A DNA stretch of 64,000 nucleotides, taken from positions 1 through 64,000 of IMG/VR virus record IMGVR_UViG_3300010938_000006. One strand, written 5' to 3'. Positions 1 to 64,000 of the stretch are shown in pieces. Both the position numbers and the translations under genes were made by a program. The notes beneath the pieces are model-generated. The model ran no database searches. It was not told the origin of the DNA and worked only from the letters and a program-made list of their open reading frames with translations. How positions within the stretch are numbered: the stretch's first letter is position 1; every line of letters begins with the position of its first letter. The DNA comes from a virus.

Positions 1-102
1 CCCATTAGCAACTAAAACAGCCAAGAAAGCAACAACAACCATAGTTAAGCTGACGCTTTTATCATTCGTTTCTTTATTAATCCATAGTTTATTTAAATCC
101 AT
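1..102 (-). CDS. membrane protein, N-terminal part only (gene runs off the window start)
   Basis: ATG at 102..100 preceded by an AAGGAG SD. Translation MDLNKLWINKETNDKSVSLTMVVVAFLAVLVANG contains a TM helix. No stop before position 1. Confidence 0.5.
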   Translation of the reverse strand, partial: MDLNKLWINKETNDKSVSLTMVVVAFLAVLVANG

Positions 103-111
103 GTTATCTCC

Positions 112-768
112 TTATTTTTTGATATATTCTTCTAACACTCCAACGTGCGGTTGAATTTCTAATCCGCTAAAATTGTAGTGTTTAATTCCTATTCGTTTAA
201 GAAACCCAATAGCTAAACCTAAAGCATCAAACAAATCACTAGGAGTGTTTCTTTGTCCCTTAGTGATATTACTAGTAACTTTATCAGGAATCTTTACGAA
301 TTCTAAAACTTTATCTTTAGTAGGCTTTTTATAATCGTCGTTTTTCTTTTTTATGCCTAATTCACTTCTCCAAGATTGTACTGGAAAGGTAACAACCTTA
401 GTTCCAATTTCAGAGCCAGCCGCTTTAAGAGCCCCATGAATCTCAGGAGAAACCAAGGAGCCCATTAGTTTCTTAGGATTAATCATGTAAGCTTCAGTGA
501 CAATATAATCAACTTTGTGAATAATGTTAAAATAGTTAACAATCATATCATAAAAGTAGCCGCACTTATCTTGTTGGTTCATCTTATCGTCAAACCAAAT
601 AGCTCCAGCATTAACTATTCGAGCCTTTTTAGTAGCAAAGTTAACCATTACACAGGAGAATCCAGTACAAGTACTACTAATATCTAGAAATAGTATTGTA
701 ACTTCTTCTATTCTTTGAGCTTTTTCATCAAGCTCATTCATTAAACTCTTTAAGTCTTTTTGTGACAT
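112..768 (-). CDS. RuvC-like Holliday junction resolvase
   Basis: ILFLDISSTCTGFS (N-terminal catalytic Asp), YIVTEAY (Glu) and C-terminal SDLFDALGLAIGF match the RuvC fold pattern. Confidence 0.7.
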   Translation of the reverse strand: MSQKDLKSLMNELDEKAQRIEEVTILFLDISSTCTGFSCVMVNFATKKARIVNAGAIWFDDKMNQQDKCGYFYDMIVNYFNIIHKVDYIVTEAYMINPKKLMGSLVSPEIHGALKAAGSEIGTKVVTFPVQSWRSELGIKKKNDDYKKPTKDKVLEFVKIPDKVTSNITKGQRNTPSDLFDALGLAIGFLKRIGIKHYNFSGLEIQPHVGVLEEYIKK

Positions 769-1034
769 TAATTAACCTTCTTATAAACTTGTTCTATAAA
801 AAACCTAGGATACCAGGCTTGTACTTTTCTTTCTGTACACTCAACTAAATAATATACTGATAATCCTTCAGCTTCCAATTGTTTAACTTCAATTTTAGTG
901 GCAAAAATATCAGAACCTAAAGCACTATCACTGTCAAACTCTAATACATCTCCAATACTAAACTTTGGGGAGTTTTGAGTTTCTTCGTTCTGCTCTAGCT
1001 TTTTCTCGTTTTTCTCTGTGCTTTCTGAGTTCAT
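768..1034 (-). CDS. hypothetical small protein (FSIGDVLEF SH3-like strand)
   Basis: 88-aa ORF whose stop/start overlaps its neighbours. Has the GD-hydrophobic motif shared with the LLY-tail family. Confidence 0.5.
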   Translation of the reverse strand: MNSESTEKNEKKLEQNEETQNSPKFSIGDVLEFDSDSALGSDIFATKIEVKQLEAEGLSVYYLVECTERKVQAWYPRFFIEQVYKKVN

Positions 1035-1419
1035 TATAATGACCTATTCTTTGTTCAATCATTTTAGCCATATCAGTATCATTTTTGATATCGGCATCTT
1101 TATATACATAGGCTTTTTTTAAAGCTTCTATGTAGTCTCTTTGTTCGTCATTTTCAGCAAATTGTATAAGATCTTCAGTTTCCTTTAGAACTTTATCATA
1201 TTCTTCTTTTGAAGTAAAGACTATTTTTTCATTTATAACTTTTTTTAGCTTTTTGATACCTTGTAGATACAACTCTTGTTGTCTATTAATTACTATTCTA
1301 GGCACATTTAATTGTTGTACAGTAATTTTACGCTCTATCTTTCTATCTCTCCATAGAAGATATTCAAAATATAAATTACCTAACCAACTTGTATAGAATA
1401 GCTTCTTTAGTTTATTCAT
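958..1419 (-). CDS. hypothetical protein
   Basis: ORF track. Likely start is ATG 1419, in an ATGA overlap with the phoH stop. Confidence 0.5.
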   Translation of the reverse strand: MNKLKKLFYTSWLGNLYFEYLLWRDRKIERKITVQQLNVPRIVINRQQELYLQGIKKLKKVINEKIVFTSKEEYDKVLKETEDLIQFAENDEQRDYIEALKKAYVYKDADIKNDTDMAKMIEQRIGHYNELRKHREKREKARAERRNSKLPKV

Positions 1420-2234
1420 AGGTTTTCTACCGCCCAATGAGCTAAGTCACTACGCAAGCTTTTACGCATAGTTATGTGACCAATTAAAGGAGAATCTTTA
1501 CCTTTTTCTACTATAGCTTCTAAGCCAGTAGTATTAATCTTTTCAAATACTTGACTAGGATCTCCTAAAATAATAACTTTCGTTCCTTCTCCAGCACGAG
1601 AAATAATCTGTTTTAAGATATTAGCTTCTAGATTCTGGGCTTCATCAATAATAATCACAGAATTACTAATAGAACGACCTTGAATAAAGGTAATAGGAGT
1701 TATTTCCAATTCATCATCTTGAATCATTTTTTCCATTTGATAGTATGGAATATCGCAATGAATGAAATTATCTTTAAATGGTCCTAACCAAGGCATCATC
1801 TTATCATTCATTGTGCCTTTAAGATATCCGATGTCTCTTCCTACAGGAGTTAAACTCTTAGCTATAACTATTTTAGCTATGTTATTCTTCTTATGCTGAT
1901 GAATAGCATACGCACAAGCTAGTAATGTTTTACCACTGCCAGCGGCTCCTAGAATAGTTACTAGTTTTATTGAATCGTCTCTAAGCAATTCTAAAGCTAT
2001 GGTTTGCTCAGTATTTTTAGGATAAATGTTGCACGGGCTATTAGAAGTGATTCTAACTATATAATCCCCCTTAACGATTCCATGTTCTTTGCAATCGTCT
2101 CCCTTTAACACTACTCCCATATTAGAATAGAACTTACACTTCTTATTTAAAGATTTTATCTCAATCTTTCCATCAGCATACCAAGCATTCCAATCGTGGA
2201 ACTCTATAACTTTAATTCCGCTATATTTTTCCAT
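1416..2234 (-). CDS. phoH: PhoH-like ATPase
   Basis: Walker A GAAGSGKT, Walker B IIIDEAQN, PhoH-like length and order. Confidence 0.85.
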   Translation of the reverse strand: MEKYSGIKVIEFHDWNAWYADGKIEIKSLNKKCKFYSNMGVVLKGDDCKEHGIVKGDYIVRITSNSPCNIYPKNTEQTIALELLRDDSIKLVTILGAAGSGKTLLACAYAIHQHKKNNIAKIVIAKSLTPVGRDIGYLKGTMNDKMMPWLGPFKDNFIHCDIPYYQMEKMIQDDELEITPITFIQGRSISNSVIIIDEAQNLEANILKQIISRAGEGTKVIILGDPSQVFEKINTTGLEAIVEKGKDSPLIGHITMRKSLRSDLAHWAVENL

Positions 2235-2520
2235 TTTTATCTTTATTTAGGTACTTGTGAAGAGTTTTAGCTGACATTACAAATACTTCTAGAAGATCAG
2301 AATAATACATTCTTTCTTCTTCTTTTTTCATGAAGTCAACCATTTGCTGCTTTCCAAATTTAATCATACGAGCAGCCATGCGCTTCTTTTCTTTACAAAT
2401 ATGGCAATCACACTTACCAGTTTCCATTTTCCTATCATAACAGGCTTGGAAACGTTCTTGATAAGATTTATGATCTTTTTTTAAAGGAAGGCCAGTATAA
2501 AAATCTATGATTTTTGACAT
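2221..2520 (-). CDS. hypothetical protein (CDCHIC motif)
   Basis: 99-aa ORF overlapping its neighbours in operon fashion. Confidence 0.5.
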   Translation of the reverse strand: MSKIIDFYTGLPLKKDHKSYQERFQACYDRKMETGKCDCHICKEKKRMAARMIKFGKQQMVDFMKKEEERMYYSDLLEVFVMSAKTLHKYLNKDKNGKI

Positions 2521-2741
2521 AATTGTGATTCCTCATTGTCCAACTTTTTTTTTAATCTGATAGCAATTTTAAAGGATTTTCCACAACCAGTATTCACTAT
2601 TTTGCCAAATTTTCTAACTAAATGCGGCTTAATTCTACGTTTGACACAGTAAGCCCCACTTGAAGTTCGATTTTTGAAATCTAACTCTATGACTATATTA
2701 GCGAAACTGTTGCAGTGCGGACAACTAATCTTGTTAAGCAT
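2505..2741 (-). CDS. hypothetical zinc-ribbon protein
   Basis: CPHC ... CGKS cysteine pairs in a 78-aa ORF. Confidence 0.45.
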   Translation of the reverse strand: MLNKISCPHCNSFANIVIELDFKNRTSSGAYCVKRRIKPHLVRKFGKIVNTGCGKSFKIAIRLKKKLDNEESQLCQKS

Positions 2742-3188
2742 TTAAGCTCCAGTTGAACCGTATCCATTCGTACCACGTTCTGATTCGGCCAACTCTGACG
2801 TTTCTTCTATTTCCACAGTTGGAAAAGGCATTACGATAAGTTGGCCCACCCTATCACCAACATTATATTCCATATCTTCATTATTATCATCATAACGAAA
2901 ACGAAAGCTAACTTCTCCACGATATCCAGAATCTATCACTCCAACGGAATTAGCTAAAGTGTGTGATGTCTTGCTTATACTAGAACGAGGAAAAATCAGT
3001 CCAACATAACCTTCAGGAATCTCAAAGGATAGCCCTGTCCCAAATTCAATATACTTATAGTCTCTATTTCTATATACATCAATAGCGGTTAGATCCATTC
3101 CAGCGTCCCCAGGCTTAGAATAAGAAGGGAGAACGGCATTAACTGCTAGTTTCTTTACTTTAACTTTAATCGGATTTTTTGGGTGCAT
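2742..3188 (-). CDS. dut: dUTP diphosphatase
   Basis: dUTPase motifs GDAGMDL, GVIDSGYRGE, ERGTNGYGSTG. Confidence 0.9.
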   Translation of the reverse strand: MHPKNPIKVKVKKLAVNAVLPSYSKPGDAGMDLTAIDVYRNRDYKYIEFGTGLSFEIPEGYVGLIFPRSSISKTSHTLANSVGVIDSGYRGEVSFRFRYDDNNEDMEYNVGDRVGQLIVMPFPTVEIEETSELAESERGTNGYGSTGA

Positions 3189-3432
3189 AGATCATACCTA
3201 GATTTTCTTTCAGTTTATTTTGGGTATTCTGCTTCAATTCTTTTGGAGCAGAGGTCTGCATAGTCATCATATGAGCTATAGCCTTAAGTTTACTAAACTT
3301 TCGACCAGCCTCAGTATCAAACTTAATATGGAGGTCAACTCCAAAAAGGACAATTTTATCACCCATTTTGACCAACAGATGACCGCCAACTAAAAAGATA
3401 TTTCCTATAAAATTCTTTATTTTCATAATCAT
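3166..3432 (-). CDS. hypothetical protein
   Basis: 88-aa ORF in operon context. Confidence 0.45.
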   Translation of the reverse strand: MIMKIKNFIGNIFLVGGHLLVKMGDKIVLFGVDLHIKFDTEAGRKFSKLKAIAHMMTMQTSAPKELKQNTQNKLKENLGMIYAPKKSD

Positions 3433-3464
3433 ATTATACCACTCTTTAAAAAGAATAACCAGAT

Positions 3465-4400
3465 TTATTCTTGTTCTTCATCGCCTTCTAATAAATCGAA
3501 ATCCTCTCCCCATTGATCTTTATGCGTATTTTTGTATTCTTGTATAGCATCTTTATCATTGGGAATGATAGCGTCCGCAGTAATAACAAATTCTCCAGAA
3601 TTAGTAGTATTTGAAATATGATTCTTATCTACTTGAATTTTTGAGATAATTCCGAATCCCATTTTCTGACCATTTACCGTAGCATACAACTTCTGTCTGC
3701 GAGAAGTTTTTATTACTAAGCTACTTCGGAACCAAATAGCATTACCGCCATAAGGAACCGTAGTGAAAGGTCCACCAGGAAACTGAGGAGGTTGAACATA
3801 AGCTTGGTTTAAAATAACTAATCCTACAGATTTAGGATACGAAATTTTCCGAGTATCGTTTATCTTTTTAGAGATAACCCGCATACGTTCTGAAATAACT
3901 TTAGCAGCTTTCATCATAGTGGACTTCTTTTCCCAAGTCCCGTCTTTTTGAACTTCTATTTCATCTTTACTTAGCGTATTGCCAACACTATCCCACATAA
4001 TAAGAACGTCAGTAGGTAAATCTCCCATACTAACGTCAGAGGTAATCTTATCAATAAAAGCAAAGGCATCTTCAAGAAAATCTAAACCTTCTTGGACAAT
4101 GGCACTATCTTTATCAAAATTCATTTGCTTAGCTCTATCCCAATCTACTTTTCCTTCTGTTATAATCATAACAGGCATAATACCCATCTTTTGGGCCTGA
4201 GCGGCGGCATGAAACATTAAACTGGTTTTTCCAGTATCACTTAGCCCATAGATTTGAGTAATATGACCTAGAGGTAATCCATGTATCCCAATAACTTGTT
4301 TTAAGCAATCATCTAATTCTACAAATACGTCTTGTTTTAGCGGAGTATCTGCTACTTTAATACTTTTTTTGTACGCATCTAAATCAAATTTCTTAGCCAT
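3465..4400 (-). CDS. RecA-fold recombination ATPase (UvsX/Sak4-like)
   Basis: Walker A GLSDTGKTS, Walker B LIMWDSVG, RecA-like core length. Confidence 0.6.
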   Translation of the reverse strand: MAKKFDLDAYKKSIKVADTPLKQDVFVELDDCLKQVIGIHGLPLGHITQIYGLSDTGKTSLMFHAAAQAQKMGIMPVMIITEGKVDWDRAKQMNFDKDSAIVQEGLDFLEDAFAFIDKITSDVSMGDLPTDVLIMWDSVGNTLSKDEIEVQKDGTWEKKSTMMKAAKVISERMRVISKKINDTRKISYPKSVGLVILNQAYVQPPQFPGGPFTTVPYGGNAIWFRSSLVIKTSRRQKLYATVNGQKMGFGIISKIQVDKNHISNTTNSGEFVITADAIIPNDKDAIQEYKNTHKDQWGEDFDLLEGDEEQE

Positions 4401-4409
4401 ACTAACCTC

Positions 4410-4700
4410 TTACCAAAAATGAACTATATTTTTTAATTCTTTGGGTTTATCAATTTTTACAATTTTAGGAAAATTGTCTAATTTTTCATCTAAATATATA
4501 GCTTTGTACCATGATTGAGTACCACTAAGAGAACAAACTTCCTTATATGCTTCTTCTACAACAGCATATTTATAATATCCGTGTTCAAACAAATCTGTCC
4601 AATTTTCTAATACGCATTTTTCTGCTGTTTCAAAATCAGAATACCATCCCCAAGTTCTACAACCTTTTGGACGAGTTATAGATTTCATACATACGACCAT
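4410..4700 (-). CDS. hypothetical protein
   Basis: 96-aa ORF. Confidence 0.5.
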   Translation of the reverse strand: MVVCMKSITRPKGCRTWGWYSDFETAEKCVLENWTDLFEHGYYKYAVVEEAYKEVCSLSGTQSWYKAIYLDEKLDNFPKIVKIDKPKELKNIVHFW

Positions 4701-4720
4701 GCATACTTTTTTTACGTTCT

Positions 4721-5143
4721 TTATCGCTCATAAGAATCTATTAGAAAATTATTATAGATGTATAAGTATCCAGGAACAAAGTTTTTTGGTTTTTCCGTTA
4801 TGGTTAAAGATGACGGAGCCAACTCAAAGCTAAAATATATTTCTTGTCTTTTAGCCATTTTTTTAGATATCCCATTAAATATATTTAGCCATTCTATCGT
4901 ATACAATCTTAACTTATTTAAGTCTTCTTCGCAAATACAAAATGCAGTAACATTTAAAGTTTTGCCTTTTGGAAGATTAAAAGATTTCTTATTTGAAGAC
5001 TTGTATAGAAGTTTTCCTATTGGAAGTAATTCATCTGTTGCCCAACTGTAAAACTTTTCATAAGGAGAATTCATTTTACTAGTGCCTCTAAATTTAGACA
5101 TTCTAGGAAGTTTAATAATCTTATGTATTTTCTGTCTAGCCAA
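4721..5143 (-). CDS. hypothetical protein
   Basis: 140-aa ORF. The track start is TTG, so the true start may be an internal ATG. Confidence 0.45.
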   Translation of the reverse strand: MARQKIHKIIKLPRMSKFRGTSKMNSPYEKFYSWATDELLPIGKLLYKSSNKKSFNLPKGKTLNVTAFCICEEDLNKLRLYTIEWLNIFNGISKKMAKRQEIYFSFELAPSSLTITEKPKNFVPGYLYIYNNFLIDSYER

Positions 5144-5483
5144 GCTTTTGTCCTATAGATTTACGTGCAGACTTTCCACCAGTAGCCAAAACAAGTAAGT
5201 ATCCTATACGAAATTCGTTAATATCATAGGCATCGGTTCTAGAAGAACGAAATTTCTTCATATATGCTCGAATAGAGTAAATTCCATAAGCTCGTTCTAG
5301 TCTACATCCTAAAGACCGATGACCTCGTTTATCGCTACTTTTTAGATAAGTAATTACTTAGTTAACGGTTAACACTCAATTGTTTTTAACTGAGTTTTTT
5401 ACTCGTCTCTTAACTAAATTAGTATTCGTTGTATTAATAAACGTTACCAAATCTCGGTAGAGTTGTTCGCTTTTAGTAATCAT
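5136..5483 (-). pseudogene. 115-codon reading frame with two internal stops (TGA 5376-5378, TAA 5358-5360)
   Basis: ATG 5483 sits in an ATGA overlap with the upstream stop. The frame stays open to TAG 5136 apart from the two stops, which flank the palindrome GTTAACGGTTAAC. It could also be two mini-ORFs. Confidence 0.35.
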
Positions 5484-5791
5484 ACTTCCTCTTTATTATA
5501 TAGTAAATCTGCTGATCGGCCATCATAAGGTATATTATGGATGTTCTTAAATGCATAAGTGCCAGTAATTTCTTCTTCAGAATCCTCTTTGTAAGCATTA
5601 ACTGATCCATTTATATCAGACACTAACTTATAACAAATAGCAGTGGGAGTATCTAAAAATGTTACATCTATAATAGATCCCTTTTTCTGATTAAAATAAA
5701 AATGGGTCACTTTAACTTTAACATTGGTTCCACGTATGTAAGCTTGTTTATTTAGAATTTCGTGAGGGTGTTTCATTTTTATATAGCTCAA
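5480..5791 (-). CDS. hypothetical protein
   Basis: 103-aa ORF. Confidence 0.5.
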   Translation of the reverse strand: MSYIKMKHPHEILNKQAYIRGTNVKVKVTHFYFNQKKGSIIDVTFLDTPTAICYKLVSDINGSVNAYKEDSEEEITGTYAFKNIHNIPYDGRSADLLYNKEEV

Positions 5792-6326
5792 ATAAGCTCT
5801 TCTTCATTCTACCTTGAGGAGTAATTCCTAAAGAAGAAAGTTTTTGTTCGTACTCTTTTAATATACCAAAAACTTGTTCAGTTGTAAAGTTGTTTACTTT
5901 ATCTTCTAAAAATTCAATTTCTAAATATCGAGCTTGTTCTTTTAATTCTGGATCATATACAATATAGTACACAATATCTACATTTTGATAGTAATAAATA
6001 AAACAATACTTAAAGATTTTAAAGTTTTGTTTGTATCCTTCTAAAGCTACAAAAGATTCGACTAAGCTTTCATCACTAGGTCTTAGTGGTAAATTTATTT
6101 CAATGCGATCTTGATTATTAGATTCAGTTGTTTTTCTTTTTATTGTAAGTTCTGGCTTTTCTTTACTATTTCTATACCTTATAAAATTACTTTCTTTATT
6201 AATATAGTATGTATCCCAACTAGATACTTCTAAATGTCGTAGTGGATTCAAAGTCTTAGCGACTTTATGAAAGTCACTCAACTTAATATCATTAGCATTG
6301 AATTTAAATTCGTATTCTTTATTCAT
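5748..6326 (-). CDS. CYTH-like (triphosphate tunnel metalloenzyme) domain protein
   Basis: N-terminal EYEFKF (ExExK signature) followed by alternating charged strands ELTIKRK and RIEINL. Confidence 0.45.
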   Translation of the reverse strand: MNKEYEFKFNANDIKLSDFHKVAKTLNPLRHLEVSSWDTYYINKESNFIRYRNSKEKPELTIKRKTTESNNQDRIEINLPLRPSDESLVESFVALEGYKQNFKIFKYCFIYYYQNVDIVYYIVYDPELKEQARYLEIEFLEDKVNNFTTEQVFGILKEYEQKLSSLGITPQGRMKKSLFELYKNETPSRNSK

Positions 6327-6543
6327 ACAGCATTTTAATTATAGCAGCATTGCCTTTTGTGATCAATATATATTTATCTAAATTACAAAAATCAGTTTTA
6401 TGGTAGAATCATTTATCGTAATTGAAGTCTTTGCAACGATAATAATAAGATTCATCAATTATATCTAAAATTTGTATTACAATAGATCCAGAAATTAAGC
6501 AATCATTTTTGTTAAACTTAGGGGCGTAAGCCTCTTTTTTCAT
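6319..6543 (-). pseudogene. LLY-tail family small ORF interrupted by in-frame TGA (6409-6411)
   Basis: ATG 6543. Reads MKKEAYAPKFNKNDCLISGS...NYDK*FYHK...AAIIKMLYE. The final TATGAATAA overlaps the start of the next gene. Confidence 0.55.
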
Positions 6544-7045
6544 ATAACACTCTCAAATAGTAGTCAATATTTTGTTCGGTGGGAGGTCTAGAACGAAGTA
6601 GAGGGTCCATTAAATCTCCTTGGTCCTCAATTTCTTTATCTACATGCGAAACATTATAACAGTGTAATAGTTCATGTAAAAGAACTATACGAATTTCATA
6701 GTCCTTAAGACTATCTGATAATTCTATATAACAGTACAAAGGATTGACATAGGAAGATCCTAATCGTACATAATCGTCAACATCTTGTGAAGAATCTACA
6801 ATATTTACAACAATAGGTCTTAATCCAAAGGTAAAACTAAATAATTTGCCATCTAACCTTTTATTGAATTCTGCAGCGTATTCTAAGGTTTTCATTCCTT
6901 CATAGTTATTGTCTAATACAGTAAATACTGGAGCGGGCATAAATATATCTCGCTCTCTAAGAATAGTTGATATTCTTATCCCAACGTACAGGTTTATAGC
7001 TATGGTCATTAAAATCATGCTTAAATTTTTAATGAATTTTATCAT
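6518..7045 (-). CDS. membrane-anchored zinc metalloprotease (HExxH)
   Basis: N-terminal TM helix and HELLHCYNVSH zinc-binding motif. Confidence 0.5.
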   Translation of the reverse strand: MIKFIKNLSMILMTIAINLYVGIRISTILRERDIFMPAPVFTVLDNNYEGMKTLEYAAEFNKRLDGKLFSFTFGLRPIVVNIVDSSQDVDDYVRLGSSYVNPLYCYIELSDSLKDYEIRIVLLHELLHCYNVSHVDKEIEDQGDLMDPLLRSRPPTEQNIDYYLRVLYEKRGLRP

Positions 7046-7046
7046 A

Positions 7047-9338
7047 CTATTTTGCTTCTGCCCAATTTCCTGCGGCTTTAGGTTCGGCTACTAGCGGAAC
7101 ACTTAGTTTAACTACATTTTCAGCACGCCTTCGCATAATTTCTTTAACTGTTTCAACAATATCAATAGCGCATTCTACAATGATTTCATCGTGAACTTGT
7201 AAAATAATGTGTGCATCTAAGTTCTTTTCTATAAACTCTTTTTGAATGTTAATCATTGCTCGGTTCACTATATGGGCTGCCAACCCTTGAATTTTAAAAT
7301 TTTTAGAATTATTAAGTAGATTTTTATACTCTCTTCGTTGCTTTAACATTCCTCTTTTTGCGGCCCATTTATAATTTAATAGTTCATCGCCATATAAATT
7401 ATACATCAACTTACATTCTTTAAGATGGCGAATCCTTCCAAATACGGTTCTTACCATTCCGTTATGTTTAGCTTCAAAATCACACGTTTTCATGTATCTG
7501 TGCAAATTAGGATAAGCTAAAAGATACTCACTAACTAGTTTAGCGCCCTCATCTTTATTTATTCCTAGTAGTTCTCCAATTCTATGACCTTCGGCACCAT
7601 ATGCTACTGCCAAAGCCATAGCTTTAAAGATATTTCTAATCTCTGGAAACAGATTTCCCAAAAAGGTTTCTTTATCTTTTTTAAAGGTAGAAACTTCTGG
7701 TCCATATTTTTTAACTTTTTTGGCAATTGAACTATAAAAGTCTTCGTTTTTTTCAAAAATTTCTTGTAAACCTTTATCTCCACTCATATGAGCAAAGCAC
7801 CTAGGCTCCAAACTACTATAATCCATATCTACTAATCGATACCCATCCCTACAAATAAATCCTTTACGAATAGCATTAGTATACTTACGTACTAAGGGTG
7901 AAATGTCAGCATCATCACCTTTAACTCTAGGCAAGTTTTGTAAGTTTGGATTACGACTACTAAATCTTCCTGAGGTTGTTCCAAATTGCAACATACTAGC
8001 GTAAATAATTCCATCTACTTGTCTTTCTAAAATACCTTCAATATAGGTACTGTGAAGTTTATTAAGTTTTTTGAATTCGATAATTTTTACTATCTCTGGA
8101 TATAAATTTTTAATGCTTTCTAAGAATTCATCATCAATCTTAGGTTTTCCAGTTTCAGTTTTTTCTAGTGAGCTTAAATTCCACTCAACACATAGTAATT
8201 GAGCCAAATGATCGTTACTTCTTAAATTGAATACGTTTCTTTGCTCTGGATTTCCTATAAAGAACAATTTTTCTTGTATTTGTCTTGTTACTTTACTATT
8301 AAATGGCGCTTTAGTTCCTGGTTCTGTTATCCAATCATAGAAGGCTTTAAATTGCGGAGTGACCTGTGCTTGCTGCAGTATTGCTTTTTTAGATAAAGTT
8401 ATCTTATTAGTTTTCTTATTAATAGGTAAAGGGATTCCTAAAACATCTGCCGCAGCTTTAGGAAAATTGCCAGTATTTTTTACTGGATAATCTTTATCCA
8501 ATAAACTTTGTTCAAAATCTTGTATATAATTCTTTATTGAAGTAATTACAGAATCTTCTAGTTTATCTATTTCTTTTTGAATAGTAGTACGCAATCTAGA
8601 GAAATACTCTACGTCTACTTTAAAACCCCTTCGCTTCATAGCTATAGTGACCGTTTTATATAATGGCATCACTTCTTCATCGTAAAAGAATTGTCTAAGT
8701 TCTTCTTCGTTTATTTTCTCTTCAAAGATCGTAAATAACATATAAGTAAGCATAACATCCCAACAACAGTACTCTCCTAGTATGTTTGTGTCAGCTTTAT
8801 GCATATCCATATGTTCTTTAGTTGCTCTACCACCATTAGCTTTGATATTTTCAACTAATTTTTCTTTAGCTTTGTCCGCCCACGGTCCTAGATAAGCAAC
8901 AGCTACCTCTTTTAATCCAAAAGGATTTTCTTCATCTAGGCAATGTTTTCCTAAAATAGTATCATGATATAGATAGTCTGCTATTTTAATTCCCCAATGA
9001 TGCTCAAGAACTAAAACGTCATAAATAATATTATGGCCAATAATTTTCTTAGTAGGAATGAAAGATTTTAACCAAGCCAAAATTTCTTGTTGTTGTTGGA
9101 CATCCCAAATTAAATTACCTTCTTTATCTCTCCAAACTAGATAAAAAGCTTTATGATTACTTAAACATAAACCAAGACCGTAAATATTGGCTGATTTTTC
9201 GATTAAAGAATCTGATTCAATATCAAGTACCAAATGTTCGGATTTTATAGCAGAGCAATAAGTCTTAAGTCTCTCAAAAAGAGCCCAATCATTAACTAGA
9301 TAGGTATCAAATTTAGGTTGAATATCAAATTTGTGCAT
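7047..9338 (-). CDS. polA: family A DNA polymerase with 3'-5' exonuclease domain
   Basis: Exo motifs LDIESDS and HNIIYDVLVL. Pol motif A DMDYSSLEPR, motif B FKAMALAVAYG, motif C QVHDEIIVE. Confidence 0.9.
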   Translation of the reverse strand: MHKFDIQPKFDTYLVNDWALFERLKTYCSAIKSEHLVLDIESDSLIEKSANIYGLGLCLSNHKAFYLVWRDKEGNLIWDVQQQQEILAWLKSFIPTKKIIGHNIIYDVLVLEHHWGIKIADYLYHDTILGKHCLDEENPFGLKEVAVAYLGPWADKAKEKLVENIKANGGRATKEHMDMHKADTNILGEYCCWDVMLTYMLFTIFEEKINEEELRQFFYDEEVMPLYKTVTIAMKRRGFKVDVEYFSRLRTTIQKEIDKLEDSVITSIKNYIQDFEQSLLDKDYPVKNTGNFPKAAADVLGIPLPINKKTNKITLSKKAILQQAQVTPQFKAFYDWITEPGTKAPFNSKVTRQIQEKLFFIGNPEQRNVFNLRSNDHLAQLLCVEWNLSSLEKTETGKPKIDDEFLESIKNLYPEIVKIIEFKKLNKLHSTYIEGILERQVDGIIYASMLQFGTTSGRFSSRNPNLQNLPRVKGDDADISPLVRKYTNAIRKGFICRDGYRLVDMDYSSLEPRCFAHMSGDKGLQEIFEKNEDFYSSIAKKVKKYGPEVSTFKKDKETFLGNLFPEIRNIFKAMALAVAYGAEGHRIGELLGINKDEGAKLVSEYLLAYPNLHRYMKTCDFEAKHNGMVRTVFGRIRHLKECKLMYNLYGDELLNYKWAAKRGMLKQRREYKNLLNNSKNFKIQGLAAHIVNRAMINIQKEFIEKNLDAHIILQVHDEIIVECAIDIVETVKEIMRRRAENVVKLSVPLVAEPKAAGNWAEAK

Positions 9339-10365
9339 TTACCCTATCCACTGCTTCTTTAAATTCTTGTGGTTCTAGACCTAGAGATATTCTAACATAT
9401 TCCGGCTTACCAAACAAGTCTCCATTAAGAACTTTTACTTTAGCAGCTTCAAAAGCTTTATCACATTTTGAACCTTTAGGAAGAAAAGCAAACATGCCAT
9501 TAGGAGACATAAACTTTACGTCTGCGATATCTTTATGCAGTGTTTTAAGTACTGTCCTATTCATAGCAAAATCTTTTTGACATAAAGTAACAAAATCATT
9601 GTATATTTCTGGTTTAGAATCAAACAGTTGTTCTAATTTTAATACTATTTGTTGGGAAGCAGAAGACACTCCAGTTGTTGTAATTTCCATATATTCAGAT
9701 GCTAATTCAGCATAAGTAGCATTATTAGTAGCTAAATATCCTATTCTAAGTCCTGATAATCCTAAGGATTTTGAATATGAGTGTATATACATTGAACAAC
9801 TATTCTCTAATCCAAATAAGGTTGGTAAATATATTTTAGAATTATAAGCTCCATCATGAATGAGAGGTAAGTTATCTGCTTGACAATCCATGTTAAAAGC
9901 ATCAAAATCTTGTTGATTCATCATATACCCATCTGGATTATTGGGTAGCGTTAATAAAATAGCTGTTTGATCATCTATCAGCGTATTACTATGAATTACA
10001 TTTAAATCCTCTTTTAAGGCTAGGGTGGGGAAACTTACCCAATAAGGTATTGGTATATATACAGAATCGTAACCTTGGGCCTTTACGGCAGCAAAGGAGG
10101 ATGATATAGCTTGCTTTGCACCATTTGTTATCACGATATATTTATAGCCCGTTTTGTTCTTTAAAAACTCTACTAATTCTGGTATTCCAGTAGAAGGTTT
10201 ATATTCGTGCGTAAGTATGTCATTATTACAGACAATATGGTTGTTTACCCCATGCTTATCTAATACAGATTTAAGGTTAATAGATACTAACTTAGGCTCG
10301 CCTACAGCTAAGTTAATCCAACCTGGAGCCAATTCTTTTCTTAACTGTAAATCAGGTTTACTCAT
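9325..10365 (-). CDS. PLP-dependent aminotransferase (class I/II fold)
   Basis: PLP-lysine motif YSKSLGLSGLRIGY and LPNNPDG, in a 346-aa fold-type I length protein. Its 3' end overlaps the polA ATG. Confidence 0.75.
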   Translation of the reverse strand: MSKPDLQLRKELAPGWINLAVGEPKLVSINLKSVLDKHGVNNHIVCNNDILTHEYKPSTGIPELVEFLKNKTGYKYIVITNGAKQAISSSFAAVKAQGYDSVYIPIPYWVSFPTLALKEDLNVIHSNTLIDDQTAILLTLPNNPDGYMMNQQDFDAFNMDCQADNLPLIHDGAYNSKIYLPTLFGLENSCSMYIHSYSKSLGLSGLRIGYLATNNATYAELASEYMEITTTGVSSASQQIVLKLEQLFDSKPEIYNDFVTLCQKDFAMNRTVLKTLHKDIADVKFMSPNGMFAFLPKGSKCDKAFEAAKVKVLNGDLFGKPEYVRISLGLEPQEFKEAVDRVNAQI

Positions 10366-10441
10366 ATAAGTGCTTGGTTACCTTTTTTGCTCGTTTTGCC
10401 CCTCTTTGTAACAAATATTCGTAAGTCCGTTCACCAGTCAT
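10358..10441 (-). CDS. 27-aa mini-ORF ending HLYE
   Basis: MTGERTYEYLLQRGAKRAKKVTKHLYE. Its TATGAGTAA end embeds the aminotransferase ATG. Confidence 0.3.
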   Translation of the reverse strand: MTGERTYEYLLQRGAKRAKKVTKHLYE

Positions 10442-10450
10442 AGGAACTGT

Positions 10451-10690
10451 TTATATATATTTAGCAAAGTCATTTAACATATTATGGTGTAACAATACGT
10501 CATATTTTATGTGTTTTGGGCTGTTCTTATTTTTAAGAACTTTGGCCTTTATTTTAAGAGCAAATTTTTTATTATTTTCTACTTGTAATATCATTCCATC
10601 TGATAGGATAAGAATATCTTCTATTTCACAATCTTGGATATCCTTATAAGTACCAGTTTTATACCAAATATTCAATACATCAGTTCCCAT
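10451..10690 (-). CDS. hypothetical protein
   Basis: 79-aa ORF. Confidence 0.5.
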   Translation of the reverse strand: MGTDVLNIWYKTGTYKDIQDCEIEDILILSDGMILQVENNKKFALKIKAKVLKNKNSPKHIKYDVLLHHNMLNDFAKYI

Positions 10691-10919
10691 ATAGAATTTT
10701 TATGGCTTTACCAGTCATTTTAGTTATTTGACCTTTATTGAACATTAATTGATTAAACATATAATGTTTACTATTAGAATTCTTTCTCTTTCCAAAAATT
10801 ATTTTGCCGTAGCCAAAAGCTTTATTTCTACCCCAAACTTTAATTATGATTGTGCCATTGATAGGGCTTTTAATTTGAATGATAGAGCCTTTCCTTATAC
10901 TCTTCCATTCTTGTTTCAT
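10680..10919 (-). CDS. LLY-tail family small protein
   Basis: Ends KAIKILYGN. Has an SH3-like GSIIQIKSP strand. Confidence 0.55.
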   Translation of the reverse strand: MKQEWKSIRKGSIIQIKSPINGTIIIKVWGRNKAFGYGKIIFGKRKNSNSKHYMFNQLMFNKGQITKMTGKAIKILYGN

Positions 10920-11479
10920 TTTATATAACCTTCTAAAAGCATAGCTAAAATGAAAGCATGACCCATTCGTCTTTCTTCATTATGAATTACATCATTAAAA
11001 GACATTCCTAAAGATTCATAATCATAACCATCTATGTCAAAAAGAGCTATATTTTTATGTTTGGAATAGAAATCTTTAAGAGTTTTAAAAGCTTCAGTTT
11101 TAACTACAGCTTCGGCATACAACGGAATATAAATTTTTTTTCTAGCCTCAATATATCCTAATTTCTGTTCATCCCAATAACTATATAATGGAATAGCATT
11201 TTTTCCTGATGGGTATCTATCTGCCCATTGTTTAGCCCAACCCTTTTCTGCCCATTTAAAATAATCAGGGGTTGGATTACCTTTTGAATCAGCATGACTA
11301 GGATATACTTTGGCGTATTGCCAAGCATTTTCAACATTTTGAGCACTAGTTCCATTATACAAAGGAACAGGGCCAACTAACATAGGGCTAAGATTTCTTC
11401 CCCAAGTGCTAGAAGTAGTGGTAGTATTTATAACAAAAAAGCCAGTAGCTCTTTTATCCCTTGGTCCTAGTATTTTCAA
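10916..11479 (-). CDS. hypothetical protein, possibly NADAR-related
   Basis: LSPMLVGPVPLY...NVENAWQYAKVY loosely resembles the NADAR SNF...EHYFQAxK pattern. The resemblance is weak. Confidence 0.25.
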   Translation of the reverse strand: MKILGPRDKRATGFFVINTTTTSSTWGRNLSPMLVGPVPLYNGTSAQNVENAWQYAKVYPSHADSKGNPTPDYFKWAEKGWAKQWADRYPSGKNAIPLYSYWDEQKLGYIEARKKIYIPLYAEAVVKTEAFKTLKDFYSKHKNIALFDIDGYDYESLGMSFNDVIHNEERRMGHAFILAMLLEGYIK

Positions 11480-11849
11480 GATTCACCTGCTTAGTAGAAA
11501 GGTCTGTATAAGCTGAGTTATTTTTACCTTCTTTTATTTCACGAAGTGCTCGTTTAATCTTTTGTTCTGAATTATGAAGTCGGGTAACATCTCTTTTATG
11601 ATTTTTCAAAAATTCGATTAGATCGTCAATCTTTTTTCCGCTTAAAAGACTACAATCATAATCTCCATATTGACTAGTGGGCTTACGAAATACATATTTA
11701 GCTGCGGTTATTAGTCTTTTTAACATACTATCATGGTTTACTAATCGAACTTCTGTGTACACTTCACGATTTTCTACATCTGACATAAATCGAATAGTGT
11801 GTGCCATACTATAGCAATCACATTCTATATATTTTGTCTTAATATTCAT
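11454..11849 (-). CDS. hypothetical protein
   Basis: 131-aa ORF. Confidence 0.5.
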   Translation of the reverse strand: MNIKTKYIECDCYSMAHTIRFMSDVENREVYTEVRLVNHDSMLKRLITAAKYVFRKPTSQYGDYDCSLLSGKKIDDLIEFLKNHKRDVTRLHNSEQKIKRALREIKEGKNNSAYTDLSTKQVNLENTRTKG

Positions 11850-12199
11850 TACTTTAGCTCCTTATAAATACGTTTACCTAAGATATCTTCGGCTTTTAAA
11901 TCATCACAGTAAAACAAAGGTTTACTCATAACTAAATCTACGTATTCTTCTAAACCGCAGATTTTAGCAGCTTTGGCCGCCCACGCACTTCCAGTAAGGC
12001 TCCAAATAACAACGCCATAACCTAACCACTTAAACTTCTTAATTAATTCGATATGATTAGTATTTAATACTACAGGTTGTTGCCAACCATTGTTATTTAT
12101 GTATATAACTTTATCATTCATTGATTCTGGCCAGTCATACATAAATAAAGTAGAATCAACATCTACCATTAAAAGTTTATCATTATCCAACTTTACCAC
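11849..12199 (-). CDS. small HAD-like phosphatase/nucleotidase
   Basis: HAD motif I MVDVDSTLF (DxDxT). Confidence 0.35.
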   Translation of the reverse strand: MVKLDNDKLLMVDVDSTLFMYDWPESMNDKVIYINNNGWQQPVVLNTNHIELIKKFKWLGYGVVIWSLTGSAWAAKAAKICGLEEYVDLVMSKPLFYCDDLKAEDILGKRIYKELK

Positions 12200-12220
12200 A
12201 CAACAATTCCTTTGTATCGC

Positions 12221-12415
12221 TCAAGGTTCACCATTTTCGTATAAATAATCTATATCAAAACACCATTCTATTTGTTATTCATCTTTTGGATGAAAAACTA
12301 AACAATCTACTTCATTATAATTATTACCTAATACTCTATAATAAGAGTCTTTAAGTTTAAATACAGTATCTTTAGAAAATTTGAATCCGTAAAAATGTAT
12401 TTCATGCAAACGCAT
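12221..12415 (-). pseudogene. small ORF interrupted by in-frame TAA (12275-12277)
   Basis: ATG 12415. Reads MRLHEIHFYGFKF...HPKDE*QIEWCFDIDYLYENGEP. The frame is otherwise open to TGA 12221. Confidence 0.4.
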
Positions 12416-12428
12416 TACGAATCTTTTC

Positions 12429-12842
12429 CTATAATTCTACTGTCCATTGATATTCTTCAGGACTATGAGCATATCCATTTTTAAACACATAATAATGCGT
12501 TAAGGGTAAAGTGCTTTTTAATAATAAATCTCTGACTTTGCCGTTTTGTTCTAACTTTGCTATATAAGCCATTTTAAGAAACTCTTGAGGAACTTGGTCT
12601 TCTATTCCATCTTGAAGAGATTCTTTACCTAAATTTTTAGCTTGAATTCCGCTGAGTGAACGTAAATTCTCATTACCTGTTAAGATATAATACCAAAAAG
12701 CTTCTACGCTGGCAAATTGTCCAAAATCTTCTAGTTCAAATGGTGTTCGAGGAAAATTAGATAATAAACGACCTAATTCAGTCTTTCCATTAGAATAGAC
12801 ATTAATGTGGTCTATTCCATCATTTTCAGGATTCCATTTCAT
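12429..12842 (-). CDS. NADAR (YbiA/DUF1768)-like protein
   Basis: INVYSNGKTELGRLLSNFPRTPF...GQFASVEAFWYY resembles the NADAR FYS..SNF..P...G..SxEHYFQ pattern. ATG 12842 is in an ATGA overlap with the macro-domain stop. Confidence 0.45.
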   Translation of the reverse strand: MKWNPENDGIDHINVYSNGKTELGRLLSNFPRTPFELEDFGQFASVEAFWYYILTGNENLRSLSGIQAKNLGKESLQDGIEDQVPQEFLKMAYIAKLEQNGKVRDLLLKSTLPLTHYYVFKNGYAHSPEEYQWTVEL

Positions 12843-13297
12843 AATTCCCAAACTGTCCAAGAATATCCAATCTCTTTAATTTTTTTACAGATAATTTCTT
12901 CAGTTTTACTCCAAAGAACTTTAAATAATCCAGCATTAATTTTTGGAGAATGTACTTCTATAGTATTATCTAAATTTCTAAGTAATTCTGATATTGCTTA
13001 CTCTATTGATTGTAGAATTACTCGTTCGGAACTTTTATTTTTACTGTAACTTATACTAGTAAACAAAAACCCTATATTTTGAGAAATGGCTTTGGGATAA
13101 TAATATATTCCTAAACCTAATAAAGCCTCTTTATGTGTATTACACAATCTTTTGTATTCTTTATAATGATTTGGATACTTAATCTTAAATTGAGCGGCTA
13201 TACCTGCTCCCCAAAACCCCGTACAATTGCCCGCATGTATCAATATCGTATTTGGTCCAGCCGCATTAAATAAATTTCCTTTACAATACTTTATCAC
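12839..13297 (-). pseudogene. macro domain (ADP-ribose-binding/hydrolase) gene with in-frame TAA at 12998-13000
   Basis: N-part is KGNLFNA...ILIHAGNCTGFWGAGIAAQF. After the TAA the same frame continues AISELL...VHSPKINAGLFKVLWSKTEEII, which is the conserved C-terminal macro motif. Confidence 0.7.
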
Positions 13298-13908
13298 TTC
13301 TTAGTTCCAAGAATTTCATCTGCTAATCCCATATCAACGGCTTCTTTAGCAGAAAAATAAGTATCAAACATTTGCATACTACGAACTTCTTTTCGTTTAA
13401 GCTTAGGATTTTTCTTGATCATTTGAGAATAAAAAATCTCATCAATCATATTAATAATACGTTTAATTTCTTTAGCTCGGCGTAGCACATTTTGAGTATG
13501 ATCTATTCCACCATCAACACCATCATGAACCATTAATGATGCATTAGGAGCTAAAACTCTTTTGTCTGCAGCTTGCAATATGATAGAACCCATAGACATA
13601 GCATAACCATATACTATAATAATGACTTGATTTTTACAGGATTTGATAGCATCATAGATAGCCATTCCATGATAAACATCTCCACCAGGATTATTCATAA
13701 TAATCGTAATGGGTTTATCTCCTTCTGGAGCTTGCATATCTAATATTGATAATGATTTAATGACTTTTTCTGCCATTAAATGATCGACCCCAGTTTCAGA
13801 ATCATCAAAAGTATAACTTACACTACCCATATAGATTATTCTATTAGTAACATCAATACCATAATCAAAATAATCAGATAATTCGCTAGTTATTCTTTTT
13901 TTAGCCAT
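13294..13908 (-). CDS. ClpP-family serine protease
   Basis: NNPGGDVYHGMAIYD, the GYAMSMGSIIL Ser motif and MVHDG His motif. Confidence 0.8.
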   Translation of the reverse strand: MAKKRITSELSDYFDYGIDVTNRIIYMGSVSYTFDDSETGVDHLMAEKVIKSLSILDMQAPEGDKPITIIMNNPGGDVYHGMAIYDAIKSCKNQVIIIVYGYAMSMGSIILQAADKRVLAPNASLMVHDGVDGGIDHTQNVLRRAKEIKRIINMIDEIFYSQMIKKNPKLKRKEVRSMQMFDTYFSAKEAVDMGLADEILGTKK

Positions 13909-13912
13909 AGTA

Positions 13913-14551
13913 TTACCCTATGCTAATGGTTGAAAACTGTGGGCGCATATCCATATCATTATTGATATTTTTGATTCGTTCGATCATTCGGACATAACAT
14001 AATGCTGTTAGATGAACATCATATAGTGCTTCATGAATATTTGACTTATCTACAGTTATTCCTAAAGTTTCTGCTAGGTTGGCTAGTCCTGATTTAAAAT
14101 TAGTGAATACTCCTGCGTCTGCTAAAAATTGTGCGATTACCGCCGTATCCTTAACTCGATGGCCGAATAAATCTTCAAAACCTTGAATACCGTAAGTATT
14201 AAACAACTCTTTTAGGAAGTTAATATCAAAGGTAACGTTATGTCCTAAAATAATCAAAGGTTTTCCAATAGAAAGGCAAAAATCCACAAATTCTACTAAA
14301 GCGTCATATTCTGATACTCGGCCTTTGGTTTCTTCTTTAATAACGGATAGAGGCGTTTTATTTACCTTTAAAGCACCTATACTAATTTTATTACCACTGG
14401 TATATATCTTCTTGTCAAAAGTTTTGACAGGAATTCCTTTTTCATAATATACAGCACCAATTTGAATAATAGAATGCTGTTTTGGATCTGTTCCAGTAGT
14501 TTCTAAGTCAATACATATAAAATCTAGGGATTTATCTTCAGTGGATTTCAT
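13913..14551 (-). CDS. DEDDh 3'-5' exonuclease (DnaQ-like)
   Basis: ICIDLETTG, GHNVTFDINFL, HEALYDVHLT. Confidence 0.75.
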   Translation of the reverse strand: MKSTEDKSLDFICIDLETTGTDPKQHSIIQIGAVYYEKGIPVKTFDKKIYTSGNKISIGALKVNKTPLSVIKEETKGRVSEYDALVEFVDFCLSIGKPLIILGHNVTFDINFLKELFNTYGIQGFEDLFGHRVKDTAVIAQFLADAGVFTNFKSGLANLAETLGITVDKSNIHEALYDVHLTALCYVRMIERIKNINNDMDMRPQFSTISIG

Positions 14552-14910
14552 TTTAACTCCTGTTTTTGATAGCTATCAAAGCCAGTATAGCATACTTCTA
14601 TTATACCAGCAACTCTTAATGCGTTTGTGCATACTGGGCACGGTTTACTCATACCCATAGTACCATCATTTTTTAAACGATATATATAAGCGGTGGCACC
14701 TTTCGTTTCGTTTATAGAAAGACCTAAAAGACTATGCAATTCTGCATGTAGATAATTACCATAAGTATTACACTTAGGGTGAGTCTTTTTCATATCATTA
14801 AAACCAAAACCTATTATTTTGTTCTTTTTAACGATACAACAACCTAGTTTAAATTTAGAACTAGATTTTTGTGCTAATCTTTTTGCTATGTCGAAATATT
14901 TAGTCTTCAC
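14548..14910 (-). CDS. CDA-fold zinc deaminase (dCMP-deaminase-like)
   Basis: HAE ... PCPVC zinc-binding signature in 120 aa. GTG start. Confidence 0.65.
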   Translation of the reverse strand: MKTKYFDIAKRLAQKSSSKFKLGCCIVKKNKIIGFGFNDMKKTHPKCNTYGNYLHAELHSLLGLSINETKGATAYIYRLKNDGTMGMSKPCPVCTNALRVAGIIEVCYTGFDSYQKQELK

Positions 14911-15130
14911 TTATCTTTCTAAGATTATTCAAGTACTCCTCATTCATTCCATCATAAATACTTCATTCAGAACTTCTATAATCTTTACTATCTTTAAAAG
15001 ATGTAATATTATTAGCTAGTTCTCTTAGAAAATAAGCACAGTCTTGAGGCGTACTAAAATAAAATTCTCCAGATTCCATTCTATCTTCGTTACCAAAAGA
15101 TAAATATAAGGCATTATGCTTTATCTTCAT
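14900..15130 (-). pseudogene. small ORF interrupted by in-frame TGA (14963-14965)
   Basis: ATG 15130 overlaps the upstream stop. Reads MKIKHNALYLSF...DYRSSE*SIYDGMNEEYLNNLRKISED, and the end overlaps the deaminase start. Confidence 0.45.
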
Positions 15131-15668
15131 AAATATCCTTTATATAATCGAATTTGAAAATTTCATGGGTTTTTAATTCAGTATAATTACCGCCCCATAA
15201 CTTCAAAAGTCTTTCAAATTCTTTGTCTACTTCCGCTCTAATTTCTATATTAGTATCTCGAAAGTTATCATTAGCAATGTACGCTCCTGGACTATCTGGG
15301 CGAACAAAGTATATTTTATGAAAAGTATTTAAATGATTAATAGCTAAAGAAAAATATTCTGATGGGAGTTTTAAATTGTAAACTAATCCATAAATAAGAG
15401 TATCCACAGCACTACGATCACAAATAACCACGTCATATAATTGCTCCGCTGAAAATTCCTGGGTTAAATGCTGTACCATACACAGCTTTTGGAATTCAGG
15501 AGTATTAATTTTTCCTCCAACCAATCGTGATACTTCTCGTACATTTTCTTCAATAATTTTAATAGACTTCGCAGGATTATTCTGTTTAAGAACTGCTCCT
15601 AGATGAGAAGCGGCACTGGACTTGCCGGTGCCGTGGCTGCCTATGAAAGCTATCTTAATTTTGCTCAT
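15114..15668 (-). CDS. P-loop NTPase/kinase (NadR-like AAA)
   Basis: Walker A GSHGTGKSS. Start moved to ATG 15668 because the track start overlaps the upstream gene. Confidence 0.55.
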   Translation of the reverse strand: MSKIKIAFIGSHGTGKSSAASHLGAVLKQNNPAKSIKIIEENVREVSRLVGGKINTPEFQKLCMVQHLTQEFSAEQLYDVVICDRSAVDTLIYGLVYNLKLPSEYFSLAINHLNTFHKIYFVRPDSPGAYIANDNFRDTNIEIRAEVDKEFERLLKLWGGNYTELKTHEIFKFDYIKDIYEDKA

Positions 15669-15969
15669 TATTAAGTCCAATCTCTTCGTAAAGACGGAAA
15701 GCAGGACGACGATTAATTCCATTTTGAAACTTATTAGTAAATCCAACCAAATTGATTTTAACTTTTCCGTCAACAACTTTACTAAGAAGTTCTTTTAGCT
15801 TATCTTCGCTAAGAGTAACTTCTACAGAAAGAAATTCATTGTTGTTTTTACGAGAAAGCTTTTTCCAAATAGCGCCAATTTCAGGTCGTTGATTACGACG
15901 TTCAATAACTTCATTTAGACGGTCTTGATTGATTGCAACTCCGAACGTAGGTTTTTGATTTTTACTCAT
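15655..15969 (-). CDS. DUF736-like protein
   Basis: EIGAIWKKLSRKNNNEFLSVEV and RRPAFRLYEE resemble the DUF736 pattern. Confidence 0.35.
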   Translation of the reverse strand: MSKNQKPTFGVAINQDRLNEVIERRNQRPEIGAIWKKLSRKNNNEFLSVEVTLSEDKLKELLSKVVDGKVKINLVGFTNKFQNGINRRPAFRLYEEIGLNNEQN

Positions 15970-16412
15970 TTTATATCTCCTTTTACTAATTTGACTAAAT
16001 CATTAGTAGTTTTCTTTAGTGGAACTTGAAAAAAACTTTCACCTTGATAAACATACTTATTTGGTATTTCTTTTAGAGGAGAAGAAAGTAAATCTTCTCC
16101 TTTTAAAGCCATGTGTTTAGTGCCATCATTATTAAACACGATATAATAAGTAGTTTTGTCAAGTTGGGCGTACTTGTATTTTCTTTGAGGAATTTGTAAA
16201 GTATCATACTCAAAATCTCCTGTCCAAACTCGCTTAAATTCGCACTCTACATAACCAACATGCTCTTCTCCCTTATAGAGAAGTAAGTCTACTGCTGTTT
16301 TCTTAGTGTTCTCTTTTACGGAGAATTTTGAGCCTTCAAAAAGTTTTGCTACAGCTTCTTTAGCTTTACGATCATTTTCTTCATACAATTTTCTATCAAA
16401 ACGCTTATTCAT
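15966..16412 (-). CDS. hypothetical protein, possible PD-(D/E)XK fold
   Basis: VDLLLY...GYVECEFK (D...ExK-like). Confidence 0.3.
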   Translation of the reverse strand: MNKRFDRKLYEENDRKAKEAVAKLFEGSKFSVKENTKKTAVDLLLYKGEEHVGYVECEFKRVWTGDFEYDTLQIPQRKYKYAQLDKTTYYIVFNNDGTKHMALKGEDLLSSPLKEIPNKYVYQGESFFQVPLKKTTNDLVKLVKGDIK

Positions 16413-17683
16413 TTTTTATCTTTCCTAAATCTGATAAATACTGGATGCCGCATAGAATTATCTTCTGTGACTTCCATATATTTTATCTCAATATAAGTAC
16501 CTAAATACTTATCTCTATTATTCCATACTTCTTTCCGTTCGTCAATTGTAAAGCCAGTACCTACATCCACTTTTACGCCATTAAAATCCACAGTAACTCC
16601 TCCTAAAGTACCCACAAAACTTTCTTCTCCTTCATAAAAACCAATGATTTTACCATCATAAGTTTCTATAGGTTTAACTTTCATAATAATATTAGCTTTA
16701 AGAGTAGGTCTTTTCCATTGATACTCTGCATCAGGATTTCTTAACATAAGACCTTCATAATTATTATTTAAATATTTTTTATATAGGTCTTTTACTTCTT
16801 TCGCATTATTGCATTTATCGGTTGCAACATCAATTATACGTTTATAATCTGCAACCTGGTCATTAAGAACTTCTCTTAGAATTTTAAGACGTTCTTCATA
16901 AGGAATAGTACATTTTTGCTTATCCCAGTCTTTAATAGGGATGCAGTCAAAAACTACATATTTTAGCCCTTTCGGGATTTCTGCGTCCTCTGTAGTAAGA
17001 GTAGAGGCTATGTTGTTAAAATTCTCATTATGAATGTATAGCTCACCATCTAATACATACTTATACATGCCTTCTAATGCTTTAAAATGCTCTAGGAGCT
17101 TAGGGTTCTCATAAACCTTACCCGCCCTAGTCAAAAACTTAGAAGCTCCTCGCTGAGGCCAATATATGGCCCTAAAACCATCCATTTTAGGACTAGCTAA
17201 GACAGGGTATTTAATGGCGCTCAAATTAGGCACATCATTAGGTGCTAAAAGTACTTTAAAATCTGTCACCTTAAAAAACTTTTCAGCAGATGTTCCTTTC
17301 AGTCCCTTATTAAAAGTAGTTACTCCTACACCTACTGCTGCTTTTCTTAATATAATCGAGTAGATACCTTCATCTTCAGGAGCCATATTACTAAAAACTC
17401 GTACAACCTCCTGTTTAGCCGCATTTCCTGTTATTTTTCTACTGCTTAGGTCTTGCGCCAGTTGATTAAAGCTTATATAGGATCGTCTAAAATCCCAAAA
17501 TTTTTCTATAGCTATTTCATAGTCTGGAATCTTTTTAATGTAAAATTGGGTATAAGGATCAAGATTGTAAAATAACAATTGAAGAAAATAATCGTTATCG
17601 CTATGCTTTTTAATAAAAGCTTCCTTTTCCGTATTGGAAGACATTTCCATTAATTCACTTATTAGTTTTGTTGGATTCGTCAT
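16409..17683 (-). CDS. ATP-dependent DNA ligase
   Basis: Adenylation motif SPKMDGFR (KxDG), EGLMLR, C-terminal OB-like region. Confidence 0.85.
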   Translation of the reverse strand: MTNPTKLISELMEMSSNTEKEAFIKKHSDNDYFLQLLFYNLDPYTQFYIKKIPDYEIAIEKFWDFRRSYISFNQLAQDLSSRKITGNAAKQEVVRVFSNMAPEDEGIYSIILRKAAVGVGVTTFNKGLKGTSAEKFFKVTDFKVLLAPNDVPNLSAIKYPVLASPKMDGFRAIYWPQRGASKFLTRAGKVYENPKLLEHFKALEGMYKYVLDGELYIHNENFNNIASTLTTEDAEIPKGLKYVVFDCIPIKDWDKQKCTIPYEERLKILREVLNDQVADYKRIIDVATDKCNNAKEVKDLYKKYLNNNYEGLMLRNPDAEYQWKRPTLKANIIMKVKPIETYDGKIIGFYEGEESFVGTLGGVTVDFNGVKVDVGTGFTIDERKEVWNNRDKYLGTYIEIKYMEVTEDNSMRHPVFIRFRKDKK

Positions 17684-17837
17684 ACAAAATTTCTTTCATT
17701 TTAGTGTTTTCTAAAGAAGCGATTTTAATTTTAGTCATTAAATCTATCCCATAGATTGCAAAAATTTTCTGTAAATCATCAATGTCAGTGATTTTAACAA
17801 TTTTGGCAGGCTTATAATACTTGCTAACCAAGTACAT
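17655..17837 (-). CDS. hypothetical protein
   Basis: 60-aa ORF. Confidence 0.4.
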   Translation of the reverse strand: MYLVSKYYKPAKIVKITDIDDLQKIFAIYGIDLMTKIKIASLENTKMKEILYDESNKTNK

Positions 17838-17885
17838 GCCTTTTTTATACGGAAAATTTTTTTTTCAATCTGCTCATATTCAAAT

Positions 17886-17922
17886 CAGGGACCAGCCGTA
17901 GGAGGCTTACGACTGATCCCTG
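17886..17922 (-). terminator. 13-bp stem-loop after the primase-helicase gene
   Basis: On the minus-sense RNA, CAGGGAUCAGUCG/CGGCUGGUCCCUG pairs perfectly with two G-U wobbles. The plus sense would have A-C mismatches. Followed by AUUUG. Confidence 0.5.
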
Positions 17923-17970
17923 CCTTATTAGCTTTAGCGCAGATATTAATCCGACGCTAAGTCTAACAAA

Positions 17971-20046
17971 CTATCTACTATATTTGCTCTTAAGAATCTC
18001 TTTTTCTTGTTCTTCTCGTTCAATCTTATATATTTGGAGTTCTTCAAAAGTCATGTCAGAAACATCACTTTTAGCTCCATTCCATTTAAGAATGCCCTCA
18101 ACCTCAGGGCCAAGACGATTCTTAGCAATGTATAATCGTGCAACATCATCTAAATCTGGATATCCCATAAAAGGACGCCACATAGTGATTACTGCATCAG
18201 CCATCTCTTCCCAATCACCGGCTTCTTTAGCTGCTCGCTTAGTTCTAAGCGGTACAGAACCATCACCAGTATTGCGAGAAATTTGACACAAGTAAATCCA
18301 AGCAGCTTCGGTATCTGCAGCTACTTCGGGTGCTTTTAAAGCATTATACTTAGCATTAGCGTGGGCGTCTGTTTTATCACTAGTAATACGACCAGCATAG
18401 TCAACAACCACTAGCTTAACCTTTTCACCAGTTTTTTGTTCTACTGCTTGCACTCGCTCTTTCATTTGGTCCATAGACAAAGTAGAACTAAAATCAAACG
18501 TAGTTTTATTAAAGGTTTTAGCTACAATTTGACGAATTTCTGCTATCTTTGCTGCATCTTTATTTTTATAGAAAGACATAATCTCATGCTTGCTATAATT
18601 AGTGCATTTTTGAGCAATTTTTTGAAATACAAGATTCTTATACATATCCATTGAAAAGAATACTGTACGTTGATTAAGTTCATTAGCTCTTTCCATGATA
18701 TTAAGAGCTAGAGAAGTCTTTCCTACTCCTGTTGCAGCAATTAGTAGGGTTTTTGTACCGATAGTAAGGTCTACGTTGGCATCAATAAAATCAATTCCAG
18801 TAAACACTCTATTACTATCATAGTTTTCAGCAAAATTACTAAAACTATCAGATACTTCTTCAATTTGAACTAAAGAAGAATCAGAAGAAATCTTATTGTG
18901 CAAAATACACGGAGGACCATTTTTTACTGCTGCACAATATTTATGCAACAATTCATTATCTTCCGTAGTTCCTGGTCCACCTGCTTTAGGTTTGGCATGT
19001 GGACTATAAGCACTAGCGATATGCTGTGTCCAAATCTCATCTTTATCAATAATCTTATCTTCTGGATAAAGTCTACTGTTAAGTTCTGCGATGCCCTTTA
19101 GAACTCTATGGGCTAGCTCTTTTTCCATCCCTTGATTGCGGTAATAGGCCGCCAATCGAAAGAATACCCTAGAACGCTCCCCAGGTATCATTATACCCTT
19201 AGAAAGGGCATATATGCATCGTGGCATATGTCTAGGCATTTTCTTAAAATCAATAGTATTCAATCCACGAATGCCTTCAGTTTCTTCAACATTAACAATA
19301 ACTGAGCGTGGCTTAATGTTTCCACGATACTTATCTAAAAACTTAATATCGCTTAAAGGTTTGACAGTAATAGTAGCCTGAGGTTTGGTAGCTAAAGATT
19401 TAATTTGTTCTATAGAGAGCTTAACTAAATCATTAGGAGTTAAGGCTATCTTATATAGCCCACTTACTTTATGTTTAGTATTAACTATGCGAAATATACG
19501 GTTTACGTTATAAATAGTAGTATCAAAAGTCTTGATGCCGTGTGCAAAGTTGGAGCAAATAATCTTCAATTCCTCAGGCGTATACTCTCCAGTAGTATCT
19601 ACTTCAACATGAAACCCTTTATTTCCAGAGAAGTAAACTATTGTATGCATAGATACGTTAATTCCTTGATCCTTCAATTTTCTTAAAAGGGAACGCACAT
19701 CTGACTTGATATCATCTAAAGATGCAGAAGTATTCTTTTTAATATCAAAATCAAATATTAGTTTATTGGTAGTAACTTTGCCAGCATAACCCGCTACAGA
19801 ACCATAGCCTACAACGGTATCATTGGCATCGTATCGTGGAGTTTTATTGTAATAATCTATTACATCTTGATTATAAGTATATAAAGAAATATACCAATCA
19901 GATTTAGTATCACTATCTAAAATTTTTTGTAGTTCTAAAGGATTGCTAGCAATTTCTGCTGGAATTAACGTACCCCAGTCATTAACGTGCTTGCAAATTC
20001 TGTAATACTTAGATGAAGACTTAGGTTGTAATGCAGTATGGGACAT
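17971..20046 (-). CDS. bifunctional AEP primase (prim-pol) / DnaB-like helicase
   Basis: N-half has FDFDIK and SGNKGFHVEV. C-half has Walker A ATGVGKTS and Walker B LVVVDY. Confidence 0.8.
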   Translation of the reverse strand: MSHTALQPKSSSKYYRICKHVNDWGTLIPAEIASNPLELQKILDSDTKSDWYISLYTYNQDVIDYYNKTPRYDANDTVVGYGSVAGYAGKVTTNKLIFDFDIKKNTSASLDDIKSDVRSLLRKLKDQGINVSMHTIVYFSGNKGFHVEVDTTGEYTPEELKIICSNFAHGIKTFDTTIYNVNRIFRIVNTKHKVSGLYKIALTPNDLVKLSIEQIKSLATKPQATITVKPLSDIKFLDKYRGNIKPRSVIVNVEETEGIRGLNTIDFKKMPRHMPRCIYALSKGIMIPGERSRVFFRLAAYYRNQGMEKELAHRVLKGIAELNSRLYPEDKIIDKDEIWTQHIASAYSPHAKPKAGGPGTTEDNELLHKYCAAVKNGPPCILHNKISSDSSLVQIEEVSDSFSNFAENYDSNRVFTGIDFIDANVDLTIGTKTLLIAATGVGKTSLALNIMERANELNQRTVFFSMDMYKNLVFQKIAQKCTNYSKHEIMSFYKNKDAAKIAEIRQIVAKTFNKTTFDFSSTLSMDQMKERVQAVEQKTGEKVKLVVVDYAGRITSDKTDAHANAKYNALKAPEVAADTEAAWIYLCQISRNTGDGSVPLRTKRAAKEAGDWEEMADAVITMWRPFMGYPDLDDVARLYIAKNRLGPEVEGILKWNGAKSDVSDMTFEELQIYKIEREEQEKEILKSKYSR

Positions 20047-20075
20047 TAGAGTGCCTCCCTAATTTTAGACTCTAA

Positions 20076-20330
20076 TTAATTCGTGGGTTCGTCAAAAAAC
20101 GAAAGACGAACATCGGGCGAATTTTCCGAACGCTTCTCAGCATTCCAATACAATTGGAAATTAGTGAGAGCGACGGTGCGACCATCAGGAAGTTCTGCAA
20201 AAAGCTTAATGCCTTGCGGATAGCTCTTTTCAGGGTTACTAGAAATACTAATGTATTCCGTTCCTTGTTTGGACGTTTTAACCCAACCGTTCGCAAACGT
20301 CAAAGACTTATTTTGATTACCTTGATTCAT
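20076..20330 (-). CDS. hypothetical protein (DUF736-like tail NSPDVRLSF)
   Basis: 84-aa ORF with an AAGGAG-type SD. The overlapping 20072..20296 ORF is judged spurious. Confidence 0.45.
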   Translation of the reverse strand: MNQGNQNKSLTFANGWVKTSKQGTEYISISSNPEKSYPQGIKLFAELPDGRTVALTNFQLYWNAEKRSENSPDVRLSFFDEPTN

Positions 20331-20358
20331 TGTTTCTCCTTACAATTAAATATATCAG

Positions 20359-20787
20359 TTATTTGGTTTCTTGTCCAGCGGGAACTTCAGTTTTACCTTC
20401 TTGTTCTTTAGCCGCTAATTCTGCTGCGATTCGTTTACGCTCTTCATTAATATAGTGTTGAGTCAAAATGAATCGGTCAGAAATCACTCGTTGTCCTAAA
20501 GCGAAGCAAAGCTTCTCTTCATCTTCTTTAAGATTAACAGGAATGCCATCAGTCGGCAAATCTAAAATAGCTAGCAGCACTCTATTTTTAGCTCTTGAAG
20601 ACAATTTAGGGAAAAGCTCGGCCAAATACTTTTTATTGGTGATAAAAGATCCGCCAGCACGAGAAACTAGTTCTTCTGCAGAGGGCACATTAATCTTTTG
20701 ACCAGTTTTTTCTTCTTCTTTTTGAATAGAAGTTACTTCTGTTTGAGTTACTTCATTAGTTTTGTTTTCTTGCATTTTATTCTCCAT
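20359..20787 (-). CDS. hypothetical acidic protein
   Basis: 142-aa ORF. Confidence 0.5.
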   Translation of the reverse strand: MENKMQENKTNEVTQTEVTSIQKEEEKTGQKINVPSAEELVSRAGGSFITNKKYLAELFPKLSSRAKNRVLLAILDLPTDGIPVNLKEDEEKLCFALGQRVISDRFILTQHYINEERKRIAAELAAKEQEGKTEVPAGQETK

Positions 20788-21404
20788 TAAAATTCAACAT
20801 CTTCCACGTTATTAGATGCTACTGGTGCCTCTTCCGTAGTAAGAGGTTGGGCCGGTTTAGCCACAACTTGTGCCCTTTGAAAGGTAGAAGGACGAATAAC
20901 CTGAGACGGTTGTCGTGACTGATAAGTAGGTGTCGGCCTATTGCTAGCTACGGGAGCAGTGGTAGCAGTAGTCACTGGAGGCTTATGACTTGCAACTGGA
21001 GCCACCGTAGTAGAACGTGACACTGGAGCACTCTTTTGATGATGTACAGCATTCTCATCTGGAGCATCCAATTCTTCGATAGCAGTCATATCAATATTGC
21101 AAGCAAAACGAAGAGCACGAGCTATTGCACGAGTCTCAGCCATACGAAGAAGGGCTCCAGCCACTTTCTTAGCCACATTGTTAGTATTGGCGTCTCCGTA
21201 TCCTGTAAAAGTCTTTTCTTGTCCATTATCAGAGATAGTCACGGTGGCTTTAATAACAGGAGAAGTCAAATCTTCATTAACCAATTCAGTATTAACTGAT
21301 TTTAGTCCTTTAGCATGGGCTTCCTGCAACAATCCAGGAAAAGTAATAAAGTCTTTTCCTTGAACGTTGACTATATATTTACTGATATCAGTTTTGGTTT
21401 GCAT
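20787..21404 (-). CDS. putative single-strand annealing/ssDNA-binding protein with Pro/Thr-rich tail
   Basis: GYGDANTNNV...AETRAIARALRFACNI resembles the Rad52/Sak-type helix. Low certainty. Confidence 0.3.
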   Translation of the reverse strand: MQTKTDISKYIVNVQGKDFITFPGLLQEAHAKGLKSVNTELVNEDLTSPVIKATVTISDNGQEKTFTGYGDANTNNVAKKVAGALLRMAETRAIARALRFACNIDMTAIEELDAPDENAVHHQKSAPVSRSTTVAPVASHKPPVTTATTAPVASNRPTPTYQSRQPSQVIRPSTFQRAQVVAKPAQPLTTEEAPVASNNVEDVEF

Positions 21405-21702
21405 CTTTATTCTCCTCTTCAGAAGAATCTGTTTTATTTTTTTCTAACTCTACGCCAAAATATTTTTCGATGGTTTCCACTGGAATGCCCATTTCGTCCT
21501 TAATAGTAAAGGCGATTAGGTTTTTAGTCAATAAGAAAAAGAATTGGTCTATAATTAAGCACATTGGTATAAATGCTTTTAGACTCATTTTAGTATCAAA
21601 ACCGAGGTATGAAAATACGTGATATATAGCAAAAGCATAGAAACTTCGCACAATAAAATTTCCTATTGTAGCGAAAATTGATGCTAAAATGATACTAAAC
21701 AT
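21388..21702 (-). CDS. small multi-pass membrane protein
   Basis: Start moved to ATG 21702 because the track start runs through the tRNA. Has hydrophobic segments. Confidence 0.45.
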   Translation of the reverse strand: MFSIILASIFATIGNFIVRSFYAFAIYHVFSYLGFDTKMSLKAFIPMCLIIDQFFFLLTKNLIAFTIKDEMGIPVETIEKYFGVELEKNKTDSSEEENKDANQN

Positions 21703-21716
21703 ATATCTCCTAAAAA

Positions 21717-21792
21717 TGGTTGCAGGCCAAGGACTCGAACCTTGTATCTCCACGTTATGAGCGTGGCGAGATAACCCATTCTCCAGCCTGCT
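21717..21792 (-). tRNA. tRNA with CAT anticodon (Met, initiator-like, or Ile2)
   Basis: 76-nt cloverleaf folded by hand. D stem GAGA/TCTC, anticodon stem CCACG/CGTGG, loop CTCATAA, T arm CAAGG-TTCGAGT-CCTTG, encoded CCA. Has an A1-A72 mismatch and an A11:U24 pair. Confidence 0.85.
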
Positions 21793-21808
21793 AAAACTAA
21801 TTATAGCA

Positions 21809-22912
21809 CTATCGTTTTATAAGTCCAGTCAAATCATTTTTGTGACAAGCATTATAATACGGACAACGACCACCATACCAATTTTCACATTTATCCGTAT
21901 TCTTGTACACAATTCCTTCCTTCATCGCATGAATAATATTGCTATAATCTTTAAATAGGTCTTGAATTTGTTCTTGTGTTTTACGTTGAGTTAACAGTTG
22001 TACTTCTGGCTTAAGTTTTTTGGTAACTTTCCAGGTACCTCCACACCGGCCATTATTTATCTCAGCATTACAAGTGTGATGTCGGCTATCTTTAATATTG
22101 CCACAATTATTACAAGTGGCTATTTCTTCTTTTTGAATGTTTTTACACAACACCACATACCCTACTAGGTCTGTTTGATGTACAGCACCCTCAAGAGCTA
22201 AATATAGGGTTAGTTGTTCTGTTAAATCAATGTGCTCTTGAGTGTATGGTTGTGAAGAGGTTTTTAAGTCTAAAATTAAAGGCTTATCATATCCTTCTAA
22301 TTCTACAATCATATCTACCATTGCTACTATGCTATCTCCAGTTTGTGAATCTAGGATGCTGCTTTGCTTTTGAGTAGATAATACTTTAGTAATTTTTGGA
22401 TAGAATTGGTCTACAAAGGCTTCAATTAAAATTCTACCCTTGTTATCTAAAGAGAGCCAACTCGCTCTATTAAAGAATATTAACTGATTTGCGGTAGTTT
22501 TGATATAGGGATTCTTCTTAATCTTAGTGACTTCTTTTTGAATCTCTACGCCAGTTTTACCTAAACCAGTTAAACCTAGCTGGATTGCCCAATCCATCAA
22601 CACTTGATGGTCTTGTGGTTGTAAAACATATTCATCAAAATCAGCATTAGAAAATGCTATGTTGGGATTATCAAAAATTTGATGGGTTTTATTGTTTACG
22701 TTGGATTGCTTCCAATTATCATGAAACAACTTCATGTAGTTAGAGGTTAATCCGTTCTCCAACAAATGCATTACAGCCATGTCTACAGCCGAACCAAAAT
22801 ATGTTGAAGCTCCTTCTACGGGAGATTTTAGTCTTTGATTATAACTCCAGTCCCAAAATTTAGGGCACTGAATATAAGTACTATTTTGACTATATGATGT
22901 TTTGTGCGACAC
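21809..22912 (-). CDS. Cas4-like PD-(D/E)XK exonuclease with Fe-S cysteines
   Basis: N-terminal YIQCP Cys plus C-terminal CENWYGGRCPYYNAC. Inserted CNNCG...CNAEINNGRCGG ribbon. GTG start. Confidence 0.7.
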   Translation of the reverse strand: MSHKTSYSQNSTYIQCPKFWDWSYNQRLKSPVEGASTYFGSAVDMAVMHLLENGLTSNYMKLFHDNWKQSNVNNKTHQIFDNPNIAFSNADFDEYVLQPQDHQVLMDWAIQLGLTGLGKTGVEIQKEVTKIKKNPYIKTTANQLIFFNRASWLSLDNKGRILIEAFVDQFYPKITKVLSTQKQSSILDSQTGDSIVAMVDMIVELEGYDKPLILDLKTSSQPYTQEHIDLTEQLTLYLALEGAVHQTDLVGYVVLCKNIQKEEIATCNNCGNIKDSRHHTCNAEINNGRCGGTWKVTKKLKPEVQLLTQRKTQEQIQDLFKDYSNIIHAMKEGIVYKNTDKCENWYGGRCPYYNACHKNDLTGLIKR

Positions 22913-22996
22913 TAAATCCTTTTCCGTCTCATTATCAAATCCGTTAGCAATGACTAGTATAATTTTTATTAGTATATCAGGTATAGTATCAAAAGT

Positions 22997-23434
22997 CTAT
23001 TTTATTTCTGTAGTGTCTGTAAGTAGGTCTAATGTAAGCATTACTACTTTGTTCATATCTTTAGCGCCGTATTTTGTATAGTCTTTTCCGCCATCAATAA
23101 AAGTGTCGTTGGGACATCCACAATAAATAAAATGATGTCTATTTATACTGTATAAGACAGTATCACATTCATGACAATACAAAGCATCTTGAAATCTCCA
23201 TTTATCCATTTCTTCTTGAGTCATTCCTCTAACACAATTGAGTGGTGGGCCATTTAACAATAAATAATCTTTGTGGCCTTTTTTTCTATTGGGTTTGGCT
23301 ACTTTATAAACAGCTACAGGATGATATTCATTATTAACGCAGAATTCATTAAGAAACGTAAGTCCACCTTCAAACATTTTGTTTACTTTTTTGTGATCAA
23401 ATCCGTAATATTCAGCTTTTTTAATTTTACTCAT
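22997..23434 (-). CDS. hypothetical zinc-finger protein
   Basis: CHECD...HHFIYCGCPN. Start set to ATG 23434, in an ATGA overlap with the upstream LYG stop. Confidence 0.5.
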   Translation of the reverse strand: MSKIKKAEYYGFDHKKVNKMFEGGLTFLNEFCVNNEYHPVAVYKVAKPNRKKGHKDYLLLNGPPLNCVRGMTQEEMDKWRFQDALYCHECDTVLYSINRHHFIYCGCPNDTFIDGGKDYTKYGAKDMNKVVMLTLDLLTDTTEIK

Positions 23435-23676
23435 CCGTATAAATCCTGAGATATAGGAGTACAACCAGTGTGCATTATTTTAGAGAATTGTTCTCCAGTA
23501 TAATTGAGTACTTTATACTTTTGCGTGTCAAACATAAATACTACGTAGGGTTCTCTGTTATAATTCATAAGTCCCCAAGCGGCGACAGCCATTGGATTTA
23601 CATTAATATACAGGTCATTAGTTTGCTGCCCGTATTCTGTATCTATCTTTCTAAGTTGTAGCTCTATAAATTTCAC
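23431..23676 (-). CDS. LLY-tail family small protein
   Basis: Ends ISQDLYG. Confidence 0.55.
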   Translation of the reverse strand: MKFIELQLRKIDTEYGQQTNDLYINVNPMAVAAWGLMNYNREPYVVFMFDTQKYKVLNYTGEQFSKIMHTGCTPISQDLYG

Positions 23677-23903
23677 AATTGTCTCAATTCTTCTAATAGA
23701 TCGTGTAACGCTAGCATTGCTGCCTTGTGAAAAATCACCTTATCTTTAAGAATAACTTTTTTAGAGGCGTTTATCAATTGAGCAGACCTTCTTTGTCCTT
23801 CTGGACCAGAAAGCTTAGATATATCTTTAGTGGCACCATTAACTTCAGCTTGGTGTTCTTGAATTTTAGTTTCTATAAGACTAATAACTTTATGTTTATC
23901 CAT
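23673..23903 (-). CDS. hypothetical coiled-coil protein
   Basis: Start set to ATG 23903 (MDKHKVISLIE...), embedded in the upstream TATGGATAA. Confidence 0.45.
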   Translation of the reverse strand: MDKHKVISLIETKIQEHQAEVNGATKDISKLSGPEGQRRSAQLINASKKVILKDKVIFHKAAMLALHDLLEELRQL

Positions 23904-24075
23904 ATATAAGTCCAGCAATATTTCCTTTAAATGGTAAAATAGCCTCTTGTGATCGGGAATTATTACTTCTAATCGTATGCGTTTCCCCAACAGTAGGTCT
24001 AGCCAATACCAATAAGGTAATAGAATCAAAATTGTGCCAAGTAACCTTACAAGGAATATTTTGTGGTATCATCAT
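23896..24075 (-). CDS. LLY-tail family small protein (59 aa, below the track cutoff)
   Basis: MMIPQNIPCKVTWHNFDS...KGNIAGLIYG. The stop overlaps the next ATG. Confidence 0.5.
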   Translation of the reverse strand: MMIPQNIPCKVTWHNFDSITLLVLARPTVGETHTIRSNNSRSQEAILPFKGNIAGLIYG

Positions 24076-24155
24076 TTTTTTTGCCGATATGAGTTTTAAC
24101 GTCTTTTATTAAGTAGACTATATCGTCAATTTTTGGACTATATCTTATATCTTTA

Positions 24156-24386
24156 TTACTTCGCATATAAACCTTCTGCCACTGAAGATCGTCCCACAAT
24201 AAATTTCATAATAGGTTCTCCAGATTCATAAAATTCATAATATGTGCTTCCATTTGGAGAATATTTCGTATGGCTAGAATATTGCTTTTTAGCGTACACG
24301 TATAATACATTATACCCTTCTTTTAACGCTCCTAGTAAATTATACTCGTCTACACTTTTAACATCTGTCCAATATTGTTGTATCAT
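24156..24386 (-). CDS. LLY-tail family small protein
   Basis: Ends VAEGLYAK. Confidence 0.5.
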   Translation of the reverse strand: MIQQYWTDVKSVDEYNLLGALKEGYNVLYVYAKKQYSSHTKYSPNGSTYYEFYESGEPIMKFIVGRSSVAEGLYAK

Positions 24387-24703
24387 ACGCTAAATGAAGT
24401 CCCACACCCACAGCTTTTTGTAGTATTTGGGTTAAAAAAACTAAAGCTTGTACCATTAAGGCCGCCATTATAGTCTAACACAAGTCCTTTAAGAAATAAA
24501 GCACTCTTAGCATCTATCAAAAACTTGATTCCTTCTTGCTCTACTATTTTGTCTGCAGGGGTGGCTTCTTCTGTAAAATCTAATTTATAACTTAAGCCAC
24601 TGCATCCACCGCCAATAACAAATACTCTCAAAAATGCTTCGTTTGAATATTCTACAGATAGTAACTTTATTTGTTTTAAAGCAGATTGTGTAGCAGACAT
24701 CAT
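24383..24703 (-). CDS. IscA/HesB-type iron-sulfur cluster assembly protein
   Basis: GGGCSGLSY ... SCGCGTSF signature. Confidence 0.85.
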   Translation of the reverse strand: MMSATQSALKQIKLLSVEYSNEAFLRVFVIGGGCSGLSYKLDFTEEATPADKIVEQEGIKFLIDAKSALFLKGLVLDYNGGLNGTSFSFFNPNTTKSCGCGTSFSV

Positions 24704-25324
24704 CTAACACCACCACGAACGCATATTCTTATTTAAATGTTTCCAAAGATCATTCCAATCTTTTTGATGCAATCTGTGAGATTTATTCATTGAAGCACGA
24801 GCTTCTTTATGAATTTGGTCACTATTTTTATTAGTTTCTTTCTCGTACTTGCTAATAGAGCTACGATATGGACGATTTAGCACTTCTTTGGAATTTAAAA
24901 CGTCACATTCAGTGTATCTAATATGCTTGCCATATTTTTCTTCTAAAGGCTTCATACAAGCGTCCCAATGATACATATCATCTTTAGCTCTATTAATCAA
25001 TTCCAAGGCTTTATCCATATTTTTTACATCTTTTTTCCAATGTAAATGGTGATGGTGTTTTTCAACGTGGTCACGAAGACGTTTGATTTTAAATTCCATA
25101 AAATTCAAAATATCGTTATAATCAAAGTCATTCTCCCACCATAGCAAAGAGCGAAATTTCCATATCGTAACAATAAACCTTTTCAAGTCCTTAGCAAAAT
25201 CTAAAGGAATAACTAATACTTCTTTAATATCGTGAGTTAAATCACCAAAAAATTCTTTGCCATTTTCTTTAGCTCTTGAACCTAAACGCTCAAATCGCCA
25301 TTTTAAATCATGTAAGTGAGCCAT
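24704..25324 (-). CDS. hypothetical protein (His-rich HHHLHW)
   Basis: 206-aa ORF. Confidence 0.5.
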   Translation of the reverse strand: MAHLHDLKWRFERLGSRAKENGKEFFGDLTHDIKEVLVIPLDFAKDLKRFIVTIWKFRSLLWWENDFDYNDILNFMEFKIKRLRDHVEKHHHHLHWKKDVKNMDKALELINRAKDDMYHWDACMKPLEEKYGKHIRYTECDVLNSKEVLNRPYRSSISKYEKETNKNSDQIHKEARASMNKSHRLHQKDWNDLWKHLNKNMRSWWC

Positions 25325-25589
25325 AAAGCATCTCCGATATGTTGGTTAAAGGGAAAAATATTCCTGTTTTATCATTAATTCTTTGATATTGTTTTCCGTA
25401 TGGTATATGTCTTACAGATGTATACCCTTCTACGTCTTCAAAAGTTATAGGTTCTCCAGCTAAAACATCCATAGTTTCATTAACAACAATACCTCTTAAC
25501 CAATGTCCATAACTAAAGTCTGGGCCATCTTTTTTAGGACATCCTAATTGATGCCAGAATATTACTTTTGTCCCTAAAGGATATTTCAT
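25308..25589 (-). CDS. LLY-tail family small protein
   Basis: Ends ISEMLYGSLT. Confidence 0.5.
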   Translation of the reverse strand: MKYPLGTKVIFWHQLGCPKKDGPDFSYGHWLRGIVVNETMDVLAGEPITFEDVEGYTSVRHIPYGKQYQRINDKTGIFFPLTNISEMLYGSLT

Positions 25590-26458
25590 CGTATTCTATC
25601 TAAATTAGTATAAATCGGCTTACCCTTTACTTTTTTTACGAAAGTAGGCCAAACTATACCATATTTCTTAATAACTCTATTTATAACGGCCCACACTGCA
25701 TCTTCACTCATTTTAAGGCTTTTTGCTGCATCAGTCAATTGCATATTTTGTATAAAAACTTTGTTCAATATTTTCAATTGCTTCTTATTTAAATTATTTT
25801 CATTCTCTTCAATAAACTTACGCATGATAGCGAATTTACTTAGTTTTGTTAAAGCATAGTATATAGTGTACTTGGCTTTGTCTTCATTAAGGAGTCCGAA
25901 TTTGTCTGCTACATATTTAAAATCATTACCTTTAAAGAAATACTGTTGTACCATATCTTGCTTTCGCTTACTCAAACAATCCCAAGGTAATTCTAAATTA
26001 GAATTTGGAAATAGGCTTATAATTTCAGCCCCTTCAGTGTACTCTTCTGAGGAATATTCCAGGTTCTCTTTATACATAAGATAAGGCTCTTCTATCTTAT
26101 TCCTGTGCATAAAATCGTTTATTTGTCCACAGGGGGAATCGCAAGTGGCTTTTATGGGACAAGTGTCACACCTACTAATAAAAAGTTCGCCTTGGGCAAT
26201 ATTTTGAGTTTTAGCTAATTCGTCAAGATAAGGTTTAGCCGTAGGGCTTTTCCAAGGTAAAGGCCGACCAATACACTCTTTACCTATACATACGGCTCTT
26301 TTAGGGCATTCATCATAACTTTGACCATAAATATCTATACATTCTTGCTTAATTTGTCTAAGAATTTCAAAGCGTTTATCAAATGGAATAAGAGAATACC
26401 AAGGAGGTAAACTACAAGCAGGAGGCTTATTTTGTTCTTTCCATTTTTTTTCATCCAT
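25586..26458 (-). CDS. Cys-rich protein with C-terminal HTH (sigma region-4-like)
   Basis: LTDAAKSLKMSEDAVWAVINRVIKKYG helix-turn-helix plus several N-terminal Cys pairs. Confidence 0.3.
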   Translation of the reverse strand: MDEKKWKEQNKPPACSLPPWYSLIPFDKRFEILRQIKQECIDIYGQSYDECPKRAVCIGKECIGRPLPWKSPTAKPYLDELAKTQNIAQGELFISRCDTCPIKATCDSPCGQINDFMHRNKIEEPYLMYKENLEYSSEEYTEGAEIISLFPNSNLELPWDCLSKRKQDMVQQYFFKGNDFKYVADKFGLLNEDKAKYTIYYALTKLSKFAIMRKFIEENENNLNKKQLKILNKVFIQNMQLTDAAKSLKMSEDAVWAVINRVIKKYGIVWPTFVKKVKGKPIYTNLDRIR

Positions 26459-26753
26459 AAAGTAACTTCAAAAACTTTATTTTTTTATTGGTTTTTTGTT
26501 TACTTATACTAGTGAAGATTCTAGTATCATTATCAATTTCATAACAAAATACTGTAGTGTAATGATTACTAATATCTAACTTACTTGTATAGATATTAGT
26601 ATATACTAAATTTACAGAATATCTAGTAATTTTATGTGGCCTAGTTTCCCAAGTAGAATCAGAAATGTCATCTTCTAAAATAGAAGTGACTATGTAATAG
26701 TTTAAATCTCGTATATTCTTTAAAATATCACCTATCTTTAGATTCTTGTTCAT
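26451..26753 (-). CDS. LLY-tail family small protein
   Basis: LKIGDILKNI near the N-terminus. Ends KFLKLLYG. Confidence 0.55.
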   Translation of the reverse strand: MNKNLKIGDILKNIRDLNYYIVTSILEDDISDSTWETRPHKITRYSVNLVYTNIYTSKLDISNHYTTVFCYEIDNDTRIFTSISKQKTNKKIKFLKLLYG

Positions 26754-27483
26754 ATTGTTTAATCAGTCGATTAGTGAATATCGCCGTGCTTTGACTAGTT
26801 CCTGACATCTTAATACCAAATCCTTCAACATTTAGTCCATTTTCACATTGTCTAACTGGGCCACCGTAATTAGAACTAGCAACATATTTACCATCTTTGC
26901 AATTACCTACTGCATAAAGATTACCAGTTGTGTCTGGTACACATGCAGGATAGTATTGGCATTTAGCAGTCAAATTATTACCATCATTGCCAGCAGCTAC
27001 AGCAATTTTAATGCCTTTCTTAAGAGCTACAGTAACTATTTCTGTTTCTTTTTTAGAAGGGTCTAAGCCACCGCCACTAAAATTAATAAATTTGACATCT
27101 TGTTTAACTGCTTCTTCAAAAGAAGCGATTTCGTTATTGAGATTACTAAATGCTTGACTACCGTTACTGTAATATCTATATATAACTAAACAGAATTTTG
27201 TTGTATCTAGATTTCTAGATACTATACCTGCGATATTGGTGCCATGCCCATGTTTATCTTCTATCCCACCGCCCACAAAATCTTTATGCCCAGTTTTACA
27301 TAGAAATTTGGTTGTAGTATCATTTAGAGTTATGCCTGTATCAATAATAGCCACTTTAACTCTAGTTTCAAGAATAGCAGGCTCACGATTGATAATCGTT
27401 TCTTTATAGGCATCTTCTTTTCTACAAGAAGTAAAGCAAAGTAATAAACTTATTTTGAATATTAGTAACTTTTTCATAGGCAT
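26728..27483 (-). CDS. subtilisin-like (S8) serine protease, lipoprotein
   Basis: Triad contexts AIIDTGI, HGHGTNIAG, SGTSQSTA. Signal peptide with lipobox LLLCFTSC. Confidence 0.8.
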   Translation of the reverse strand: MPMKKLLIFKISLLLCFTSCRKEDAYKETIINREPAILETRVKVAIIDTGITLNDTTTKFLCKTGHKDFVGGGIEDKHGHGTNIAGIVSRNLDTTKFCLVIYRYYSNGSQAFSNLNNEIASFEEAVKQDVKFINFSGGGLDPSKKETEIVTVALKKGIKIAVAAGNDGNNLTAKCQYYPACVPDTTGNLYAVGNCKDGKYVASSNYGGPVRQCENGLNVEGFGIKMSGTSQSTAIFTNRLIKQYEQESKDR

Positions 27484-27658
27484 TCTCCAAATGTTTTATT
27501 GGTACGCTTATAATACCATTTTGAATTGTTTTTGCTCTAGTAAAAACGTGTACATAATAAGGATCTTCTATCTTATCTATTATCATTAAATAATCTATTG
27601 GACTTTTAAAATCTTTATATTGTATTATATCTCCGTATTTAAACTTGCTATTTTCCAT
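27422..27658 (-). CDS. LLY-tail family small protein
   Basis: FKYGDIIQYK near the N-terminus. Ends ITLLYFL. Confidence 0.5.
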   Translation of the reverse strand: MENSKFKYGDIIQYKDFKSPIDYLMIIDKIEDPYYVHVFTRAKTIQNGIISVPIKHLENAYEKVTNIQNKFITLLYFL

Positions 27659-27878
27659 AAAGTTGTTTAGCTATTTCAGAATTTGCTGGTAGTTTGTCCC
27701 AATTGGCTCGCATTTCATTTTGATTGCACCAACCATTTTTTCTACCAGTTGTGGGATTTTGCAATATGAATCTACCCCAATTTCTATTGCCTTCTCTATG
27801 AATAATTCTAAACTATTTAGTTCTTTTGTTTTGGACTAAATCTCCAACATTTAAGCTAATTAGCTCTTCGTGTGTCAT
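27648..27878 (-). pseudogene. LLY-tail family ORF interrupted by in-frame TAG (27813-27815)
   Basis: ATG 27878 in an ATGA overlap. Reads MTHEELISLNVGDLVQNKRTK*FRIIHREGN...EIAKQLYGK. The stop overlaps the next ATG. Confidence 0.6.
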
Positions 27879-28366
27879 TTCATAGCCTTTCTGACCTTAC
27901 GAATATAGCTCCTATTCCAAATCTCACCTTTAGCATTAAATTTAAGATGCCCTAAATTATAAGCAGCAAGGGCATGGTCTTCATTTTTGTATTTCTTTAA
28001 AAGCTTGGCTAAGTGTGCCGCAGCACAGATGGCATTAATAGAGGGGTTAAATAGCTCTTTGTAGTTTCCTTTAAAGAGGCATGGAAACCCTACAGAACGA
28101 GCTGTAGAGGGCTCAATTTGACATAACCCTACCGAAGGTCTACCCGCTTTGCTCCAATTAATTGCAGACGGTTTTAGACCACTTTCTACAGTATATAAGG
28201 CTATCATTAGCTTTTCTGGTACACCTTGAACGTAGGCAGCAGTTTTAATCATACCAGTGTGATAAGCATCTTTGTATGCTTTAGACTGCAAAGTACACAC
28301 CTTATCAGCACAATCAGCATAGCTTATGCAAGTAAAGATAGTAAATATGTATATGATATACTTCAT
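27875..28366 (-). CDS. lytic transglycosylase (SLT domain), secreted
   Basis: Signal peptide, VESGLKPSAIN, GLCQI, AYNLG. Confidence 0.8.
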   Translation of the reverse strand: MKYIIYIFTIFTCISYADCADKVCTLQSKAYKDAYHTGMIKTAAYVQGVPEKLMIALYTVESGLKPSAINWSKAGRPSVGLCQIEPSTARSVGFPCLFKGNYKELFNPSINAICAAAHLAKLLKKYKNEDHALAAYNLGHLKFNAKGEIWNRSYIRKVRKAMK

Positions 28367-28618
28367 TAATTAGTAGGCCATAGCACTACAGCATTAGCTT
28401 TAAATTTATTAGCTCCTAAGTTAGCTTCCGTTGACCAATCCTCAAATGATTCTTTAGAATAAAGCTTGACCACTTCAAGTGGTATCAGCAATATACATCA
28501 TATCAGGATTATAGTCAGCTAATAGAGAAAAATCATTTCCTTCACCATCTTTAGCTATAACTACTTCATGCTTAGGATTAAGCTTAAATAAAATTTCAAT
28601 AAGTTCTTTTACTTTCAT
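28366..28618 (-). pseudogene. small gene split by a frameshift near 28475
   Basis: N-part MKVKELIEILFKLNPKHEVVIAKDGEGNDFSLLADYNPDMMYIADTT then TGA. The +1 frame continues LEVVKLYSKESFEDWSTEANLGANKFKANAVVLWPTN and ends at a TAATG junction with the next gene. Confidence 0.5.
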
Positions 28619-29160
28619 GAACGATCTCCATATTGATATTCATAAATCTTTTTTATTTGCGCTAAAAATTCTTTTCTGCTTTGCTTATATTTAGCTAAAT
28701 TACAAAATTTACAACAGGTTACTACATTTTTTACAGAATATCCAAATTCATTCTTTACTTTATCAATACCATTATACACGCAATCTCCATTACGTTCAGA
28801 AACTTTTGTTAAAGGTGAGTTTTCACAATAATGACAATTATTTATTGTAAGTTCCTTAAAAACCTTTTTGGAAAGTCTAAAACTTATGTTTCTGTATTTT
28901 GCTTCTTTTTTATACCTTCCATATAAGGTATTAAAAGCAGATTGTCCAAAAGCTAAAGAATTTCTTTTTATGGACGATTCTATAGAATAGCAGCCACAAC
29001 TCTTACTTAATCCATTCACTAAGCAAGTGCCTCTAACTATTTTAGTTTTACCACAAATATACTTACAATGTCAAAAACTAATATTAGCTGTAATATTCGC
29101 TTTTGATAAAACTGTCCATCTACCAAATGTTTTGTTTAGTAAATTAAGAGGTTTGCACAT
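28615..29160 (-). pseudogene. HNH homing endonuclease with in-frame TGA (29071-29073) at a conserved Trp position
   Basis: ATG 29160. Reads MCKPLNLLNKTFGRWTVLSKANITANISF*HCKYICGKTKIV...SCGC...CHYCE...CCKFCNLAK. The track ORF (GTG 29019) covers only the C-terminal part. Confidence 0.75.
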
Positions 29161-29716
29161 TTTTCATCTTTTCTATAAAATAATTAAAAAAGTGGGCTGT
29201 AGCTAAGGCATCGGCCAAAGCATTATGTTTTTGTAATGTAGTAGGCCATTTTAAACCACATTTAGCCATAGATTTACTCAAACCGCTTTGGGTTTTAAGT
29301 CCATTAGCCAGTTGATAAGTCTGATATAAGGTTTTTACATCAAAGAATCTACGGCCAAAGATACTTCTATCTCCTGGATTTCCATCAGCTTTTACCTTAT
29401 CCCACAAATAAGAACTATCTCCACCACCCCAAGTAACTGGATAACTTTCAGCATTATGTTTAATCTTTAGTTCACATAATTTACCATAAGCTGATTGCAA
29501 ATCAATACCAAGGTCAGCTTGTGCTTGCGTAATCCCTGTTAATTTAGTAATAAATGGATCTATTGGCTCATTCGGGTTAACGATTACAGATAACTCCTCA
29601 ACAATGGTGAAGGGTTCTATATGAAAGGCTACGGCTCCAATTTGGATTACTTTATCTACTTCACCTTTAGCATTTTTATTCATTTCTAAATCTAGACTGA
29701 TAAATACTTTACCCAT
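29144..29716 (-). CDS. DEDDh 3'-5' exonuclease
   Basis: ISLDLEMN ... HNALADALATAHFF. Confidence 0.7.
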   Translation of the reverse strand: MGKVFISLDLEMNKNAKGEVDKVIQIGAVAFHIEPFTIVEELSVIVNPNEPIDPFITKLTGITQAQADLGIDLQSAYGKLCELKIKHNAESYPVTWGGGDSSYLWDKVKADGNPGDRSIFGRRFFDVKTLYQTYQLANGLKTQSGLSKSMAKCGLKWPTTLQKHNALADALATAHFFNYFIEKMKNVQTS

Positions 29717-29969
29717 ACAACTCTTTTTCTATAGCTCCAAATTGAACTATAATAAATTTAATATTTTCGTCTTCTGCATATAAGCCATCGTGTATACCTA
29801 AATCATTAATACACCAAAAATATACTCCACCATCATCTTTTGCTATCTTATATATTTTATAAGGCTTTCCTTTTTTAAAGGCATCATAATAACAGTCAGT
29901 GATTGGCAGTATAAACTAACCTACATAGTGTCTATAGTTTTTTATTAATTTGAACTTTCTCGGTAGCAT
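29709..29969 (-). pseudogene. LLY-tail family ORF interrupted by in-frame TAG (29916-29918)
   Basis: ATG 29969 is embedded in the upstream ILYA codons. Reads MLPRKFKLIKNYRHYVG*FILPITDCYYDAF...GAIEKELYG. The stop overlaps the exonuclease ATG. Confidence 0.55.
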
Positions 29970-30159
29970 AAAGTATTTCTACTATTTTAGTTCTTTTAAG
30001 ATACCACTCATTTAATTGTTCGTAGGTTAGATTCATACTCCAACCTTTATCATTATCTTCGTTATCTACTTTATAATAGCAATCATCTGTTAAACTAACT
30101 CTGCCGTTTACTATTAATGAGCCATCATTAAATGCTGGTTTTAACCTATAACGTACCAT
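29932..30159 (-). CDS. LLY-tail family small protein (extended tail)
   Basis: ...KIVEILYATEKVQINKKL. Confidence 0.5.
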   Translation of the reverse strand: MVRYRLKPAFNDGSLIVNGRVSLTDDCYYKVDNEDNDKGWSMNLTYEQLNEWYLKRTKIVEILYATEKVQINKKL

Positions 30160-30167
30160 AACGTGAA

Positions 30168-30452
30168 CTATTCATACTTAATGATAATCTCTTCCATAGG
30201 AAGAAACACGTCAAAACTATTATCATCTTCGGGATGATTTATACTTTCTTCAAATATGGCTCCAAATTTACTACGTAGGTAATAGAATACATTTTTCTTA
30301 GCATCCCATATAGCTATATTAGCATTTCGACAAGTGCCTAAATAATAAGCTCCGTGTTTTAGGTCAGACTTACGAATAAGTCCTTGTTTATAAGCTTCTT
30401 CTAGTTCTTCTGGTTTAACAGGATTACTTAGGTTAAAATTAAGAATTTTCAT
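30168..30452 (-). CDS. hypothetical protein
   Basis: 94-aa ORF. Confidence 0.5.
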   Translation of the reverse strand: MKILNFNLSNPVKPEELEEAYKQGLIRKSDLKHGAYYLGTCRNANIAIWDAKKNVFYYLRSKFGAIFEESINHPEDDNSFDVFLPMEEIIIKYE

Positions 30453-30658
30453 TCTACCGCTATTCCTTCGCTACCCGAATATTTTTTATCTATTTTGCCT
30501 TTAATCAAGAAATCTACCCAATTATCGTCTGTATTATCTTCATAAGTATAAAGAAATTCTTTAGCAAATGTAATAGCTGCTTTCTTTGATTTAAATTGTT
30601 TTACGTGCGGAATACAACTCTTACTATAGAATAGTAGATACATTACTTTCTCTTCCAT
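30449..30658 (-). CDS. hypothetical protein
   Basis: 69-aa ORF. Confidence 0.45.
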   Translation of the reverse strand: MEEKVMYLLFYSKSCIPHVKQFKSKKAAITFAKEFLYTYEDNTDDNWVDFLIKGKIDKKYSGSEGIAVE

Positions 30659-31287
30659 ATCATCATATCATAACCATCATTAAATTCAATGATAGTCGGC
30701 TTCATATCTTTTTTAAAGATATCATACCAATCAGATGGTTTCAATAGTCTTTCATCTCCAAAAGATGAGGTAGTGTACTTATAAGTAGGTACATAGTTAA
30801 TTGCTATCTCTGCTTGGCTTAATTGACAAGTTACTAATGCTTTAATAGCTGCGTCGTCAAAATGCTCTAAAAATCCATGAGAATACGCTATTACATGCCC
30901 TGCGGGTACTAATTGTGGACGTTTTCCTTGCCTCACAGTTTGCATATTTACATTCATACAATGATTATGAAACTGTAAAGACAATAAATTAACTGATTCT
31001 AATCTTACTTCCCTACATAATTCTCCAAGATTTTCCACTGCCAAATCAGTAATTTCTTTACTTCTTTCAAAGAGAGTAAGTTTTGCATCAGGTATTTGAT
31101 TTAGAAGAATTTTAGCACACGTACCAATATCAGAACCGTATTCCACTAATTTTGGAGTATTGATAGTTTCTAGTAAAATTGCTTGACTAATAAGATTAAA
31201 AAATGGAGCGTATTTGTTTGCAAACTTAGTTTCATAAACAATGTTGTTTACTCTAGGTCTACGAAATAAATACCATTTGTTTAGCAA
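30643..31287 (-). CDS. class I SAM-dependent methyltransferase-like protein
   Basis: Motif I-like VEYGSDIGT and acidic loop LTLFERS. Confidence 0.45.
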   Translation of the reverse strand: MLNKWYLFRRPRVNNIVYETKFANKYAPFFNLISQAILLETINTPKLVEYGSDIGTCAKILLNQIPDAKLTLFERSKEITDLAVENLGELCREVRLESVNLLSLQFHNHCMNVNMQTVRQGKRPQLVPAGHVIAYSHGFLEHFDDAAIKALVTCQLSQAEIAINYVPTYKYTTSSFGDERLLKPSDWYDIFKKDMKPTIIEFNDGYDMMIWKRK

Positions 31288-31297
31288 TTATCTATCA

Positions 31298-31615
31298 TTA
31301 CTGTCCATACAATGTAGTTCCTAATTCTGCAATAGTAAATTTATTGAGTTTGTTTATATCATACAAAGTATCGAATCCTTTAGGATTATCAATAAACTGT
31401 AGCGGAACTAATTTTAAATTGATGTGATTTTTATAGCCTAAAGAAGGAATATCAATAAGAACGTCAGAAACATAAAATATTTTTGTCCAGAAAGTTTCAT
31501 CTTTATTAGGGTAGTTAAATTTAGTAACGTATCTTTCTTCTTCAAAGATAATTACTTTATATAAGTACGTATTTGCTAATTTCAAAGTATTTAAACTTAA
31601 TACAACACTATTCAT
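31298..31615 (-). CDS. LLY-tail family small protein
   Basis: Ends ELGTTLYGQ. Confidence 0.5.
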   Translation of the reverse strand: MNSVVLSLNTLKLANTYLYKVIIFEEERYVTKFNYPNKDETFWTKIFYVSDVLIDIPSLGYKNHINLKLVPLQFIDNPKGFDTLYDINKLNKFTIAELGTTLYGQ

Positions 31616-31625
31616 TCATAAGAGT

Positions 31626-32522
31626 TTACACGAAACCTTCGGGGAATACAACCTGGGGAATTCTCACTTTATTCGCACCTTTTTTGTACCTGTCTGAATA
31701 CCTGCCTTGGTATTGCCACAATTCTTTCTCGTTAAACTTCTCTTCTTCGGTTAATTCTCTACCTAATGAGCGTTCTATTGCCTTTATAAGCAAGGGATCT
31801 GGAATACTAAGGCGATACCGGCTAATAGGATTAAAGATGCGGTTAGAATAGCCACAAGTAAAGTTTGGGCGCTGTCCTTTTTTATCAATAATACTCCACT
31901 TTTCATATAAATCTATGAACATATCTCTATTACTAATACCAATGAGATATTTATTTCGTTGTTCTTGATTTAACTTATTGAATTTTAAAAACTCTACTTC
32001 CCATATCCTTAACTTATCACCAGTACATTCTAACACTTTAACTTCGTTAGATTTTAAAAAACTTAGACAATAAGGACAAGTCGTGGGCTCTTTCTTAACT
32101 AGCTTAAATTCTTTCTTTTTCTTATACTTTAGCTTTTTCACTTTAACGTTTGAAGTATAAATTGCATCTCCAACTTTACCTTCTGCAAAGTTTTTAATGC
32201 TTTCATCTAAAGTATCTAAAGTTTGAGTACTTATATTAAGGTACTCAAAATCTTCACGAATTTGATCTTGAATAGAGTAGTTTATGGAACTAACCCCATG
32301 AGCTTTTTCTAGTCTTTTAGACTCAGCGTCAGCTACACTTTGACCAACAGAGCCATTTATCCAATTAGGCTTAGCATAAGCATATACAGTACTTACGTAA
32401 TTGTCGTAAGTTTTATACTGTTCTATAAGATTTGGATTTTGTAAGAAAAATTCCTTAGCAGTAGGACGTTTTAACCATCCTAGATTCTCAAGTTCTTCTG
32501 TACTTCTATACCTTTTTTCCAT
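31626..32522 (-). CDS. hypothetical protein
   Basis: 298-aa ORF. Confidence 0.55.
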   Translation of the reverse strand: MEKRYRSTEELENLGWLKRPTAKEFFLQNPNLIEQYKTYDNYVSTVYAYAKPNWINGSVGQSVADAESKRLEKAHGVSSINYSIQDQIREDFEYLNISTQTLDTLDESIKNFAEGKVGDAIYTSNVKVKKLKYKKKKEFKLVKKEPTTCPYCLSFLKSNEVKVLECTGDKLRIWEVEFLKFNKLNQEQRNKYLIGISNRDMFIDLYEKWSIIDKKGQRPNFTCGYSNRIFNPISRYRLSIPDPLLIKAIERSLGRELTEEEKFNEKELWQYQGRYSDRYKKGANKVRIPQVVFPEGFV

Positions 32523-32709
32523 TGTAGTTCTTATAAATTTGTCCGTTTTCTACATTATATCCGTTTTTAGCTGTAAATTCAAGAAAAGATTCAAGAATAC
32601 ACTCTACTAGGAAATTCCTGTCTCTATTCATGCTGTTATGGCTAAACTTCTTCGCAGCTTCGCTGTGAATATCATTAAGCTCTTTAATTGTAAGCTTAAT
32701 CTCACTCAT
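32506..32709 (-). CDS. hypothetical protein
   Basis: 67-aa ORF. Confidence 0.5.
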   Translation of the reverse strand: MSEIKLTIKELNDIHSEAAKKFSHNSMNRDRNFLVECILESFLEFTAKNGYNVENGQIYKNYNGKKV

Positions 32710-32763
32710 TAATAGTCCGATCTACTGCCGCCTCCGCCAAAATCGCCACCATCTCTACTATAA

Positions 32764-33228
32764 TCACTTCCAAGAATCGTAACTGCTACTATCACTTGAA
32801 TCATAATTACTAGATTCATGAGAATTATGAGAAGGGGTAGAATAATCCATTAGATGACTGGCAACGCCTACAGCTATAGCCGTATTCAATAAGCTGTCAT
32901 CAGTACTTTGGTTATCATATCTACGGCTATTAGAATAGTGGCGTCTAGTAGTAAAGGGTTTGCTCGATTTTCGAGCCTTTCTAGTTGTTTTCTTCTTTGA
33001 AGTCTTTCGTTTAGTGGTTTTCTTTTTCTTTATAGAAGTTTTTATGGGAGCGTTTAATCTTTCTACATAAGAATCTGCATCTTCTTTACTGAAAGAATTA
33101 TAAATAATATCAGCATGATACCATCCATAATCCTCTACAGCATAATAACTCTTAAACCAAGTCCATTCTTCAGTCGAATGAATGAATGTAGGCAGAATTG
33201 CATACTTTTTAATTACTTGTTGAGACAT
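32764..33228 (-). CDS. hypothetical protein with basic K/T-rich linker and S/D/Y-rich tail, possibly with a 3' frameshift
   Basis: 154-aa ORF. The +1 frame from 32771 reads GSDYSRDGGDFGGGGSRSDY and ends at a TAATG junction (32709-32711) with the next gene. Confidence 0.5.
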   Translation of the reverse strand: MSQQVIKKYAILPTFIHSTEEWTWFKSYYAVEDYGWYHADIIYNSFSKEDADSYVERLNAPIKTSIKKKKTTKRKTSKKKTTRKARKSSKPFTTRRHYSNSRRYDNQSTDDSLLNTAIAVGVASHLMDYSTPSHNSHESSNYDSSDSSSYDSWK

Positions 33229-33230
33229 AA

Positions 33231-34619
33231 CTACCTTTTTTTATTAATCTTAATTCTAGTAACCCATCCCCACTTAGCGGGAGGATTTTGATTGCCGTAA
33301 ATTGCCCATAGAACGGGATATTTGGGTTTCTTAGGATGATCGGCCATATCCATATCACCGAAGTAAATTAGACCGTCTACGTCCAATTCTGCGGCCTTAT
33401 CCAAGGCAGGTTGATATGCTGTTCCACCACGACCATTAACTTTAATAGGCTTTTTTGGGTCAAATTTGTACACTTTATGCACAACACAGTCAGCTTCGAT
33501 AACAGTTATTTCTACTCCCATATTGTGAATTTTTGCACACTCTGCCCAAATTTGTTCTAAAGATTCGTCTGGCATACTACCAGAAGTATCCCATGCCGTA
33601 GCCAAATGCATTTTAGGATAAACTTTTATACCAGGAAATAATACCCCAAATCGACGATTACGAATTTTTCTCGAAGATTCAAGAATAATTTCAGAGGTTT
33701 TAGCAACAAAACGTTGCAAGTCCGCTCGCCAATCCTTAGGCTTATAGTACAAAGCGTTAATCATTTGAGCTAAATCCCCAGGTAACGTTCCAATACCCAT
33801 ATTGGATTGCTCCATAGCCTTGCCTACAGTTTGCTTAATCTTTTCTGCTACGTATTCTGCATCTGGATTGCCTTCATACCAAATGCTATGGTCATCTACT
33901 GTACTGTTTCCTTGACCATCTTTGCCTTGACTTTGGCTCTTTCCTTTTTGAGTTTGGCCTTCATCACCATCACCGCCACCTTTACGTTTCTTTTGTAAAA
34001 TATCATAATAATATTCCATATTTTGGCGACGTTCTAATCCTGGATGTTGTTTAGCAAGATTATCCACTAGCAAAGGTTGTGCCTCAAGAGGTTTTCCAGC
34101 GTCAGGATTGTCAATAACGTTTCCTTGATTGTCCATCATTTGGTCAGGTTGAACAATCATATCACCTTGTTCGTTAAACAAGTGAAACTTCTTAGGCAAA
34201 TTAGGCAGATACTCGTTAATGGCGTAGTCTGCCGCTTGGTTTAACGTACTGGCCTTCATCATGTCTTGAACAACTTCTTTAAGTTGTCGCTTTTCACCGT
34301 AAAACATATTAGGTTCTAAGTCTTTATATCGACCGATGTGATTGTTAAGAACGTGATAAACTTCATGTTTAAGTAATTCGATTCGTTCTGGTTGTTTCAA
34401 ATCATTCCAGAAGAATGGATTAACGTAAAGATTAACCGTATCAGTCACATTTACCCCCAAAGTTGGGAGTCTGGTAACAAAATTTCTAGTCATATTTAAT
34501 AACATTGCCGCAAAAAACGGCTCATTTTGAATAAGCTTCATAATTGCAGCTTGCAGATTCTCTGCAGCTTCCGATTCTGCTCGCTTAAGTCTATCGTTAA
34601 TTTGATTATTTTGTTCCAT
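33231..34619 (-). CDS. VWA-domain protein with N-terminal HExxH metallopeptidase-like domain (DUF2201/CobT-like)
   Basis: HEVYHVLNNH in the N-half. MIDAS-type AWDTSGSMPDE in the C-half. Confidence 0.7.
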   Translation of the reverse strand: MEQNNQINDRLKRAESEAAENLQAAIMKLIQNEPFFAAMLLNMTRNFVTRLPTLGVNVTDTVNLYVNPFFWNDLKQPERIELLKHEVYHVLNNHIGRYKDLEPNMFYGEKRQLKEVVQDMMKASTLNQAADYAINEYLPNLPKKFHLFNEQGDMIVQPDQMMDNQGNVIDNPDAGKPLEAQPLLVDNLAKQHPGLERRQNMEYYYDILQKKRKGGGDGDEGQTQKGKSQSQGKDGQGNSTVDDHSIWYEGNPDAEYVAEKIKQTVGKAMEQSNMGIGTLPGDLAQMINALYYKPKDWRADLQRFVAKTSEIILESSRKIRNRRFGVLFPGIKVYPKMHLATAWDTSGSMPDESLEQIWAECAKIHNMGVEITVIEADCVVHKVYKFDPKKPIKVNGRGGTAYQPALDKAAELDVDGLIYFGDMDMADHPKKPKYPVLWAIYGNQNPPAKWGWVTRIKINKKR

Positions 34620-34642
34620 ACACTTATTTTATTCAAAACAAA

Positions 34643-34687
34643 GGCGGATAGCTAGTACTATTTTAAATTTTGTACTAACTACCCGCC
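34643..34687 (-). terminator. 16-bp stem-loop plus U-tract between the MoxR and VWA genes
   Basis: On the minus-sense RNA, GGCGGGUAGUUAGUAC/GUACUAGCUAUCCGCC pairs with two G-U wobbles and is followed by UUUGUUUUG. Confidence 0.6.
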
Positions 34688-34719
34688 GTTGACGACGTTA
34701 TAATGGGGGCGTCTAAGTC

Positions 34720-35820
34720 TTACTTTGCATTCATTTTAGCTTTGGCTTTAGTAAGCAAAGCTTCAAATTCCTTATCATTCTCAAAGAATGTTCGGAGGTT
34801 ATCTTGTAGATATAGCTCTCGTGCAGAACTATAACATAAGTCTGCAGGGATTGCCTTAAGAAACTTCATAAGGTTATCACCTTCGACTGCAGTAAACTTA
34901 GTCTTATCCTTAGCCTTTACATACTTAAGGATATTATCTGACGTAGCTTTTAGAAGGTCCATACGACCACCAGTAGCATGGTCAGAATATTGCTCAATAC
35001 GCTTCTTATGCTTATTGAAGTGCTTGAGAATATCCTCTGCACTCAACGGTTTATCGGTATTCTTAATAGATTCGATAAACGCCGTAGTGGCAGCCATTCC
35101 AATAAGGCCGTAGCTTAGCTCTTGGAGCAAGCTAAGAGGCATTTTTTGCTTTTTCAAGCGGTCCAGAGACTTATAGCTACGACGAGAGGGCTTTACTTCT
35201 TCATAGTTAAAGTCTTCGGTTTTATTCTCCAGTAATTCAGGTTGAGTGCGAATAAACTCAATGATATCTGGATCGGTGTCTGATTTTTCAGCATAATCTA
35301 ACCATTCCGAAACAGTGGGATCAAGTTTAATGTGACAAAAGCGATCCATGAAAGCTTTATCAGCGATATCAGTAACGATATAATCTTCAGTATTAGGATT
35401 ACTCATTGCCATGATGTAGCAATTGTTGGGCAAATATGTCGTATGCATACGTCCTTCGAGAACCAACGGGAATACCGCTTGAAGTACGTCACGACGAGCA
35501 CGATTCATTTCGTCAAGAGCTAGAATAGCTCCAGACTTAGGATTATTCGTGCAGTAATCAATAATCTCTTTGAGCCAGTTCGGAGTAAAGTGTTTAGTAG
35601 CAATCTTACGGCCTTTATCATCCGTATCAAAATCTGGAAGACCTAGCAAGTCTCCTATATCTTGAGTACCGAGATTGAGATACATAAACTTATATCCCAA
35701 TTCATCAGCGAATTGTTTCGCCGTTTCAGATTTGCCAATTCCGTGTCGGCCCCATACCAAGCTAGCTACCTTAGCCTTCATGAGGTAAGGTAGAGCCTTT
35801 TTAAATGTCTTGATATCCAT
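34720..35820 (-). CDS. MoxR/CobS-like AAA+ ATPase
   Basis: Walker A GRHGIGKSE, Walker B ILALDEMNRA, 366 aa. Paired with the VWA gene. Confidence 0.8.
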   Translation of the reverse strand: MDIKTFKKALPYLMKAKVASLVWGRHGIGKSETAKQFADELGYKFMYLNLGTQDIGDLLGLPDFDTDDKGRKIATKHFTPNWLKEIIDYCTNNPKSGAILALDEMNRARRDVLQAVFPLVLEGRMHTTYLPNNCYIMAMSNPNTEDYIVTDIADKAFMDRFCHIKLDPTVSEWLDYAEKSDTDPDIIEFIRTQPELLENKTEDFNYEEVKPSRRSYKSLDRLKKQKMPLSLLQELSYGLIGMAATTAFIESIKNTDKPLSAEDILKHFNKHKKRIEQYSDHATGGRMDLLKATSDNILKYVKAKDKTKFTAVEGDNLMKFLKAIPADLCYSSARELYLQDNLRTFFENDKEFEALLTKAKAKMNAK

Positions 35821-35957
35821 TATCTTACTATTCTCCTTTATTAATTAGAAGTTTGTTCCTGAATCTTATTTTGCATATTTTGATTATAAACATCAATAAC
35901 TTTTTTCTGCCACCGTTTAAGTGGATATTTACTTTTAATATTAGCCTTTTGAAGCTT

Positions 35958-36815
35958 TCAATACAATTCAAGTAGTGAATCATAGGAATTTTCTAAAGCT
36001 TTAACTAGCTTAACCATCTCTTGCGCATCTTTAATGCCAAAATCATTAGCATCAAGTCCAGCTAAGGCAATATGTATTTTATATACAGAGTTGCTCTTAG
36101 AGAGTTTTTTGCCGTACAAGTATTCTATTAAAAATAAAACAGAATTTTTGCGTTTTTTGGCAATATGCTTATTTATTATACCATTAAATTCTAACCTGTT
36201 TTTTCTCCAACGATGTTGAGTAGCTCCAGAGGCAATAATAGAAGAAAACCACTTCTCTAAATCTTTGTGCTCAGGTTTAACAGTAGTATTACTAGTACTA
36301 TATCCTACTGCTTGTACTCTACGATTAGTATAGACTAGTCGTCGATATTCTTCATTATTATATCTAGTAACTACTACATCAATTACAGGATTAATGAGAA
36401 ATTTATCAAAATTTATACAAAGATTTACATACTCAACAAATAAATGGTCTAAAGTAGTAGCATTGGTTTTTTTGCTTGTTACGACTTTAGTGTCTATTTT
36501 AAAACATAGGTCAAAATCATATTTTTCAGGACTGTGATTACTGTATCTATCCGTTGTTACGTAAAAATCTTCTACGAAGTTATTTAGGAAGGGCAGTAAT
36601 TCGTTTGAGCTATAGGTGTTGCGCTGAAATTTGTGCTCTTTAGCATTATGGATTGCTAACCAATCATACGTTAGATTCCCATTTTGAGCACCAAGCAACT
36701 TACCTTTTAATTGAAAACTAATAGTAGTAGGAATAGTTTCAATTTTTTTGTCAGTAGAATCGTAATAGATTTCCAATAAATTTCTTAAAGCCTCAGACAT
36801 AAACGCCCCCAACAT
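35958..36815 (-). CDS. hypothetical protein
   Basis: 285-aa ORF ending in TGA. The frame stays open for 39 more codons, to TAA 35841-35843. Confidence 0.55.
   Translation of the reverse strand: MLGAFMSEALRNLLEIYYDSTDKKIETIPTTISFQLKGKLLGAQNGNLTYDWLAIHNAKEHKFQRNTYSSNELLPFLNNFVEDFYVTTDRYSNHSPEKYDFDLCFKIDTKVVTSKKTNATTLDHLFVEYVNLCINFDKFLINPVIDVVVTRYNNEEYRRLVYTNRRVQAVGYSTSNTTVKPEHKDLEKWFSSIIASGATQHRWRKNRLEFNGIINKHIAKKRKNSVLFLIEYLYGKKLSKSNSVYKIHIALAGLDANDFGIKDAQEMVKLVKALENSYDSLLELY
36023..36038 (-). promoter_or_regulatory. candidate sigma-54-type promoter motif
   Basis: Minus strand reads TGGCATTAAAGATGCG (GG-N10-GC), about 190 nt upstream of the MoxR ATG and inside the 3' end of the upstream ORF. 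Confidence 0.35.
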
Positions 36816-36828
36816 TTATATCTTAATG

Positions 36829-37014
36829 CTATTTTAAAAGCTTTGCAATTTTTTTTAGTGTGCTTTCTTTTAATAGCATTTCTTCTTTACAATTTGTATG
36901 GATAAAACCATAAATCTTTTCAGGTAAATCTACACCTTCATTAAATATATCGTATATATGGATAGTCAATTTCTTGTCGATTTTCTCAATGATTTGTGGT
37001 TTTTCTAGTTCCAT
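36829..37014 (-). CDS. hypothetical protein
   Basis: Start set to ATG 37014 (MELEKPQIIEK...). Confidence 0.45.
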   Translation of the reverse strand: MELEKPQIIEKIDKKLTIHIYDIFNEGVDLPEKIYGFIHTNCKEEMLLKESTLKKIAKLLK

Positions 37015-37015
37015 A

Positions 37016-37237
37016 TTACATCCTATACTTATCAGCATTAAACTTACCCATAGGTATGAGCATCCAGCCTTTACGACCATCCTCTAGTTCAATAAATCCG
37101 CAATTATAGTATCCATTGCTTTCTGCTTCTGCGGGGATTTCCTTATCATGCATATACTTTTTATTATCAAGTATATTGACAACTTTAGGAAAAGGCATTT
37201 CTTTCTTACCGAATAACTTATTAAAAATATTAAGCAC
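37016..37237 (-). CDS. hypothetical protein
   Basis: 73-aa ORF. Confidence 0.45.
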   Translation of the reverse strand: MLNIFNKLFGKKEMPFPKVVNILDNKKYMHDKEIPAEAESNGYYNCGFIELEDGRKGWMLIPMGKFNADKYRM

Positions 37238-37466
37238 TTTGTTTGTCCTTCTTTTCTTTAGCTATGCTCCAAATATACTTTTTACCTTGCGCTGCAGCGG
37301 CGGCATCTTGAGCGTATTTAAATTTAAGAATACTGATAGCTCTAGTTTCTTTTTTATTAGCATACTTATTGTCAAGTATAACTGCGCAGATAGCTCCATC
37401 TGCTTTAATAAAGCGCCAACGAGTACCATTACCATCTTTACGTTTTTCAACGGTAAATTTAGGCAT
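37230..37466 (-). CDS. DUF1508 (YegP-like) domain protein
   Basis: MPKFTVEKRKDGNGTRWRFIKADGAI... and a second half ISILKFKYAQDAA. Confidence 0.45.
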   Translation of the reverse strand: MPKFTVEKRKDGNGTRWRFIKADGAICAVILDNKYANKKETRAISILKFKYAQDAAAAAQGKKYIWSIAKEKKDKQSA

Positions 37467-37470
37467 TATT

Positions 37471-37767
37471 TTATCCTTTAAAATCAAAATTGATATTCAA
37501 ATCTCCATCAACTTGAACATTGTTGTCTTCAACAACAGATTGGGTACTTGATTCTTCTTCATTAGAACCATCGACGCTAAAGAACGTCAATTCTTTAAGC
37601 ATGGTCACAACACTAATGATTTGTACTCCATACGTTAGACCGTACACTCCATTAGCTTGTTCAAGAAACTCGGCAGACTTAGAATAAGCACGAGCTTCAC
37701 GAAGAGTATTAAACTCTGCAAAGACATCATCATTAACACGGACTTGATAATTAACAGTGCGATTCAT
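37471..37767 (-). CDS. hypothetical acidic protein
   Basis: Start set to ATG 37767, after a TTGGAGG SD. Confidence 0.5.
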   Translation of the reverse strand: MNRTVNYQVRVNDDVFAEFNTLREARAYSKSAEFLEQANGVYGLTYGVQIISVVTMLKELTFFSVDGSNEEESSTQSVVEDNNVQVDGDLNINFDFKG

Positions 37768-37799
37768 AGGAACCTCCAATATGTTTATTATAGCAATTC

Positions 37800-38015
37800 T
37801 TACTCATTATACAAGAGTTTTATCATTTTTTTATTTGTCACTGGTAAACACAATGTTTCCAGCTTTTCAGTGTAGTAAGCTTTGTATTCTTCTGTATTTT
37901 TATTATACAGACTATAAAGATTGCCTTTAGTGGTTTTTCTAACTGACCGTATTTCCCACGTAGTTTTATCTCTTAAATGAAAGTAAACTTACCCTATTTT
38001 ATGCGTCTTAGCCAT
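37800..38015 (-). pseudogene. LLY-tail family ORF interrupted by in-frame TAA (37989-37991)
   Basis: ATG 38015 is embedded in the upstream TATGGCTAA. Reads MAKTHKIG*VYFHLRDKTTWEIRS...NKKMIKLLYNE. Confidence 0.55.
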
Positions 38016-38286
38016 ATAACTTTTGTACCGTATCTTTACTAACACTTCTATCAAAAACTTTCCAGCTATTGATAGTGTCTCTTAATGTGATAAAATCTAT
38101 AGTAATAATCAACCAGTTATATTGTTCGTTATTAACTAGTTTTCGTTTTACTACTATTGCTCCCATTTGTATAGCAGATATAGTATATATCCCACTTGCG
38201 GGTAACTTAAATCCTAAAACACTACCTTTATCGTTTGATATTACTAGATAGTGTCCTATTTTAAATTGTGATATAAATTCACTCAT
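38008..38286 (-). CDS. LLY-tail family small protein
   Basis: FKIGHYLVISN near the N-terminus. Ends TVQKLYG. Confidence 0.55.
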   Translation of the reverse strand: MSEFISQFKIGHYLVISNDKGSVLGFKLPASGIYTISAIQMGAIVVKRKLVNNEQYNWLIITIDFITLRDTINSWKVFDRSVSKDTVQKLYG

Positions 38287-38494
38287 TATTAAGCATTGAC
38301 CAATCTTCTATTAGCTCTTGGTCTTCTTGCTCTCCCATTTCATACTCAAGTTGCTCAATCTTTTCTTCAACACTAGCTAATTCTATCTCAAGGTCAAGAA
38401 TTTCATAACTATCAGCTTCAATGAGCCTATAGCTAATATCCTCTGCCTTTTTGTATAGTTTCTTTAGCTCTATCGCAATCTCTACAGAAGTCAT
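38279..38494 (-). CDS. hypothetical acidic coiled-coil protein
   Basis: 71-aa ORF. Confidence 0.5.
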   Translation of the reverse strand: MTSVEIAIELKKLYKKAEDISYRLIEADSYEILDLEIELASVEEKIEQLEYEMGEQEDQELIEDWSMLNNE

Positions 38495-38677
38495 TTTAGT
38501 GTCTCTTTAAATCTAATGTAACTTAAACAAGTAAAGCTGTCAACACTCCACTAGACAATAATATTAATTCTAGTTCTGATTGTGTTAACTTTCTATTTAG
38601 AAAAGCGTGAACAGCTTTTAGCTGCTTGCTCTCGAAGAATAGCCAATCTATAAACTTGAGGGTTAAGTATATACAAT

Positions 38678-38693
38678 CGCATATATCATGCCA
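38678..38693 (-). promoter_or_regulatory. candidate sigma-54-type promoter motif
   Basis: Minus strand reads TGGCATGATATATGCG (GG-N10-GC), in the gap after the receiver-like gene. Confidence 0.35.
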
Positions 38694-38709
38694 AAGAATG
38701 CTAATAGCT

Positions 38710-39036
38710 TTATTTGTGGTTTGTGTACAGCTTGTCAATAACCTGATTAATACGTGACCTACCAACAGGATTAGAGCTAACGCAGTATATCCCATGGATA
38801 GGCAGGTATTCAGTATTTTCTTCAAGCCAACAAATGACATCATATCCAGTCTTTTCTTTGTCGCCCTCAAAAGACGCCAAATCGTGGTCCAGATACAAAA
38901 TGTCCCAAGGACCTTCTTCTTTTAAAAGTCTAATGCCTTCAAAATAATCTCTAGCTATCGTATGAGATTCATTCTCTTGTTGTTTGTGTACTTGTTCAAA
39001 GTTGCGAGCATCATCAATTAGTAGTATACGCTTTAT
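38710..39036 (-). pseudogene. receiver-like domain protein lacking a canonical start (ATA at 39034-39036)
   Basis: The frame reads (ATA)KRILLIDDARNF...WDILYLDHDLA...VSSNPVGRSRINQVI. There is no ATG/GTG/TTG before the TTG at 38898, which lies inside the domain. Confidence 0.55.
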
Positions 39037-39051
39037 ACTGCTAGTATAGCA

Positions 39052-39399
39052 TTATTTATATTCGCAAACAATAGGACCAGGCAAATATATGCAAGATTCT
39101 AAGTGTCCTTTATGTTTACAAACCTTAATCTTAGTCTCCTTGCACACTTTCTTAGGTGTCGGCTTAGACGTAGGAGTAGGCGGACAAGGTGTTGGAGTTG
39201 GAGGCACAGGCGTTGGGGTAGGAGCTACGCAACACAAAGGAGGCGTAGGTTTGGGCGTAGCAACAGGAGGAGTAGGACACGGTGTAGAAGACGGTGTAGG
39301 ATTAGAGTATACACTATTGTCTGAGCTACAATCTTCACAACGACCACAACCAAACAATCCCATCAAAATAATTACAAAAAATACATAAAACAGTTTCAT
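39052..39399 (-). CDS. Pro/Thr-rich lipoprotein
   Basis: Signal peptide with lipobox GLFGC, followed by PTPxP repeats and Cys pairs. Confidence 0.65.
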   Translation of the reverse strand: MKLFYVFFVIILMGLFGCGRCEDCSSDNSVYSNPTPSSTPCPTPPVATPKPTPPLCCVAPTPTPVPPTPTPCPPTPTSKPTPKKVCKETKIKVCKHKGHLESCIYLPGPIVCEYK

Positions 39400-39413
39400 T
39401 ACAGTCTCCTTAA

Positions 39414-39941
39414 TTAAAATTCTACCTCAACGCCACCAGTAGTCAAGCCATTTGTAAACATTTGTCCAGTAATCCAAACTGGACTTAGCACACGAACAGA
39501 CAAAGAACCACCAATAACAAGACCATCTCTAAGATTATAATTGGTAAGTGATGGGTTGATCTGTAACTGTTTAACTCTAATAGGGCCACAACCTGCGTGT
39601 GCGCCCACTCGAAAACGAGCACGAGTTGGTACATGAATAACTTTAGCACGAGCCTGTGCATCAGCATTATTATTGATATATACATTAACGTTTTGTTTTT
39701 GTTGTTGGTCCTGTTCTTAGTCTTGCTTTTGTTGAGGTTCTCGTTGAACTATTGTTTTAATAACAACCTGTTTTTTAACAGCAGATTTAGACTTTGGCTT
39801 TGGGGTAGCAGGACATAGTTTAACACACTTAGGTTCTTCTGATTATGGTACAGAATCTCCCTTAGCTAGTTTGCTAAACAATACCGAACTGACTACAATC
39901 ATTGCTAAAAACAAGAAAAAATAACCAATAAACGTTTTCAT
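39414..39941 (-). pseudogene. secreted beta-rich (outer-membrane-protein-like) gene with two in-frame TAA (39843-39845, 39717-39719)
   Basis: Strong SD TAAGGAGATAT then ATG 39941. One frame runs to 39414: signal peptide MKTFIGYFFLFLAMIVV..., ...GDSVP*SEEPK..., REPQQKQD*EQDQQQKQ..., C-terminal ...GGVEVEF. Confidence 0.65.
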
Positions 39942-39956
39942 ATATCTCCTTAAAAA

Positions 39957-40103
39957 TTAAGTGTAGCACACTTTCTTTACCAAGTAATCAATAAAAGTTT
40001 TTGCTTCATCAAGATTACAACAAAACATTTTACCTTGTTCGCCTAAGCTTACAAAATAAGCACCAGCGCCATAAGTTTCTATTGTGTATCCTTTATAATT
40101 CAT
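39957..40103 (-). CDS. 48-aa hypothetical protein
   Basis: MNYKGYTIETYGAGAYFVSLGEQGKMFCCNLDEAKTFIDYLVKKVCYT. ATGA overlap with the HNH stop. Confidence 0.45.
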   Translation of the reverse strand: MNYKGYTIETYGAGAYFVSLGEQGKMFCCNLDEAKTFIDYLVKKVCYT

Positions 40104-40291
40104 AATTTTAATAAACCTTTATCATATTCCCAGTGATGATTCGGACATAAATATACCATATTTTGTTTAGTATTTACAACTTTTATCTTAGTATTTTTAG
40201 GAAATTCACTTATACCTTTAAGATGACATACTTCTACATGTTTAGAGTAAGAACATACTTTACATTATTTAGGGATATTCAATCTGTTCAT
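40100..40291 (-). pseudogene. minimal HNH endonuclease with in-frame TAA (40265-40267)
   Basis: MNRLNIPK*CKVCSYSKHVEVCHLKGISEF...NMVYLCPNHHWEYDKGLLKL. ATGA overlaps at both ends. Confidence 0.65.
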
Positions 40292-40593
40292 ATAGGTACG
40301 TAAGCATTAGGACTACCTTTATGTTTATTCCAATAGTATCTTATTGTTCTATTTAAAGTTTTATCTATAATTATTTTTTTAGTACATTTCATGCAAGTTT
40401 TTGAATATTTATGTTTAAATACTCCACACTCACATTTAAATAGTTCAATAGGACTAGAACTATCTTTAATATAACATTTACGACAAGTAATCGAAACTAC
40501 TTGTTTTTTGCTACTGCATCGGCATTTATCGTATTCTATTAATCTTGACATAAAATTGGTACGGGCTGGAAAAGTTGAATTTCTTAGCACCAC
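40288..40593 (-). CDS. Cys-rich (multi zinc-ribbon) hypothetical protein
   Basis: CRC...CRKC...CEC...CMKC pairs in 101 aa. Confidence 0.5.
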   Translation of the reverse strand: MVLRNSTFPARTNFMSRLIEYDKCRCSSKKQVVSITCRKCYIKDSSSPIELFKCECGVFKHKYSKTCMKCTKKIIIDKTLNRTIRYYWNKHKGSPNAYVPI

Positions 40594-40641
40594 CTTATAA
40601 GAGTGGAATACGCCCGGCGATATTAAGCTTCAGCCCGTTAT

Positions 40642-40878
40642 TTAATTATACAGAATAAAGTCCATCTTGGATGCTTTTTTTATTAGCTTACATCTCATAT
40701 CTATACTCTCACAACTAATCCTAGCTTTTTTCCCAGTACTGTAACAATATAGTTCGTATTGAGCGTATTTGATAGCTAATTCATTAATTACTTTACATAT
40801 CAAAAAGATTTGAGATTGCGCTAGTGGGCGGGGTGCGACTGTAACTTGAATTATATCTCCAGCTTTAAACTTAGTCAT
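40642..40878 (-). CDS. LLY-tail family small protein
   Basis: FKAGDIIQV near the N-terminus. Ends MDFILYN. Confidence 0.55.
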   Translation of the reverse strand: MTKFKAGDIIQVTVAPRPLAQSQIFLICKVINELAIKYAQYELYCYSTGKKARISCESIDMRCKLIKKASKMDFILYN

Positions 40879-41155
40879 AAAGTAATTGTAGTAGTTTTTG
40901 TGAAACTAAAATACTATTTTTATTTAAAGATAAAACAGGGTAATCACAATTAAACCCATTAAGGCTATTAATTCCTGTATGCCGTACTAGTAACCCATTG
41001 TCACTTTTAGGATATCTGTTCTCATATATCAAAGTGATGTTATAAAAAGACTTTTCTTTATAGAGAATAGCTTCAATTCTGTAGACTTCTATGTTGCCTT
41101 CTTCATCATATAGTAACACATGGTCGCCACAATAAAAATTTCCTTTACTCTCCAT
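40871..41155 (-). CDS. LLY-tail family small protein
   Basis: FYCGDHVLLY near the N-terminus. Ends LLQLLYD. Confidence 0.55.
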   Translation of the reverse strand: MESKGNFYCGDHVLLYDEEGNIEVYRIEAILYKEKSFYNITLIYENRYPKSDNGLLVRHTGINSLNGFNCDYPVLSLNKNSILVSQKLLQLLYD

Positions 41156-41386
41156 ATAGCAATGGTCCTAGTTTACCTGCAGGCATAACTAGTTCTGATT
41201 TTGGATCAAATCTTTCTGCGCTCCACTCATAAACCTTTGGTTTCTTTGCATTAACAAACTTAACTTTATACTTAGCATATCCACTAGCAGTAAACAAGAC
41301 ACATTCAATAATAGCTTTAGACTTACCAAATTGCCCTTTGGTAAGAACAATATCGCCCGCATTAAATTTATAAGTTTTATTCTCCA
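41145..41386 (-). CDS. LLY-tail family small protein
   Basis: Start set to ATG 41386 (MENKTYKFNAGDIVL...). Ends LGPLLYGE. Confidence 0.55.
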
Positions 41387-41571
41387 TATAAATCTTCAAC
41401 CATTATACTCTCTCGTATTTTAAATGCAATACCATCTACCCAATTAACAAAAGCTGTTGCCTGATTATCTTGTTTATACAGCTTATGTATTTTAAATCAG
41501 TTTTTAAAAAATAGATTGTCAATTCAATAAACATTAGATACAATCCTCTCCGTCTTTGTGCCCCACATCAT
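41377..41571 (-). pseudogene. LLY-tail family ORF with two in-frame TGA (41524-41526, 41497-41499)
   Basis: MMWGTKTERIVSNVY*IDNLFFKN*FKIHKLYKQDNQATAFVNWVDGIAFKIRESIMVEDLYGE. The end embeds the next ATG. Confidence 0.5.
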
Positions 41572-41758
41572 ACCCATCACTATAGCCTTCATCGTATCCT
41601 AAAGTATATCCTTCTGAATGTATCTCGTCAAACAATTCACTTATCTGTGAATCATTTACATTGTAAAGTAATATAAGCTATGGATGTTTTTTTATTAGTT
41701 GTTCTAATTTAATATGTAAATTATCTGTTTGATTTACTTTAGAGTTTCTATCTCTTAT
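41534..41758 (-). pseudogene. small acidic ORF with ATA in place of ATG (41756-41758) and in-frame TAG (41678-41680)
   Basis: (ATA)RDRNSKVNQTDNLHIKLEQLIKKHP*LILLYNVNDSQISELFDEIHSEGYTLGYDEGYSDGYDVGHKDGEDCI. The junction CTATAAGAG would be a canonical CTATGAGAG (ATGA) overlap after a single A-to-G change. Confidence 0.45.
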
Positions 41759-42096
41759 AGGTATTCCCCTCTATCAGACTTCTTACAGTCCGTATTCATA
41801 ACGAAATACTTAGGTATAGTGAACATCAATACACCATCACCATCCCAATAATAACACATAAGAGTAACTGTTTCAAAATTCAAGTAGGTATTATCTTTAA
41901 TATCATCGTAGCTACAATCCATTAGCACGGCAGCACTGTGAATTAAATCATATCCATCAAGCGTGCTATCATCAATGCGCTTGTAGTCTCTATGAACAAG
42001 AAAGGTACTATAACAACCGTAATCGTCTTCTCTTAGCTTAACAAAAGCCTCATCTCTTAACTGTTCACCTAAAAAATTTGGACTAGTCTTACTCAT
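41755..42096 (-). CDS. hypothetical protein
   Basis: Start set to ATG 42096 (MSKTSPNFLGE...), embedded in the upstream TATGAGTAA. Confidence 0.5.
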   Translation of the reverse strand: MSKTSPNFLGEQLRDEAFVKLREDDYGCYSTFLVHRDYKRIDDSTLDGYDLIHSAAVLMDCSYDDIKDNTYLNFETVTLMCYYWDGDGVLMFTIPKYFVMNTDCKKSDRGEYL

Positions 42097-42295
42097 ACAG
42101 TTGTTTAGCCATAGCAGTATTAGGTATTGCTTCAAATATGTAACCGTAGTTGCGAGCCTGAGCTAAAGTGTCCAAATCTTTCTGTGTAGCGTGTTTAGTT
42201 ACTATATAACCATATATTTCAGTTGCGTCTTTAGCTTCTTTAAGACCAAAATTAAAGACAGTACGTAATTCTTTAATGTAATTAAAATCAATCAT
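42089..42295 (-). CDS. LLY-tail family small protein
   Basis: Ends TAMAKQLYE. Confidence 0.5.
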   Translation of the reverse strand: MIDFNYIKELRTVFNFGLKEAKDATEIYGYIVTKHATQKDLDTLAQARNYGYIFEAIPNTAMAKQLYE

Positions 42296-42584
42296 TGTCA
42301 GTTAAATATAGCATAGAGCCTAGTTTGGTATCAATAGGCATTATTGTATCTAGTGGTGTCCACATTCCCATTTTATATTCTTCAATGAAGTGGTCCATCT
42401 CTCTCCAAAATTCATACTTCTTATGCTTACGGCTACGTATTACTGTATAGCTATCGGCTCCCACTAATTTCTTTAAACTTATAGATACAATAGGCCCACT
42501 TCCATTTTTACGGCGCACTTTAGTAACTAGAACATTAAACCTATCTCCAAACGCATTAAATTGCATCATGCGTCCTTTTACCAT
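42288..42584 (-). CDS. LLY-tail family small protein
   Basis: Ends LGSMLYLTDND. Confidence 0.5.
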   Translation of the reverse strand: MVKGRMMQFNAFGDRFNVLVTKVRRKNGSGPIVSISLKKLVGADSYTVIRSRKHKKYEFWREMDHFIEEYKMGMWTPLDTIMPIDTKLGSMLYLTDND

Positions 42585-42591
42585 AAAAATA

Positions 42592-42846
42592 TCAATGAAT
42601 TACTTGAGGCTTAAATGTGCTAGTTGAACTATCATCCCACTCATCCTTTAATGAACAACCGTCCCAATCTATTGGGTAGAATACGTGAGCATTATTTAAA
42701 TCCCACATGGGATCAGTTTTAACAATACCAACGTGTCGTTTCCATACTTGGTATGCTACCACTGTACGTGTACCAATATCAATAACTTTCCACGCTCCAC
42801 TATCAGTGTAAAAGTATTTGCCTATTTTAAATTCTACAAGCTTCAT
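42592..42846 (-). CDS. hypothetical small protein (FKIGKYFYTDSG strand)
   Basis: 84-aa ORF. Confidence 0.5.
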   Translation of the reverse strand: MKLVEFKIGKYFYTDSGAWKVIDIGTRTVVAYQVWKRHVGIVKTDPMWDLNNAHVFYPIDWDGCSLKDEWDDSSTSTFKPQVIH

Positions 42847-43078
42847 CTGTATATATCTCCAAATCCCATTTCTTTGGTTTCTTATTTACAAACCTGTGGC
42901 TGGTTAAATAATCATCAAAATCACAATCGTGAGAACGCTCCATTCTTTCGAATAGGTATATGGTATCCTCACTAAGAGGAGCGGCACGATAACTAAGCAT
43001 TCTAATAGGGTATTCTGTAACCGTATCATTTAAACCCATCGCTTTAACACGGCCTAATTCTTTAACTTTAAAGGGCAC
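42827..43078 (-). CDS. hypothetical protein
   Basis: 83-aa ORF with a GTG start. Confidence 0.45.
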   Translation of the reverse strand: MPFKVKELGRVKAMGLNDTVTEYPIRMLSYRAAPLSEDTIYLFERMERSHDCDFDDYLTSHRFVNKKPKKWDLEIYTDEACRI

Positions 43079-43187
43079 TTATAAGTCCGTTAGTTGTTTT
43101 TATAGCATCATCAATAGTAGAGGTAATGATTGTATTTTTATTCCAACTCATAATATATTTTCTTCTATAAATTTTTTTGAATTCATA

Positions 43188-43469
43188 TTACTCTCCGTAT
43201 AATTATAGCAATATCTTATCATTTCGCAATATCTTTTTAGTATATTTTACTAAAGTCTTTTGTCTAAATGTTGTGGTTTGTCCACTAAATGATTTATTTA
43301 AAGCCATTACTTGCCACTCTTGTCTATTCTTATCTCTTGATTTCTTCAATTGTTTCAATATTAATAGTTCTGGTAGACTTGCAAAATTGCCTTCTAGAAT
43401 ATCGCCAACTTTTATATGATTAATTGACTCCATATAATAATCGTCCAAATTTTGAACCGATAATTTCAT
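43188..43469 (-). pseudogene. LLY-tail family ORF whose conserved tail lies beyond an in-frame TAA (43203-43205)
   Basis: ...IKVGDILEGN...KKILRNDKILL*LYGE, then TAA at 43188-43190. The family C-terminus LYGE is only reached by reading through the first TAA. Confidence 0.6.
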
Positions 43470-43626
43470 AATTCTCTAGTAAAATAGACCTTTCTACACG
43501 ATGTGCAAAACCTTGCCTATCCAAAATAATATATTGATCTCCATCCTTTAAGATGATTACAAATACGTTTTTAGTGCGTTTATTTATTGCAAAGTTGCCG
43601 ATTGTAATTGACATGATACTACCCAT
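43420..43626 (-). CDS. LLY-tail family small protein
   Basis: Ends KFGRLLYGVN. Confidence 0.55.
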   Translation of the reverse strand: MGSIMSITIGNFAINKRTKNVFVIILKDGDQYIILDRQGFAHRVERSILLENYEIIGSKFGRLLYGVN

Positions 43627-43864
43627 GTGCTCGAAATGATTCTATTTCATCAATACGTGAACGTCCATCAGCTATTAGCCCACCAAACTTAATAGGTTTT
43701 TTCATATATACTTTATCCGCATCTCGTAAATTCTTTAAACGCATATCAATACCAGTCAATAATTCAGAATAGGGCATGTCCAATTTACGTCTTTTTATAG
43801 AGAGGGCATGGTCGATTTTCGCTCTTTTAGAGGAAGGGGCATGTCCGATTTTTCTTCCTTTCAT
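43619..43864 (-). CDS. basic repeat protein (first gene of the leftward arm)
   Basis: Start set to ATG 43864, after a TTGGAG SD. Has RKIGHAPS/AKIDHALS/RKLDMPYS repeats. Confidence 0.5.
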   Translation of the reverse strand: MKGRKIGHAPSSKRAKIDHALSIKRRKLDMPYSELLTGIDMRLKNLRDADKVYMKKPIKFGGLIADGRSRIDEIESFRAHG

Positions 43865-43934
43865 TTTCAAAACTCCAATTTTTCTGATTTTTCTAATTGT
43901 GTTGATTATGTGATTTTCTTCACAATTCAAAAGT

Positions 43935-43950
43935 TGGCATAGTTTATGCT
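43935..43950 (+). promoter_or_regulatory. sigma-54-type promoter motif P1
   Basis: TGGCATAGTTTATGCT (GG-N10-GC). Confidence 0.45.
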
Positions 43951-43952
43951 AA

Positions 43953-43968
43953 TGCAATCTTCATGCCA
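43953..43968 (-). promoter_or_regulatory. sigma-54-type promoter motif facing the leftward arm
   Basis: Minus strand reads TGGCATGAAGATTGCA, about 75 nt upstream of ATG 43864. Forms an inverted pair with P1. Confidence 0.5.
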
Positions 43969-44116
43969 ATACACTAGCACGCTTATTGCAATTGCAATAC
44001 TGATACCACGGTAACAGTACGGTTCTTGCTATAGAATACTCCAAGCCTAATCTAGGCTAAATATATATCTAAACCTAGACTAGGCTCGATTGGAGTAAAT
44101 TAATAATTATAGCACT

Positions 44117-44132
44117 TGGCATTTATATTGCA
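44117..44132 (+). promoter_or_regulatory. sigma-54-type promoter motif P2
   Basis: TGGCATTTATATTGCA. Full match to TGGCAY-N5-TTGCW. Confidence 0.55.
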
Positions 44133-44250
44133 ATTACTATTAATCGTATAAGAACTTTACATGTTGATATAGTATACATTAGCCTCACTTGCAGCCTAAT
44201 ACTGTATACAATTAATACTAAATTCATAATTGCATTGTGCCTAAATCACT

Positions 44251-44266
44251 TGGCATCGACGTTGCA
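44251..44266 (+). promoter_or_regulatory. sigma-54-type promoter motif P3
   Basis: TGGCATCGACGTTGCA, 57 nt upstream of ATG 44323. Confidence 0.6.
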
Positions 44267-44322
44267 TCTAATACTAATCGAACGTTGCACTAAATGCAAC
44301 TTAACTAATGGAATAAATCACA

Positions 44323-44595
44323 ATGCAAGCTAATCAAGTTAACCGTAAAGAGTCTAAAGAATCGGCGTATAGTCAAGTTAAACGGCTATATAAGTCTGTT
44401 ATCAATACCGCTAATATTAAAGACAACGGTTATAGTGCGTCTCATACCGCTCTATTTGTGTGTTCTAATAAGAGTATTGAGGCTAAGAATATTGATACTA
44501 ATGCATTCTGTACTTGGGTACATGCATTGACGGGTATTAAGAATACCACAACGGAACGGTATCTTAGACTGTTTAAATCTATTGACGTTAAGTAA
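44323..44595 (+). CDS. hypothetical protein (island)
   Basis: 90-aa ORF after a TGGAATAAA SD-like motif. Confidence 0.55.
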   Translation: MQANQVNRKESKESAYSQVKRLYKSVINTANIKDNGYSASHTALFVCSNKSIEAKNIDTNAFCTWVHALTGIKNTTTERYLRLFKSIDVK

Positions 44596-44650
44596 CGTTC
44601 GGCTTGGGTTAAGTTGAACGTATGCTGATAACCCTAAACTTGAGGTATAT

Positions 44651-44803
44651 ATGTAGACCGTGTTAAGGAATGTACAGGAATTCAATATTAACAATGTATT
44701 GAATACGCATGCTGAGACACACGACGTTGTAACTATTATACCGTCGCATAAAGACACTGAGACAGAGTGTATTATATATCTAATTGTGTTAAAGATTAAA
44801 TAG
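44651..44803 (+). pseudogene. small ORF with TAG as codon 2 (44654-44656)
   Basis: SD TTGAGGTATAT, then ATG TAG, then 48 open codons TVLRNVQEFNINNVLNTHAETHDVVTIIPSHKDTETECIIYLIVLKIK. Confidence 0.35.
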
Positions 44804-44811
44804 AGGTGCTT

Positions 44812-45201
44812 ATGCAAGAATTCTGTATTGGAGACATCGTACAACTTAGAGATGGTAACGTTTATAAAATTGAGAACATTCGATATATTCCTCGTGGCCA
44901 TGCTAAAGACGGTATAGGTGGTAATCTGTATACGTTGCATTGCATTACATTTCCCGAAGAATATAAAAGTTATTATGAGACTAGGATGCGTAATGAGGCA
45001 TTAGTTGTGCAATTCTCAAATCAAGTTGACGATAAGTTTATTGAGACTATTAGCGATCCAATGCCTGCAATCGGCGTACCCGCATTAGATAAAAGTGTTA
45101 AGAGTACCTCTAAACTTAAACCTATTGACACTAGGCCGCTTGCTAAAGTTTATATCCTAGCAGAATATAGACAACGTAAACAACTTAGACGCCGTGCCTA
45201 A
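44812..45201 (+). CDS. hypothetical protein with SH3-like FCIGDIVQLRDG strand
   Basis: SD TAGAGGTGCTT then ATG 44812. Confidence 0.55.
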   Translation: MQEFCIGDIVQLRDGNVYKIENIRYIPRGHAKDGIGGNLYTLHCITFPEEYKSYYETRMRNEALVVQFSNQVDDKFIETISDPMPAIGVPALDKSVKSTSKLKPIDTRPLAKVYILAEYRQRKQLRRRA

Positions 45202-45271
45202 TTAGGCTTAAAGTATTGCTTAGCTGTATATAAGTTACACAATATGCTTATTAATAGCAAGCCTAGTATTG

Positions 45272-45287
45272 TGGCATTGACGTTGCA
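45272..45287 (+). promoter_or_regulatory. sigma-54-type promoter motif P4
   Basis: TGGCATTGACGTTGCA, 15/16 identical to P3, 38 nt upstream of ATG 45325. Confidence 0.6.
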
Positions 45288-45324
45288 TTTAATAACAGTG
45301 TAACTCAATATGGAGTAAAGTACA

Positions 45325-45567
45325 ATGAGTGTATACGTAACAATTAGCTGTAACGAATGTAAATCAGACTTAGGATATGGTAACGCCGTTGCATCGGTAA
45401 CTATTCGAGACGGAATAGAGTACCACATACACCACACGTTTAATTGTGGCTGTAAAGATAACATGCAAGCGTGTACTAAAGTGTATAACCCTAAAGAGTA
45501 TGATATAACCGTATGTAAATACTGTAATAGTAAAGATTTATATAGTTCATACGAATGCGACGAATAG
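45325..45567 (+). CDS. Cys-rich zinc-finger protein
   Basis: CNEC...CGC...C...CKYC in 80 aa. SD ATGGAGTAAAG. Confidence 0.55.
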   Translation: MSVYVTISCNECKSDLGYGNAVASVTIRDGIEYHIHHTFNCGCKDNMQACTKVYNPKEYDITVCKYCNSKDLYSSYECDE

Positions 45568-45785
45568 GAATGCATATGGTAACATGGTGTTATAAATGCC
45601 GTAAATTTATATGGGAATGCAAGTGTGCTAAACACAATTGCAATTATTGTAAAGATACTGGAATACAATGGTATTCTATTAGAATTAAAGACGGTATCGA
45701 CGCTGACAGAGACATATGCGACTATTGCAACGCATTCGATAAGAGTATTGAGGCTAATAAACATAAGATTGGAGTGTGCAAATAA
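45555..45785 (+). CDS. Cys-rich zinc-finger protein
   Basis: CYKC..CKC..CNYC...CDYC in 76 aa. Confidence 0.5.
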   Translation: MRRIGMHMVTWCYKCRKFIWECKCAKHNCNYCKDTGIQWYSIRIKDGIDADRDICDYCNAFDKSIEANKHKIGVCK

Positions 45786-45786
45786 C

Positions 45787-46440
45787 ATGCCTAAACCTAA
45801 GATTTACAATTGGCTTAGTATCAATTCTAAACTTGCTAAGATTAGCGGTGTTAAGACGTTTAACTTCGGTATTCCAGCGTATAAGTCTAAGACGGGGTTT
45901 AGTATGTGCCCTAATGCTGCAGCGTGTGCAATTGGCTGTTATGCAACTATGAGGGCATATACATTCTCGAACGTTGCTAAAGTATTCGAAGCAAGGCTAA
46001 AGTTTACCCAATTTGCAGAATTTATACCAACTATGAATGCTGAATTGCAACGCCGTAAAGTACAACGTTTACGGATACATGACAGCGGTGATTTTTATAG
46101 TCGAGAATATTTAGACGCTTGGCTAAGTATTATTAGACTTAATCTCGCCATACAATTCTATGTATATACTAAGATGGTATCAATGTTCAAGTCAATTGTA
46201 GATATCATGCCAAGTAACTTTAATGTGGTGTACTCATACGGCGGTATAGAGGATAAGTTGATTAACCGTGAGACTGACAGGCATTCTTATGTATTCCCAA
46301 GCCTTGACGCATTGCAAGCCAAGGGTTATGCCGATGCATCTAAAGACGATGCCGTGGTATTGGGTACTAATCCTAAGATTAGCTTAGTATATCATGGTAC
46401 TAAGAATTATACTAATACGTATTGGAATAGAGTTAAATAG
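45787..46440 (+). CDS. GP88-like protein (Cys-cluster SMCPNAAACAIGCYA)
   Basis: Start set to ATG 45787 (MPKPKIYNW...). Motifs CPNAAACAIGCYA and RIHDSGDFYS recall the GP88 family. The assignment is from memory only. Confidence 0.45.
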   Translation: MPKPKIYNWLSINSKLAKISGVKTFNFGIPAYKSKTGFSMCPNAAACAIGCYATMRAYTFSNVAKVFEARLKFTQFAEFIPTMNAELQRRKVQRLRIHDSGDFYSREYLDAWLSIIRLNLAIQFYVYTKMVSMFKSIVDIMPSNFNVVYSYGGIEDKLINRETDRHSYVFPSLDALQAKGYADASKDDAVVLGTNPKISLVYHGTKNYTNTYWNRVK

Positions 46441-46448
46441 AGGTAAAT

Positions 46449-46586
46449 ATGCAATTCCATTGTTATAAAGATAAGTATCAAGGGCACGCATTCAAGTATC
46501 CTAATGGTATTGAGGTAAATTGTTACAACGGCAACGTATCATATAGCAACGTGTGTGTGCCAAGCCTTGGAGTAACTAATGTCTAA
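46449..46586 (+). CDS. 45-aa hypothetical protein
   Basis: SD AGAGGTAAAT then ATG. MQFHCYKDKYQGHAFKYPNGIEVNCYNGNVSYSNVCVPSLGVTNV. Confidence 0.4.
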   Translation: MQFHCYKDKYQGHAFKYPNGIEVNCYNGNVSYSNVCVPSLGVTNV

Positions 46587-46686
46587 GATTAAATCATTGA
46601 TTAATAGTTCTACAACTACAACTATTAAATCTAGAATACAATTAGTTGCGGTATATGCTACGGCACTATTGTTAAGACTTATATAG
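46579..46686 (+). CDS. 35-aa hypothetical membrane peptide
   Basis: SD TTGGAGTAACTA then ATG. MSKIKSLINSSTTTTIKSRIQLVAVYATALLLRLI. Confidence 0.35.
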   Translation: MSKIKSLINSSTTTTIKSRIQLVAVYATALLLRLI

Positions 46687-46727
46687 TAGTTATACATAAT
46701 TCTAATTCTATTCAAGGCTAATGCCCT

Positions 46728-46743
46728 TGGCATAGCCAATGCA
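46728..46743 (+). promoter_or_regulatory. sigma-54-type promoter motif P5
   Basis: TGGCATAGCCAATGCA, immediately upstream of ORF 46756. Confidence 0.5.
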
Positions 46744-46755
46744 TTAGGATACAGT

Positions 46756-47373
46756 ATGATACATGATTTAAAGTGTGAATATAGAGGTAACAGAATTAGC
46801 GTGCAACTACTAAGCCAATATAGCGTTGTTAAAGTCAATGATACTTGGGTTAAGTCTGTTATCAATAGTAAATTAAAGTCTTTAATCAATGATATTAAGA
46901 ATGTTATAGATACTGAACATAGAGGTAAACATATGAAGTTAAATAACCGTAGTGTAACGTTACTAGAAGTCTTAGTTACGGGTATCATTATGGGAATGCT
47001 ATGCATGTTTACTATTCCCACTATTAAACTAATGGTAAAGTTGACCAAGCGTGCCGAAAATGCAAGCGTGCAATTAGCACACTAATCTGTAAATACCACG
47101 GTAACGGCAACGGCATTAGACCAAGTTAAGACTAGATGGGTATACGTATATGTACCTAATACTACAGACTGTAAACCCGTTGACATACAATATTGGATTA
47201 AACGCACGGCTAATAGAGTTATCACGTTGTATAAAGACGCACAATGTACCCAATCGTTTGGTACACTAAATGCATTGGATAACTTACGGTATGCTAATGA
47301 TACTACTAAGACGCTATGGGAGGTATCAGGGGATATCGCAACGTTACGTGTTCTATTAATCATATTCCCTTAA
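46756..47373 (+). pseudogene. type IV pilin-like protein interrupted by in-frame TAA (47083-47085)
   Basis: Internal SD AGAGGTAAACAT then ATG 46933. MKLNNRSVTLLEVLVTGIIMGMLCMF resembles a prepilin N-terminus. After the TAA, 95 further open codons contain a Cys pair (TDCKP...AQCTQ) but no start codon. Confidence 0.45.
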
Positions 47374-47416
47374 CAATTGAGTATTAAACTATAAACTATA
47401 GATTGGAGTAAATACA

Positions 47417-47728
47417 ATGAGTATCTCTAAAGTGTATAATATTAGACTTGATTTATATGAATTAGTTGACAACGGATACGGTGAACCGGCAACTTTAGAT
47501 ACACACGGTGAATCTATTGGTGAACTAATTGAGAATGTATTCTTCGAATATATCGGTAACAATGGAGACGATGCCATGTATGGTAACGGCGTGGATAACC
47601 TTGCAGAATTAGACGCTGCAACTAGGATTAAGGTTATTAATCTATTAGTTAAGACGTATAATGATTTAGTTGAACACGGTATCACTGACAGCGTATTCCT
47701 AAAGTATAAACAGACGGTTAAGGTGTAA
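47417..47728 (+). CDS. hypothetical acidic protein
   Basis: SD GATTGGAGTAAATACA then ATG. 103 aa. Confidence 0.6.
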   Translation: MSISKVYNIRLDLYELVDNGYGEPATLDTHGESIGELIENVFFEYIGNNGDDAMYGNGVDNLAELDAATRIKVINLLVKTYNDLVEHGITDSVFLKYKQTVKV

Positions 47729-47729
47729 C

Positions 47730-47939
47730 GTGTTACGTTCGGAATGCATATACTGTAACGGTATGGGTATATATTCTATTCAACTTGACACTGAGACTTG
47801 GCATACTGAATTGTGTAAACATTGCATTCCTAATTGCAATACGTGTGCCGATACTCGACGTGTAGAGTATGAGACTAGTAAACCGTGGCGGCCTAATGAA
47901 CGGTTTATAGAGCATAAACAGTGTCCAAATTGTAAATGA
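47730..47939 (+). CDS. DnaJ-type zinc-finger-like small protein
   Basis: CIYCNGMG ... CKHC ... CNTC ... CPNC. GTG start after AAGGTG. Confidence 0.5.
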   Translation: MLRSECIYCNGMGIYSIQLDTETWHTELCKHCIPNCNTCADTRRVEYETSKPWRPNERFIEHKQCPNCK

Positions 47940-47945
47940 GGATAT

Positions 47946-48086
47946 ATGCTTAATATTATTAATACAATTGTTATTGGAATGCTATTCAGCATATGGAGTA
48001 ACGAAGGATTAGTTAATGTTATCCTAAAGTTATCGTTCTTAGTTCTATTAGTTGTGAATATTTTAAACATTGCAGGTAAACTTTAA
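47946..48086 (+). CDS. 46-aa membrane peptide
   Basis: SD TGAGGATAT then ATG. MLNIINTIVIGMLFSIWSNEGLVNVILKLSFLVLLVVNILNIAGKL. Confidence 0.45.
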   Translation: MLNIINTIVIGMLFSIWSNEGLVNVILKLSFLVLLVVNILNIAGKL

Positions 48087-48099
48087 TTGAGATAAATAT

Positions 48100-48336
48100 A
48101 TGATTTTAAAGATCAATGCTAAATGCTCCGATTTATTTAGTGCGACTATTGAGCATAACAACGGCGACGTGCTATTGGAATATGATGGGTACGTACTTGA
48201 TTTTATGCCTAATGAGCATTATGGAGACTATATAGAATTGAGTATTGACACTGAGACAGGCAAAATTGTAGACTGGCCTAAGAATGCTGATAAGTTGATT
48301 AAACAGTTTATTGCTAAGCATAATGCTAAAGAATAG
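48100..48336 (+). CDS. hypothetical protein
   Basis: 78-aa ORF. Confidence 0.55.
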   Translation: MILKINAKCSDLFSATIEHNNGDVLLEYDGYVLDFMPNEHYGDYIELSIDTETGKIVDWPKNADKLIKQFIAKHNAKE

Positions 48337-48513
48337 ATGTAATCGACGTGCCAAGAATTGTTTAATTAACTTCATAATTCAATACTTTATCTAGATAATA
48401 CTCATTGCTATTATTAGTCTATGAGTATTAAACATAGAGACGGTACGGCTAATCTTAATAAAGTACAGCCTAATAATATTATATATAAGATTGCAGTATA
48501 ATTGAGGTAAATT

Positions 48514-48642
48514 ATGTATTCTGTAAATCAAGACGCTAATAATGCTTAATTGTGGCATGTTATTAACCTTGACACGTTTACAATTGTAAAGACTTTTAAT
48601 AGTAAAGACGATGCAACTAAGTATATGAAGTCTCTTAACTAA
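48514..48642 (+). pseudogene. small ORF interrupted by in-frame TAA (48547-48549)
   Basis: SD ATTGAGGTAAATT then ATG. MYSVNQDANNA*LWHVINLDTFTIVKTFNSKDDATKYMKSLN. Confidence 0.45.
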
Positions 48643-48654
48643 TGGAGTAAACAT

Positions 48655-49044
48655 ATGGATAACCTAATGGATAAGATTGCCCTTGAACGTTTACAGGCTG
48701 AATTAATCCAGCGTCGTGATAAGTTACAGGCTGAGACTAATACTATCGGTCTATTCCCGCCTAGTGAATTAAAAGTGTTAAAATCAGACTTGCAAGTTAC
48801 GTGCTATTTTATTGACCAAATTGACGCTGAATTAGAATACGTCGAACGTCAATTAGGTACCTATGCTAATCCTTTTATTGGCAATTATAGTGCCAAGTCT
48901 GGCATTGACGCCGCTAATAAAGATAGCATTCGAGACGCCCTGCAGAATGCGGGCATAGATAAGAATACTTTAACAACGGATAATGCTGATAATGATAATA
49001 TTGGCTTAGTTGATATTATTGACTTCGAGACTGGCCAAGGATAA
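48655..49044 (+). CDS. hypothetical protein
   Basis: SD ATGGAGTAAACAT then ATG. 129 aa. Confidence 0.6.
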   Translation: MDNLMDKIALERLQAELIQRRDKLQAETNTIGLFPPSELKVLKSDLQVTCYFIDQIDAELEYVERQLGTYANPFIGNYSAKSGIDAANKDSIRDALQNAGIDKNTLTTDNADNDNIGLVDIIDFETGQG

Positions 49045-49599
49045 CTTATATAGTTAACATTTACAGTAAAGGCACAATTAGTTAAGGGTTTAGGTATAGG
49101 CATATACATAGATAAGGGTTTATACTTGTAATTCCTATGCCTAGTTATCAATATAACCTAGTATAGTCTTAGTTGAATACTAGTTACTAGATATATTTAT
49201 ATAGTAACTGTTAAGTATTAATACACTAGTGGCAATTAATCACACTAGATATATAGATAAGTATTTAATAAGATTAGATAATAAGACTGTTATTGTATAG
49301 TATTTATATGGTATATAGCAACTATATTCACCATATCATACCCTCTGTATATTTATAATTAATCATTATCACTATTAAATCTGTCTCATACGCACTCATT
49401 ATATCACACTATTTACAATAAGTCAATACATTATTTAGATAATGTACCTAGTATACTACTACTATACTAGTTAATTATGTACTAATTATGGGGTGAGTGT
49501 GCTAACAATAGCATATTATACTTATTTACTATTATCATTATATGATATAAGTATATTATTATTTAATTATTATATTGCGCTTCTTATGCCGACAGATTT

Positions 49600-49610
49600 C
49601 CCCCCCCCCC
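49600..49610. repeat. C11 homopolymer
   Basis: Run of 11 C followed by TATATACCCC. Confidence 0.9.
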
Positions 49611-49971
49611 TATATACCCCTTAAGAATTAGCATTATATTATATAAGTATAATAGTATTATACGATATTAGTATTTAATCATTATATCATAATAGTATAT
49701 TATTACAATTCTTGTGCCGAGTGAGTGTGGCCCGATTTTTGCAATATAATCATTATAGTATAATATCATAATTTAATACTTTACTATTATTAGAATATAG
49801 TAGTATATACACTTTAGCTAATAAGTTAATATATTTGTATATGTTATGAAGTATGCAATAGGTGTGTAAGGATTATATATAGATAAGTAGTTGATATAAT
49901 TGAGAAAGGGGTATACGGTGGGAAATTTACCTCCTCCCCACACCCCTAGAGGTACAAAGACCTTGCAAACA

Positions 49972-50027
49972 GTTTTGAAATTTTTAAAAAAATTGAAAAA
50001 CGGGCATAGATATGGTACTATCTAGAC
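49972..50027 (+). promoter_or_regulatory. repeat element R1 (A-tract / CGGGC / GGTA / CTAGAC)
   Basis: TTTTGAAATTTTTAAAAAAATTGAAAAACGGGCATAGATATGGTACTATCTAGAC, similar to R2. Confidence 0.4.
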
Positions 50028-50306
50028 ATGCACGAGCTCTATATAGTAACTAAGTGCCTACAAGCTTTGAACCTAGACTTAATAGGATTCCCTCAAATGA
50101 TTATGATTATTAAGGTAGGAAGTATAGTCAAGGTTAATAGAGAACATACTATCATAGATACAGTAAATAAAGAAAACAAAATACATAATATATACATAGA
50201 CTTAATCCATCCTAGCTTAGCTAATAATCTATTAGTAAATAGAAAATCCTTCTACGAGTATACAGAGAAGTTCAAAGGACCAATGGTAGACCTCCTATAC
50301 AAATAA
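50028..50306 (+). CDS. LLY-tail family small protein
   Basis: IKVGSIVKVNREH strand. Ends MVDLLYK. The true start may be the internal MIMII. Confidence 0.5.
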   Translation: MHELYIVTKCLQALNLDLIGFPQMIMIIKVGSIVKVNREHTIIDTVNKENKIHNIYIDLIHPSLANNLLVNRKSFYEYTEKFKGPMVDLLYK

Positions 50307-50316
50307 GGGGGGGGGG
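50307..50316. repeat. G10 homopolymer
   Basis: Run of 10 G directly after the stop of the 50028 ORF, followed by AGTATACCC. Confidence 0.9.
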
Positions 50317-50352
50317 AGTATACCCTAATAAAATCGCAGGTTTGAGATAGGC

Positions 50353-50406
50353 CCTTTCAAAATTTAAAAAAAAATAAAAATCGAGCCTACGGTATATTCC
50401 CTAGAC
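50353..50406 (+). promoter_or_regulatory. repeat element R2
   Basis: CCTTTCAAAATTTAAAAAAAAATAAAAATCGAGCCTACGGTATATTCCCTAGAC, 32 nt upstream of ATG 50439. Confidence 0.4.
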
Positions 50407-50438
50407 TTAAGCAAAGAACATAGATATAATATTAACAA

Positions 50439-50798
50439 ATGGATTACCATATGCAACAAATAGCAGAATATATCTATATAGCCTTAAGCAGTAAATACTG
50501 CCATACTCCTTTACTTACTAGTGATCAACCTAAGCCTATATACTTATCTAAGCATAGATTCAAAGTAGCTATGAATAAATTAGTAGATAAGCCTGGATAT
50601 GAAATTATATTACAAATTGAAGTTCCTGATATACGAAAGTTCTATAATATCAAGTATATATTATCTAATATCTATGATATAGTATGCGTAGATTATACTA
50701 TTATTAAGACAGCTATATATTACTTTGAGAATGAACTAAAGAAGGTATTTGTAAGAGTACAAGATACTGAAATGACTAGAGTATTATATGAATTGTAA
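50439..50798 (+). CDS. LLY-tail family protein
   Basis: Ends MTRVLYEL. Confidence 0.5.
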   Translation: MDYHMQQIAEYIYIALSSKYCHTPLLTSDQPKPIYLSKHRFKVAMNKLVDKPGYEIILQIEVPDIRKFYNIKYILSNIYDIVCVDYTIIKTAIYYFENELKKVFVRVQDTEMTRVLYEL

Positions 50799-50818
50799 AG
50801 TAATGTAAAGAGTTGTAA

Positions 50819-50884
50819 ACCGTTCGAATCGAACGTGAGTTCGATGACGGGAACCTGGCGGCCTGCGGCGGGCTTCGCCTTTTC
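50819..50884 (+). terminator. GC-rich stem-loops after the 50439 gene
   Basis: CGTTCG-AAT-CGAACG hairpin, then GGCG-GGCTT-CGCC followed by TTTT. Confidence 0.4.
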
Positions 50885-50995
50885 GACTACCCTATTGACA
50901 CCATTTCGCTTTTCTGTTAAACTATAATAGTGAGCATAAAAATCTTTAATTACTCCGGCCTTATAGTTTCTAGCCCGTAATGGAACACATGGAGT

Positions 50996-51199
50996 ATAGA
51001 TAATTGTAGTTTTAAATTTGACCAACGAGTTGTAGTTACAGGTCAATATTTAAACGACCAAATAGTTCACGTTACTATTCATTGCCCTGAAACTGCTGCC
51101 CTTTCAGCTATGCAGATAGTCATGACTGAAGAACAACTTTATAAGATGGTATTACCTATAAATACTAATATTTCCAAGACTTTATATGCTTCCGAGTAA
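50996..51199 (+). pseudogene. LLY-tail family ORF without a canonical start (ATA at 50996)
   Basis: Frame is open from 50981: (ATA)DNCSFKFDQRVVVTGQYLNDQIVHVTIH...ISKTLYASE. No ATG/GTG/TTG until late in the frame. The end embeds the next ATG. Confidence 0.45.
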
Positions 51200-51467
51200 T
51201 GATTGGATAGATACGGCTGGTGTTAGTTGTTATCAATATAAAGCTGTGGTTGTTAATCAGTCTATAGAACAGTTTATGCATTTTGAGGTTGGGACTAAGG
51301 TTATAATCCATTATATACTTAAGGATAATAAAGTAATTAGTATATTAGTACTCAATCCTAAAACTGGTGTACAAATGATATTTGATTCTGTTTTTTCCAG
51401 CATTGAAGAAATTAATAAGACTTTCCTTAATATAAACATTAGGTTAGCGAAGAAACTATATGAGTGA
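51186..51467 (+). CDS. LLY-tail family small protein
   Basis: Ends RLAKKLYE. Confidence 0.55.
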   Translation: MLPSNDWIDTAGVSCYQYKAVVVNQSIEQFMHFEVGTKVIIHYILKDNKVISILVLNPKTGVQMIFDSVFSSIEEINKTFLNINIRLAKKLYE

Positions 51468-51954
51468 TAAATATAAGATTTTTCCTGAAGACTCTAAGGC
51501 TTGGCCCTTTGAGGCTAAAAGTGGTTTAGTAGAAGAATTACAAAAACAACAATACGAAACTAAATTACGGAAAATGGAACACATTATTCGTGCCTATCCA
51601 GGCTCTATAGATAGCACTATTAAGCCTAATCTAAATTCTAAAGAACGTATTAAAGAACGATTAGAGCAACAATTAACTAATATTGAAAAAGATTTAGAGA
51701 ATATAAAACAAAATTTAGATAGAATTCCTAATATTAAATACGACGTTGGTATGGCAGTATTTCATAAAAGTATGGGTAATGCCATTATTACTAATATTTA
51801 TTTGAATGAAATGGACGGTATTAATTTGCCAGTCCAGGCCGACTTTACTGATGGTTATGTATACGAGATCGTTGGCGTACAAGGCAAATTTAAGGCTAGA
51901 GAGCATGAGCTAATACCAATAACCGAACTTACTACTAATCTTTACTGCAAATGA
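51460..51954 (+). CDS. LLY-tail family protein (longer, coiled-coil N-half)
   Basis: Ends LTTNLYCK. Confidence 0.5.
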   Translation: MSDKYKIFPEDSKAWPFEAKSGLVEELQKQQYETKLRKMEHIIRAYPGSIDSTIKPNLNSKERIKERLEQQLTNIEKDLENIKQNLDRIPNIKYDVGMAVFHKSMGNAIITNIYLNEMDGINLPVQADFTDGYVYEIVGVQGKFKAREHELIPITELTTNLYCK

Positions 51955-52244
51955 GCGTAAATTGCTTATATGAACCAGGCGAATTAGTAAAGCTAATTAC
52001 GCACGAAATTCATGAAGAAGGTAGAGCTATTTCTGAATATTGGGAATATTGGATAGTTACTGGAGTTTATTTAGTTACGGAAATTGATACTTATGAATAC
52101 TCTTCTAGAACTCCTTGTTTTACTTATACTTTAGTAAGCATAGCTGACAGACAAAGAAAAACGATAAATATACCGGAACATAAGCTAATCCCCTTAACCG
52201 ATTCAGAGGAGTCTTATATAAGGCTATTATATGGCCAGAAATAG
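51951..52244 (+). CDS. LLY-tail family small protein
   Basis: YEPGELVKLI strand. Ends YIRLLYGQK. Confidence 0.55.
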   Translation: MSVNCLYEPGELVKLITHEIHEEGRAISEYWEYWIVTGVYLVTEIDTYEYSSRTPCFTYTLVSIADRQRKTINIPEHKLIPLTDSEESYIRLLYGQK

Positions 52245-52482
52245 GTCTAGGTTCGCTTTGGGTGACTTTGTTGGGTTCAGAGATCCAAATGCACTCAATT
52301 ATCAAATACAGGGCGAAATATTCAAAATTACAGGCATATGGGAATACAATCCTGCATCTAAACTTTATACATATAGAATAGAGCACGTAGCTTTGCGCCA
52401 CCTCTCTTTCATAACAAGTGAGAATAACTTATTAAAAGTAAAGAAGAATCAAGCTAAAATCATACATCTAATATATGGGTAA
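52231..52482 (+). CDS. LLY-tail family small protein
   Basis: FALGDFVGFRD strand. Ends KIIHLIYG. Confidence 0.55.
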   Translation: MARNRSRFALGDFVGFRDPNALNYQIQGEIFKITGIWEYNPASKLYTYRIEHVALRHLSFITSENNLLKVKKNQAKIIHLIYG

Positions 52483-52759
52483 ACGTAGATTTAAAGAAAA
52501 TGATATTGTTTTATTTAAGGCTCCTCCTACAGCTAAACAGGCTGGAATGACCTTAAAACATTCACTTTTATATAAACGTTATGGTCTATTCCAAATTATA
52601 ACCCTTCGAGATAGTGATTGTTTAGTAGTTCCGTATACTTCTGAAATGACTAAAGATTCAAAAGAAAAGATTTTAGGTATATGGATATCTTATAATAAAA
52701 TTAAATACTTAGGCAATCCCCAATCCAACCATCTAGTAGAAATCCTCTACAAAAAGTAA
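52475..52759 (+). CDS. LLY-tail family small protein
   Basis: FKENDIVLFK strand. Ends LVEILYKK. Confidence 0.55.
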   Translation: MGKRRFKENDIVLFKAPPTAKQAGMTLKHSLLYKRYGLFQIITLRDSDCLVVPYTSEMTKDSKEKILGIWISYNKIKYLGNPQSNHLVEILYKK

Positions 52760-52838
52760 AGAAAAACGTAGGTTTAGGGGGTATATTATATATAGAGGCA
52801 CGGCCCTCCTCTAAAAGTTCTCAACAAAAAGGATTTTT

Positions 52839-53153
52839 ATGCACGATGATTACGACGAGGATAGCTTTATAGAAGTCGATAAAGAGGATGTGCATGAGGA
52901 ACATGAATACGAGAGTCTTTTTTATAGAGTTCTAACAGGCTCTGACAATTTTGAAATTGTACCATTACCTAACATCTATGGCGAAAACCTAACTCAGAAA
53001 GAATTGCGACAAATTGAAAGTCAATGCAAAGCTGAAGGTATAGCGTTAGTTTATAGAGTGTCTCATGGTACCAAGGTAGCTACGATATTTAACTCAAAGA
53101 CGATGGTTACAGGGGTAGTTCCCGAAGATAATAATGAAGGGTTTTTTTGTTAG
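52839..53153 (+). CDS. hypothetical acidic protein
   Basis: 104-aa ORF. Confidence 0.5.
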   Translation: MHDDYDEDSFIEVDKEDVHEEHEYESLFYRVLTGSDNFEIVPLPNIYGENLTQKELRQIESQCKAEGIALVYRVSHGTKVATIFNSKTMVTGVVPEDNNEGFFC

Positions 53154-53376
53154 TTGCAGAAATTAAGAAACTAAACACACTAATTAAATTTATAAATATT
53201 TAGATAAAATGGTTTAAGCTTTCTAAATTTGCACGAGTTTCCTGCAGAAACTATATAGCCCATTTTTGAAGGTCGGGACTTCAATGGGATTGTTTCTGTA
53301 CGGTGTCCCGGTAAAACTCTCAACACTTAATGTCCAATTGGCTACACCGCCTCGTGGCCTATTATATGAGAGTATG

Positions 53377-53407
53377 GGGGAGGGTAGACTTTGAATCTAC
53401 TCTCCCC
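53377..53407 (+). terminator. 12-bp stem-loop plus T-rich tail
   Basis: GGGGAGGGTAGA-CTTTGAA-TCTACTCTCCCC (one G-U pair) followed by TTCTAAATTTTT. Confidence 0.55.
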
Positions 53408-53431
53408 TTCTAAATTTTTACGAGGAAAAAT

Positions 53432-53686
53432 ATGTTAGAAAAAGTTACATACACTTGTGGCAAATGTGGTTGGAGTAAATCTCTTACCGCTATGTGGCAA
53501 GATATAAAGCCTAAAAAATGTCCCAGAAGTAAATGTAAAACGAGTTTTGTAAAAGATCCTCAAATACTTCAAATTTCTCTTTCTAAACAAGAAACTCCGG
53601 TTATTGTAGAAGAAACTGAAATGAAAGAGGAAGAAGTTCTTGAAGAAAAAGTTGTCTTCAAAGAATATAAAAAGAAGAATAAATAA
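53432..53686 (+). CDS. zinc-ribbon protein with acidic tail
   Basis: CGKCGW ... CPRSKC. 84 aa. Confidence 0.5.
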   Translation: MLEKVTYTCGKCGWSKSLTAMWQDIKPKKCPRSKCKTSFVKDPQILQISLSKQETPVIVEETEMKEEEVLEEKVVFKEYKKKNK

Positions 53687-53688
53687 AT

Positions 53689-54282
53689 ATGGGTGACGAG
53701 CAAAATAAAAATAATGATGAAAAATTTGCTCACCTTTCTGATGAACAGAAAGAAAAGGCTGAAAAGTCTATTGCTAAGTTAAATAGTGTCAGGGCTCTCA
53801 AAAAAATTAGTAATGAGGGTTCTAAGTGGACATTGCTACAAGAAATCTTTCAAGAAATTGTAGCAACTCACACAATAAGTAATCCTGATAAATTACCTCC
53901 AGTTAAGCAGATGGTACAGGAATTACGTAATGAAATTAGTATTCGATACCAAGATGAGGAAGAATTAAAAACCCTTCTTTTAGAAGGTATTCCTACTGAC
54001 GCTTCTGTAAGAAAATGGTTACAAAAAGATGGTTGGAATGATGCTGTTTGGACTAAGGTTCGATTAAATGGTCTTTTCACAAAAGAGAAGAGGGCCCAAA
54101 TGATTGATTCTTTATGGAAACGGGGCATGGAAAAATCAGACACAGCCGCCAAGATTTGGCTCACTATTTCTGGAGACTATGCTGAAAGTGCTCCTGAGGC
54201 CAACAATAAAACCGCAGACATGTACAGAGAGATTAATAAGATACTCCATGGACAAAATGGCGGTTCAGAAAACAAAGGCTAA
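53689..54282 (+). CDS. putative terminase small subunit
   Basis: 197-aa helical protein directly upstream of, and coupled to, terL. Assigned by position only. Confidence 0.4.
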   Translation: MGDEQNKNNDEKFAHLSDEQKEKAEKSIAKLNSVRALKKISNEGSKWTLLQEIFQEIVATHTISNPDKLPPVKQMVQELRNEISIRYQDEEELKTLLLEGIPTDASVRKWLQKDGWNDAVWTKVRLNGLFTKEKRAQMIDSLWKRGMEKSDTAAKIWLTISGDYAESAPEANNKTADMYREINKILHGQNGGSENKG

Positions 54283-54286
54283 GTAG

Positions 54287-55906
54287 ATGATTCCTGATAC
54301 AATAAAGGAACATAATACTGAAGGTAGGCCACTACGAATACATGAACTTGATATTGAAGCGCTTGCTAAGTGGTTACACGATAATAAAATACGTACCACG
54401 CAAGGTAAGCTAATACAACCTTTGCATGAAGGACATATTGAAGTAATTACAGATCCAGCAAGATTTAAAGTTTTAGCGTGTGGAAGACGTTGGGGTAAAA
54501 CACTTTTAACATCTTTAATGGCATTAGCAGTACTAATGCAAATGAATAGACGTGTTTGGATTGTTGCTCCAGATTATAGTCTATGCGAAAAAGTATTTAG
54601 AGAATTATATAATATTCTGGTAAACCAGTTGAAAATTATTCAACCTGGAAAACCAGGAGGCGGTAGAGCCCGCAATCAAAAAGGCGATTATTATTTGGAA
54701 ACGCCGTGGGGCTCTGTTCTAGAAGCTAAATCAATGGAAAGTCCAGATTCACTTGCGGGTGAAGCGAACGACTTAGTTATTGTTGATGAAGCTGCACTAG
54801 ACTCAAAACTAGAAGATATTTGGGTACAGATGTTGCAGCCTACCTTGATGGATAAGCAGGGCAGTGCAATTTTTATTTCTACCCCTCGTGGAAAAAATTC
54901 TTTTTACAAATTATTTCTTTTCGGAAACTACGGTCGTCGTCAAAGAGATGGTAAATTATCTATTACTATAGACGAAGAGACTGGAGTTTCTAATGACATG
55001 CAAGAGTGGAGTTCTTTTCAAAGAACTAGTTATGATAATCCCCTACTTGCAACAACTCCTGAAAAATCTAAGGAAGAAATTGACTCAGCGTACCGAAGGG
55101 CAATCCTTTCAGGTAAGCTTCAAAAATTCAAACAAGAATACCTAGCTGATTTTGAATCAATCCCCGATACTTGTTTTCCTGGATTTAGAGTAGAAGAAAC
55201 AGAAAAGAAGAAATTTCCTCATGTTATTGATTATAACTGGCATCCATTATCTGGACCAGTGTTTGCTGCTTGCGATCATAACTATGCAAAACCAGCTTCA
55301 ACTATTTTTGCACAGATGAATATAAATGGAGATATTGTAATCTTTGATGAAAAGTTTACTAAAAATACCACCTCATATATGCAAGCGCAACAGATTCTTG
55401 ATAAAGAAAAAGAATTAAATAAAACTGCTATGCAGATTTATCAAGCAGAATGTGTTGAAAGCAAATTTAGAAATCACATTAAGTTTAAAAGTATTGTTGC
55501 AGATATTAGCGGCGATCAACTTCAACTTAATGGTAGAACAGCGTGGGATGATTTTGAATCAGTTTTGGGAAGAAGACCAGTTGGACTAAGACAAGATAGA
55601 GAAACTGGATGTAATATAATTAGATTGTGGTTAGAATATCCACAATTTGATCAAAAAGGTAGTCCAGTATTTGATTCTAATAAAGATCAAGTCACTTTCC
55701 CTAAAATATTCATCACAAGAAATTGTGTAAATCTTATTTATGCTTTAAGTACCGCTACGTTTAAGAAAACAAAAGGCGGAGCATTAAAAGAAGATTATGA
55801 TGAAACTCCAGAAGGTTATGAAGGGCTAATTGATGCTCTCAGATACTTAATGGTTTATTTGTTTCATGATAAAGGAACTCATTTTACGGTTATGAAGGGA
55901 TTCTAA
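54287..55906 (+). CDS. terL: terminase large subunit
   Basis: Walker A ACGRRWGKT, Walker B LVIVDEAA, C-terminal nuclease-size domain. Confidence 0.85.
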   Translation: MIPDTIKEHNTEGRPLRIHELDIEALAKWLHDNKIRTTQGKLIQPLHEGHIEVITDPARFKVLACGRRWGKTLLTSLMALAVLMQMNRRVWIVAPDYSLCEKVFRELYNILVNQLKIIQPGKPGGGRARNQKGDYYLETPWGSVLEAKSMESPDSLAGEANDLVIVDEAALDSKLEDIWVQMLQPTLMDKQGSAIFISTPRGKNSFYKLFLFGNYGRRQRDGKLSITIDEETGVSNDMQEWSSFQRTSYDNPLLATTPEKSKEEIDSAYRRAILSGKLQKFKQEYLADFESIPDTCFPGFRVEETEKKKFPHVIDYNWHPLSGPVFAACDHNYAKPASTIFAQMNINGDIVIFDEKFTKNTTSYMQAQQILDKEKELNKTAMQIYQAECVESKFRNHIKFKSIVADISGDQLQLNGRTAWDDFESVLGRRPVGLRQDRETGCNIIRLWLEYPQFDQKGSPVFDSNKDQVTFPKIFITRNCVNLIYALSTATFKKTKGGALKEDYDETPEGYEGLIDALRYLMVYLFHDKGTHFTVMKGF

Positions 55907-56218
55907 ATGGCATACGATAAAACGCAATCTAGAGTACCTAGAAGGGCTATGTTAGCCGGTGATAAACATATGACCACAGAGCTAAGTGCCAGCGTCACTG
56001 TACAAGTCATTCAACTAACTATGGTAGCGCAAAAAGTAACTTGGCAATCTACAGGAACTTTAGCGGGCAATGTTGAATTTTCTTCTAACGGCACAGATTT
56101 TTACACTTCTACGGCATTTACAGCGAATGTTGCAGGTTCATATAATACCCATAATGTTGTTGCAGTTCGAGTCACTAGAACGGGTGGAATTGGAAAGCTC
56201 GCTGTATTGGCGGTCTAA
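55907..56218 (+). CDS. hypothetical protein
   Basis: 103-aa ORF abutting the terL stop. Confidence 0.5.
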   Translation: MAYDKTQSRVPRRAMLAGDKHMTTELSASVTVQVIQLTMVAQKVTWQSTGTLAGNVEFSSNGTDFYTSTAFTANVAGSYNTHNVVAVRVTRTGGIGKLAVLAV

Positions 56219-56445
56219 TGAAACAATATTTTAACAGATATAATCATAAATTTGTATTAGATGCTGAGCAATTAAAACCTACTGCTAGAACTATAGAAGT
56301 AATGAATGGACTTTATACAGCCATTTATGAAGAGTTTTCTGGAGCAGTATATAATCGCAAATATAAAGATATGTCTGTACAGCAAAGAATAGATAAAGTA
56401 AATGAATTTGCTGAAAATTGGTTAAAGCTTAGAGGTTTAGAATAA
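56218..56445 (+). CDS. hypothetical protein
   Basis: 75-aa ORF with an ATGA-type overlap. Confidence 0.5.
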   Translation: MKQYFNRYNHKFVLDAEQLKPTARTIEVMNGLYTAIYEEFSGAVYNRKYKDMSVQQRIDKVNEFAENWLKLRGLE

Positions 56446-56714
56446 TGAAAACTACAATTAAAACTGGGAAAGCCAGTGATAAGCAATCCAAAAAAGTTCA
56501 AGGTGACTCTGCTAGATTTGCTGCACTTTCAGATATGAATATGCAACAGGCGCCTGCAATCGCTCCTCGTGGACTTGGTTCTTCTTATGCTCACGCTGTT
56601 GGAAACATCATGCATCAAGCTAAAGAAGTTAAGGGTAGTAAAAACGGATTTTTAGGGCAAGAGAAAAAAACTCTAGACCCTAAAGAACATGCGCATAGTT
56701 TACTTAAAAAGTAA
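56445..56714 (+). CDS. hypothetical protein
   Basis: 89-aa ORF. Confidence 0.5.
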   Translation: MKTTIKTGKASDKQSKKVQGDSARFAALSDMNMQQAPAIAPRGLGSSYAHAVGNIMHQAKEVKGSKNGFLGQEKKTLDPKEHAHSLLKK

Positions 56715-56784
56715 ATTTATTGCTAAAGGCAAGAAATAGTCAACCAAAAGTTGAACGTTTCAACCTTAATATTAAGGAGTAACA

Positions 56785-56985
56785 ATGGCTAAATTAGGAA
56801 AAACGAACGCTGGTGCGGTGCCTGAATCAGTCCCGCATCTTAAGTCTCGTGGTATGAAGAATCCTATGCCTGCCTCTCTTCCCCTAAACTCTTCAGGTAA
56901 ACCTGAGTGGAGCATGGGAAATGATGGTCCTGGTAAGAAGGCTTCACCTCCGGCTTCTGGTAAGAAAGCTCCGGGCGAGATGTAA
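56785..56985 (+). CDS. hypothetical small basic protein
   Basis: SD TAAGGAGTAACA then ATG. 66 aa. Followed by a terminator. Confidence 0.55.
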   Translation: MAKLGKTNAGAVPESVPHLKSRGMKNPMPASLPLNSSGKPEWSMGNDGPGKKASPPASGKKAPGEM

Positions 56986-56991
56986 AATTTA

Positions 56992-57025
56992 GGGAGAGGG
57001 AGTAATATCTCTCTCCTTATTTTTC
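56992..57025 (+). terminator. GA/CT inverted repeat plus T-run
   Basis: GGGAGAGGGAGTAATATCTCTCTCC followed by TTATTTTT. Confidence 0.5.
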
Positions 57026-57079
57026 AACTTAAAATTCACTGACAGAGGTTAGTGACTTTTTCCTTTGAGAGGAAAATGC

Positions 57080-58921
57080 ATGTCATTTAATTTAGGAATT
57101 AGTAGTCATCCTACAAATCGTCTAGGCGGAATGAGTTCTGTCGGTGTATATTTGTATGAAGATGTTTACTATAGACAATGGATTACTGAAATAGCTCTTG
57201 CATTTTATGAAGGGCGACAAGATGAATTCGTTTGGTTAGATCTAGTCAAGCAATTCAGAAATCCTGAAAAGCAACAGATTCTCCCTATTAACTTAACTAA
57301 AGAAATAGTTGATGAAACCTCTATTTTATATAGAGAAGATCCGATTTATCAAGTCGTTGATGAAAACGGGAAACATTTACCTGAAGACCAGAAACTCTGG
57401 GAACAAATTCAGGAAGATTGCCGTTATAAAATGACTATGGATAAACTGGATAGATGGGTAAAGCTTTTAGGTACTGTGCTAGTTAAGGTTAGTTTCGTTG
57501 ATCCAAAAACTGGACAATTAGTAAAGAAAACTGAGGGCGGCCAAGTTCAATTAGATATACTTCATGGTGGAGTATATGATATTCGATATGGCGCATCGCC
57601 CTATTATATCACCGAACTAATGATAGGTTTCGGTACAAAGTTTGGAGGATTCAGCAGAAACCCTATTGGTGGTGGTTTAGCTGGAACACTCCCAAGCGCT
57701 GGAGATTTAGGCGCTGCATCCGTTAGTGCAAAACAAAAAATTAGCAATCCAGAACATTTAGCTTCAGTAGATCGTATTTATTGGAGCGCAAATGACCATA
57801 AGATAATTGACAAAAACGACAATGAATATATCGTTAAAAATCCTTATGGTATTATTCCTGCGGTTCCTTTTTTCAATCAAGATCCAGCTCATTACTTTTT
57901 TCTACCGATTAATGAGCCCCTTATTTATGCAAACCATGCGATAAATATGAGAATCACGGATCTTAACCATATCGCTAAGTTCCAATCATTTGGAGTGCCG
58001 GTAGTAAGTGGCGTTGAAAGACCTACTTCTACTCGTCAAGGTCGTCCTGTTGATGATTTTAATATCCTTAAAAGCGGAATGGCTCAATCTAAATTTGGTG
58101 GTTTAGTCGGATTTGGTGGACTAGGTGCTGGCGGAGTTTATAGAAATTTCGATGTAGGATTTGGTACTTTTCGTGATGGAAATGCTGATGCTAATGCTCT
58201 TGGAGTGTCTATTGGCCCTGATACTGCAATAGCGGTTGGTGAAAAGGGAGACTTTAAGTTTGCCCATCCATCAGCGGATATTAAGGGACTAATTGCTGTG
58301 ATTGAATCTGTCACTGACATGATTCGTATTAATCATGGTTTACGTCCTAAGTACAAAGATACTTTACCAAGTTCAGGCTTCGCTCTTTTAATGGAAAAGA
58401 TTGGTGTGATTGAAGAAAATCGTCGCCGAGCTAAACTATTTAAAGAAAGAGAACAACAATTATTCCAGGTTATTAAAACACTTTGGAATACTCACAATTC
58501 AAAAAGTGGGCAAAAAAAGTTCTCAGAAAAAGCTACTTTACGAGTAAGTTACGTCCAACCTGAGTTTCCTGTTGATCCTAAGACCAACATTGAAACTATT
58601 ATGATGGAAAATAAATTACTTGAACAAGGTTATAAAGATGCTTATCGCAAGCTTTATCCTCACTTAGATGATTCAGAAATCAATAAGCGAATTAAAACTC
58701 GTAGAAAAGAAAAACTCGATCAAACTGTTGAAGACGCCAAAATTATAGCCGCTGGCGCTAAAGAGTTTGAAAGTGCTGGTTTAGATGCCGCTTTATATTT
58801 CGGTGGAAAACCACAGAAAGAAAAAGAAGACGGAGTGACTAAACCTAAAATAGACAATAAAACTAAACACTCCGAGGATAGTTCTAAGCAGGGGGATAAG
58901 AACTCTGATCCTCGTAAATAA
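57080..58921 (+). CDS. putative portal protein
   Basis: 613 aa, start ATG 57080 after an AGAGGAAAA SD. Lies between the terminase block and the scaffold/capsid genes. Confidence 0.6.
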   Translation: MSFNLGISSHPTNRLGGMSSVGVYLYEDVYYRQWITEIALAFYEGRQDEFVWLDLVKQFRNPEKQQILPINLTKEIVDETSILYREDPIYQVVDENGKHLPEDQKLWEQIQEDCRYKMTMDKLDRWVKLLGTVLVKVSFVDPKTGQLVKKTEGGQVQLDILHGGVYDIRYGASPYYITELMIGFGTKFGGFSRNPIGGGLAGTLPSAGDLGAASVSAKQKISNPEHLASVDRIYWSANDHKIIDKNDNEYIVKNPYGIIPAVPFFNQDPAHYFFLPINEPLIYANHAINMRITDLNHIAKFQSFGVPVVSGVERPTSTRQGRPVDDFNILKSGMAQSKFGGLVGFGGLGAGGVYRNFDVGFGTFRDGNADANALGVSIGPDTAIAVGEKGDFKFAHPSADIKGLIAVIESVTDMIRINHGLRPKYKDTLPSSGFALLMEKIGVIEENRRRAKLFKEREQQLFQVIKTLWNTHNSKSGQKKFSEKATLRVSYVQPEFPVDPKTNIETIMMENKLLEQGYKDAYRKLYPHLDDSEINKRIKTRRKEKLDQTVEDAKIIAAGAKEFESAGLDAALYFGGKPQKEKEDGVTKPKIDNKTKHSEDSSKQGDKNSDPRK

Positions 58922-58932
58922 AAGAGGAATAC

Positions 58933-59301
58933 ATGAATAATGTACAAAAACCTCAAGCCCCTAAGTTGTCATATATGGTCTTAATTCAAAAAAAGAATCA
59001 AGATCACTTAGTGGCAATTGAGACTGAAAACTATGACGAAGCCTTCGAGCGCTGGATGCAGTTAACTGACAGTTGGAAAGTTTCTATTAAGGAACAAGTA
59101 CCTTTCACATTAGCTACACCAATAGTCACAGCTTTCGATCCAGGTTTAATACTAGAAATTAACATAGTACCAGTACCTGTACAAACCAAAGAAGTTAATA
59201 ATAATCCCTATCGACGTGATATGCTAGATAGAGGTTTAACAGAAACATTAAATAATTACACTAGAGGAACCGAAATGCTTGATTCAGGGCTTAAACGTTA
59301 A
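58933..59301 (+). CDS. hypothetical protein (head module)
   Basis: 122-aa ORF. Confidence 0.5.
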   Translation: MNNVQKPQAPKLSYMVLIQKKNQDHLVAIETENYDEAFERWMQLTDSWKVSIKEQVPFTLATPIVTAFDPGLILEINIVPVPVQTKEVNNNPYRRDMLDRGLTETLNNYTRGTEMLDSGLKR

Positions 59302-59348
59302 GTCCTGTTATTGATCCATAATCTAGAAGAGCTAGTTAAGGAGAACAA

Positions 59349-60308
59349 ATGTCCGATCTATTAAATAAATTAGGAAATAAAGAATCTTCAGCAAAAGGAA
59401 CTGGAAGTCCAGGGCCAAACCAAAGTACTGAAGGTAAGTCGACTACTCAATCTGCTCCAGTGCAAACTGGCGGCGGATTAGAACTAGGAACTGACCTTAT
59501 AAAGAACGTTGGTAATAGTAAGCCAGAAGCTGCTGCCACGGCTAAGGCCGAAAGTGCTGGAGAAAAAGAAACACCCGTCGCTACGAAGAGTGAGTCTGAG
59601 GGCGAGAATGTAGTTAAAGATCCTGATAGCTGGACAAAAGACAGCGCATTGAAAGAAATCAAGCGCCTTAGGGAAGAAAATAAAATCTACAGACTCAAAC
59701 ACGAAGAAAAAATTGGTATTTTAAGGACAGAGATGGAAGCTCGCCTCCGACAAAAAGAGGAAGAAGTGAAATCTGCTGAAGCTTATAAACAAGAACTCGA
59801 AGAATTGAAAGCTAAAGAAGCTGACAAAAAGCGAGATCTTAATGAGAAATTAGCTCATAGGGAAGCATTACTTGCTGAACTAAAAGCTAAGGAAGAAGCT
59901 ACAGCAAAAATTCACAGAGAAGAAATTGAAAGTCTTAAAAAGAAGATCAATGCTTACGAAGCTGATTACGAAGCTCAACAAGCTGTTTATAAGCAGCGCC
60001 TTAATTCTGAATTGGAAGTAATTCCAGAGAAGTTTAAAGAAATTGCTGAGTATATCGTAAAAGGTGCGGGAGATCCTCGTGAAGCTGTGGTTGCTTTAAA
60101 TGAAGCAAAATTAAAGGGAGTTTTTGAGGATAAGACTGTTGTAGTAAACCATAGTGTTCCTGGTGCCAAAGACGGTGCTCGTAGCACAAATGAACGACTA
60201 CAAGAAGTTGCCAAAGAGGAACGCTCAAAACTTACCCCGCAACAAAAAATTGCAATGGGCCTCAAGAGCATTCGCTCTGGAGAACCCAATACAATGTTTA
60301 GAAAATAA
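59349..60308 (+). CDS. putative scaffolding protein
   Basis: K/E/A-rich coiled coil directly upstream of the capsid gene. SD TAAGGAGAAC. Confidence 0.55.
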   Translation: MSDLLNKLGNKESSAKGTGSPGPNQSTEGKSTTQSAPVQTGGGLELGTDLIKNVGNSKPEAAATAKAESAGEKETPVATKSESEGENVVKDPDSWTKDSALKEIKRLREENKIYRLKHEEKIGILRTEMEARLRQKEEEVKSAEAYKQELEELKAKEADKKRDLNEKLAHREALLAELKAKEEATAKIHREEIESLKKKINAYEADYEAQQAVYKQRLNSELEVIPEKFKEIAEYIVKGAGDPREAVVALNEAKLKGVFEDKTVVVNHSVPGAKDGARSTNERLQEVAKEERSKLTPQQKIAMGLKSIRSGEPNTMFRK

Positions 60309-60326
60309 TTAAGGAGAGTTACATAA

Positions 60327-61649
60327 ATGGCTCAGGTAATTTCATTAGCTGATGCGGCAGTACTTTCTAATAATATCCTTGTTGAAGGTATTATTGCTGA
60401 CATCATTAGCGTTGACGAATGGTTTCGTTATCTACCGTTCGTCGTATTTGAAGGTCTTTCATATACCTTCAGTCGTGAAAACGCAATTGGTTCTGCGGAC
60501 TTCGCTTCTCCTGGAACGAACTTAAACCAGTCTAAATATCAGGCTGGTGCGACGTTTGTTCCGGTGAATGTGAATCTCGCTGCGATCATCGCTGACATCA
60601 TCCTAGATGGTCAAATCGAAGATCAATTTAGCGAATCCAATGACCAACTTCAGGTTCAAATTTCATCAAAAGCGAAGAACATTGCTCGTATTTATATGAA
60701 TGCGATTGTCAATGCTCGCCGCCTTTCTGCTCTATCAACGAGCAACAACGGCCCCGTCGGAATTGCTGACCGTTTTAACGGTATGGCGTCTATTCTTGAT
60801 GCGGAACAAGGCAATGCGGCTGATGTGAACCACCCGTTCTATAACAACGGCGCTTCTACTCAGAGCCTTGCTCTAGTTGAAGATGATCCTTCTAGCGCCC
60901 GTGTCGGTCGTCCTGGCCGTGTTTACACGCTTGAAGATCTTGACGATCTAATAGACCGTGTTACTGGTGCGAAGCCGGATTTCCTCATGATGCACTCACG
61001 AGATATCCGAACGCTACGAGTTCTACTCCGCAATACTGGCGGTGGAACGGATGCGCAAGCGATCCAACAGCAAGGTCTTGGCAATGCTAAGCCCATGCTT
61101 TATTATCAAGATATTCCTGTGTTCCGTAATGACTTTATCAGTCGTTATGAGCCGGTGAACGTCTCTTCAGGTCTAACTATTTCCTCAGTTACCGATGCGG
61201 ATACTGTAGTTCTTTCAGGTTCTACGTCTGCCCTCGCTACTCAGCTTCTACTTCGTGGAAGTGATGGCGTGATGTATCGTTATCCGATTGTTTCTGGTGC
61301 GGGAACTGCTACGATTGATGTTATGAACTCTGGTTCGTTCTTCGATCCTGAGCAAAATAAGCTCGTTGCTCGTCAACCCCTAAATACGTCAGGTCTATTC
61401 CCGGTGTCTTCAGTGGCTGTTGCGGCTGAGCGTTTAGATGGCTCTGCGATTTATTGCGGATGCTGGGGCGAATATAAAGGCGTGGTCGGCTTCACGTCAG
61501 CGAATAACGCTGGTCTAAAGCTTGAATACGTCGGTCCTCGTGAAGATGAGAATGCGTATCAATATCGCCTTAAATGGTATTGCGGATTCGATCTTTATAA
61601 TCGTCTAAATCTTGCTCGCATGAAAGACGTATTACCGCTAGGTGCATAA
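60327..61649 (+). CDS. putative major capsid protein
   Basis: 440 aa, SD TAAGGAGAG. Markedly GC-richer, CGT/GGT/GCT-biased codons. Followed by a perfect 10-bp terminator. Position after the scaffold gene. Confidence 0.65.
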   Translation: MAQVISLADAAVLSNNILVEGIIADIISVDEWFRYLPFVVFEGLSYTFSRENAIGSADFASPGTNLNQSKYQAGATFVPVNVNLAAIIADIILDGQIEDQFSESNDQLQVQISSKAKNIARIYMNAIVNARRLSALSTSNNGPVGIADRFNGMASILDAEQGNAADVNHPFYNNGASTQSLALVEDDPSSARVGRPGRVYTLEDLDDLIDRVTGAKPDFLMMHSRDIRTLRVLLRNTGGGTDAQAIQQQGLGNAKPMLYYQDIPVFRNDFISRYEPVNVSSGLTISSVTDADTVVLSGSTSALATQLLLRGSDGVMYRYPIVSGAGTATIDVMNSGSFFDPEQNKLVARQPLNTSGLFPVSSVAVAAERLDGSAIYCGCWGEYKGVVGFTSANNAGLKLEYVGPREDENAYQYRLKWYCGFDLYNRLNLARMKDVLPLGA

Positions 61650-61670
61650 TCTAGTAAGGTAAAAGATATG

Positions 61671-61698
61671 GTAGGGAGAGAATTACTCTCTCCCTACT
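61671..61698 (+). terminator. rho-independent terminator after the capsid gene
   Basis: GTAGGGAGAG-AATTA-CTCTCCCTAC followed by TTT. Confidence 0.7.
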
Positions 61699-61732
61699 TT
61701 CCTTCCAATTAGGTGAGCCGAAAGGATACACA

Positions 61733-62314
61733 ATGTCTGTGTGGACTACTAAAGCATTAGTTAATAATAGTAAAGAGTACGTATTATTAAAACATACCTT
61801 GCCTGGTATCAATTATATTGTAAAAGGCGTTAGATTTCGTAATGGCTATGCGGTTGTTGAAAAGGGTAGTAAAATCTACTCGGAATTAAAAAAAATTCCC
61901 GTATTAAGAAAAGCCAAAGAATATCCCTTGACCGATCTACGTAAATTATCATTTATTACTCGTAGTATTGACGTTAAAACGATTTATGGTCAAGATGTAT
62001 ATACAAAATTTTTAAGTGATGAACAAGCTCTCAATACTGTTCTAGAGGCAGAACATAAGGCTAAAGAAGAAGCTGAGCATCTATCAGATGTAACAAATTG
62101 TACGTATAGAAATATAGCCAATGACGAACTTTGTTCACATGTTGCTTTAGAAGAAAGTCCAAGTCACTATTGTAAAGTTCATATTCTAAAAGAACCTTTA
62201 CTCCAAAAACTAGGCATTGAAGTGCCCAAGTTTATTCCTAAAAACGAGAAAAAGGAATGGCGAGAAATCGTCATTAACGAACTTGCTAAACTAAAAAAAG
62301 AAGGCAAATTCTAA
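61733..62314 (+). CDS. hypothetical protein (head module)
   Basis: 193-aa ORF. Confidence 0.5.
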   Translation: MSVWTTKALVNNSKEYVLLKHTLPGINYIVKGVRFRNGYAVVEKGSKIYSELKKIPVLRKAKEYPLTDLRKLSFITRSIDVKTIYGQDVYTKFLSDEQALNTVLEAEHKAKEEAEHLSDVTNCTYRNIANDELCSHVALEESPSHYCKVHILKEPLLQKLGIEVPKFIPKNEKKEWREIVINELAKLKKEGKF

Positions 62315-62474
62315 TATGGCTAAATTTGGATCAAGAGAAAATAAACCAGGATTAAACTTGGTTAAATTTCCTTCAGGTAATAAATTTGATGTAGTTAAGA
62401 TTCTATACTATATAAATATAATTGTATCAATACTTATTTTATTGAAATTGTATAACGTACTATAAGAGTTCTTA

Positions 62475-63152
62475 ATGAGTACTAAAGGTGATCGTTCCTC
62501 AGGAACGCAGCATAATCCGAGGGGAGCCACGCAAGGTAATACGCTGGTTGACCCAAATACAGGGTATCCTATTAGCGTAATTACGGACGATCAAGGCGTT
62601 CGTAGATTGGCTGTAGATGCGAACCTTACTGTGAAAAATGCTAATCTAGAAGTTAATTTAGATTCAGCCGATGACCAGGTAGCAGTAGAAGATCCAGATA
62701 CTGGGGCACATATAAGAGTCGAGACAAACGGCTCTATAAATGTCAATGTAGAAATGGATGCCGCAGATGGCGATAATGCCTTTGCAGTAGGCTCTGAAGA
62801 TGGCACGGTAACTGGTACCCGCCACGTAGTACAAGTAAATCCAGATTTAGAATTAGTTACTAGAGAAGCTAGTACAGCATCGATACCTACAATATATAAC
62901 GTATCTGCTCCCTTAGCTAACACAGAAGTATCTCAGGCATTACCGAGTAATACTAAAAAATTCTCGATAAAAGTTCGTAATCATAGTGCTATTCTGAAAC
63001 TAGCATTTGTTTCAGGTCAATCTGGCACTAATTATATCACGGTAGACCGAGGAAATACACATGAGGTAGAAGGTATAAAGGCTAATGCATTAACTTTATA
63101 TTTTCAAGTGAATAATCCAAGCCAAACTATAGAAATTTTAGCTTGGAGTTAA
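62475..63152 (+). CDS. putative virion structural protein (paralogue of the next gene)
   Basis: 225 aa. Segments DANLTVKNANLEVNLDSADD, NGSINVNVEMDAADGD and the C-terminal beta-rich region recur in ORF 63175. Confidence 0.45.
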   Translation: MSTKGDRSSGTQHNPRGATQGNTLVDPNTGYPISVITDDQGVRRLAVDANLTVKNANLEVNLDSADDQVAVEDPDTGAHIRVETNGSINVNVEMDAADGDNAFAVGSEDGTVTGTRHVVQVNPDLELVTREASTASIPTIYNVSAPLANTEVSQALPSNTKKFSIKVRNHSAILKLAFVSGQSGTNYITVDRGNTHEVEGIKANALTLYFQVNNPSQTIEILAWS

Positions 63153-63174
63153 TTGATTAATCAAAGGAAAAATA

Positions 63175-64000
63175 ATGAAACAACAGTTAATATTCGATGT
63201 TACAGATGCTACTACGATTCTCGCAAGCGATAGCGTTGGTGCATTTGTAAGAGCGGGTGATGGTACGTTGATCGGTCACGTATCTGATGCATTGAAAGTA
63301 AGTCTTACTAATGCTTCAATCGCAGTGACTGCTACGGACTTAGACATCCGAGATTTAAATTCAGCTACTGATAGCGTAACTGCAATTCAAGGAACTAGTC
63401 CTTGGGTAGTTGGTGATGGGGGTGGTTCCCTAACTGTGGATGCCGTTGATCTAGATATTCGTAATTTAAGTCATGCTCAAGATAACGTCGCTATTGCTCA
63501 AGGTGGCAATACGATGGTTGTTAATGCTGATGGATCTATTAATGTAAATGCTGATATTAGCGTAGTTAATGGGCACGAAAAAGCTGAAGATGCCGCTCAT
63601 GCTTCTGGAGCGATTGGTTCTTATGTTCTAGCTGTTCGTCAAGATACGCTAGCTTCTAGTACTGATGCTGATGGAGACTATGCTTCATTAAAAGTGAACG
63701 CTACTGGTGCTTTATATACGTATATCACTGGTTCAAATCCACTAACAATGGATGACGCTGCACTAGCTAATACTGCTATTGCCAATGCGGCAAATGTACT
63801 AACAGCGGCAAATACTGCTGAAAATGTGGTAACTTCTCCGCTATCTAATCGTAAATATCTTTATATTTACAATAACGGAAATTTAAAGGCTTATATTGGT
63901 GCTTCTGGTGTTTCCGCTGCCAACGGTTTTCCGCTTCCTCCTGGTTCCATGATAGAATTACGTGCTGGTGCTGCGGTTGATATCGAATGGGTAGCCGCTA
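63175..64000 (+). CDS. putative virion structural protein, 3'-truncated by the window end
   Basis: ATG 63175 after an AAAGGAAAA SD. 275 codons open to position 64000. Not in the ORF track because there is no stop inside the window. Confidence 0.55.
   Translation, partial: MKQQLIFDVTDATTILASDSVGAFVRAGDGTLIGHVSDALKVSLTNASIAVTATDLDIRDLNSATDSVTAIQGTSPWVVGDGGGSLTVDAVDLDIRNLSHAQDNVAIAQGGNTMVVNADGSINVNADISVVNGHEKAEDAAHASGAIGSYVLAVRQDTLASSTDADGDYASLKVNATGALYTYITGSNPLTMDDAALANTAIANAANVLTAANTAENVVTSPLSNRKYLYIYNNGNLKAYIGASGVSAANGFPLPPGSMIELRAGAAVDIEWVAA

Follow-up and report, generated by a model that had tools for sequence, protein, structure and literature searches.

The question raised by this stretch of environmental phage DNA is whether the stop codons that interrupt many of its small genes are read as sense, mark genes in decay, or are artefacts. 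A preliminary description of the window (the whole stretch analysed, 64,000 nucleotides of IMGVR_UViG_3300010938_000006) had named three explanations, namely suppressor-dependent or otherwise recoded translation, recent AT-pressure decay of dispensable genes, and a heavily mutagenised lineage. The second fits best: the broken genes are probably real, recent, lineage-specific pseudogenes, produced by A/T-biased point mutation under relaxed or inefficient selection.

All 21 stop triplets listed in the preliminary description are present on the strand it gave, as is ATA in place of a start codon at 39034-36, 41756-58 and 50996-98. Its count of about two dozen broken small ORFs was real and too low, as about five further lesions were found (10451, 12429, 31288, a frameshift near 24085 and a deletion near 17782), so that about 25-30 small accessory genes are broken by single point mutations in this one genome (Table 1). 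Beyond each listed in-frame stop the reading frame stays open. Nonsense, start loss, homopolymer frameshift and deletion co-occur, with 2-4 indels beside about 25 point lesions, a proportion of indels that bacterial pseudogene sets usually exceed. It had also been remarked that a single G:C>A:T transition separates each lesion from a sense codon, which is true, but it is true of any stop codon and therefore carries no information in itself.

The proposed alignment to homologues showed that the relatives carry CAA, CGA, TGG or ATG in unbroken genes. Wherever the sites can be aligned, close relatives (88-97% nucleotide identity) have a sense codon and an intact gene, and such intact orthologues cover at least 15 lesion sites. 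Eight stops go back to CAA->TAA (5358, 10451, 12275, 12998, 31288, 37989, 39717 and 40265) and two to CGA->TGA, with a further, weaker TGA case from CGC; TGG lies behind one TGA and one TAG, ATG->ATA start loss was confirmed in the one case checked against an orthologue, and three sites require a transversion or two steps. The outgroup L004 also reads CGA at 5376 and CAA at 5358. Reciprocally, no real window gene was found broken in the relatives, and the imbalance of 17 broken genes in the window against 0 in relatives has a p of about 8e-6. Judged from these alignments, the lesions are shown to be derived and limited to this lineage. For about nine listed lesions (28475, 29916, 32771, 41678, 41758, 44654, 47083, 48547 and 50996) an orthologue is out of reach; at 29916 and 50996, as at 43203, the part past the lesion closes with the LY(G/E)-type C-terminus that small genes of this genome typically have, which supports broken genes there.

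Table 1. Broken genes and candidate broken ORFs of the window, with the ancestral codon where relatives supply it.
Coordinates	Strand	Gene or ORF	Lesion	Basis or remark
5139..5483	-	115-aa gene	TGA at 5376 from CGA; TAA at 5358 from CAA	intact orthologues in L002, L003, L004
6322..6543	-	75-aa gene	TGA at 6409 from CGC (Arg)	intact 75-aa orthologue in L002/L003; weak alignment, 51% aa identity
10361..10690	-	117-aa gene	TAA at 10451 from CAA, codon 80	frame open 30 codons further
12186..12415	-	77-aa gene	TAA at 12275 from CAA	orthologue alignment
12405..12851	-	146-aa gene	TAG at 12429 from TGG; final 6 residues lost	orthologue alignment
12842..13297	-	Macro-domain gene, 152 aa	TAA at 12998 from CAA	intact Macro genes in L002/L003
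14903..15130	-	76-aa gene	TGA at 14963 from CGA	orthologue alignment
17655..17864	-	two small genes, fused	~290-bp deletion near 17782	L038 9448-9737 lacks a window counterpart
23899..24166	-	89-aa gene	+1 A frameshift near 24085 (A run 7 to 8)	alignment to L038
27651..27878	-	76-aa gene	TAG at 27813 from a Glu codon	L040/L041 orthologue aligned through stop
28366..28618	-	possible small gene, 47-aa and 41-aa pieces	possible frameshift near 28475	overlapping ORFs in different frames; no orthologue found among relatives
28618..29160	-	178-aa HNH-like gene	TGA at 29071 from TGG	Trp in L040 orthologue and L038 paralogue
29714..29969	-	candidate ORF, ~85 aa	TAG at 29916	68 open codons past stop, end ELYG; no orthologue found among relatives
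30646..31308	-	229-aa gene	TAA at 31288 from CAA, near N-terminus	restart at TTG 31287 possible
35844..36815	-	319-aa gene	TGA at 35958 from GGG, codon 285	L005/L006 orthologues
37803..38015	-	71-aa gene	TAA at 37989 from CAA	orthologue alignment
38710..39036	-	cREC_REC gene, 108 aa	start ATG->ATA at 39034-39036	L005 orthologue starts ATG; Pfam match
39417..39956	-	181-aa gene	TAA at 39843 from GAG; TAA at 39717 from CAA	orthologue alignment
40103..40300	-	HNH_2 endonuclease remnant	TAA at 40265 from CAA	N-terminal part also absent or rearranged
41380..41598	-	small gene, rearranged N-terminus	TGA at 41524 and 41497	C-terminal 50 residues match L005 94-aa gene
41536..41758	-	candidate ORF	ATA (41756-58) behind good ribosome-binding site; TAG at 41678	sequence only; no orthologue found among relatives
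43190..43469	-	88-aa gene	TAA at 43203, four codons ahead of LYGE* end	L005 orthologue stops short of C-terminus
44651..44803	+	candidate small ORF	TAG at 44654, second codon	GTG 44660 a potential restart
46756..47373	+	candidate ORF, about 205 aa	TAA at 47083	95 open codons past stop; no homologue found
48514..48642	+	candidate ORF, 43 aa	TAA at 48547	sequence only
50996..51199	+	candidate ORF, 66 aa	ATA at 50996, no canonical start	end TLYASE*; poor ribosome-binding-site spacing

The broken genes that could be aligned combine a derived lesion with an intact orthologue in close relatives, a combination expected of pseudogenes, and in two of them a recognizable domain is affected. The Pfam Macro match spans residues 20-136 of its 152-aa gene, and the stop, at residue 100, interrupts the domain, while the cREC_REC gene, 97% identical to its orthologue in L005, has had its start codon removed. 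The 115-aa gene at 5139..5483 shows 2 missense and 16 synonymous differences in addition to its two stops, and the HNH-like gene has a L040 orthologue at 70% aa identity. The stop region of the gene at 41380..41598 has diverged from the 94-aa gene of L005, and the 31288 lesion is ambiguous because the upstream junction differs too.

Large and late genes are spared. That all large genes are intact, as had been claimed, needs amendment, since the 319-aa gene ends early, at codon 285, and the 229-aa gene may lack its N-terminus; the argument drawn from their sparing, that random error is unlikely, is upheld quantitatively. Among sites one transition from a stop, small genes have 10 of 277 mutated and large genes 2 of 419, where the small-gene rate would give 15 (p=3.5e-5). 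DNA polymerase, helicase, ligase, RecA and terminase contain no in-frame stops, and no lesions were found in the conserved late region at 52.8-64 kb, a check for which alone relatives on JGI metagenome contigs (terminase identity 72-79%) were useful.

With this distribution in mind, it is highly improbable that sequencing, amplification or DNA damage produced the lesions as artefacts that the assembly then fixed, even though G:C>A:T is the typical damage signature and an extra A in a homopolymer run a typical assembly error. Large and late genes are avoided (p about 3.5e-5), some stops derive from transversions, the DNA polymerase shows conservative differences at positions that are variable, and the same sequence, bar NN-gap artefacts and one SNP, is found in a 51-kb scaffold and in the source of the window, two assemblies that may not be independent data. 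The sole SNP is a G>A missense change at 35981, carried by the other assembly within the already truncated 319-aa gene. Equally hard to credit is that the stops are read through, with suppressor tRNAs or programmed readthrough making CAA>TAA and CGA>TGA near-silent in genes that tolerate low dosage. The ancestral Gln, Arg and Trp are indeed the residues that near-cognate readthrough would restore, constraint is still apparent in several broken genes, whose low missense counts would agree with continued function as well, about 51 kb of the 114,940-bp contig lies beyond the sequence read, and an odd tRNA-like element occurs at 40560-40642. However, suppression would have to extend to all three stop codons, although all three end conserved genes, and lesion stops mirror these terminators in proportion, TAA, TGA and TAG numbering 12, 7 and 5 in lesions against 35, 19 and 10 at the natural ends of ORFs of at least 100 aa. 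The search for suppressor tRNAs that the preliminary description had called for recovered only a tRNA-Met in the 67 kb available (window and 3 kb flank); the element at 40560-40642 is not recognized as a tRNA and carries UAU in its loop. No weak-termination bias is seen in the base that follows the stop, the missense load is raised in large genes too, relatives carry sense codons, and start loss, frameshift and deletion are beyond rescue by suppression. In addition, known cases of phage recoding involve a single stop codon and genes of the late class (PMC11210395, PMC10879173). Reassignment of a single stop codon as sense failed as a model because all three are used, and so did the expectation that relatives share in-frame stops, none of which they carry; codes 4 and 25 were rejected, as the large genes lack in-frame TGA. 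The least probable reading of all is a version in which tRNAs from the unread half, the host or the 40560-40642 element suppress all three stops; CAA>TAA, CGA>TGA and TGG>TGA would then be near-silent and would serve to tune the dosage of early accessory genes.

The wider search for relatives gave little. Megablast of 20 kb against GenBank phages returned no match, the nearest cultured phage by DNA polymerase being Flavobacterium phage immuto (31% identical), and neither IMG/VR, scanned by protein and by exact 44-mer, nor the genome collection yielded a match. Nine read-through ORFs, concatenated with X at the stops, had no homology match, probably owing to the design of the query. A simple codon-usage scan for stop-interrupted ORFs also picked up neighbouring genes in the same frame and was set aside for lack of specificity.

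The state of selection was assessed on 11.8 kb, where changes were polarised by one outgroup, L004, at 75% identity. On the window branch, amino-acid changes per synonymous change are about 3.3 times those of the sister lineage, and the rise is seen in both size classes. Small genes have 54 amino-acid and 55 synonymous changes, the sister branch 25 and 84 (p=7e-5); for large genes the counts are 25 and 62 vs 10 and 85 (p=0.002). Total changes are 256 on the window branch vs 272 on the sister branch. Transitions are skewed toward A/T (725 vs 446 toward G/C), and the window has the lowest G+C at 32.0%, compared with 32.9% for the outgroup and 33.65% for the sister. Of a heavily mutagenised lineage, therefore, only a weak form stands, consisting of the A/T-skewed spectrum and the raised non-synonymous fraction; total substitutions are not in excess, and a deaminase-like context is absent. 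The missense-to-synonymous ratio is about 0.84 in broken genes and about 0.48 in intact small genes, with neutrality at about 3. Broken genes have few missense changes and mostly a single lesion each, which indicates that the lesions are young. A UV signature following loss of a denV-like gene, which is present in L005, was considered and rejected, as dipyrimidine enrichment is only weak.

The same spectrum invites a more abrupt scenario, in which a burst of cytosine deamination introduced the lesions nearly simultaneously, after which one round of selection cleared only the lethal ones; a DNA deaminase of the host or of the phage might have caused it, as might slow chemical deamination of virions during long dormancy. 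Most checked stops come from CAA or CGA through C>T, or from TGG or ATG through G>A, 725 changes toward A/T outnumber those in the opposite direction, of the 8 DNA polymerase changes specific to the window 7 are G:C>A:T, and the single lesions and scarce missense changes of the broken genes agree with it. Among the proteins of the phage, moreover, is one of 120 aa that has a deaminase fold and a weak MafB19-like match. Free T4 particles are known to undergo heat-driven G:C>A:T mutagenesis, and in 1976 Baltz, Bingham and Drake reportedly described cytosine deamination, dependent on heat or time, in T4 particles outside the cell. A burst nevertheless appears unlikely, if less so than the other alternatives: total substitutions are not raised and synonymous changes lie below those of the sister branch; strand bias is absent (391 C>T vs 334 G>A on the coding strand); C>T exceeds T>C by about 1.2 to 2.1-fold at every 5' base with none dominant, and no clear 5' or 3' context signature was found at changed bases; three stops would require transversions, indels co-occur, and the sister lineage has the same deaminase gene. 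Inactivation might instead have been favoured in itself, for example by ridding the phage of proteins that set off abortive-infection defences of the host, or by shedding genes useless in a new host. Early accessory genes, in which the lesions fall, are a class sensed by host defence systems, and the nonsense-to-missense frequency, which by estimate is what random G:C>A:T mutation would give, has been counted on this side. Yet about 25 independent adaptive knock-outs are implausible, and the non-synonymous fraction is raised genome-wide, essential genes included, which means that selection was weaker, not stronger. Adaptive inactivation is accordingly very doubtful.

Recent pseudogenisation thus remains the preferred reading, and it probably proceeded as follows. 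Ordinary A/T-biased point mutation would have placed stops in roughly one quarter of the dispensable small early genes, mainly by C>T at CAA and CGA, with fewer G>A changes at TGG and ATG and a few transversions and indels. The lesions would have persisted because purifying selection was relaxed or inefficient genome-wide in this lineage, while lethal mutations in essential replication and virion genes would have been purged. The broken genes are presumably non-functional, and the underlying cause may be demographic (bottlenecks, or a switch to another host or niche) or a brief episode of unselected mutation, such as cytosine deamination in dormant virions.

If so, the window offers a natural example of a phage genome caught midway in the loss of accessory genes that its sister genomes all retain, and, as about one quarter of the small early genes are freshly disabled, the dispensable ones are effectively flagged. 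It would also suggest that phage lineages can undergo periods of weak selection. For annotation pipelines it is a warning that an alternative genetic code is not to be read from an abundance of in-frame stops alone when a phage contig comes from a metagenome. A deamination burst or three-codon suppression, should either turn out to be true, would make the case relevant to phage mutational biology or to recoding.

In crAss-like, Lak and related phages, recoding turns TAG into Gln or TGA into Trp with the help of phage suppressor tRNAs (PMC11210395, PMC10879173). The present genome resembles these in having in-frame stops in metagenomic phage ORFs where relatives have Gln or Trp, but here three stops are involved, all still terminators, the genes are small early rather than late ones, close relatives lack the stops, no suppressor tRNA occurs in 67 kb, and frameshift and start loss are present. 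With APOBEC3-type G>A hypermutation in retroviruses and the bacterial DNA-deaminase toxins DddA and SsdA (PMC11789416) it shares G:C>A:T stops at TGG, CAA, CAG and CGA. Unlike those systems, it has no dinucleotide preference, strand asymmetry or excess of substitutions, and its lesions have been filtered by selection. Deamination in T4 virions is similar in that G:C>A:T change without replication would yield a burst of unselected changes, a process demonstrated in T4 and for the present phage an analogy. There is a likeness, too, to Mycobacterium leprae, Salmonella Typhi and Sodalis (PMC11078800, PMC7067036), with many recent single-lesion inactivations, essential genes spared and, as in bottlenecked or host-restricted bacteria, A/T-biased mutation and a non-synonymous fraction raised genome-wide. 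What differs is that the carrier is an apparently lytic phage of about 115 kb, in which rapid loss of inactive DNA is expected, and that point nonsense lesions far outnumber indels. Taken together, it looks like an unusually clear case of a known process rather than a new way of reading stop codons.

AT-rich at ~32% G+C, the window is part of a novel tailed-phage genome, with the minus strand carrying early and replication genes over positions 1 to ~44 kb and the plus strand, beyond ~44 kb, more small genes followed by the terminase and virion genes. No near match to the window was found among GenBank phages, and by DNA polymerase its nearest cultured phage stands at 31% identity. JGI scaffold Ga0063162_1004386 (metagenome 3300003890) reproduces window positions 1-47477 save for a single SNP and three artefacts at NN gaps, and cluster look-ups located the same proteins on a 114,940-bp JGI contig, from which the window very probably derives. 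Through the DNA polymerase and three other proteins, relatives at 88-97% nucleotide identity were reached in Logan contigs of SRR29476932 and SRR29476933, as was an outgroup at 75% identity (one contig from SRR12404949); jointly, relatives and outgroup cover ~1-41.5 kb of the window.

All the triplets that the preliminary description had listed as interrupting small genes are present on the strand named, and the frame is open on either side of the stop in each listed case. Where orthologues were reached, alignment of the broken ORFs to relatives revealed intact genes with sense codons at the homologous sites given in the table; at 12998, the stop falls inside a Macro-domain match that continues across it. 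Additional lesions, beyond those listed earlier, are included in the table, among which the extra A could be an assembly error. At the deletion (17655-17864), ~290 bp of the related contig L038 are gone, and the start of a small gene is joined to the end of the next in a 60-aa ORF. Each listed stop can indeed be derived from a sense codon by a single G:C>A:T transition, but so can any stop codon, and the remark is therefore uninformative alone. The further claim that all large genes are intact did not hold, as one gene of 319 aa is truncated at codon 285 and another, of 229 aa, may lack its first 15 residues. Over the ~47 kb compared, the window and the 51-kb JGI scaffold differ in a single base, a G>A missense change (Asp>Asn) at 35981, which falls within the 319-aa gene already cut short at 35958.

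Coordinates of lesions and other features (window positions, except where a contig of a related phage is named)
Feature	Position	Strand	Remark
Family-A DNA polymerase, DnaB-type helicase, ligase, RecA	1 to ~44 kb	minus
PhoH, dUTPase, small deaminase, two ClpP-like proteases	1 to ~44 kb	minus
Lesion, CAA in relatives	5358, 12275, 12998, 37989, 39717, 40265
Lesion, CGA in relatives	5376, 14963
Lesion, CGC in relatives	6409		alignment weak
Lesion, TGG in relatives	29071
Lesion, ATG in relatives	39034-36
Lesion, GGG in relatives	35958
Lesion, GAG in relatives	39843
Lesion, Glu in relatives	27813
Listed lesion, orthologue sought but not reached	28475, 29916, 32771, 41678, 41758, 44654, 47083, 48547, 50996
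Additional lesion, TAA from CAA	10451
Additional lesion, TAG from TGG	12429
Additional lesion, TAA from CAA	31288		ambiguous
Additional lesion, +1 A in A-run	near 24085
Additional lesion, ~290 bp deletion	near 17782
Small ORFs with LY-type C-terminus, examples	41145, 43420, 31298, 38008, 26451, 52242
Deaminase-fold protein, 120 aa	14548-14910	minus	cytidine/dCMP-deaminase fold, short for dCMP deaminase
tRNA-like cloverleaf	40560-40642	minus	acceptor stem 7-8 bp, ACCA tail
Stretch like N-terminal signal of type IV pilins/pseudopilins	46930-47010	plus	MKLNNRSVTLLEVLVTGIIMGMLCMF; in ORF broken at 47083; no Pfam match
Gap amid small plus-strand genes	~49150-50030		~0.9 kb without coding-strand ORF of at least 60 aa
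Run of at least 9 G	50307-50320		directly after stop at 50304
Extra genes of relatives	L002 3372-3818; L038 1614-2051, 3795-4343; L005 994-1536; L040 5842-6650		absent from window

For several of the lesions that lack an orthologue, the piece after the stop closes with an LY(G/E) C-terminus. Since LY (often LYG, LYE or LYGE) occurs in the last 6 residues of 21/120 coding-strand ORFs vs 2/54 antisense ORFs, the motif argues that these pieces are probably true gene ends. The DNA of the LY C-termini (TTATATGGAG...) doubles as the ribosome-binding site of the next gene, and the motif possibly serves in translational coupling or as a C-terminal tag common to these proteins; two ClpP-like proteases are encoded by the phage.

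The lesions are specific to the window lineage. When every window ORF was translated and compared with the relatives, no real gene was found interrupted in the latter, the sole two interrupted matches being spurious antisense or alternative-frame ORFs within the polymerase gene, and the relatives' gene tables show no gaps (at least 17 lesions in the window vs 0 in relatives, p ~8e-6). As most broken genes carry a single lesion and few missense changes, the lesions are young compared with the divergence of the window and sister lineages; in one 115-aa gene, 2 stops accompany 16 synonymous and 2 missense changes. Gene content differs by whole-gene gain or loss too, since relatives carry genes that the window lacks, namely two LAGLIDADG and two HNH-type homing endonucleases, a denV-like pyrimidine-dimer glycosylase and a cytidine deaminase. 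No mutational signature tying the lesions to any gene missing from the window was found.

Selection differs between the branches as polarised by the outgroup. In small genes, amino-acid and synonymous changes number 54 and 55 on the window branch vs 25 and 84 on the sister branch (Fisher p 7e-5), and in large genes 25 and 62 vs 10 and 85 (Fisher p 0.002), so that the non-synonymous fraction is raised ~3.3-fold on the window lineage in both classes. Such a pattern marks purifying selection that is relaxed or inefficient, or changes too recent to have been purged. Selection has still acted on the lineage: the DNA polymerase differs from that of the 97% relative at 20 positions, all variable across 37 homologues, by conservative exchanges that are mostly I/V, T/A and N/D, and the conserved late region (52.8-64 kb) shows no lesion against a dozen relatives. 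Sites one transition from a stop were struck in 10/277 cases in small genes vs 2/419 in genes of at least 200 aa, where 15 would be expected at the small-gene rate (p=3.5e-5). Of the synonymous sites with G or C in the relative, 23.7% have A or T in the window, and ~15% of this figure is credited to the window branch by our own estimate. Judged against that rate, the 3.6% of potential stop sites struck in small genes suggests that these genes tolerated nonsense changes about as well as the average missense change.

The mutation spectrum was taken on the coding strand from gene pairs of at least 85% identity. Between window and relatives, 391 C>T and 334 G>A changes outnumber the 262 T>C and 184 A>G in the opposite direction, which means that the window is shifted towards A/T on both strands; G+C in shared alignment columns stands at 32.0% (window), 33.65% (sister) and 32.9% (outgroup). 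Polarised by the outgroup, 124 changes run towards A/T and 96 towards G/C on the window branch, vs 53 and 180 on the sister branch. The totals (256 vs 272) indicate no overall hypermutation of the window branch, and no 5' or 3' neighbour stands out at changed sites in these gene pairs, which speaks against an enzyme of the APOBEC or DddA type as the cause. By a hand estimate from polarised branch rates and codon frequencies assumed for an AT-rich phage, about half of new stops should arise by C>T at CAA, CAG and CGA, about a quarter at TGG and about a quarter by transversion. The observed split, ~11 : 2 : 3 plus one ATG>ATA, matches this, and a special stop-making mechanism is thus not required.

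The 120-aa deaminase-fold protein, which the sister phage also keeps, matches MafB19-like toxin deaminases weakly, below threshold. DNA-acting phage deaminases are reported in a preprint (bioRxiv 10.1101/2024.12.05.627091).

Could the broken genes nonetheless be translated, or be artefacts? Readthrough by recoding or suppression, which had been put forward earlier, is very improbable. It would have to cover all three stops, whose TAA:TGA:TAG counts at lesions (12:7:5) have the same proportions as at conserved gene ends (35:19:10), with no bias in the following base. A suppressor tRNA search (ARAGORN and Rfam) of the window and flank, all but ~51 kb of the genome, returned only tRNA-Met; suppression could not rescue the lost start codon, the frameshift in a homopolymer or the deletion, and the missense load is up in essential genes too. 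Known phage recoding involves one stop, mostly late genes and phage suppressor tRNAs (PMC11210395, PMC10879173), and the window, lacking three of the four defining features tested, falls outside this alternative-code class. There is equally little room for random damage or sequencing error, which would show no preference for small genes over large and late ones (rejected, p ~3.5e-5) and place radical changes in conserved enzymes, where none were seen. Two assemblies share the same sequence, albeit possibly from the same reads.

The tRNA-like element occupies the exact place of tRNA-Ile(GAU) in the related contig L005 and represents a tRNA in decay or else some unusual tRNA-like structure. It goes unrecognised by ARAGORN and by the Rfam tRNA model, and the triplet read from its anticodon loop, CUUAUAA, would be UAU, which is not a stop anticodon.

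The lesions are probably recent pseudogenisations of dispensable early genes, produced by A/T-biased point mutation under weak selection. Ordinary mutation of this kind would break such genes and weak selection on the lineage would let the lesions persist; those in essential genes would be lethal and removed. Candidate sources of the weak selection are population bottlenecks, a new host or niche making the broken genes useless, and a short unselected episode, e.g. cytosine deamination in long-dormant particles. In free T4 particles, such deamination is known to give rise to G:C>A:T changes. The mechanism itself is not new; the window is a new, unusually clear case of a known process in an uncultured phage, and resembles bottlenecked bacteria in its build-up of pseudogenes (PMC11078800, PMC7067036).

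Follow-up and report, generated by a model that had tools for sequence, protein, structure and literature searches.

In bacteriophage T4 the tails of gp43, gp55 and gp33 bind the gp45 clamp. Some multigene families of viruses, such as the ankyrin/PRANC (F-box-like) proteins of poxviruses, combine variable heads with a docking motif that is conserved at the C-terminus, and proteasome activators carry the HbYX motif, hydrophobic-Tyr-X-COOH. Many known C-terminal docking systems need the free C-terminal carboxylate. The partners of ClpP dock via internal IGF loops and not via their C-termini.

Large uncultured phages have many small early genes of unknown function. Here we describe an uncultured phage of ~115 kb in which some 30 small, rapidly evolving early genes share a C-terminal hydrophobic-Leu-Tyr-Gly ending. 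The window, that is the whole stretch of DNA analysed, is 64,000 nucleotides long (positions 1 to 64,000 of IMG/VR record IMGVR_UViG_3300010938_000006). The initial annotation, made from the letters alone, had reported at least 33 such open reading frames of about 27-165 aa; the observation is confirmed, with 31 coding-strand frames of 39-164 aa that end in [LI]-Y-x(1-8) in our count. Almost all of the tails it listed (ILYGN, DLYG, LIYG, LLYG and so on) were located, as were the N-terminal x-x-G-D-Φ-Φ strands it quoted and tandem runs at 40.6-43.6 kb (minus strand) and 50.0-52.8 kb (plus strand). Its remark on in-frame stops is borne out too: 23 copies are apparently intact and eight are disrupted, whether by an in-frame stop (TGA, TAA or TAG), by lack of a start codon or by truncation at the 5' end. 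The copies are as follows, with one tail-less relative at the end.

6319..6543, minus: disrupted copy (in-frame TGA), N-terminal APKFNKNDCLI, tail AAIIKMLYE; the ATG embedded in the tail starts a 192-aa gene (5748-6326)
10358..10690, minus: split frame (in-frame TAA), tail KVTKHLYE; embedded ATG starts an aminotransferase gene
10680..10919, minus: intact 79-aa copy, tail KAIKILYGN; embedded ATG starts the next gene
17655..17837, minus: 60-aa ORF, tail-like KEILYDESNKTNK; embedded ATG starts the DNA ligase gene; the orthologue in relative L004 ends GLLYE
23431..23676, minus: 81-aa ORF without the N-terminal G-D strand, tail PISQDLYG, TAC Tyr codon
23896..24075, minus: 59-aa copy, tail NIAGLIYG
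24156..24386, minus: 76-aa ORF, tail SVAEGLYAK
25308..25589, minus: 93-aa copy, tail NISEMLYGSLT; embedded ATG starts a 206-aa gene
26451..26753, minus: 100-aa copy, N-terminal LKIGDIL, tail FLKLLYG; embedded ATG starts a sigma-like 290-aa gene
27422..27658, minus: 78-aa copy, N-terminal FKYGDIIQY, tail FITLLYFL, TAC Tyr codon
27648..27875, minus: disrupted copy (in-frame TAG), N-terminal LNVGDLV, tail EIAKQLYGK
29709..29915, minus: 68-codon frame without a start codon, tail IEKELYG; embedded ATG starts a 190-aa RNase T-like gene
31298..31615, minus: 105-aa ORF, tail ELGTTLYGQ
37800..38015, minus: disrupted copy (TAA at codon 9), tail MIKLLYNE; the L001 orthologue (5278-5493) is intact
38008..38286, minus: 92-aa copy, N-terminal FKIGHYLV, tail TVQKLYG
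40642..40878, minus: 78-aa copy, N-terminal FKAGDIIQV, tail MDFILYN; last gene of its run, without an embedded ATG
40871..41155, minus: 94-aa copy, tail LLQLLYD, body replaced relative to L001
41145..41387, minus: 80-aa copy, N-terminal FNAGDIVL, tail KLGPLLYGE
41377..41496, minus: 5'-truncated remnant, tail IMVEDLYGE; the gene is intact in L001 (1523-1807)
42089..42295, minus: 68-aa protein with an L7/L12 C-terminal-domain-like body, tail TAMAKQLYE
42288..42584, minus: 98-aa ORF, tail KLGSMLYLTDND
43188..43469, minus: disrupted copy, N-terminal IKVGDILEG; a TAA cuts the tail (KILL-stop-LYGE-stop)
43420..43626, minus: 68-aa copy, tail KFGRLLYGVN; embedded ATG starts the 43188-43469 gene at MESINHIKVGD
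50028..50306, plus: copy with IKVGSIVKV, tail PMVDLLYK, TAC Tyr codon; no close downstream gene
50439..50798, plus: 119-aa ORF, tail EMTRVLYEL
50981..51199, plus: 72-codon frame without a canonical start, N-terminal FKFDQRVVV, tail NISKTLYASE
51186..51467, plus: 93-aa copy, tail RLAKKLYE
51460..51954, plus: 164-aa protein with a charged-residue-rich N-terminal extension and a C-terminal family domain (IKYDVGMAV), tail ELTTNLYCK, TAC Tyr codon
51951..52244, plus: 97-aa copy, tail SYIRLLYGQK
52231..52482, plus: 83-aa copy, N-terminal FALGDFVGF, tail KIIHLIYG
52475..52759, plus: 94-aa copy, N-terminal FKENDIVLF, tail LVEILYKK, TAC Tyr codon; last in its run
44806..45201, plus: tail-less relative of 131 aa, N-terminal CIGDIVQL

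The shared tail is far in excess of expectation. The 112 window proteins include 25 in which the Tyr of an [LI]Y lies 0-5 residues from the C-terminus, where 5.6 would be expected (P 2e-9); these are 23 of the 80 proteins of at most 170 aa and two of the 32 larger ones. In the relatives L005, L006 and L007, with helicases only 44-50% identical to that of the window phage, the enrichment is repeated (38 against 6.2 expected, P 7e-18). Altogether, 25-40% of the small early genes in one clade share this single short peptide, which opens dozens of orphan proteins to experiment at once, through a peptide for pull-downs and a Leu-Tyr pair to mutate.

Bodies of the tail-bearing proteins

The initial annotation had allowed that the copies might not align outside their last four residues. 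This is not what we find: the tail is longer (Φ-Φ-P-Φ-[TDN]-x-x-Φ-[AG]-[KE]-Φ-L-[YF]-G), co-occurs with the G-D strand and leaves, when trimmed off, leave-one-out profiles that recognise about half of the members. The N-terminal F-K-x-G-D-Φ-Φ motif is found with the tail in 26/58 cases as against 9/84 (Fisher P 4e-6), and a core paralogous family therefore exists; the best-scoring non-member against the tail-trimmed profile is the tail-less protein at 44806..45201. When both ends are trimmed the middles barely align, with 5 of 42 members above the background 95th percentile; the background set of the trimmed-profile test was filtered, which makes that test partly circular. The tail helix is conserved among phages with helicases 44-50% identical, while the bodies between the ends diverge beyond alignment and are even swapped between near-identical genomes: the gene at 40871-41155 and its L001 counterpart are ~50% identical in the body and ~97% at both ends (the ends at the nucleotide level).

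As the initial annotation had found, the family is unrecognised: Pfam, PHROGs and the PDB gave no match to it, and an exhaustive family profile search of 1.84 billion (1.84e9) representative proteins returned self matches only. The SH3/Tudor-like fold that had been proposed for the bodies is a plausible candidate. An AlphaFold2 model of 41145-41387 has five predicted strands and a C-terminal helix (pLDDT 60); the Pfam matches are all sub-threshold singletons (SH3_7, KOW4_SPT5 and YorP, E 0.02-0.08), Phage_tudor (PF24144) reaches at best 12.2 bits against a cut-off of 27, and a Foldseek search of the PDB found no fold match below E 0.3.

These observations bear on the possibility, which we consider open to doubt but the most serious of the alternatives, that the tail is only structural. 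In that case it would cap a small SH3/Tudor/KOW-like β-barrel as its C-terminal helix, packed on the conserved N-terminal strand and without a separate function, in an ordinary hypervariable paralogue set. Such a role is consistent with the conservation and co-occurrence of both protein ends, with the predicted strands and terminal helix, with the weak matches to SH3_7, KOW4_SPT5, YorP and Phage_tudor, and with the position of the tail helix, which in the window's clade directly follows a conserved Φ-Φ-P-Φ-[TDN] strand and cap with no long linker. Against it, the N-terminal motif is absent from 32 of the 58 tail-bearing small proteins. The Leu at position -1, before the Tyr, is present in 46 of 49 non-redundant tails (94%), although I, V or M would usually be accepted in a packing helix, and no other part of the protein is as well conserved across subclades as the tail.

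The tail also behaves partly like a portable module, because some tail-bearing ORFs carry what seem to be other bodies: an L7/L12 C-terminal-domain-like one in the window, and proteins rich in helix-favouring residues and an HNH endonuclease in the relatives. Some of these proteins look helical, and such varied bodies argue against a purely structural tail. Within the window the case for differing bodies is weak: for the protein at 42089-42295, the match to PF00542 is below the Pfam cut-off (22.7 bits against 25.9, E 1.2e-4, 38 of 67 profile positions), and the helical AlphaFold2 model was made from a single sequence (pLDDT 54). Both AlphaFold2 models, at pLDDT 60 and 54, are of low confidence. 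In the distant phage L008 (helicase 34% identical), which has a tandem array with K-Y-K-V-G-D starts, the tails are alignable but different ([VT]-D-Φ-x-x-L-L-K-D-L) and sit after P/T/D/E-rich linkers on varied bodies, an arrangement that likewise speaks against a capping helix.

Candidate roles of the tail

The reading that we prefer, with a probability of about 0.5, is that these genes are a clade-restricted early family under birth-and-death turnover, whose shared C-terminal docking helix also acts as the junction for translational coupling. Most members would have a β-rich body opening with the F-K-x-G-D-Φ-Φ strand, and all would end in the short N-capped helix [TDN]-x-x-Φ-[AG]-[KE]-Φ-L-[YF]-G with 0-5 residues behind it. 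The tail would then be a putative docking peptide tethering many small heads to one shared partner, perhaps a host or phage hub protein early in infection, while the heads may diversify under an arms race. If the tail docks on one hub, this would be a new hub-and-spoke architecture for host takeover or anti-defence. The strand-cap-helix layout, with no long linker, fits an integral capping helix equally well.

One to eight residues follow the tail Tyr, which argues against recognition of a free carboxylate. The Tyr is penultimate in 13 of the 31 window tails and the remainder carry 2-8 residues after it; the terminal residues vary (G, GE, GK, GN, GVN, GQK, KK, EL, ASE, D and N), and the usual form in the relatives is L-Y-G plus 0-4 residues. 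A membrane-targeting amphipathic helix of the MinD type was considered and rejected: the mean hydrophobic moment of the tails is 0.37 as against 0.34 in control C-termini, and they have a net charge near 0 in the window phage and of -0.7 in L008, compared with +2 for E. coli MinD.

It is unlikely that the tail is a universal docking handle that places a quarter or more of the clade's small early proteins on a single hub, for which one could speculatively name a chaperone, a sliding clamp or the phage's ClpP-type protease acting with an unfoldase of the host. If it were, a single platform would serve the phage for a diversifying set of exchangeable heads, an arsenal that might comprise, for instance, adaptors delivering host defence or housekeeping proteins for destruction, and the same DNA would enforce the coupled translation of that arsenal.

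A role for the tail in Clp-type proteolysis, as degradation tag or as adaptor handle, is improbable. Early proteins would then be cleared on schedule, or targets delivered to the phage ClpP. The ClpP-like gene and the S8 protease (26728-27483) to which the initial annotation pointed are indeed in the window, and the former (13294-13908, 116 bits) is a true ClpP homologue within the replication module, with a homologue in every relative examined (L004-L008); the tail also lies at the extreme C-terminus. This co-occurrence of ClpP and tail is, however, only weakly informative because these phages share many genes, and no unfoldase gene was seen. The known C-terminal degrons of ClpX and ClpA need a fixed terminal register, which the tails lack, and the varying terminal residues do not fit an ssrA/ClpX-type degron (fixed-register, terminal L-A-A-COOH-like).

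A T4-type sliding-clamp-binding motif is very unlikely. The T4 tails (NC_000866; gp43 ASLDFLFG*, gp55 PSLDFLYEAND*, gp33 NTLDFLL*) resemble those here in having an S/T cap and the pattern Φ-charged-Φ-L-[FYL]-[G/E], in the varying number of residues that trail behind it, and in being carried by unrelated proteins. Against this, sequence searches with Pfam, PHROGs and the PDB, which covered the window, the flank to its left and the surroundings of the helicase gene in five relatives, detected neither clamp nor clamp loader, and the polymerase is of family A and has no tail. Position -3 is K/E here and D in T4, and position -2 is aliphatic (V/I/L) here and Phe in T4.

Tail DNA doubles as the next gene's start

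The tail Tyr is encoded by TAT rather than TAC in a ratio of 38:3, compared with a background of 74% (P 0.002), and 26:0 in the relatives. G follows TAT in 22 of 25 tails and TAC in two of six (P 0.014), and GGT is depleted at +1 (1/28). Both preferences reflect the start of the next gene, whose ATG is contained in TAT-G; this embedded ATG opens the next ORF in 18 of the 31 copies. The tail DNA is thus used twice, the TAT-G of Tyr-Gly being the start codon of the next gene. The purine-rich [AG]-[KE] codons occupy the expected position of a ribosome-binding site, and the genes of a run may therefore be translationally coupled through the tail.

Could the tail then be free of selection as a peptide, and result from reading the ribosome-binding site, spacer and ATG that serve the next gene in a fixed frame? 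Such a gene-junction artefact, a concern raised in the initial annotation, would explain the TAT excess, the G-starting codon, the purine-rich codons at -3 and -4, the embedded start codons, and the AAGGA that the K-[DEG] codons of L008 spell 7-9 nt upstream of the next ATG. As an account of the peptide it is highly improbable. The six Leu codons are used at -1 as they are in the genome at large (chi-square P 0.53), with free variation in first and third base, whereas Phe is never found there, although TTY codons would fit the same nucleotide pattern. In genes without an overlap upstream, the ATG is not preceded by T at -1 or -3, and a look for families of nucleotide repeats at the junctions found none. 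Tails with TAC or without a downstream gene keep Φ-L-Y, run-end tails without an overlapping downstream gene (40642, 50028, 52475 and 38008) keep L-Y, and L008 tails without a downstream gene still keep their motif. The artefact is largely refuted for positions -2 to 0 and stands only for the third base of the Tyr codon and the +1 codon. The tail is under selection at the protein level, the helix being conserved as protein and not as DNA, and the locus is a clean natural example of dual coding, in which selection on the peptide and selection on the initiation region can be told apart at the level of single codons.

Over 7971-30024 the window agrees letter for letter with another, independent assembly, L009. 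This interval includes four disrupted copies (among them 10358-10690, 27648-27875 and 29709-29915), and these disruptions are therefore not sequencing errors. Individual copies are dispensable, as several are pseudogenes. Stop-codon recoding or programmed readthrough in place of decay is highly improbable: several family genes do hold a single stop, the same in both assemblies over 7971-30024, but TGA, TAA and TAG all occur in-frame and all also terminate well-supported genes, the only tRNA is tRNA-Met with no matching suppressor, one interrupted copy is intact in a relative with neighbouring proteins 93-97% identical, and other copies are truncated or lack start codons.

Comparison with known systems

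The bodies resemble phage SH3/Tudor/KOW proteins (Phage_tudor PF24144, YorP PF09629, SH3_7, KOW4_SPT5) in the N-terminal Φ-K-x-G-D-Φ-V strand, a length of ~70-100 aa and the predicted five-strand topology, but the matches are sub-threshold singletons (E 0.02-0.2) and none of those families is defined by an L-Y-G C-terminus. Roughly one window tail in three has Φ-Y-X as its exact end, as HbYX does; most, however, have 2-8 residues after the Tyr, and the 20S proteasome is absent from this context. With the Tyr penultimate in a minority and its distance from the C-terminus not fixed, the tails do not fit an HbYX docking motif.

The clamp-binding tails of T4 are, like those here, short S/T-capped Φ-x-Φ-L-[FYL]-[G/E] segments at the extreme C-terminus, although T4 carries them on three proteins and this phage on ~30. 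The poxvirus ankyrin/PRANC families are likewise fast-evolving birth-and-death paralogues that share a small conserved C-terminal element; they have no sequence relation to the family described here, whose heads are ~60-aa β-rich domains rather than repeats. Finally, the genes are packed in runs like those of phage operons with stop/start overlaps (ATGA and longer), each downstream ATG being contained in the coding sequence of the gene before it. Unlike the usual overlaps, those here are of 8, 11, 14, 17 or 20 nt and always run through the same conserved Tyr codon, so that one DNA segment is both a protein motif and an initiation region.

A clade-wide C-terminal motif

About 30 small early proteins of this phage end in a conserved peptide with a Φ-L-Y-G-like terminus (Φ, hydrophobic), hereafter the tail, a motif that recurs across the clade and is selected as protein. 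Of the 112 coding-strand proteins of the window, 25 carry [LI]-Tyr with 0-5 residues after the Tyr, whereas the internal rate predicts 5.6 (P 2e-9), so the tail noticed in the initial annotation is real; the Tyr is second- or third-last in 18 of the 25. The tail occurs on 23/80 proteins of up to 170 aa versus 2/32 larger ones. A census from stop-to-stop frames, which brings in copies lacking a start codon or containing in-frame stops, gave 31 copies, 23 of them apparently intact; a multi-copy tail therefore stands, at a count somewhat different from the at least 33 ORFs first listed, and the initial description of tandem runs at 40.6-43.6 kb and 50.0-52.8 kb is confirmed. C-terminally anchored alignments extend the motif beyond four residues to Φ-Φ-P-Φ-[TDN]-x-x-Φ-[AG]-[KE]-Φ-L-[YF]-G (for example ELVMPAGKLGPLLYGE, KLIPLTDSEESYIRLLYGQK, AIPNTAMAKQLYE and LPANSEIAKQLYGK).

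The same ending is found on many 70-130-aa genes in the helicase neighbourhoods of three related phage loci, L005, L006 and L007, whose helicases are 44-50% identical to that of the window (…AVKILYGF, …AMRVLYGK, …LKVLFGD, …AERVLYGE, …IIELLYGT, …IEKLLYAP). There, L-[YF] lies 0-6 residues from the C-terminus in 38 cases versus 6.2 expected (P 7e-18). BLAST detected no orthology between the window members and the tail-bearing proteins of these loci, indicating that the tail outlasts the rest of the protein. In a more distant relative, L008 (helicase 34% identical, GC 47%), about 11 small genes stand in tandem; their products start K-Y-K-V-G-D-x-V and carry a different but alignable tail, [VT]-D-Φ-x-x-L-L-K-[DE]-[LI].

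The window is AT-rich (GC about 32%), with genes on the minus strand to about 44.1 kb and on the plus strand from about 44.3 kb, and belongs to a genome of 114,940 bp. Its gene products include a family A DNA polymerase, a DnaB-like helicase-primase, an ATP-dependent ligase, a PD-(D/E)XK nuclease and a UvsX/RecA-like protein (3465-4400), together with PhoH, a MoxR-type AAA_5 protein and its VWA (DUF2201) partner, a ClpP homologue, an S8 protease, a sigma-like protein and a terminase. No deposited phage matched at nucleotide level when 40-53 kb was compared with phage records by Megablast, cultured phages offer only distant relatives of the terminase and helicase, and more than 200 helicase homologues at 34-53% identity lie on metagenomic contigs of 100-118 kb, which together indicate a large, uncultured phage clade. 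The close relatives come from activated-sludge samples. Searches of viral contigs with one family member and with the AAA_5 gene found no related loci, and a host scan of genome contigs matched only metagenome-assembled genome bins. In several relatives the PolA and helicase genes contain insertions of intein type (Hom_end / LAGLIDADG; L008 12208-15636; P0039, P0074, P0110, P0122 and P0124).

This is a new orphan family. No member scored above threshold in Pfam or PHROGs, and an exhaustive profile search through 1.84e9 representative proteins recovered none but those of the window itself, in agreement with the failure to recognise the family at the outset. The best match in a PDB profile search (MJ1557, …KILYGKETE; E 0.66) was judged a chance resemblance, and the literature on HbYX in phage, Phage_tudor/DUF7210, phage ClpP and paralogous small proteins yielded nothing relevant.

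Tail-coding DNA doubles as the next gene's start site

The usual tail DNA reads xTN-TAT-Gnn-(…)-stop, where the ATG within TAT-G is the start codon of the next gene; this embedded ATG starts the next ORF in 18 of the 31 window copies, and the overlaps are 8, 11, 14, 17 or 20 nt. Codon use reflects this arrangement. In 49 non-redundant tails the Tyr codon is TAT 38 times and TAC 3 times (genomic background 74%, P 0.002), and the ratio is 26:0 in the tails of the relatives. Most tails have a G-initial codon after the Tyr (position +1), with GGT nearly absent (1/28), which points to constraint by the second codon of the next gene; in the window, G follows TAT in 22 of 25 tails versus 2 of 6 for TAC (P 0.014). 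Purines predominate in the codons at -3 and -4 (AAA, GAA, GGA), the place expected for a Shine-Dalgarno-like element, and in L008 the codons for K-[DEG] give the sequence AAGGA, 7-9 nt upstream of the next ATG. Nucleotide-level selection thus accounts for the third base of the Tyr codon and for G/E/D/A after it, and perhaps for part of [AG]-[KE] as well.

The core of the tail lies beyond such an explanation. At -1, 46/49 tails have Leu and none has Phe, the six Leu codons being used as in the genome as a whole (chi-square P 0.53), and -2 is aliphatic in 47/49. Start codons free of overlap with an upstream gene have no tail-like pattern before them, Φ-L-Y is kept in tails with TAC and in run-final tails that have no following gene, and no nucleotide repeat families were found at the junctions. 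The initial annotation had warned that copies failing to align beyond their last four residues would make the tail a nucleotide-level artefact of gene junctions; on the evidence just given we reject a junction-only origin, and recombination sites built on nucleotide repeats are likewise rejected for want of repeat families. Protein motif and junction effect are both present and are separable.

The sigma-like gene (25586-26458, minus strand; 290 aa) has its start codon embedded in the LLYG tail of the gene upstream. Its Sigma70_r4 match is weak, its L007 orthologue has an unmarked Sigma70_r4_2 match on record, and in the orthologues a tail-like segment, …NKV[IL]Y[SN][IV]P…, lies near the C-terminus, 7 residues away from it. 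Between 43.4 and 53.3 kb, predicted promoters and terminators showed no excess over shuffles. Directly upstream of the plus-strand run lies about 1 kb of AT-rich DNA without a convincing ORF (49050-50000) with several direct repeats, imperfect and 37-47 nt long (49507-49798); this stretch may act as a promoter cluster or as an origin of replication. Ten consecutive G (50307-50316), unusual at 32% GC, immediately follow the stop codon of 50028-50306.

Conserved ends, hypervariable middles and birth-and-death turnover

The tail carriers include a core paralogous family whose ends are conserved and whose middles are hypervariable. Pairwise BLAST is weak, the best pairs reaching 27-28% identity over 63-78 aa (E 0.004-0.005). 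An N-terminal Φ-x-G-[DN]-Φ-Φ strand is present in 26/58 tail-bearing versus 9/84 tail-less proteins (P 4e-6), as counted over 142 small proteins of the window and L004-L007. Leave-one-out profiles trimmed of the tail place about half of the members above background, and those trimmed at both ends place 5/42 above the background 95th percentile, in tests made partly circular by the filtering of the background set; the best-scoring "non-members" of the tail-trimmed profiles, 44806-45201 and 43188-43469, are tail-less or tail-damaged relatives. Conservation is concentrated at the two protein ends. The single paralogous family proposed initially therefore holds in part: strand and tail co-occur and half of the members are recognised without the tail, but the middles are seldom recognised and some carriers look unrelated to the rest. 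The latter include 42089-42295, modelled as helical and resembling an L7/L12 C-terminal domain below cut-off (22.7 bits), two carriers rich in helix-favouring residues (L006 1137-1514 and L007 19626-19859), and an HNH endonuclease (L005 2431-2988) ending KKKLYG, in whose tail the start of the sigma-like gene is embedded. A Pyr_excise protein ending KLLYEQV in L001, a close relative of the window, was dropped as evidence for a portable tail; T4 endonuclease V, too, has …KAIYA at its C-terminus, and an ending of this kind may thus belong to the Pyr_excise family itself.

The family undergoes birth-and-death turnover. Flanking proteins of the window and L001 are 93-97% identical, yet the body of 40871-41155 has been replaced, with nucleotide identity of about 50% between ends of about 97%. 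Eight copies are broken.

Broken copies in the window
6319-6543: in-frame TGA
10358-10690: in-frame TAA
27648-27875: in-frame TAG
29709-29915 and 50981-51199: frames without start codons
37800-38015: in-frame TAA, counterpart intact in L001
41377-41496: 5'-truncated remnant
43188-43469: TAA just ahead of the last four codons

The window sequence over 7971-30024 recurs unchanged, save a scaffold gap, in a second assembly from another sample, so the lesions inside that stretch are real. All three stop codons (TGA, TAA and TAG) occur among the lesions and the only tRNA in the window is a tRNA-Met, which identifies the process as gene decay and led us to reject stop-codon recoding; single copies are evidently dispensable. 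The tRNA-Met (CAT; 21717-21792, minus strand) overlaps the N-terminus of a GTG-start ORF, 21388-21753, whose start is thus probably miscalled.

Gene content also differs between these near-identical phages at 41400-42135 and 40288-40593 (L001 994-1536 and 2627-3106), where L001 has the Pyr_excise (endonuclease V-like) gene and an intact HNH_2, and the window an unrelated 113-126-aa ORF and an apparently truncated HNH copy. The product of 35958-36815 (minus strand) has 285 aa and ends …SLLELY; its L001 orthologue (6493-7452) has 319 aa, and the window gene may therefore be truncated or frameshifted at its 3' end.

Readings of the tail

We read the tail as a docking helix for a common partner, at a probability of roughly one half. 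The main rival, a helix that serves purely as a structural cap, strikes us as possible but doubtful. An AlphaFold2 model from 14 paralogues has five strands and a C-terminal helix (pLDDT 60), which is compatible with, though no proof of, an SH3/KOW-like barrel; Foldseek with this low-confidence model gave no match, and a word-indexed search with the 42-member alignment returned 7 near-self matches, so no deeper alignment was available for AlphaFold2. In L008 the tail is placed after P/T/D/E-rich linkers, on bodies that include one rich in helix-favouring residues and another whose N-terminal segment is hydrophobic. A register-dependent motif of the HbYX or ssrA type is rejected because the trailing length, and with it the register relative to the C-terminus, varies, and a MinD-like membrane-targeting helix because the tails are neither cationic nor markedly amphipathic, leaving charge and hydrophobic moment unfit.

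Every relative examined has a ClpP homologue; that of the window (13294-13908, minus strand; 204 aa, 116 bits) lies in the replication module, and a second CLP_protease-family protein, 299 aa long and hydrophobic in its N-terminal segment, is encoded just left of the window (12367-13266 of the left-flank contig L015). This co-occurrence is no evidence of a link between tail and ClpP. The S8 subtilase (26728-27483, minus strand), which has an orthologue in L008, bears a lipoprotein-like signal peptide (MKKLLIFKISLLLCFTSC) and is thus probably exported. Directly upstream of the helicase, a small conserved protein (20076-20330, minus strand) has an aromatic and acidic C-terminus, …RLSFFDEPTN (…FSFFDETN in the related locus L004, …DFRVFFGVE in L007), that resembles SSB-type docking tails.

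The nearest short motif verified in sequence is that of the T4 tails, gp43 …ASLDFLFG*, gp55 …PSLDFLYEAND* and gp33 …NTLDFLL*, which bind the T4 clamp. Like the window tails, they have a cap, a Φ-charged-Φ-L-aromatic-[G/E] pattern and variable trailing residues. Unlike T4, the window phage has a family A polymerase without a tail, and Pfam, PHROGs and PDB sequence searches found no clamp or clamp loader in the window, its left flank or the helicase neighbourhoods of five relatives. Rather than a claim of membership, the likeness to the T4 tails may offer a lead on the mechanism of the tail.

Follow-up and report, generated by a model that had tools for sequence, protein, structure and literature searches.

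Two intact NADAR-like genes beside an apparently decayed Poa1p-type macrodomain gene in a candidate anti-DNA-ADP-ribosylation island of an uncultured phage

Overall organization of the locus

The locus described here, from an uncultured AT-rich tailed phage, combines two intact genes for NADAR-like proteins with an interrupted macrodomain gene. We read it, at a probability of roughly 55%, as an anti-DNA-ADP-ribosylation island whose phosphatase branch has decayed, and not as a dual cassette directed against both DarT1 and DarT2. All positions refer to the window, the stretch of 64,000 nucleotides from IMG/VR record IMGVR_UViG_3300010938_000006 that was analysed. The genes of the locus all lie on the minus strand, with the macrodomain gene at 12839..13297, the NADAR-like gene at 12429..12842 and a DUF6939 gene at 10916..11479. 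The island lies within the replication module; neighbouring genes encode DNA polymerase A, RecA, DnaB, ligase, dCMP deaminase and ClpP. A megablast search with positions 10000-16000 returned no matches among GenBank phages. Counter-defence against DarTG systems has recently been proven for NADARs (AdfN) as well as for macrodomains (AdfM) of phages.

The macrodomain is related to Poa1p

The presence of a macrodomain at 12839..13297, proposed in the initial annotation, is confirmed by the Pfam Macro profile, which matches residues 20-136 over its entire length (profile positions 1-118 of 118; E = 1.7e-6, 28.4 bits with a cut-off of 22) in an alignment that runs across a TAA. The frame comprises 152 codons with this single internal TAA, and ends with a TGA at 12839-12841. 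A profile of the family matched Poa1p (PDB code 6LFQ) over the whole domain with E = 7e-34, as compared with E = 5.5e-13 for DarG. Judged by its sequence, the family is that of the Poa1p-type ADP-ribose-1''-phosphate phosphatases and not of the DarG-type thymine-ADP-ribose hydrolases. It has the HxxN, FTS and P(K/Q)IN(A/S)G(L/I)F motifs in common with the yeast protein, and the phage copy retains H21 and F125, the counterparts of a His and a Phe that are mutated in the PDB variants 6LFS and 6LFU. Unlike the gene for yeast Poa1p, the one analysed here is phage-encoded, interrupted by a TAA and changed at four conserved positions.

The DarG2 macrodomain and phage AdfM (PhiKZ gp104), a known anti-DarT2 factor (PMC13309987), belong to the same broad macrodomain clade, and an active-site Asn is conserved among them (N24 in our protein, N23 in AdfM, N22 in DarG). 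The identity to AdfM is only about 19%, however, and Ser81 replaces the catalytic Lys (AdfM K78, the DarG K80 site), a serine that is invariant in 17 of 17 sequences of the family alignment. These features bear on a working dual cassette, in which the macrodomain, produced by read-through of the TAA, would reverse DarT2 modification of thymine while the NADAR protein would reverse ADP-ribosylation of guanine by DarT1. The conserved Asn and the existence of AdfM speak for such a cassette, as do partial matches to the DarG models of PADLOC (E = 4.4e-14) and NCBIfam (NF048014, E = 7.8e-11). The NCBIfam match, however, scores 41.8 bits where the cut-off is 250, and with Poa1p so much closer and the catalytic Lys exchanged for Ser, the assignment to the DarG type has to be given up.

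An in-frame stop codon and the probable decay of the macrodomain gene

The in-frame TAA had been recognized in the initial annotation, and lies at 12998-13000 (codon 100). A sister macrodomain gene, 87% identical, carries CAA (Gln) at this codon, and from this comparison the TAA arose from CAA by one transition. The sister gene starts with ATG, whereas the window gene starts with a GTG that overlaps the ClpP stop codon as GTGA. The JGI contig Ga0063162_1004386 has the TAA as well and shows no difference over 520 aligned bases of the region, and a contig of approximately 115 kb encodes an identical truncated product together with a DUF6939 protein that is 99% identical. The truncated 99-residue product is recorded on two contigs, whose assemblies may derive from one sample.

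The stop codon is not the only change in the gene. Among 40 conserved columns five are altered in the window protein and one in the sister. The substitutions C23G, G85S, T98I and P128L affect sites that are conserved in 14 or 15 of 15 distant relatives and unchanged in the sister. No ATG, GTG or TTG is present in the last 52 codons, which leaves no start from which the part behind the TAA could be translated on its own. The dN/dS ratio of 0.12 for this part suggests that the mutation is recent. We conclude that the gene is probably a recent pseudogene, and we infer a loss of macro function; a recent change from CAA to TAA would have knocked out a Poa1p-type phosphatase.

It is improbable that the TAA stems from faulty assembly or sequencing, or that it is carried by only a minority of a population that otherwise has an intact, working Poa1p-type macrodomain. 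Such an error would require just one transition, purifying selection is still visible in the downstream codons, and the 51-kb JGI contig derives from one sample (3300003890). However, two contigs record the same truncated product, and the gene differs from its sister in its GTG start and in the four substitutions listed above, none of which the sister contains.

Read-through, on which the expression of the macrodomain gene had been said to depend, is not supported either. TAA is the most frequent stop codon of the window, terminating 53 of 94 ORFs (TGA, 25; TAG, 16), and since all three stop codons are in use, genome-wide recoding was rejected. No suppressor tRNA was detected in the window, where the sole tRNA found is tRNA-Met. 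Nearly all window ORFs begin a few codons past the preceding in-frame stop. A TAG at 22997 has no domain spanning it, and the same-frame ORF pairs at 24704, 4410 and 2742 read as separate genes, since in every pair the downstream ORF possesses a start of its own. The low dN/dS of the post-stop codons, which look selected, favours a dual cassette, but this is set against the prevalence of TAA, the lack of a suppressor tRNA in the window and the four additional substitutions at conserved macro positions. With a macrodomain that is not of the DarG type and read-through unsupported, there is no functional dual DarT1/DarT2 cassette here to be expected, and we regard the proposal as very improbable. 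A match to Macro beside one to NADAR is therefore no guarantee of DarG-type activity; in the present case it marks a Poa1p-type gene that is apparently a pseudogene.

A second component of the same branch may have suffered a similar fate. The ORF at 38713..39051 (minus strand) encodes a cyclic-phosphate-processing receiver domain (cREC_REC; Pfam PF20274, E = 4.1e-19), predicted to act on a cyclic phosphate one step before the macro phosphatase. It lacks a canonical start: its first ATG, GTG or TTG is found at codon 51, and codon 6 is ATA (39034-39036), while in phages Mater and XacN1 the start of the homologues corresponds to codons 6-7. By this comparison the gene has apparently lost its ATG. 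Taken together with the inactivated macrodomain gene, this suggests that the small-molecule phosphate branch is in decay and that the NADAR genes have been retained. Tpt1/KptA, the maker of the Poa1p substrate, was not found among the window ORFs scanned. A HAD-phosphatase identity considered for a 116-residue ORF was dropped, as the match reached only E = 0.4.

The NADAR-like protein belongs to a sister clade of AdfN

The gene at 12429..12842 is an intact ORF of 137 codons that is joined to the macrodomain gene by an ATGA overlap, its ATG overlapping the TGA of the latter, just as first described. The NADAR fold ascribed to its product is likewise borne out, by agreement of family profiles and predicted structure. 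Such profiles and structure predictions were needed for assigning both this ORF and the DUF6939 ORF. The protein on its own has no Pfam match, with PF08010 not returned even at E values up to 1, and a single-sequence search of the PDB yielded only chance-level matches. It belongs to phrog_652 (E = 3.7e-36), and its family profile matches YbiA (E = 7.8e-4) and the NADAR structure 8BAU (E = 2.9e-3). An hhalign comparison of the family with T4 gp30.3 gave a probability of 95.4% (E = 1.9e-8), and one with the canonical NADARs 93.5% over 132 columns. A Foldseek search of the PDB with the AlphaFold2 model (pLDDT 94.8) returned as its top three hits YbiA (TM 0.62), 8BAU (0.54) and 8BAT (0.49), each with a probability of at least 0.98, whereas all remaining matches were at or below 0.04. 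These three hits are the three solved NADAR structures, namely those of YbiA and of the P. nicotianae and G. lovleyi NADARs. The YbiA/NADAR fold consists of a helical core with small beta hairpins on its flanks. Pfam PF08010 (Phage_30_3) was matched by 14 of 47 relatives, with a best E value of 1.2e-5. On these sequence data, the clade (PHROG 652) is a sister of the strict AdfN family PF08010.

The first core helix of NADARs opens with the catalytic Glu (E43 in PnNADAR, E88 in EcC7, E36 in AdfN). Its counterpart E47, which lines up with this residue in YbiA and AdfN, is invariant in 47 relatives, and the almost invariant K69 and G72 fit the NADAR AK..GR motif. The phosphate-binding Lys, which follows the catalytic Glu by seven residues (K50, K95 and K43, respectively), is missing: the window protein has L54 at this position, and a Lys is likewise missing from the clade consensus. 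Both E. coli C7 NADAR (K95) and AdfN (K43) require this Lys (PMC11543638, PMC11825919), and the activity of the clade is for this reason only putative. The catalytic residue of the last strand is a Glu in YbiA, an Asp in DarG1 and a His in phage NADARs. H116, in an LP(L/F)xHYY motif of the C-terminal hairpin, is at least 90% conserved and could correspond to it; the profile alignments end just short of this residue or shift by one position.

The resemblance to T4 gp30.3 (AdfN) extends to the general design, as both are small stand-alone phage proteins consisting of the NADAR core alone, with an equivalent Glu and a gene that sits among early and replication genes; the conserved H116 of the C-terminal strand region may in addition match the His of phage NADARs. 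Unlike AdfN, the window protein itself reaches neither PF08010 nor PF08719, has a Leu at the K43 position and shares with its clade a distinctive N-terminal DG(I/V)(D/T)HIN motif. The nearest IMG/VR relative is 49% identical. GenBank contains 573 phage records with members of the clade, Kuttervirus-like and jumbo phages among them, and almost all members among the matches listed are annotated as hypothetical. The clade is mainly one of Ackermannviridae-like and jumbo phages rather than of T-even phages, and no T5-like or rV5-like phages, to be compared with the tested Bas32 and Bas60 NADARs, were recognisable among the matches listed, which cover a minority of the 573 records. This very widespread clade of candidate NADAR enzymes lacks a residue considered essential. 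Fusions to UDG, DNA polymerase A or a PD-(D/E)XK nuclease, seen in some homologues, connect the clade with DNA; in others the fusion partners are DUF4326 and SLOG domains (DUF4326-NADAR-SLOG).

DUF6939 resembles NADAR in its predicted structure

The suggestion that 10916..11479 encodes a second, distant NADAR-like protein gains support from its predicted structure, whose best matches are NADAR structures. The gene is intact, with 187 codons and a TTG start, and its product matches Pfam DUF6939 (E = 5.6e-8, 33.1 bits with a cut-off of 27). A search of the PDB found no match to this ORF, by single sequence or by profile, and hhalign comparisons with NADAR families gave 2.7%, 0.2% and 0.2%, with no significant profile similarity. 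The AlphaFold2 model (pLDDT 96.7) was used in a Foldseek search of the PDB, for which the top six hits include all three solved NADARs, with probabilities of 0.98 (G. lovleyi), 0.77 (YbiA) and 0.11, at TM values of only 0.32-0.46. Weaker matches in BFVD are mostly proteins annotated as NADAR.

Residues E50, Q54, K57 and D150 are invariant in the DUF6939 alignment and D148 is nearly so; the window protein retains the E-x3-Q-x2-K motif. E50 and K57 provide a Glu with a Lys seven residues on, and the order of secondary structure elements suggests their equivalence with the NADAR pair. The helix bearing E50, Q54 and K57 has the same secondary-structure rank as its counterpart in the gp30.3-like protein. 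DUF6939 is often fused in tandem to canonical NADAR, and also to DUF4326 and 2H (phosphoesterase) domains, and SIR2 and Nudix genes lie near it on other contigs. The family has 1,864 cluster representatives, giant viruses included. From the modelled fold, DUF6939 is probably another NADAR-like enzyme.

Proposed function of the island

AdfN (T4 gp30.3) is both necessary and by itself sufficient to counter DarTG1 (PMC11825919), and all phage NADARs assayed to date strip guanine-linked ADP-ribose from DNA and counter DarT1 (PMC11825919, PMC11125620). By analogy, the NADAR-like and DUF6939 proteins would cleave the N-glycosidic linkage that joins ADP-ribose to a DNA base, most likely in guanine-N2-ADP-ribose produced by DarT1-type or pierisin-type transferases, and removal of the ADP-ribose would enable the phage polymerase to replicate. 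Their substrates and their anti-DarT1 role are inferred from these homologues. Of the ADP-ribosylation-reversal module first envisaged, the NADAR-based, anti-DarT1-type part remains plausible, given the homology to AdfN, while the contribution of the macrodomain does not stand.

A further and rather unlikely proposal treats DUF6939 and the Lys-less gp30.3-like clade as two NADAR branches that have gone unnoticed, are catalytically distinct and act on substrates other than guanine-ADP-ribose. Examples would be an immune signal derived from ADP-ribose or, on DNA or RNA, ADP-ribose linked to thymine, cytosine or adenine. If so, phages with both would cover several ADP-ribosylating defences by the NADAR fold alone, and a macrodomain would be dispensable.

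Comparison with known Macro-NADAR neighbourhoods

The combination of genes seen here is rare. Among 80 IMG/VR loci with a homologue of the NADAR-like protein, a Poa1p-type macrodomain lies within 6 kb in three and DUF6939 in two, and this rarity rules out a general macro-NADAR-DUF6939 cassette. The compact order ClpP-macro-NADAR has a single counterpart, on a closely related sister contig (L004). A looser cluster (L005) has a Poa1p-type macrodomain and a canonical NADAR flanked by NMNAT-Nudix and NAMPT genes.

The latter arrangement is relevant to the question of whether DNA is the target of the NADAR-like and DUF6939 proteins at all. They might act instead on soluble NAD+ or ADP-ribose derivatives, such as immune signals, toxic metabolites or by-products of RNA repair, making the island part of a metabolite-clearing network. 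Besides the NAD+-related genes of L005, the DUF4326, SLOG and 2H phosphoesterase fusions are in line with this, and a published analysis prefers a role of this kind for the Macro and NADAR proteins of phages, reading the DUF4326 and SLOG fusions in this sense (PMC9503650); the missing phosphate-binding Lys also hints at a changed substrate. However, the assayed phage NADARs all act on DNA, other homologues carry UDG, polymerase or nuclease domains, and the genes sit among replication genes. A tblastn search of the window revealed no NAD+ salvage genes, UDG or canonical NADAR. We consider action on soluble substrates a tenable possibility, short of probable, and retain the anti-DNA-ADP-ribosylation island as the preferred reading.

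Co-occurrence of Macro and NADAR in DNA viruses has been described before (Iyer, Burroughs, Aravind et al. 2022, PMC9503650), and our locus is mostly another example of this known type. As in the Macro-NADAR-SLOG-DUF4326-Nudix neighbourhoods of large DNA viruses, Macro adjoins NADAR in a large phage, and relatives exhibit the same DUF4326-NADAR-SLOG fusions and NAD+ salvage neighbours. Recent reviews list just four NADAR families (PMC12945103). The window differs from the published neighbourhoods in its decayed macro member and in a NADAR-like member that is still labelled DUF6939 in Pfam.

Gene order around the macro and NADAR-like genes

The region lies entirely on the minus strand, with its genes packed tightly in a single run. 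Starting from DNA polymerase A (7047..9338), the run continues with an aminotransferase, two 79-residue ORFs, the intact DUF6939 ORF (10916..11479), three ORFs of 131, 116 and 46 residues, the NADAR-like ORF (12429..12842), the macro frame (12839..13297) and ClpP (13294..13908), after which come an RNase T-like exonuclease, a dCMP deaminase, an AAA protein, an ATP-dependent DNA ligase and DnaB. The four sequence statements of the initial annotation are all correct, among them the single internal TAA of the macro frame (12998-13000), the overlap of its TGA with the next ATG as ATGA, and the intactness of the third ORF. The TGA of the ClpP-like serine protease gene, which is located within the replication module and not among the head genes, overlaps the macro GTG start as GTGA. 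Past ~44 kb the window turns to structural genes on the plus strand, that of the large terminase subunit among them, and the G+C content per 2-kb interval ranges from 30 to 43% (30-36% in most). A megablast search with positions 10000-16000 returned no nucleotide-level relative among GenBank phages. The JGI contig Ga0063162_1004386 (51 kb) contains identical sequence, and a 114,940-bp contig in the collection has the same truncated macro product. The 116-residue ORF (11849..12199, minus strand), between the NADAR-like and DUF6939 genes, carries DVDST (DxDxT-like) and WSLTG motifs recalling HAD phosphatases; neither Pfam nor PHROG matches it, and its sole PDB match, UBLCP1, is non-significant (E = 0.4).

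Two NADAR-like proteins

A search with the single sequence of the NADAR-like ORF returned only PHROG 652, whose function is not assigned (E = 3.7e-36). With a profile of 47 family sequences, the best two PDB matches were E. coli YbiA (E = 7.8e-4) and the P. nicotianae NADAR (PnNADAR; E = 2.9e-3); 14 of the 47 members match Pfam Phage_30_3, and hhalign gave 95.4% to T4 gp30.3 and 93.5% to the canonical NADAR alignment. In a Foldseek search with the AF2 model (pLDDT 94.8), the first three hits were the three NADAR structures that have been solved, and no other match was credible. At the family level, the evidence for a NADAR fold is clear.

T4 gp30.3, or AdfN, is necessary and sufficient against DarTG1 through its guanine-ADP-ribose glycohydrolase activity (PMC11825919, PMC11125620), and its E36 corresponds to E47 of the ORF. 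An AK..G(R/K) motif contains K69 and K73, which, judging from this motif, would be the counterparts of PnNADAR K75 and R79; the equivalent of the former in E. coli C7, K115, is required for antitoxin function (PMC11543638). A conserved His (H116) lies in the C-terminal hairpin and may correspond to the one described for phage NADARs. However, the Lys at Glu+7, essential in both tested enzymes, is missing, the ORF having L54 and the clade consensus no Lys. This clade is present in 573 GenBank phage records, including CBA120-related phages (about 150-160 kb), many jumbo phages and 157-kb Vibrio phages, and among the records listed the protein is nearly always annotated as hypothetical. Fusions in IMG/VR point two ways. 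Those to a uracil-DNA glycosylase domain (locus L005, IMGVR_UViG_3300019487_000031, 6001..6990), a family A DNA polymerase with 3'-5' exonuclease (L006, 5980..8877) and a PD-(D/E)XK nuclease (L081, 5986..7611) tie the clade to DNA transactions, while DUF4326 and SLOG domains (L007, L008, L020) point to the ADP-ribose-derivative network.

DUF6939 is a large, well-conserved family (1,864 representatives at 50% clustering; relatives commonly 53-60% identical). Neither sequence nor profile searches found a solved relative, and hhalign against NADAR alignments was not significant. The predicted structure gives stronger hints. For the AF2 model (pLDDT 96.7), the only credible PDB matches in Foldseek were the G. 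lovleyi NADAR (probability 0.98, TM 0.46) and YbiA (0.77), with the P. nicotianae NADAR sixth in the list. Among viral models, giant-virus members of its own family came first, followed by a tail of mostly NADAR-annotated proteins and PHROG 652 members. Close structural homologues occur in pithoviruses, marseilleviruses and megaviruses. The N-terminal 46 residues match the NADAR-like ORF motif by motif (IN..(S/T), GR.LS(P/N)F, (N/S)VE..W.Y), and the two proteins have the same order of secondary-structure elements. E50, Q54 and K57 are invariant and reproduce the E-x3-Q-x2-K pattern of canonical NADARs. Of two Asp residues in the strand that holds D-x-E in DarG1-type NADARs (PMC11543638), one (D150) is invariant and the other (D148) almost invariant. 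Among fusion proteins (P0285, P0291, P0319, P0283, P0330, P0347), tandem fusions to canonical NADAR domains recur, and other partners are DUF4326, a 2H (2'-5' RNA ligase-like) phosphoesterase and a CoiA nuclease; SIR2 and Nudix genes lie near DUF6939 on other contigs. We consider DUF6939, with moderate confidence, a divergent NADAR-like enzyme. The gain is modest: two candidate NADAR-like families that are easily assayed.

An apparently broken macrodomain gene of the Poa1p type

Pfam Macro matches over its full model across the stop, in line with the macro domain of the initial annotation, but the DarG type proposed there does not hold. When 16 homologues were combined in a profile, the ADP-ribose-1''-phosphate phosphatase Poa1p of yeast (PDB 6LFQ; E = 7e-34) matched far more strongly than DarG (5M31; 5.5e-13) or TARG1 (2.7e-12). 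In an alignment with AdfM (PhiKZ gp104), a validated factor against DarT2, the Asn of the active site (N24) is retained by the family. The Lys of DarG and AdfM, in contrast, is replaced by the invariant Ser of an FTS motif at the K80/K78 position (residues as named in PMC13309987), which, together with partial DarG-model matches scoring far under threshold, argues against a DarG-type protein.

The gene itself looks broken. Its closest relative (P0121, 87% identical) is intact, has CAA (Gln) at the position of the TAA and starts with ATG instead of GTG; in its source, the activated-sludge sister contig L004, ClpP, macro and NADAR genes follow in the same order with both 4-base overlaps preserved. 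At 40 columns, 80% or more of the remaining family members agree; the copy in the window deviates at five of these (C23G, G85S, S89, T98I, P128L) and P0121 at one, common to both. No start codon occurs in the 52 codons 3' of the TAA. A dN/dS against the sister of 0.17 for the whole gene and 0.12 past the stop indicates selection until recently, so the lesion would be young, or possibly not fixed. Expression of the macro gene had been made to depend on read-through. We see no sign of recoding or of programmed read-through, given that TAA ends 53 of the 94 ORFs on the coding strands, that tRNA-Met is the only tRNA in the window and that ORFs start nearly always directly after the preceding in-frame stop. 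The proposed anti-ADP-ribosylation module is partly borne out. A NADAR-based function is no more than plausible in a clade that lacks the Lys; the other half, the macro gene, is interrupted and does not belong to the DarG type.

At 21809..23479 (minus strand), a 155-residue DUF7695 ORF and a 367-residue PD-(D/E)XK nuclease ORF share a frame with a single TAG (22997) between them, and 28 open codons precede the first start codon of the latter. They are probably two genes, since no domain spans the TAG.

The phosphate branch and related loci

A full-length cREC_REC domain (cyclic-phosphate-processing receiver; PF20274, E = 4.1e-19) is encoded at 38713..39051 (minus strand), directly after the stop codon (TAA) that ends a lipoprotein-like ORF (39052..39399). 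The cREC ORF has no ATG, GTG or TTG ahead of codon 51. The start codon of homologues falls at the ATA of the window (39034-39036); loss of the start codon by ATG to ATA change explains this best, and read-through from the lipoprotein-like ORF less well. This would be a second ADP-ribose-network gene in the window that is apparently disabled. A role in processing the cyclic phosphate of ADP-ribose has been predicted for cREC (PMC9503650), a step that would just precede the Poa1p reaction. Judging by these two point mutations, both steps of the phosphate branch look disabled; both NADAR-like genes are intact.

The trio is not a module in general: among 80 loci that carry a PHROG 652 homologue, a Poa1p-type macro gene lies within 6 kb of it at only 3, and DUF6939 at only 2. 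All three types are clustered in L005, the closest IMG/VR relative, where an NAD+ island (7313..10956) comprises, in order, NMNAT-Nudix, a Poa1p-type macro gene, a canonical NADAR (PF08719, E = 6.8e-49) overlapping it, and NAMPT; the window has no such NAD+ salvage genes. [quoted passage not shown] Upstream in L005 lies an RlaP-family nucleotidyltransferase. In the replication region of the window, a DUF2201 metallopeptidase/VWA-like protein adjoins an AAA_5 (MoxR/dynein-like) ATPase (33231..35820, minus strand), with a subtilase-like protease (26728..27483) and a second RNase T-like exonuclease (29144..29716) close by.
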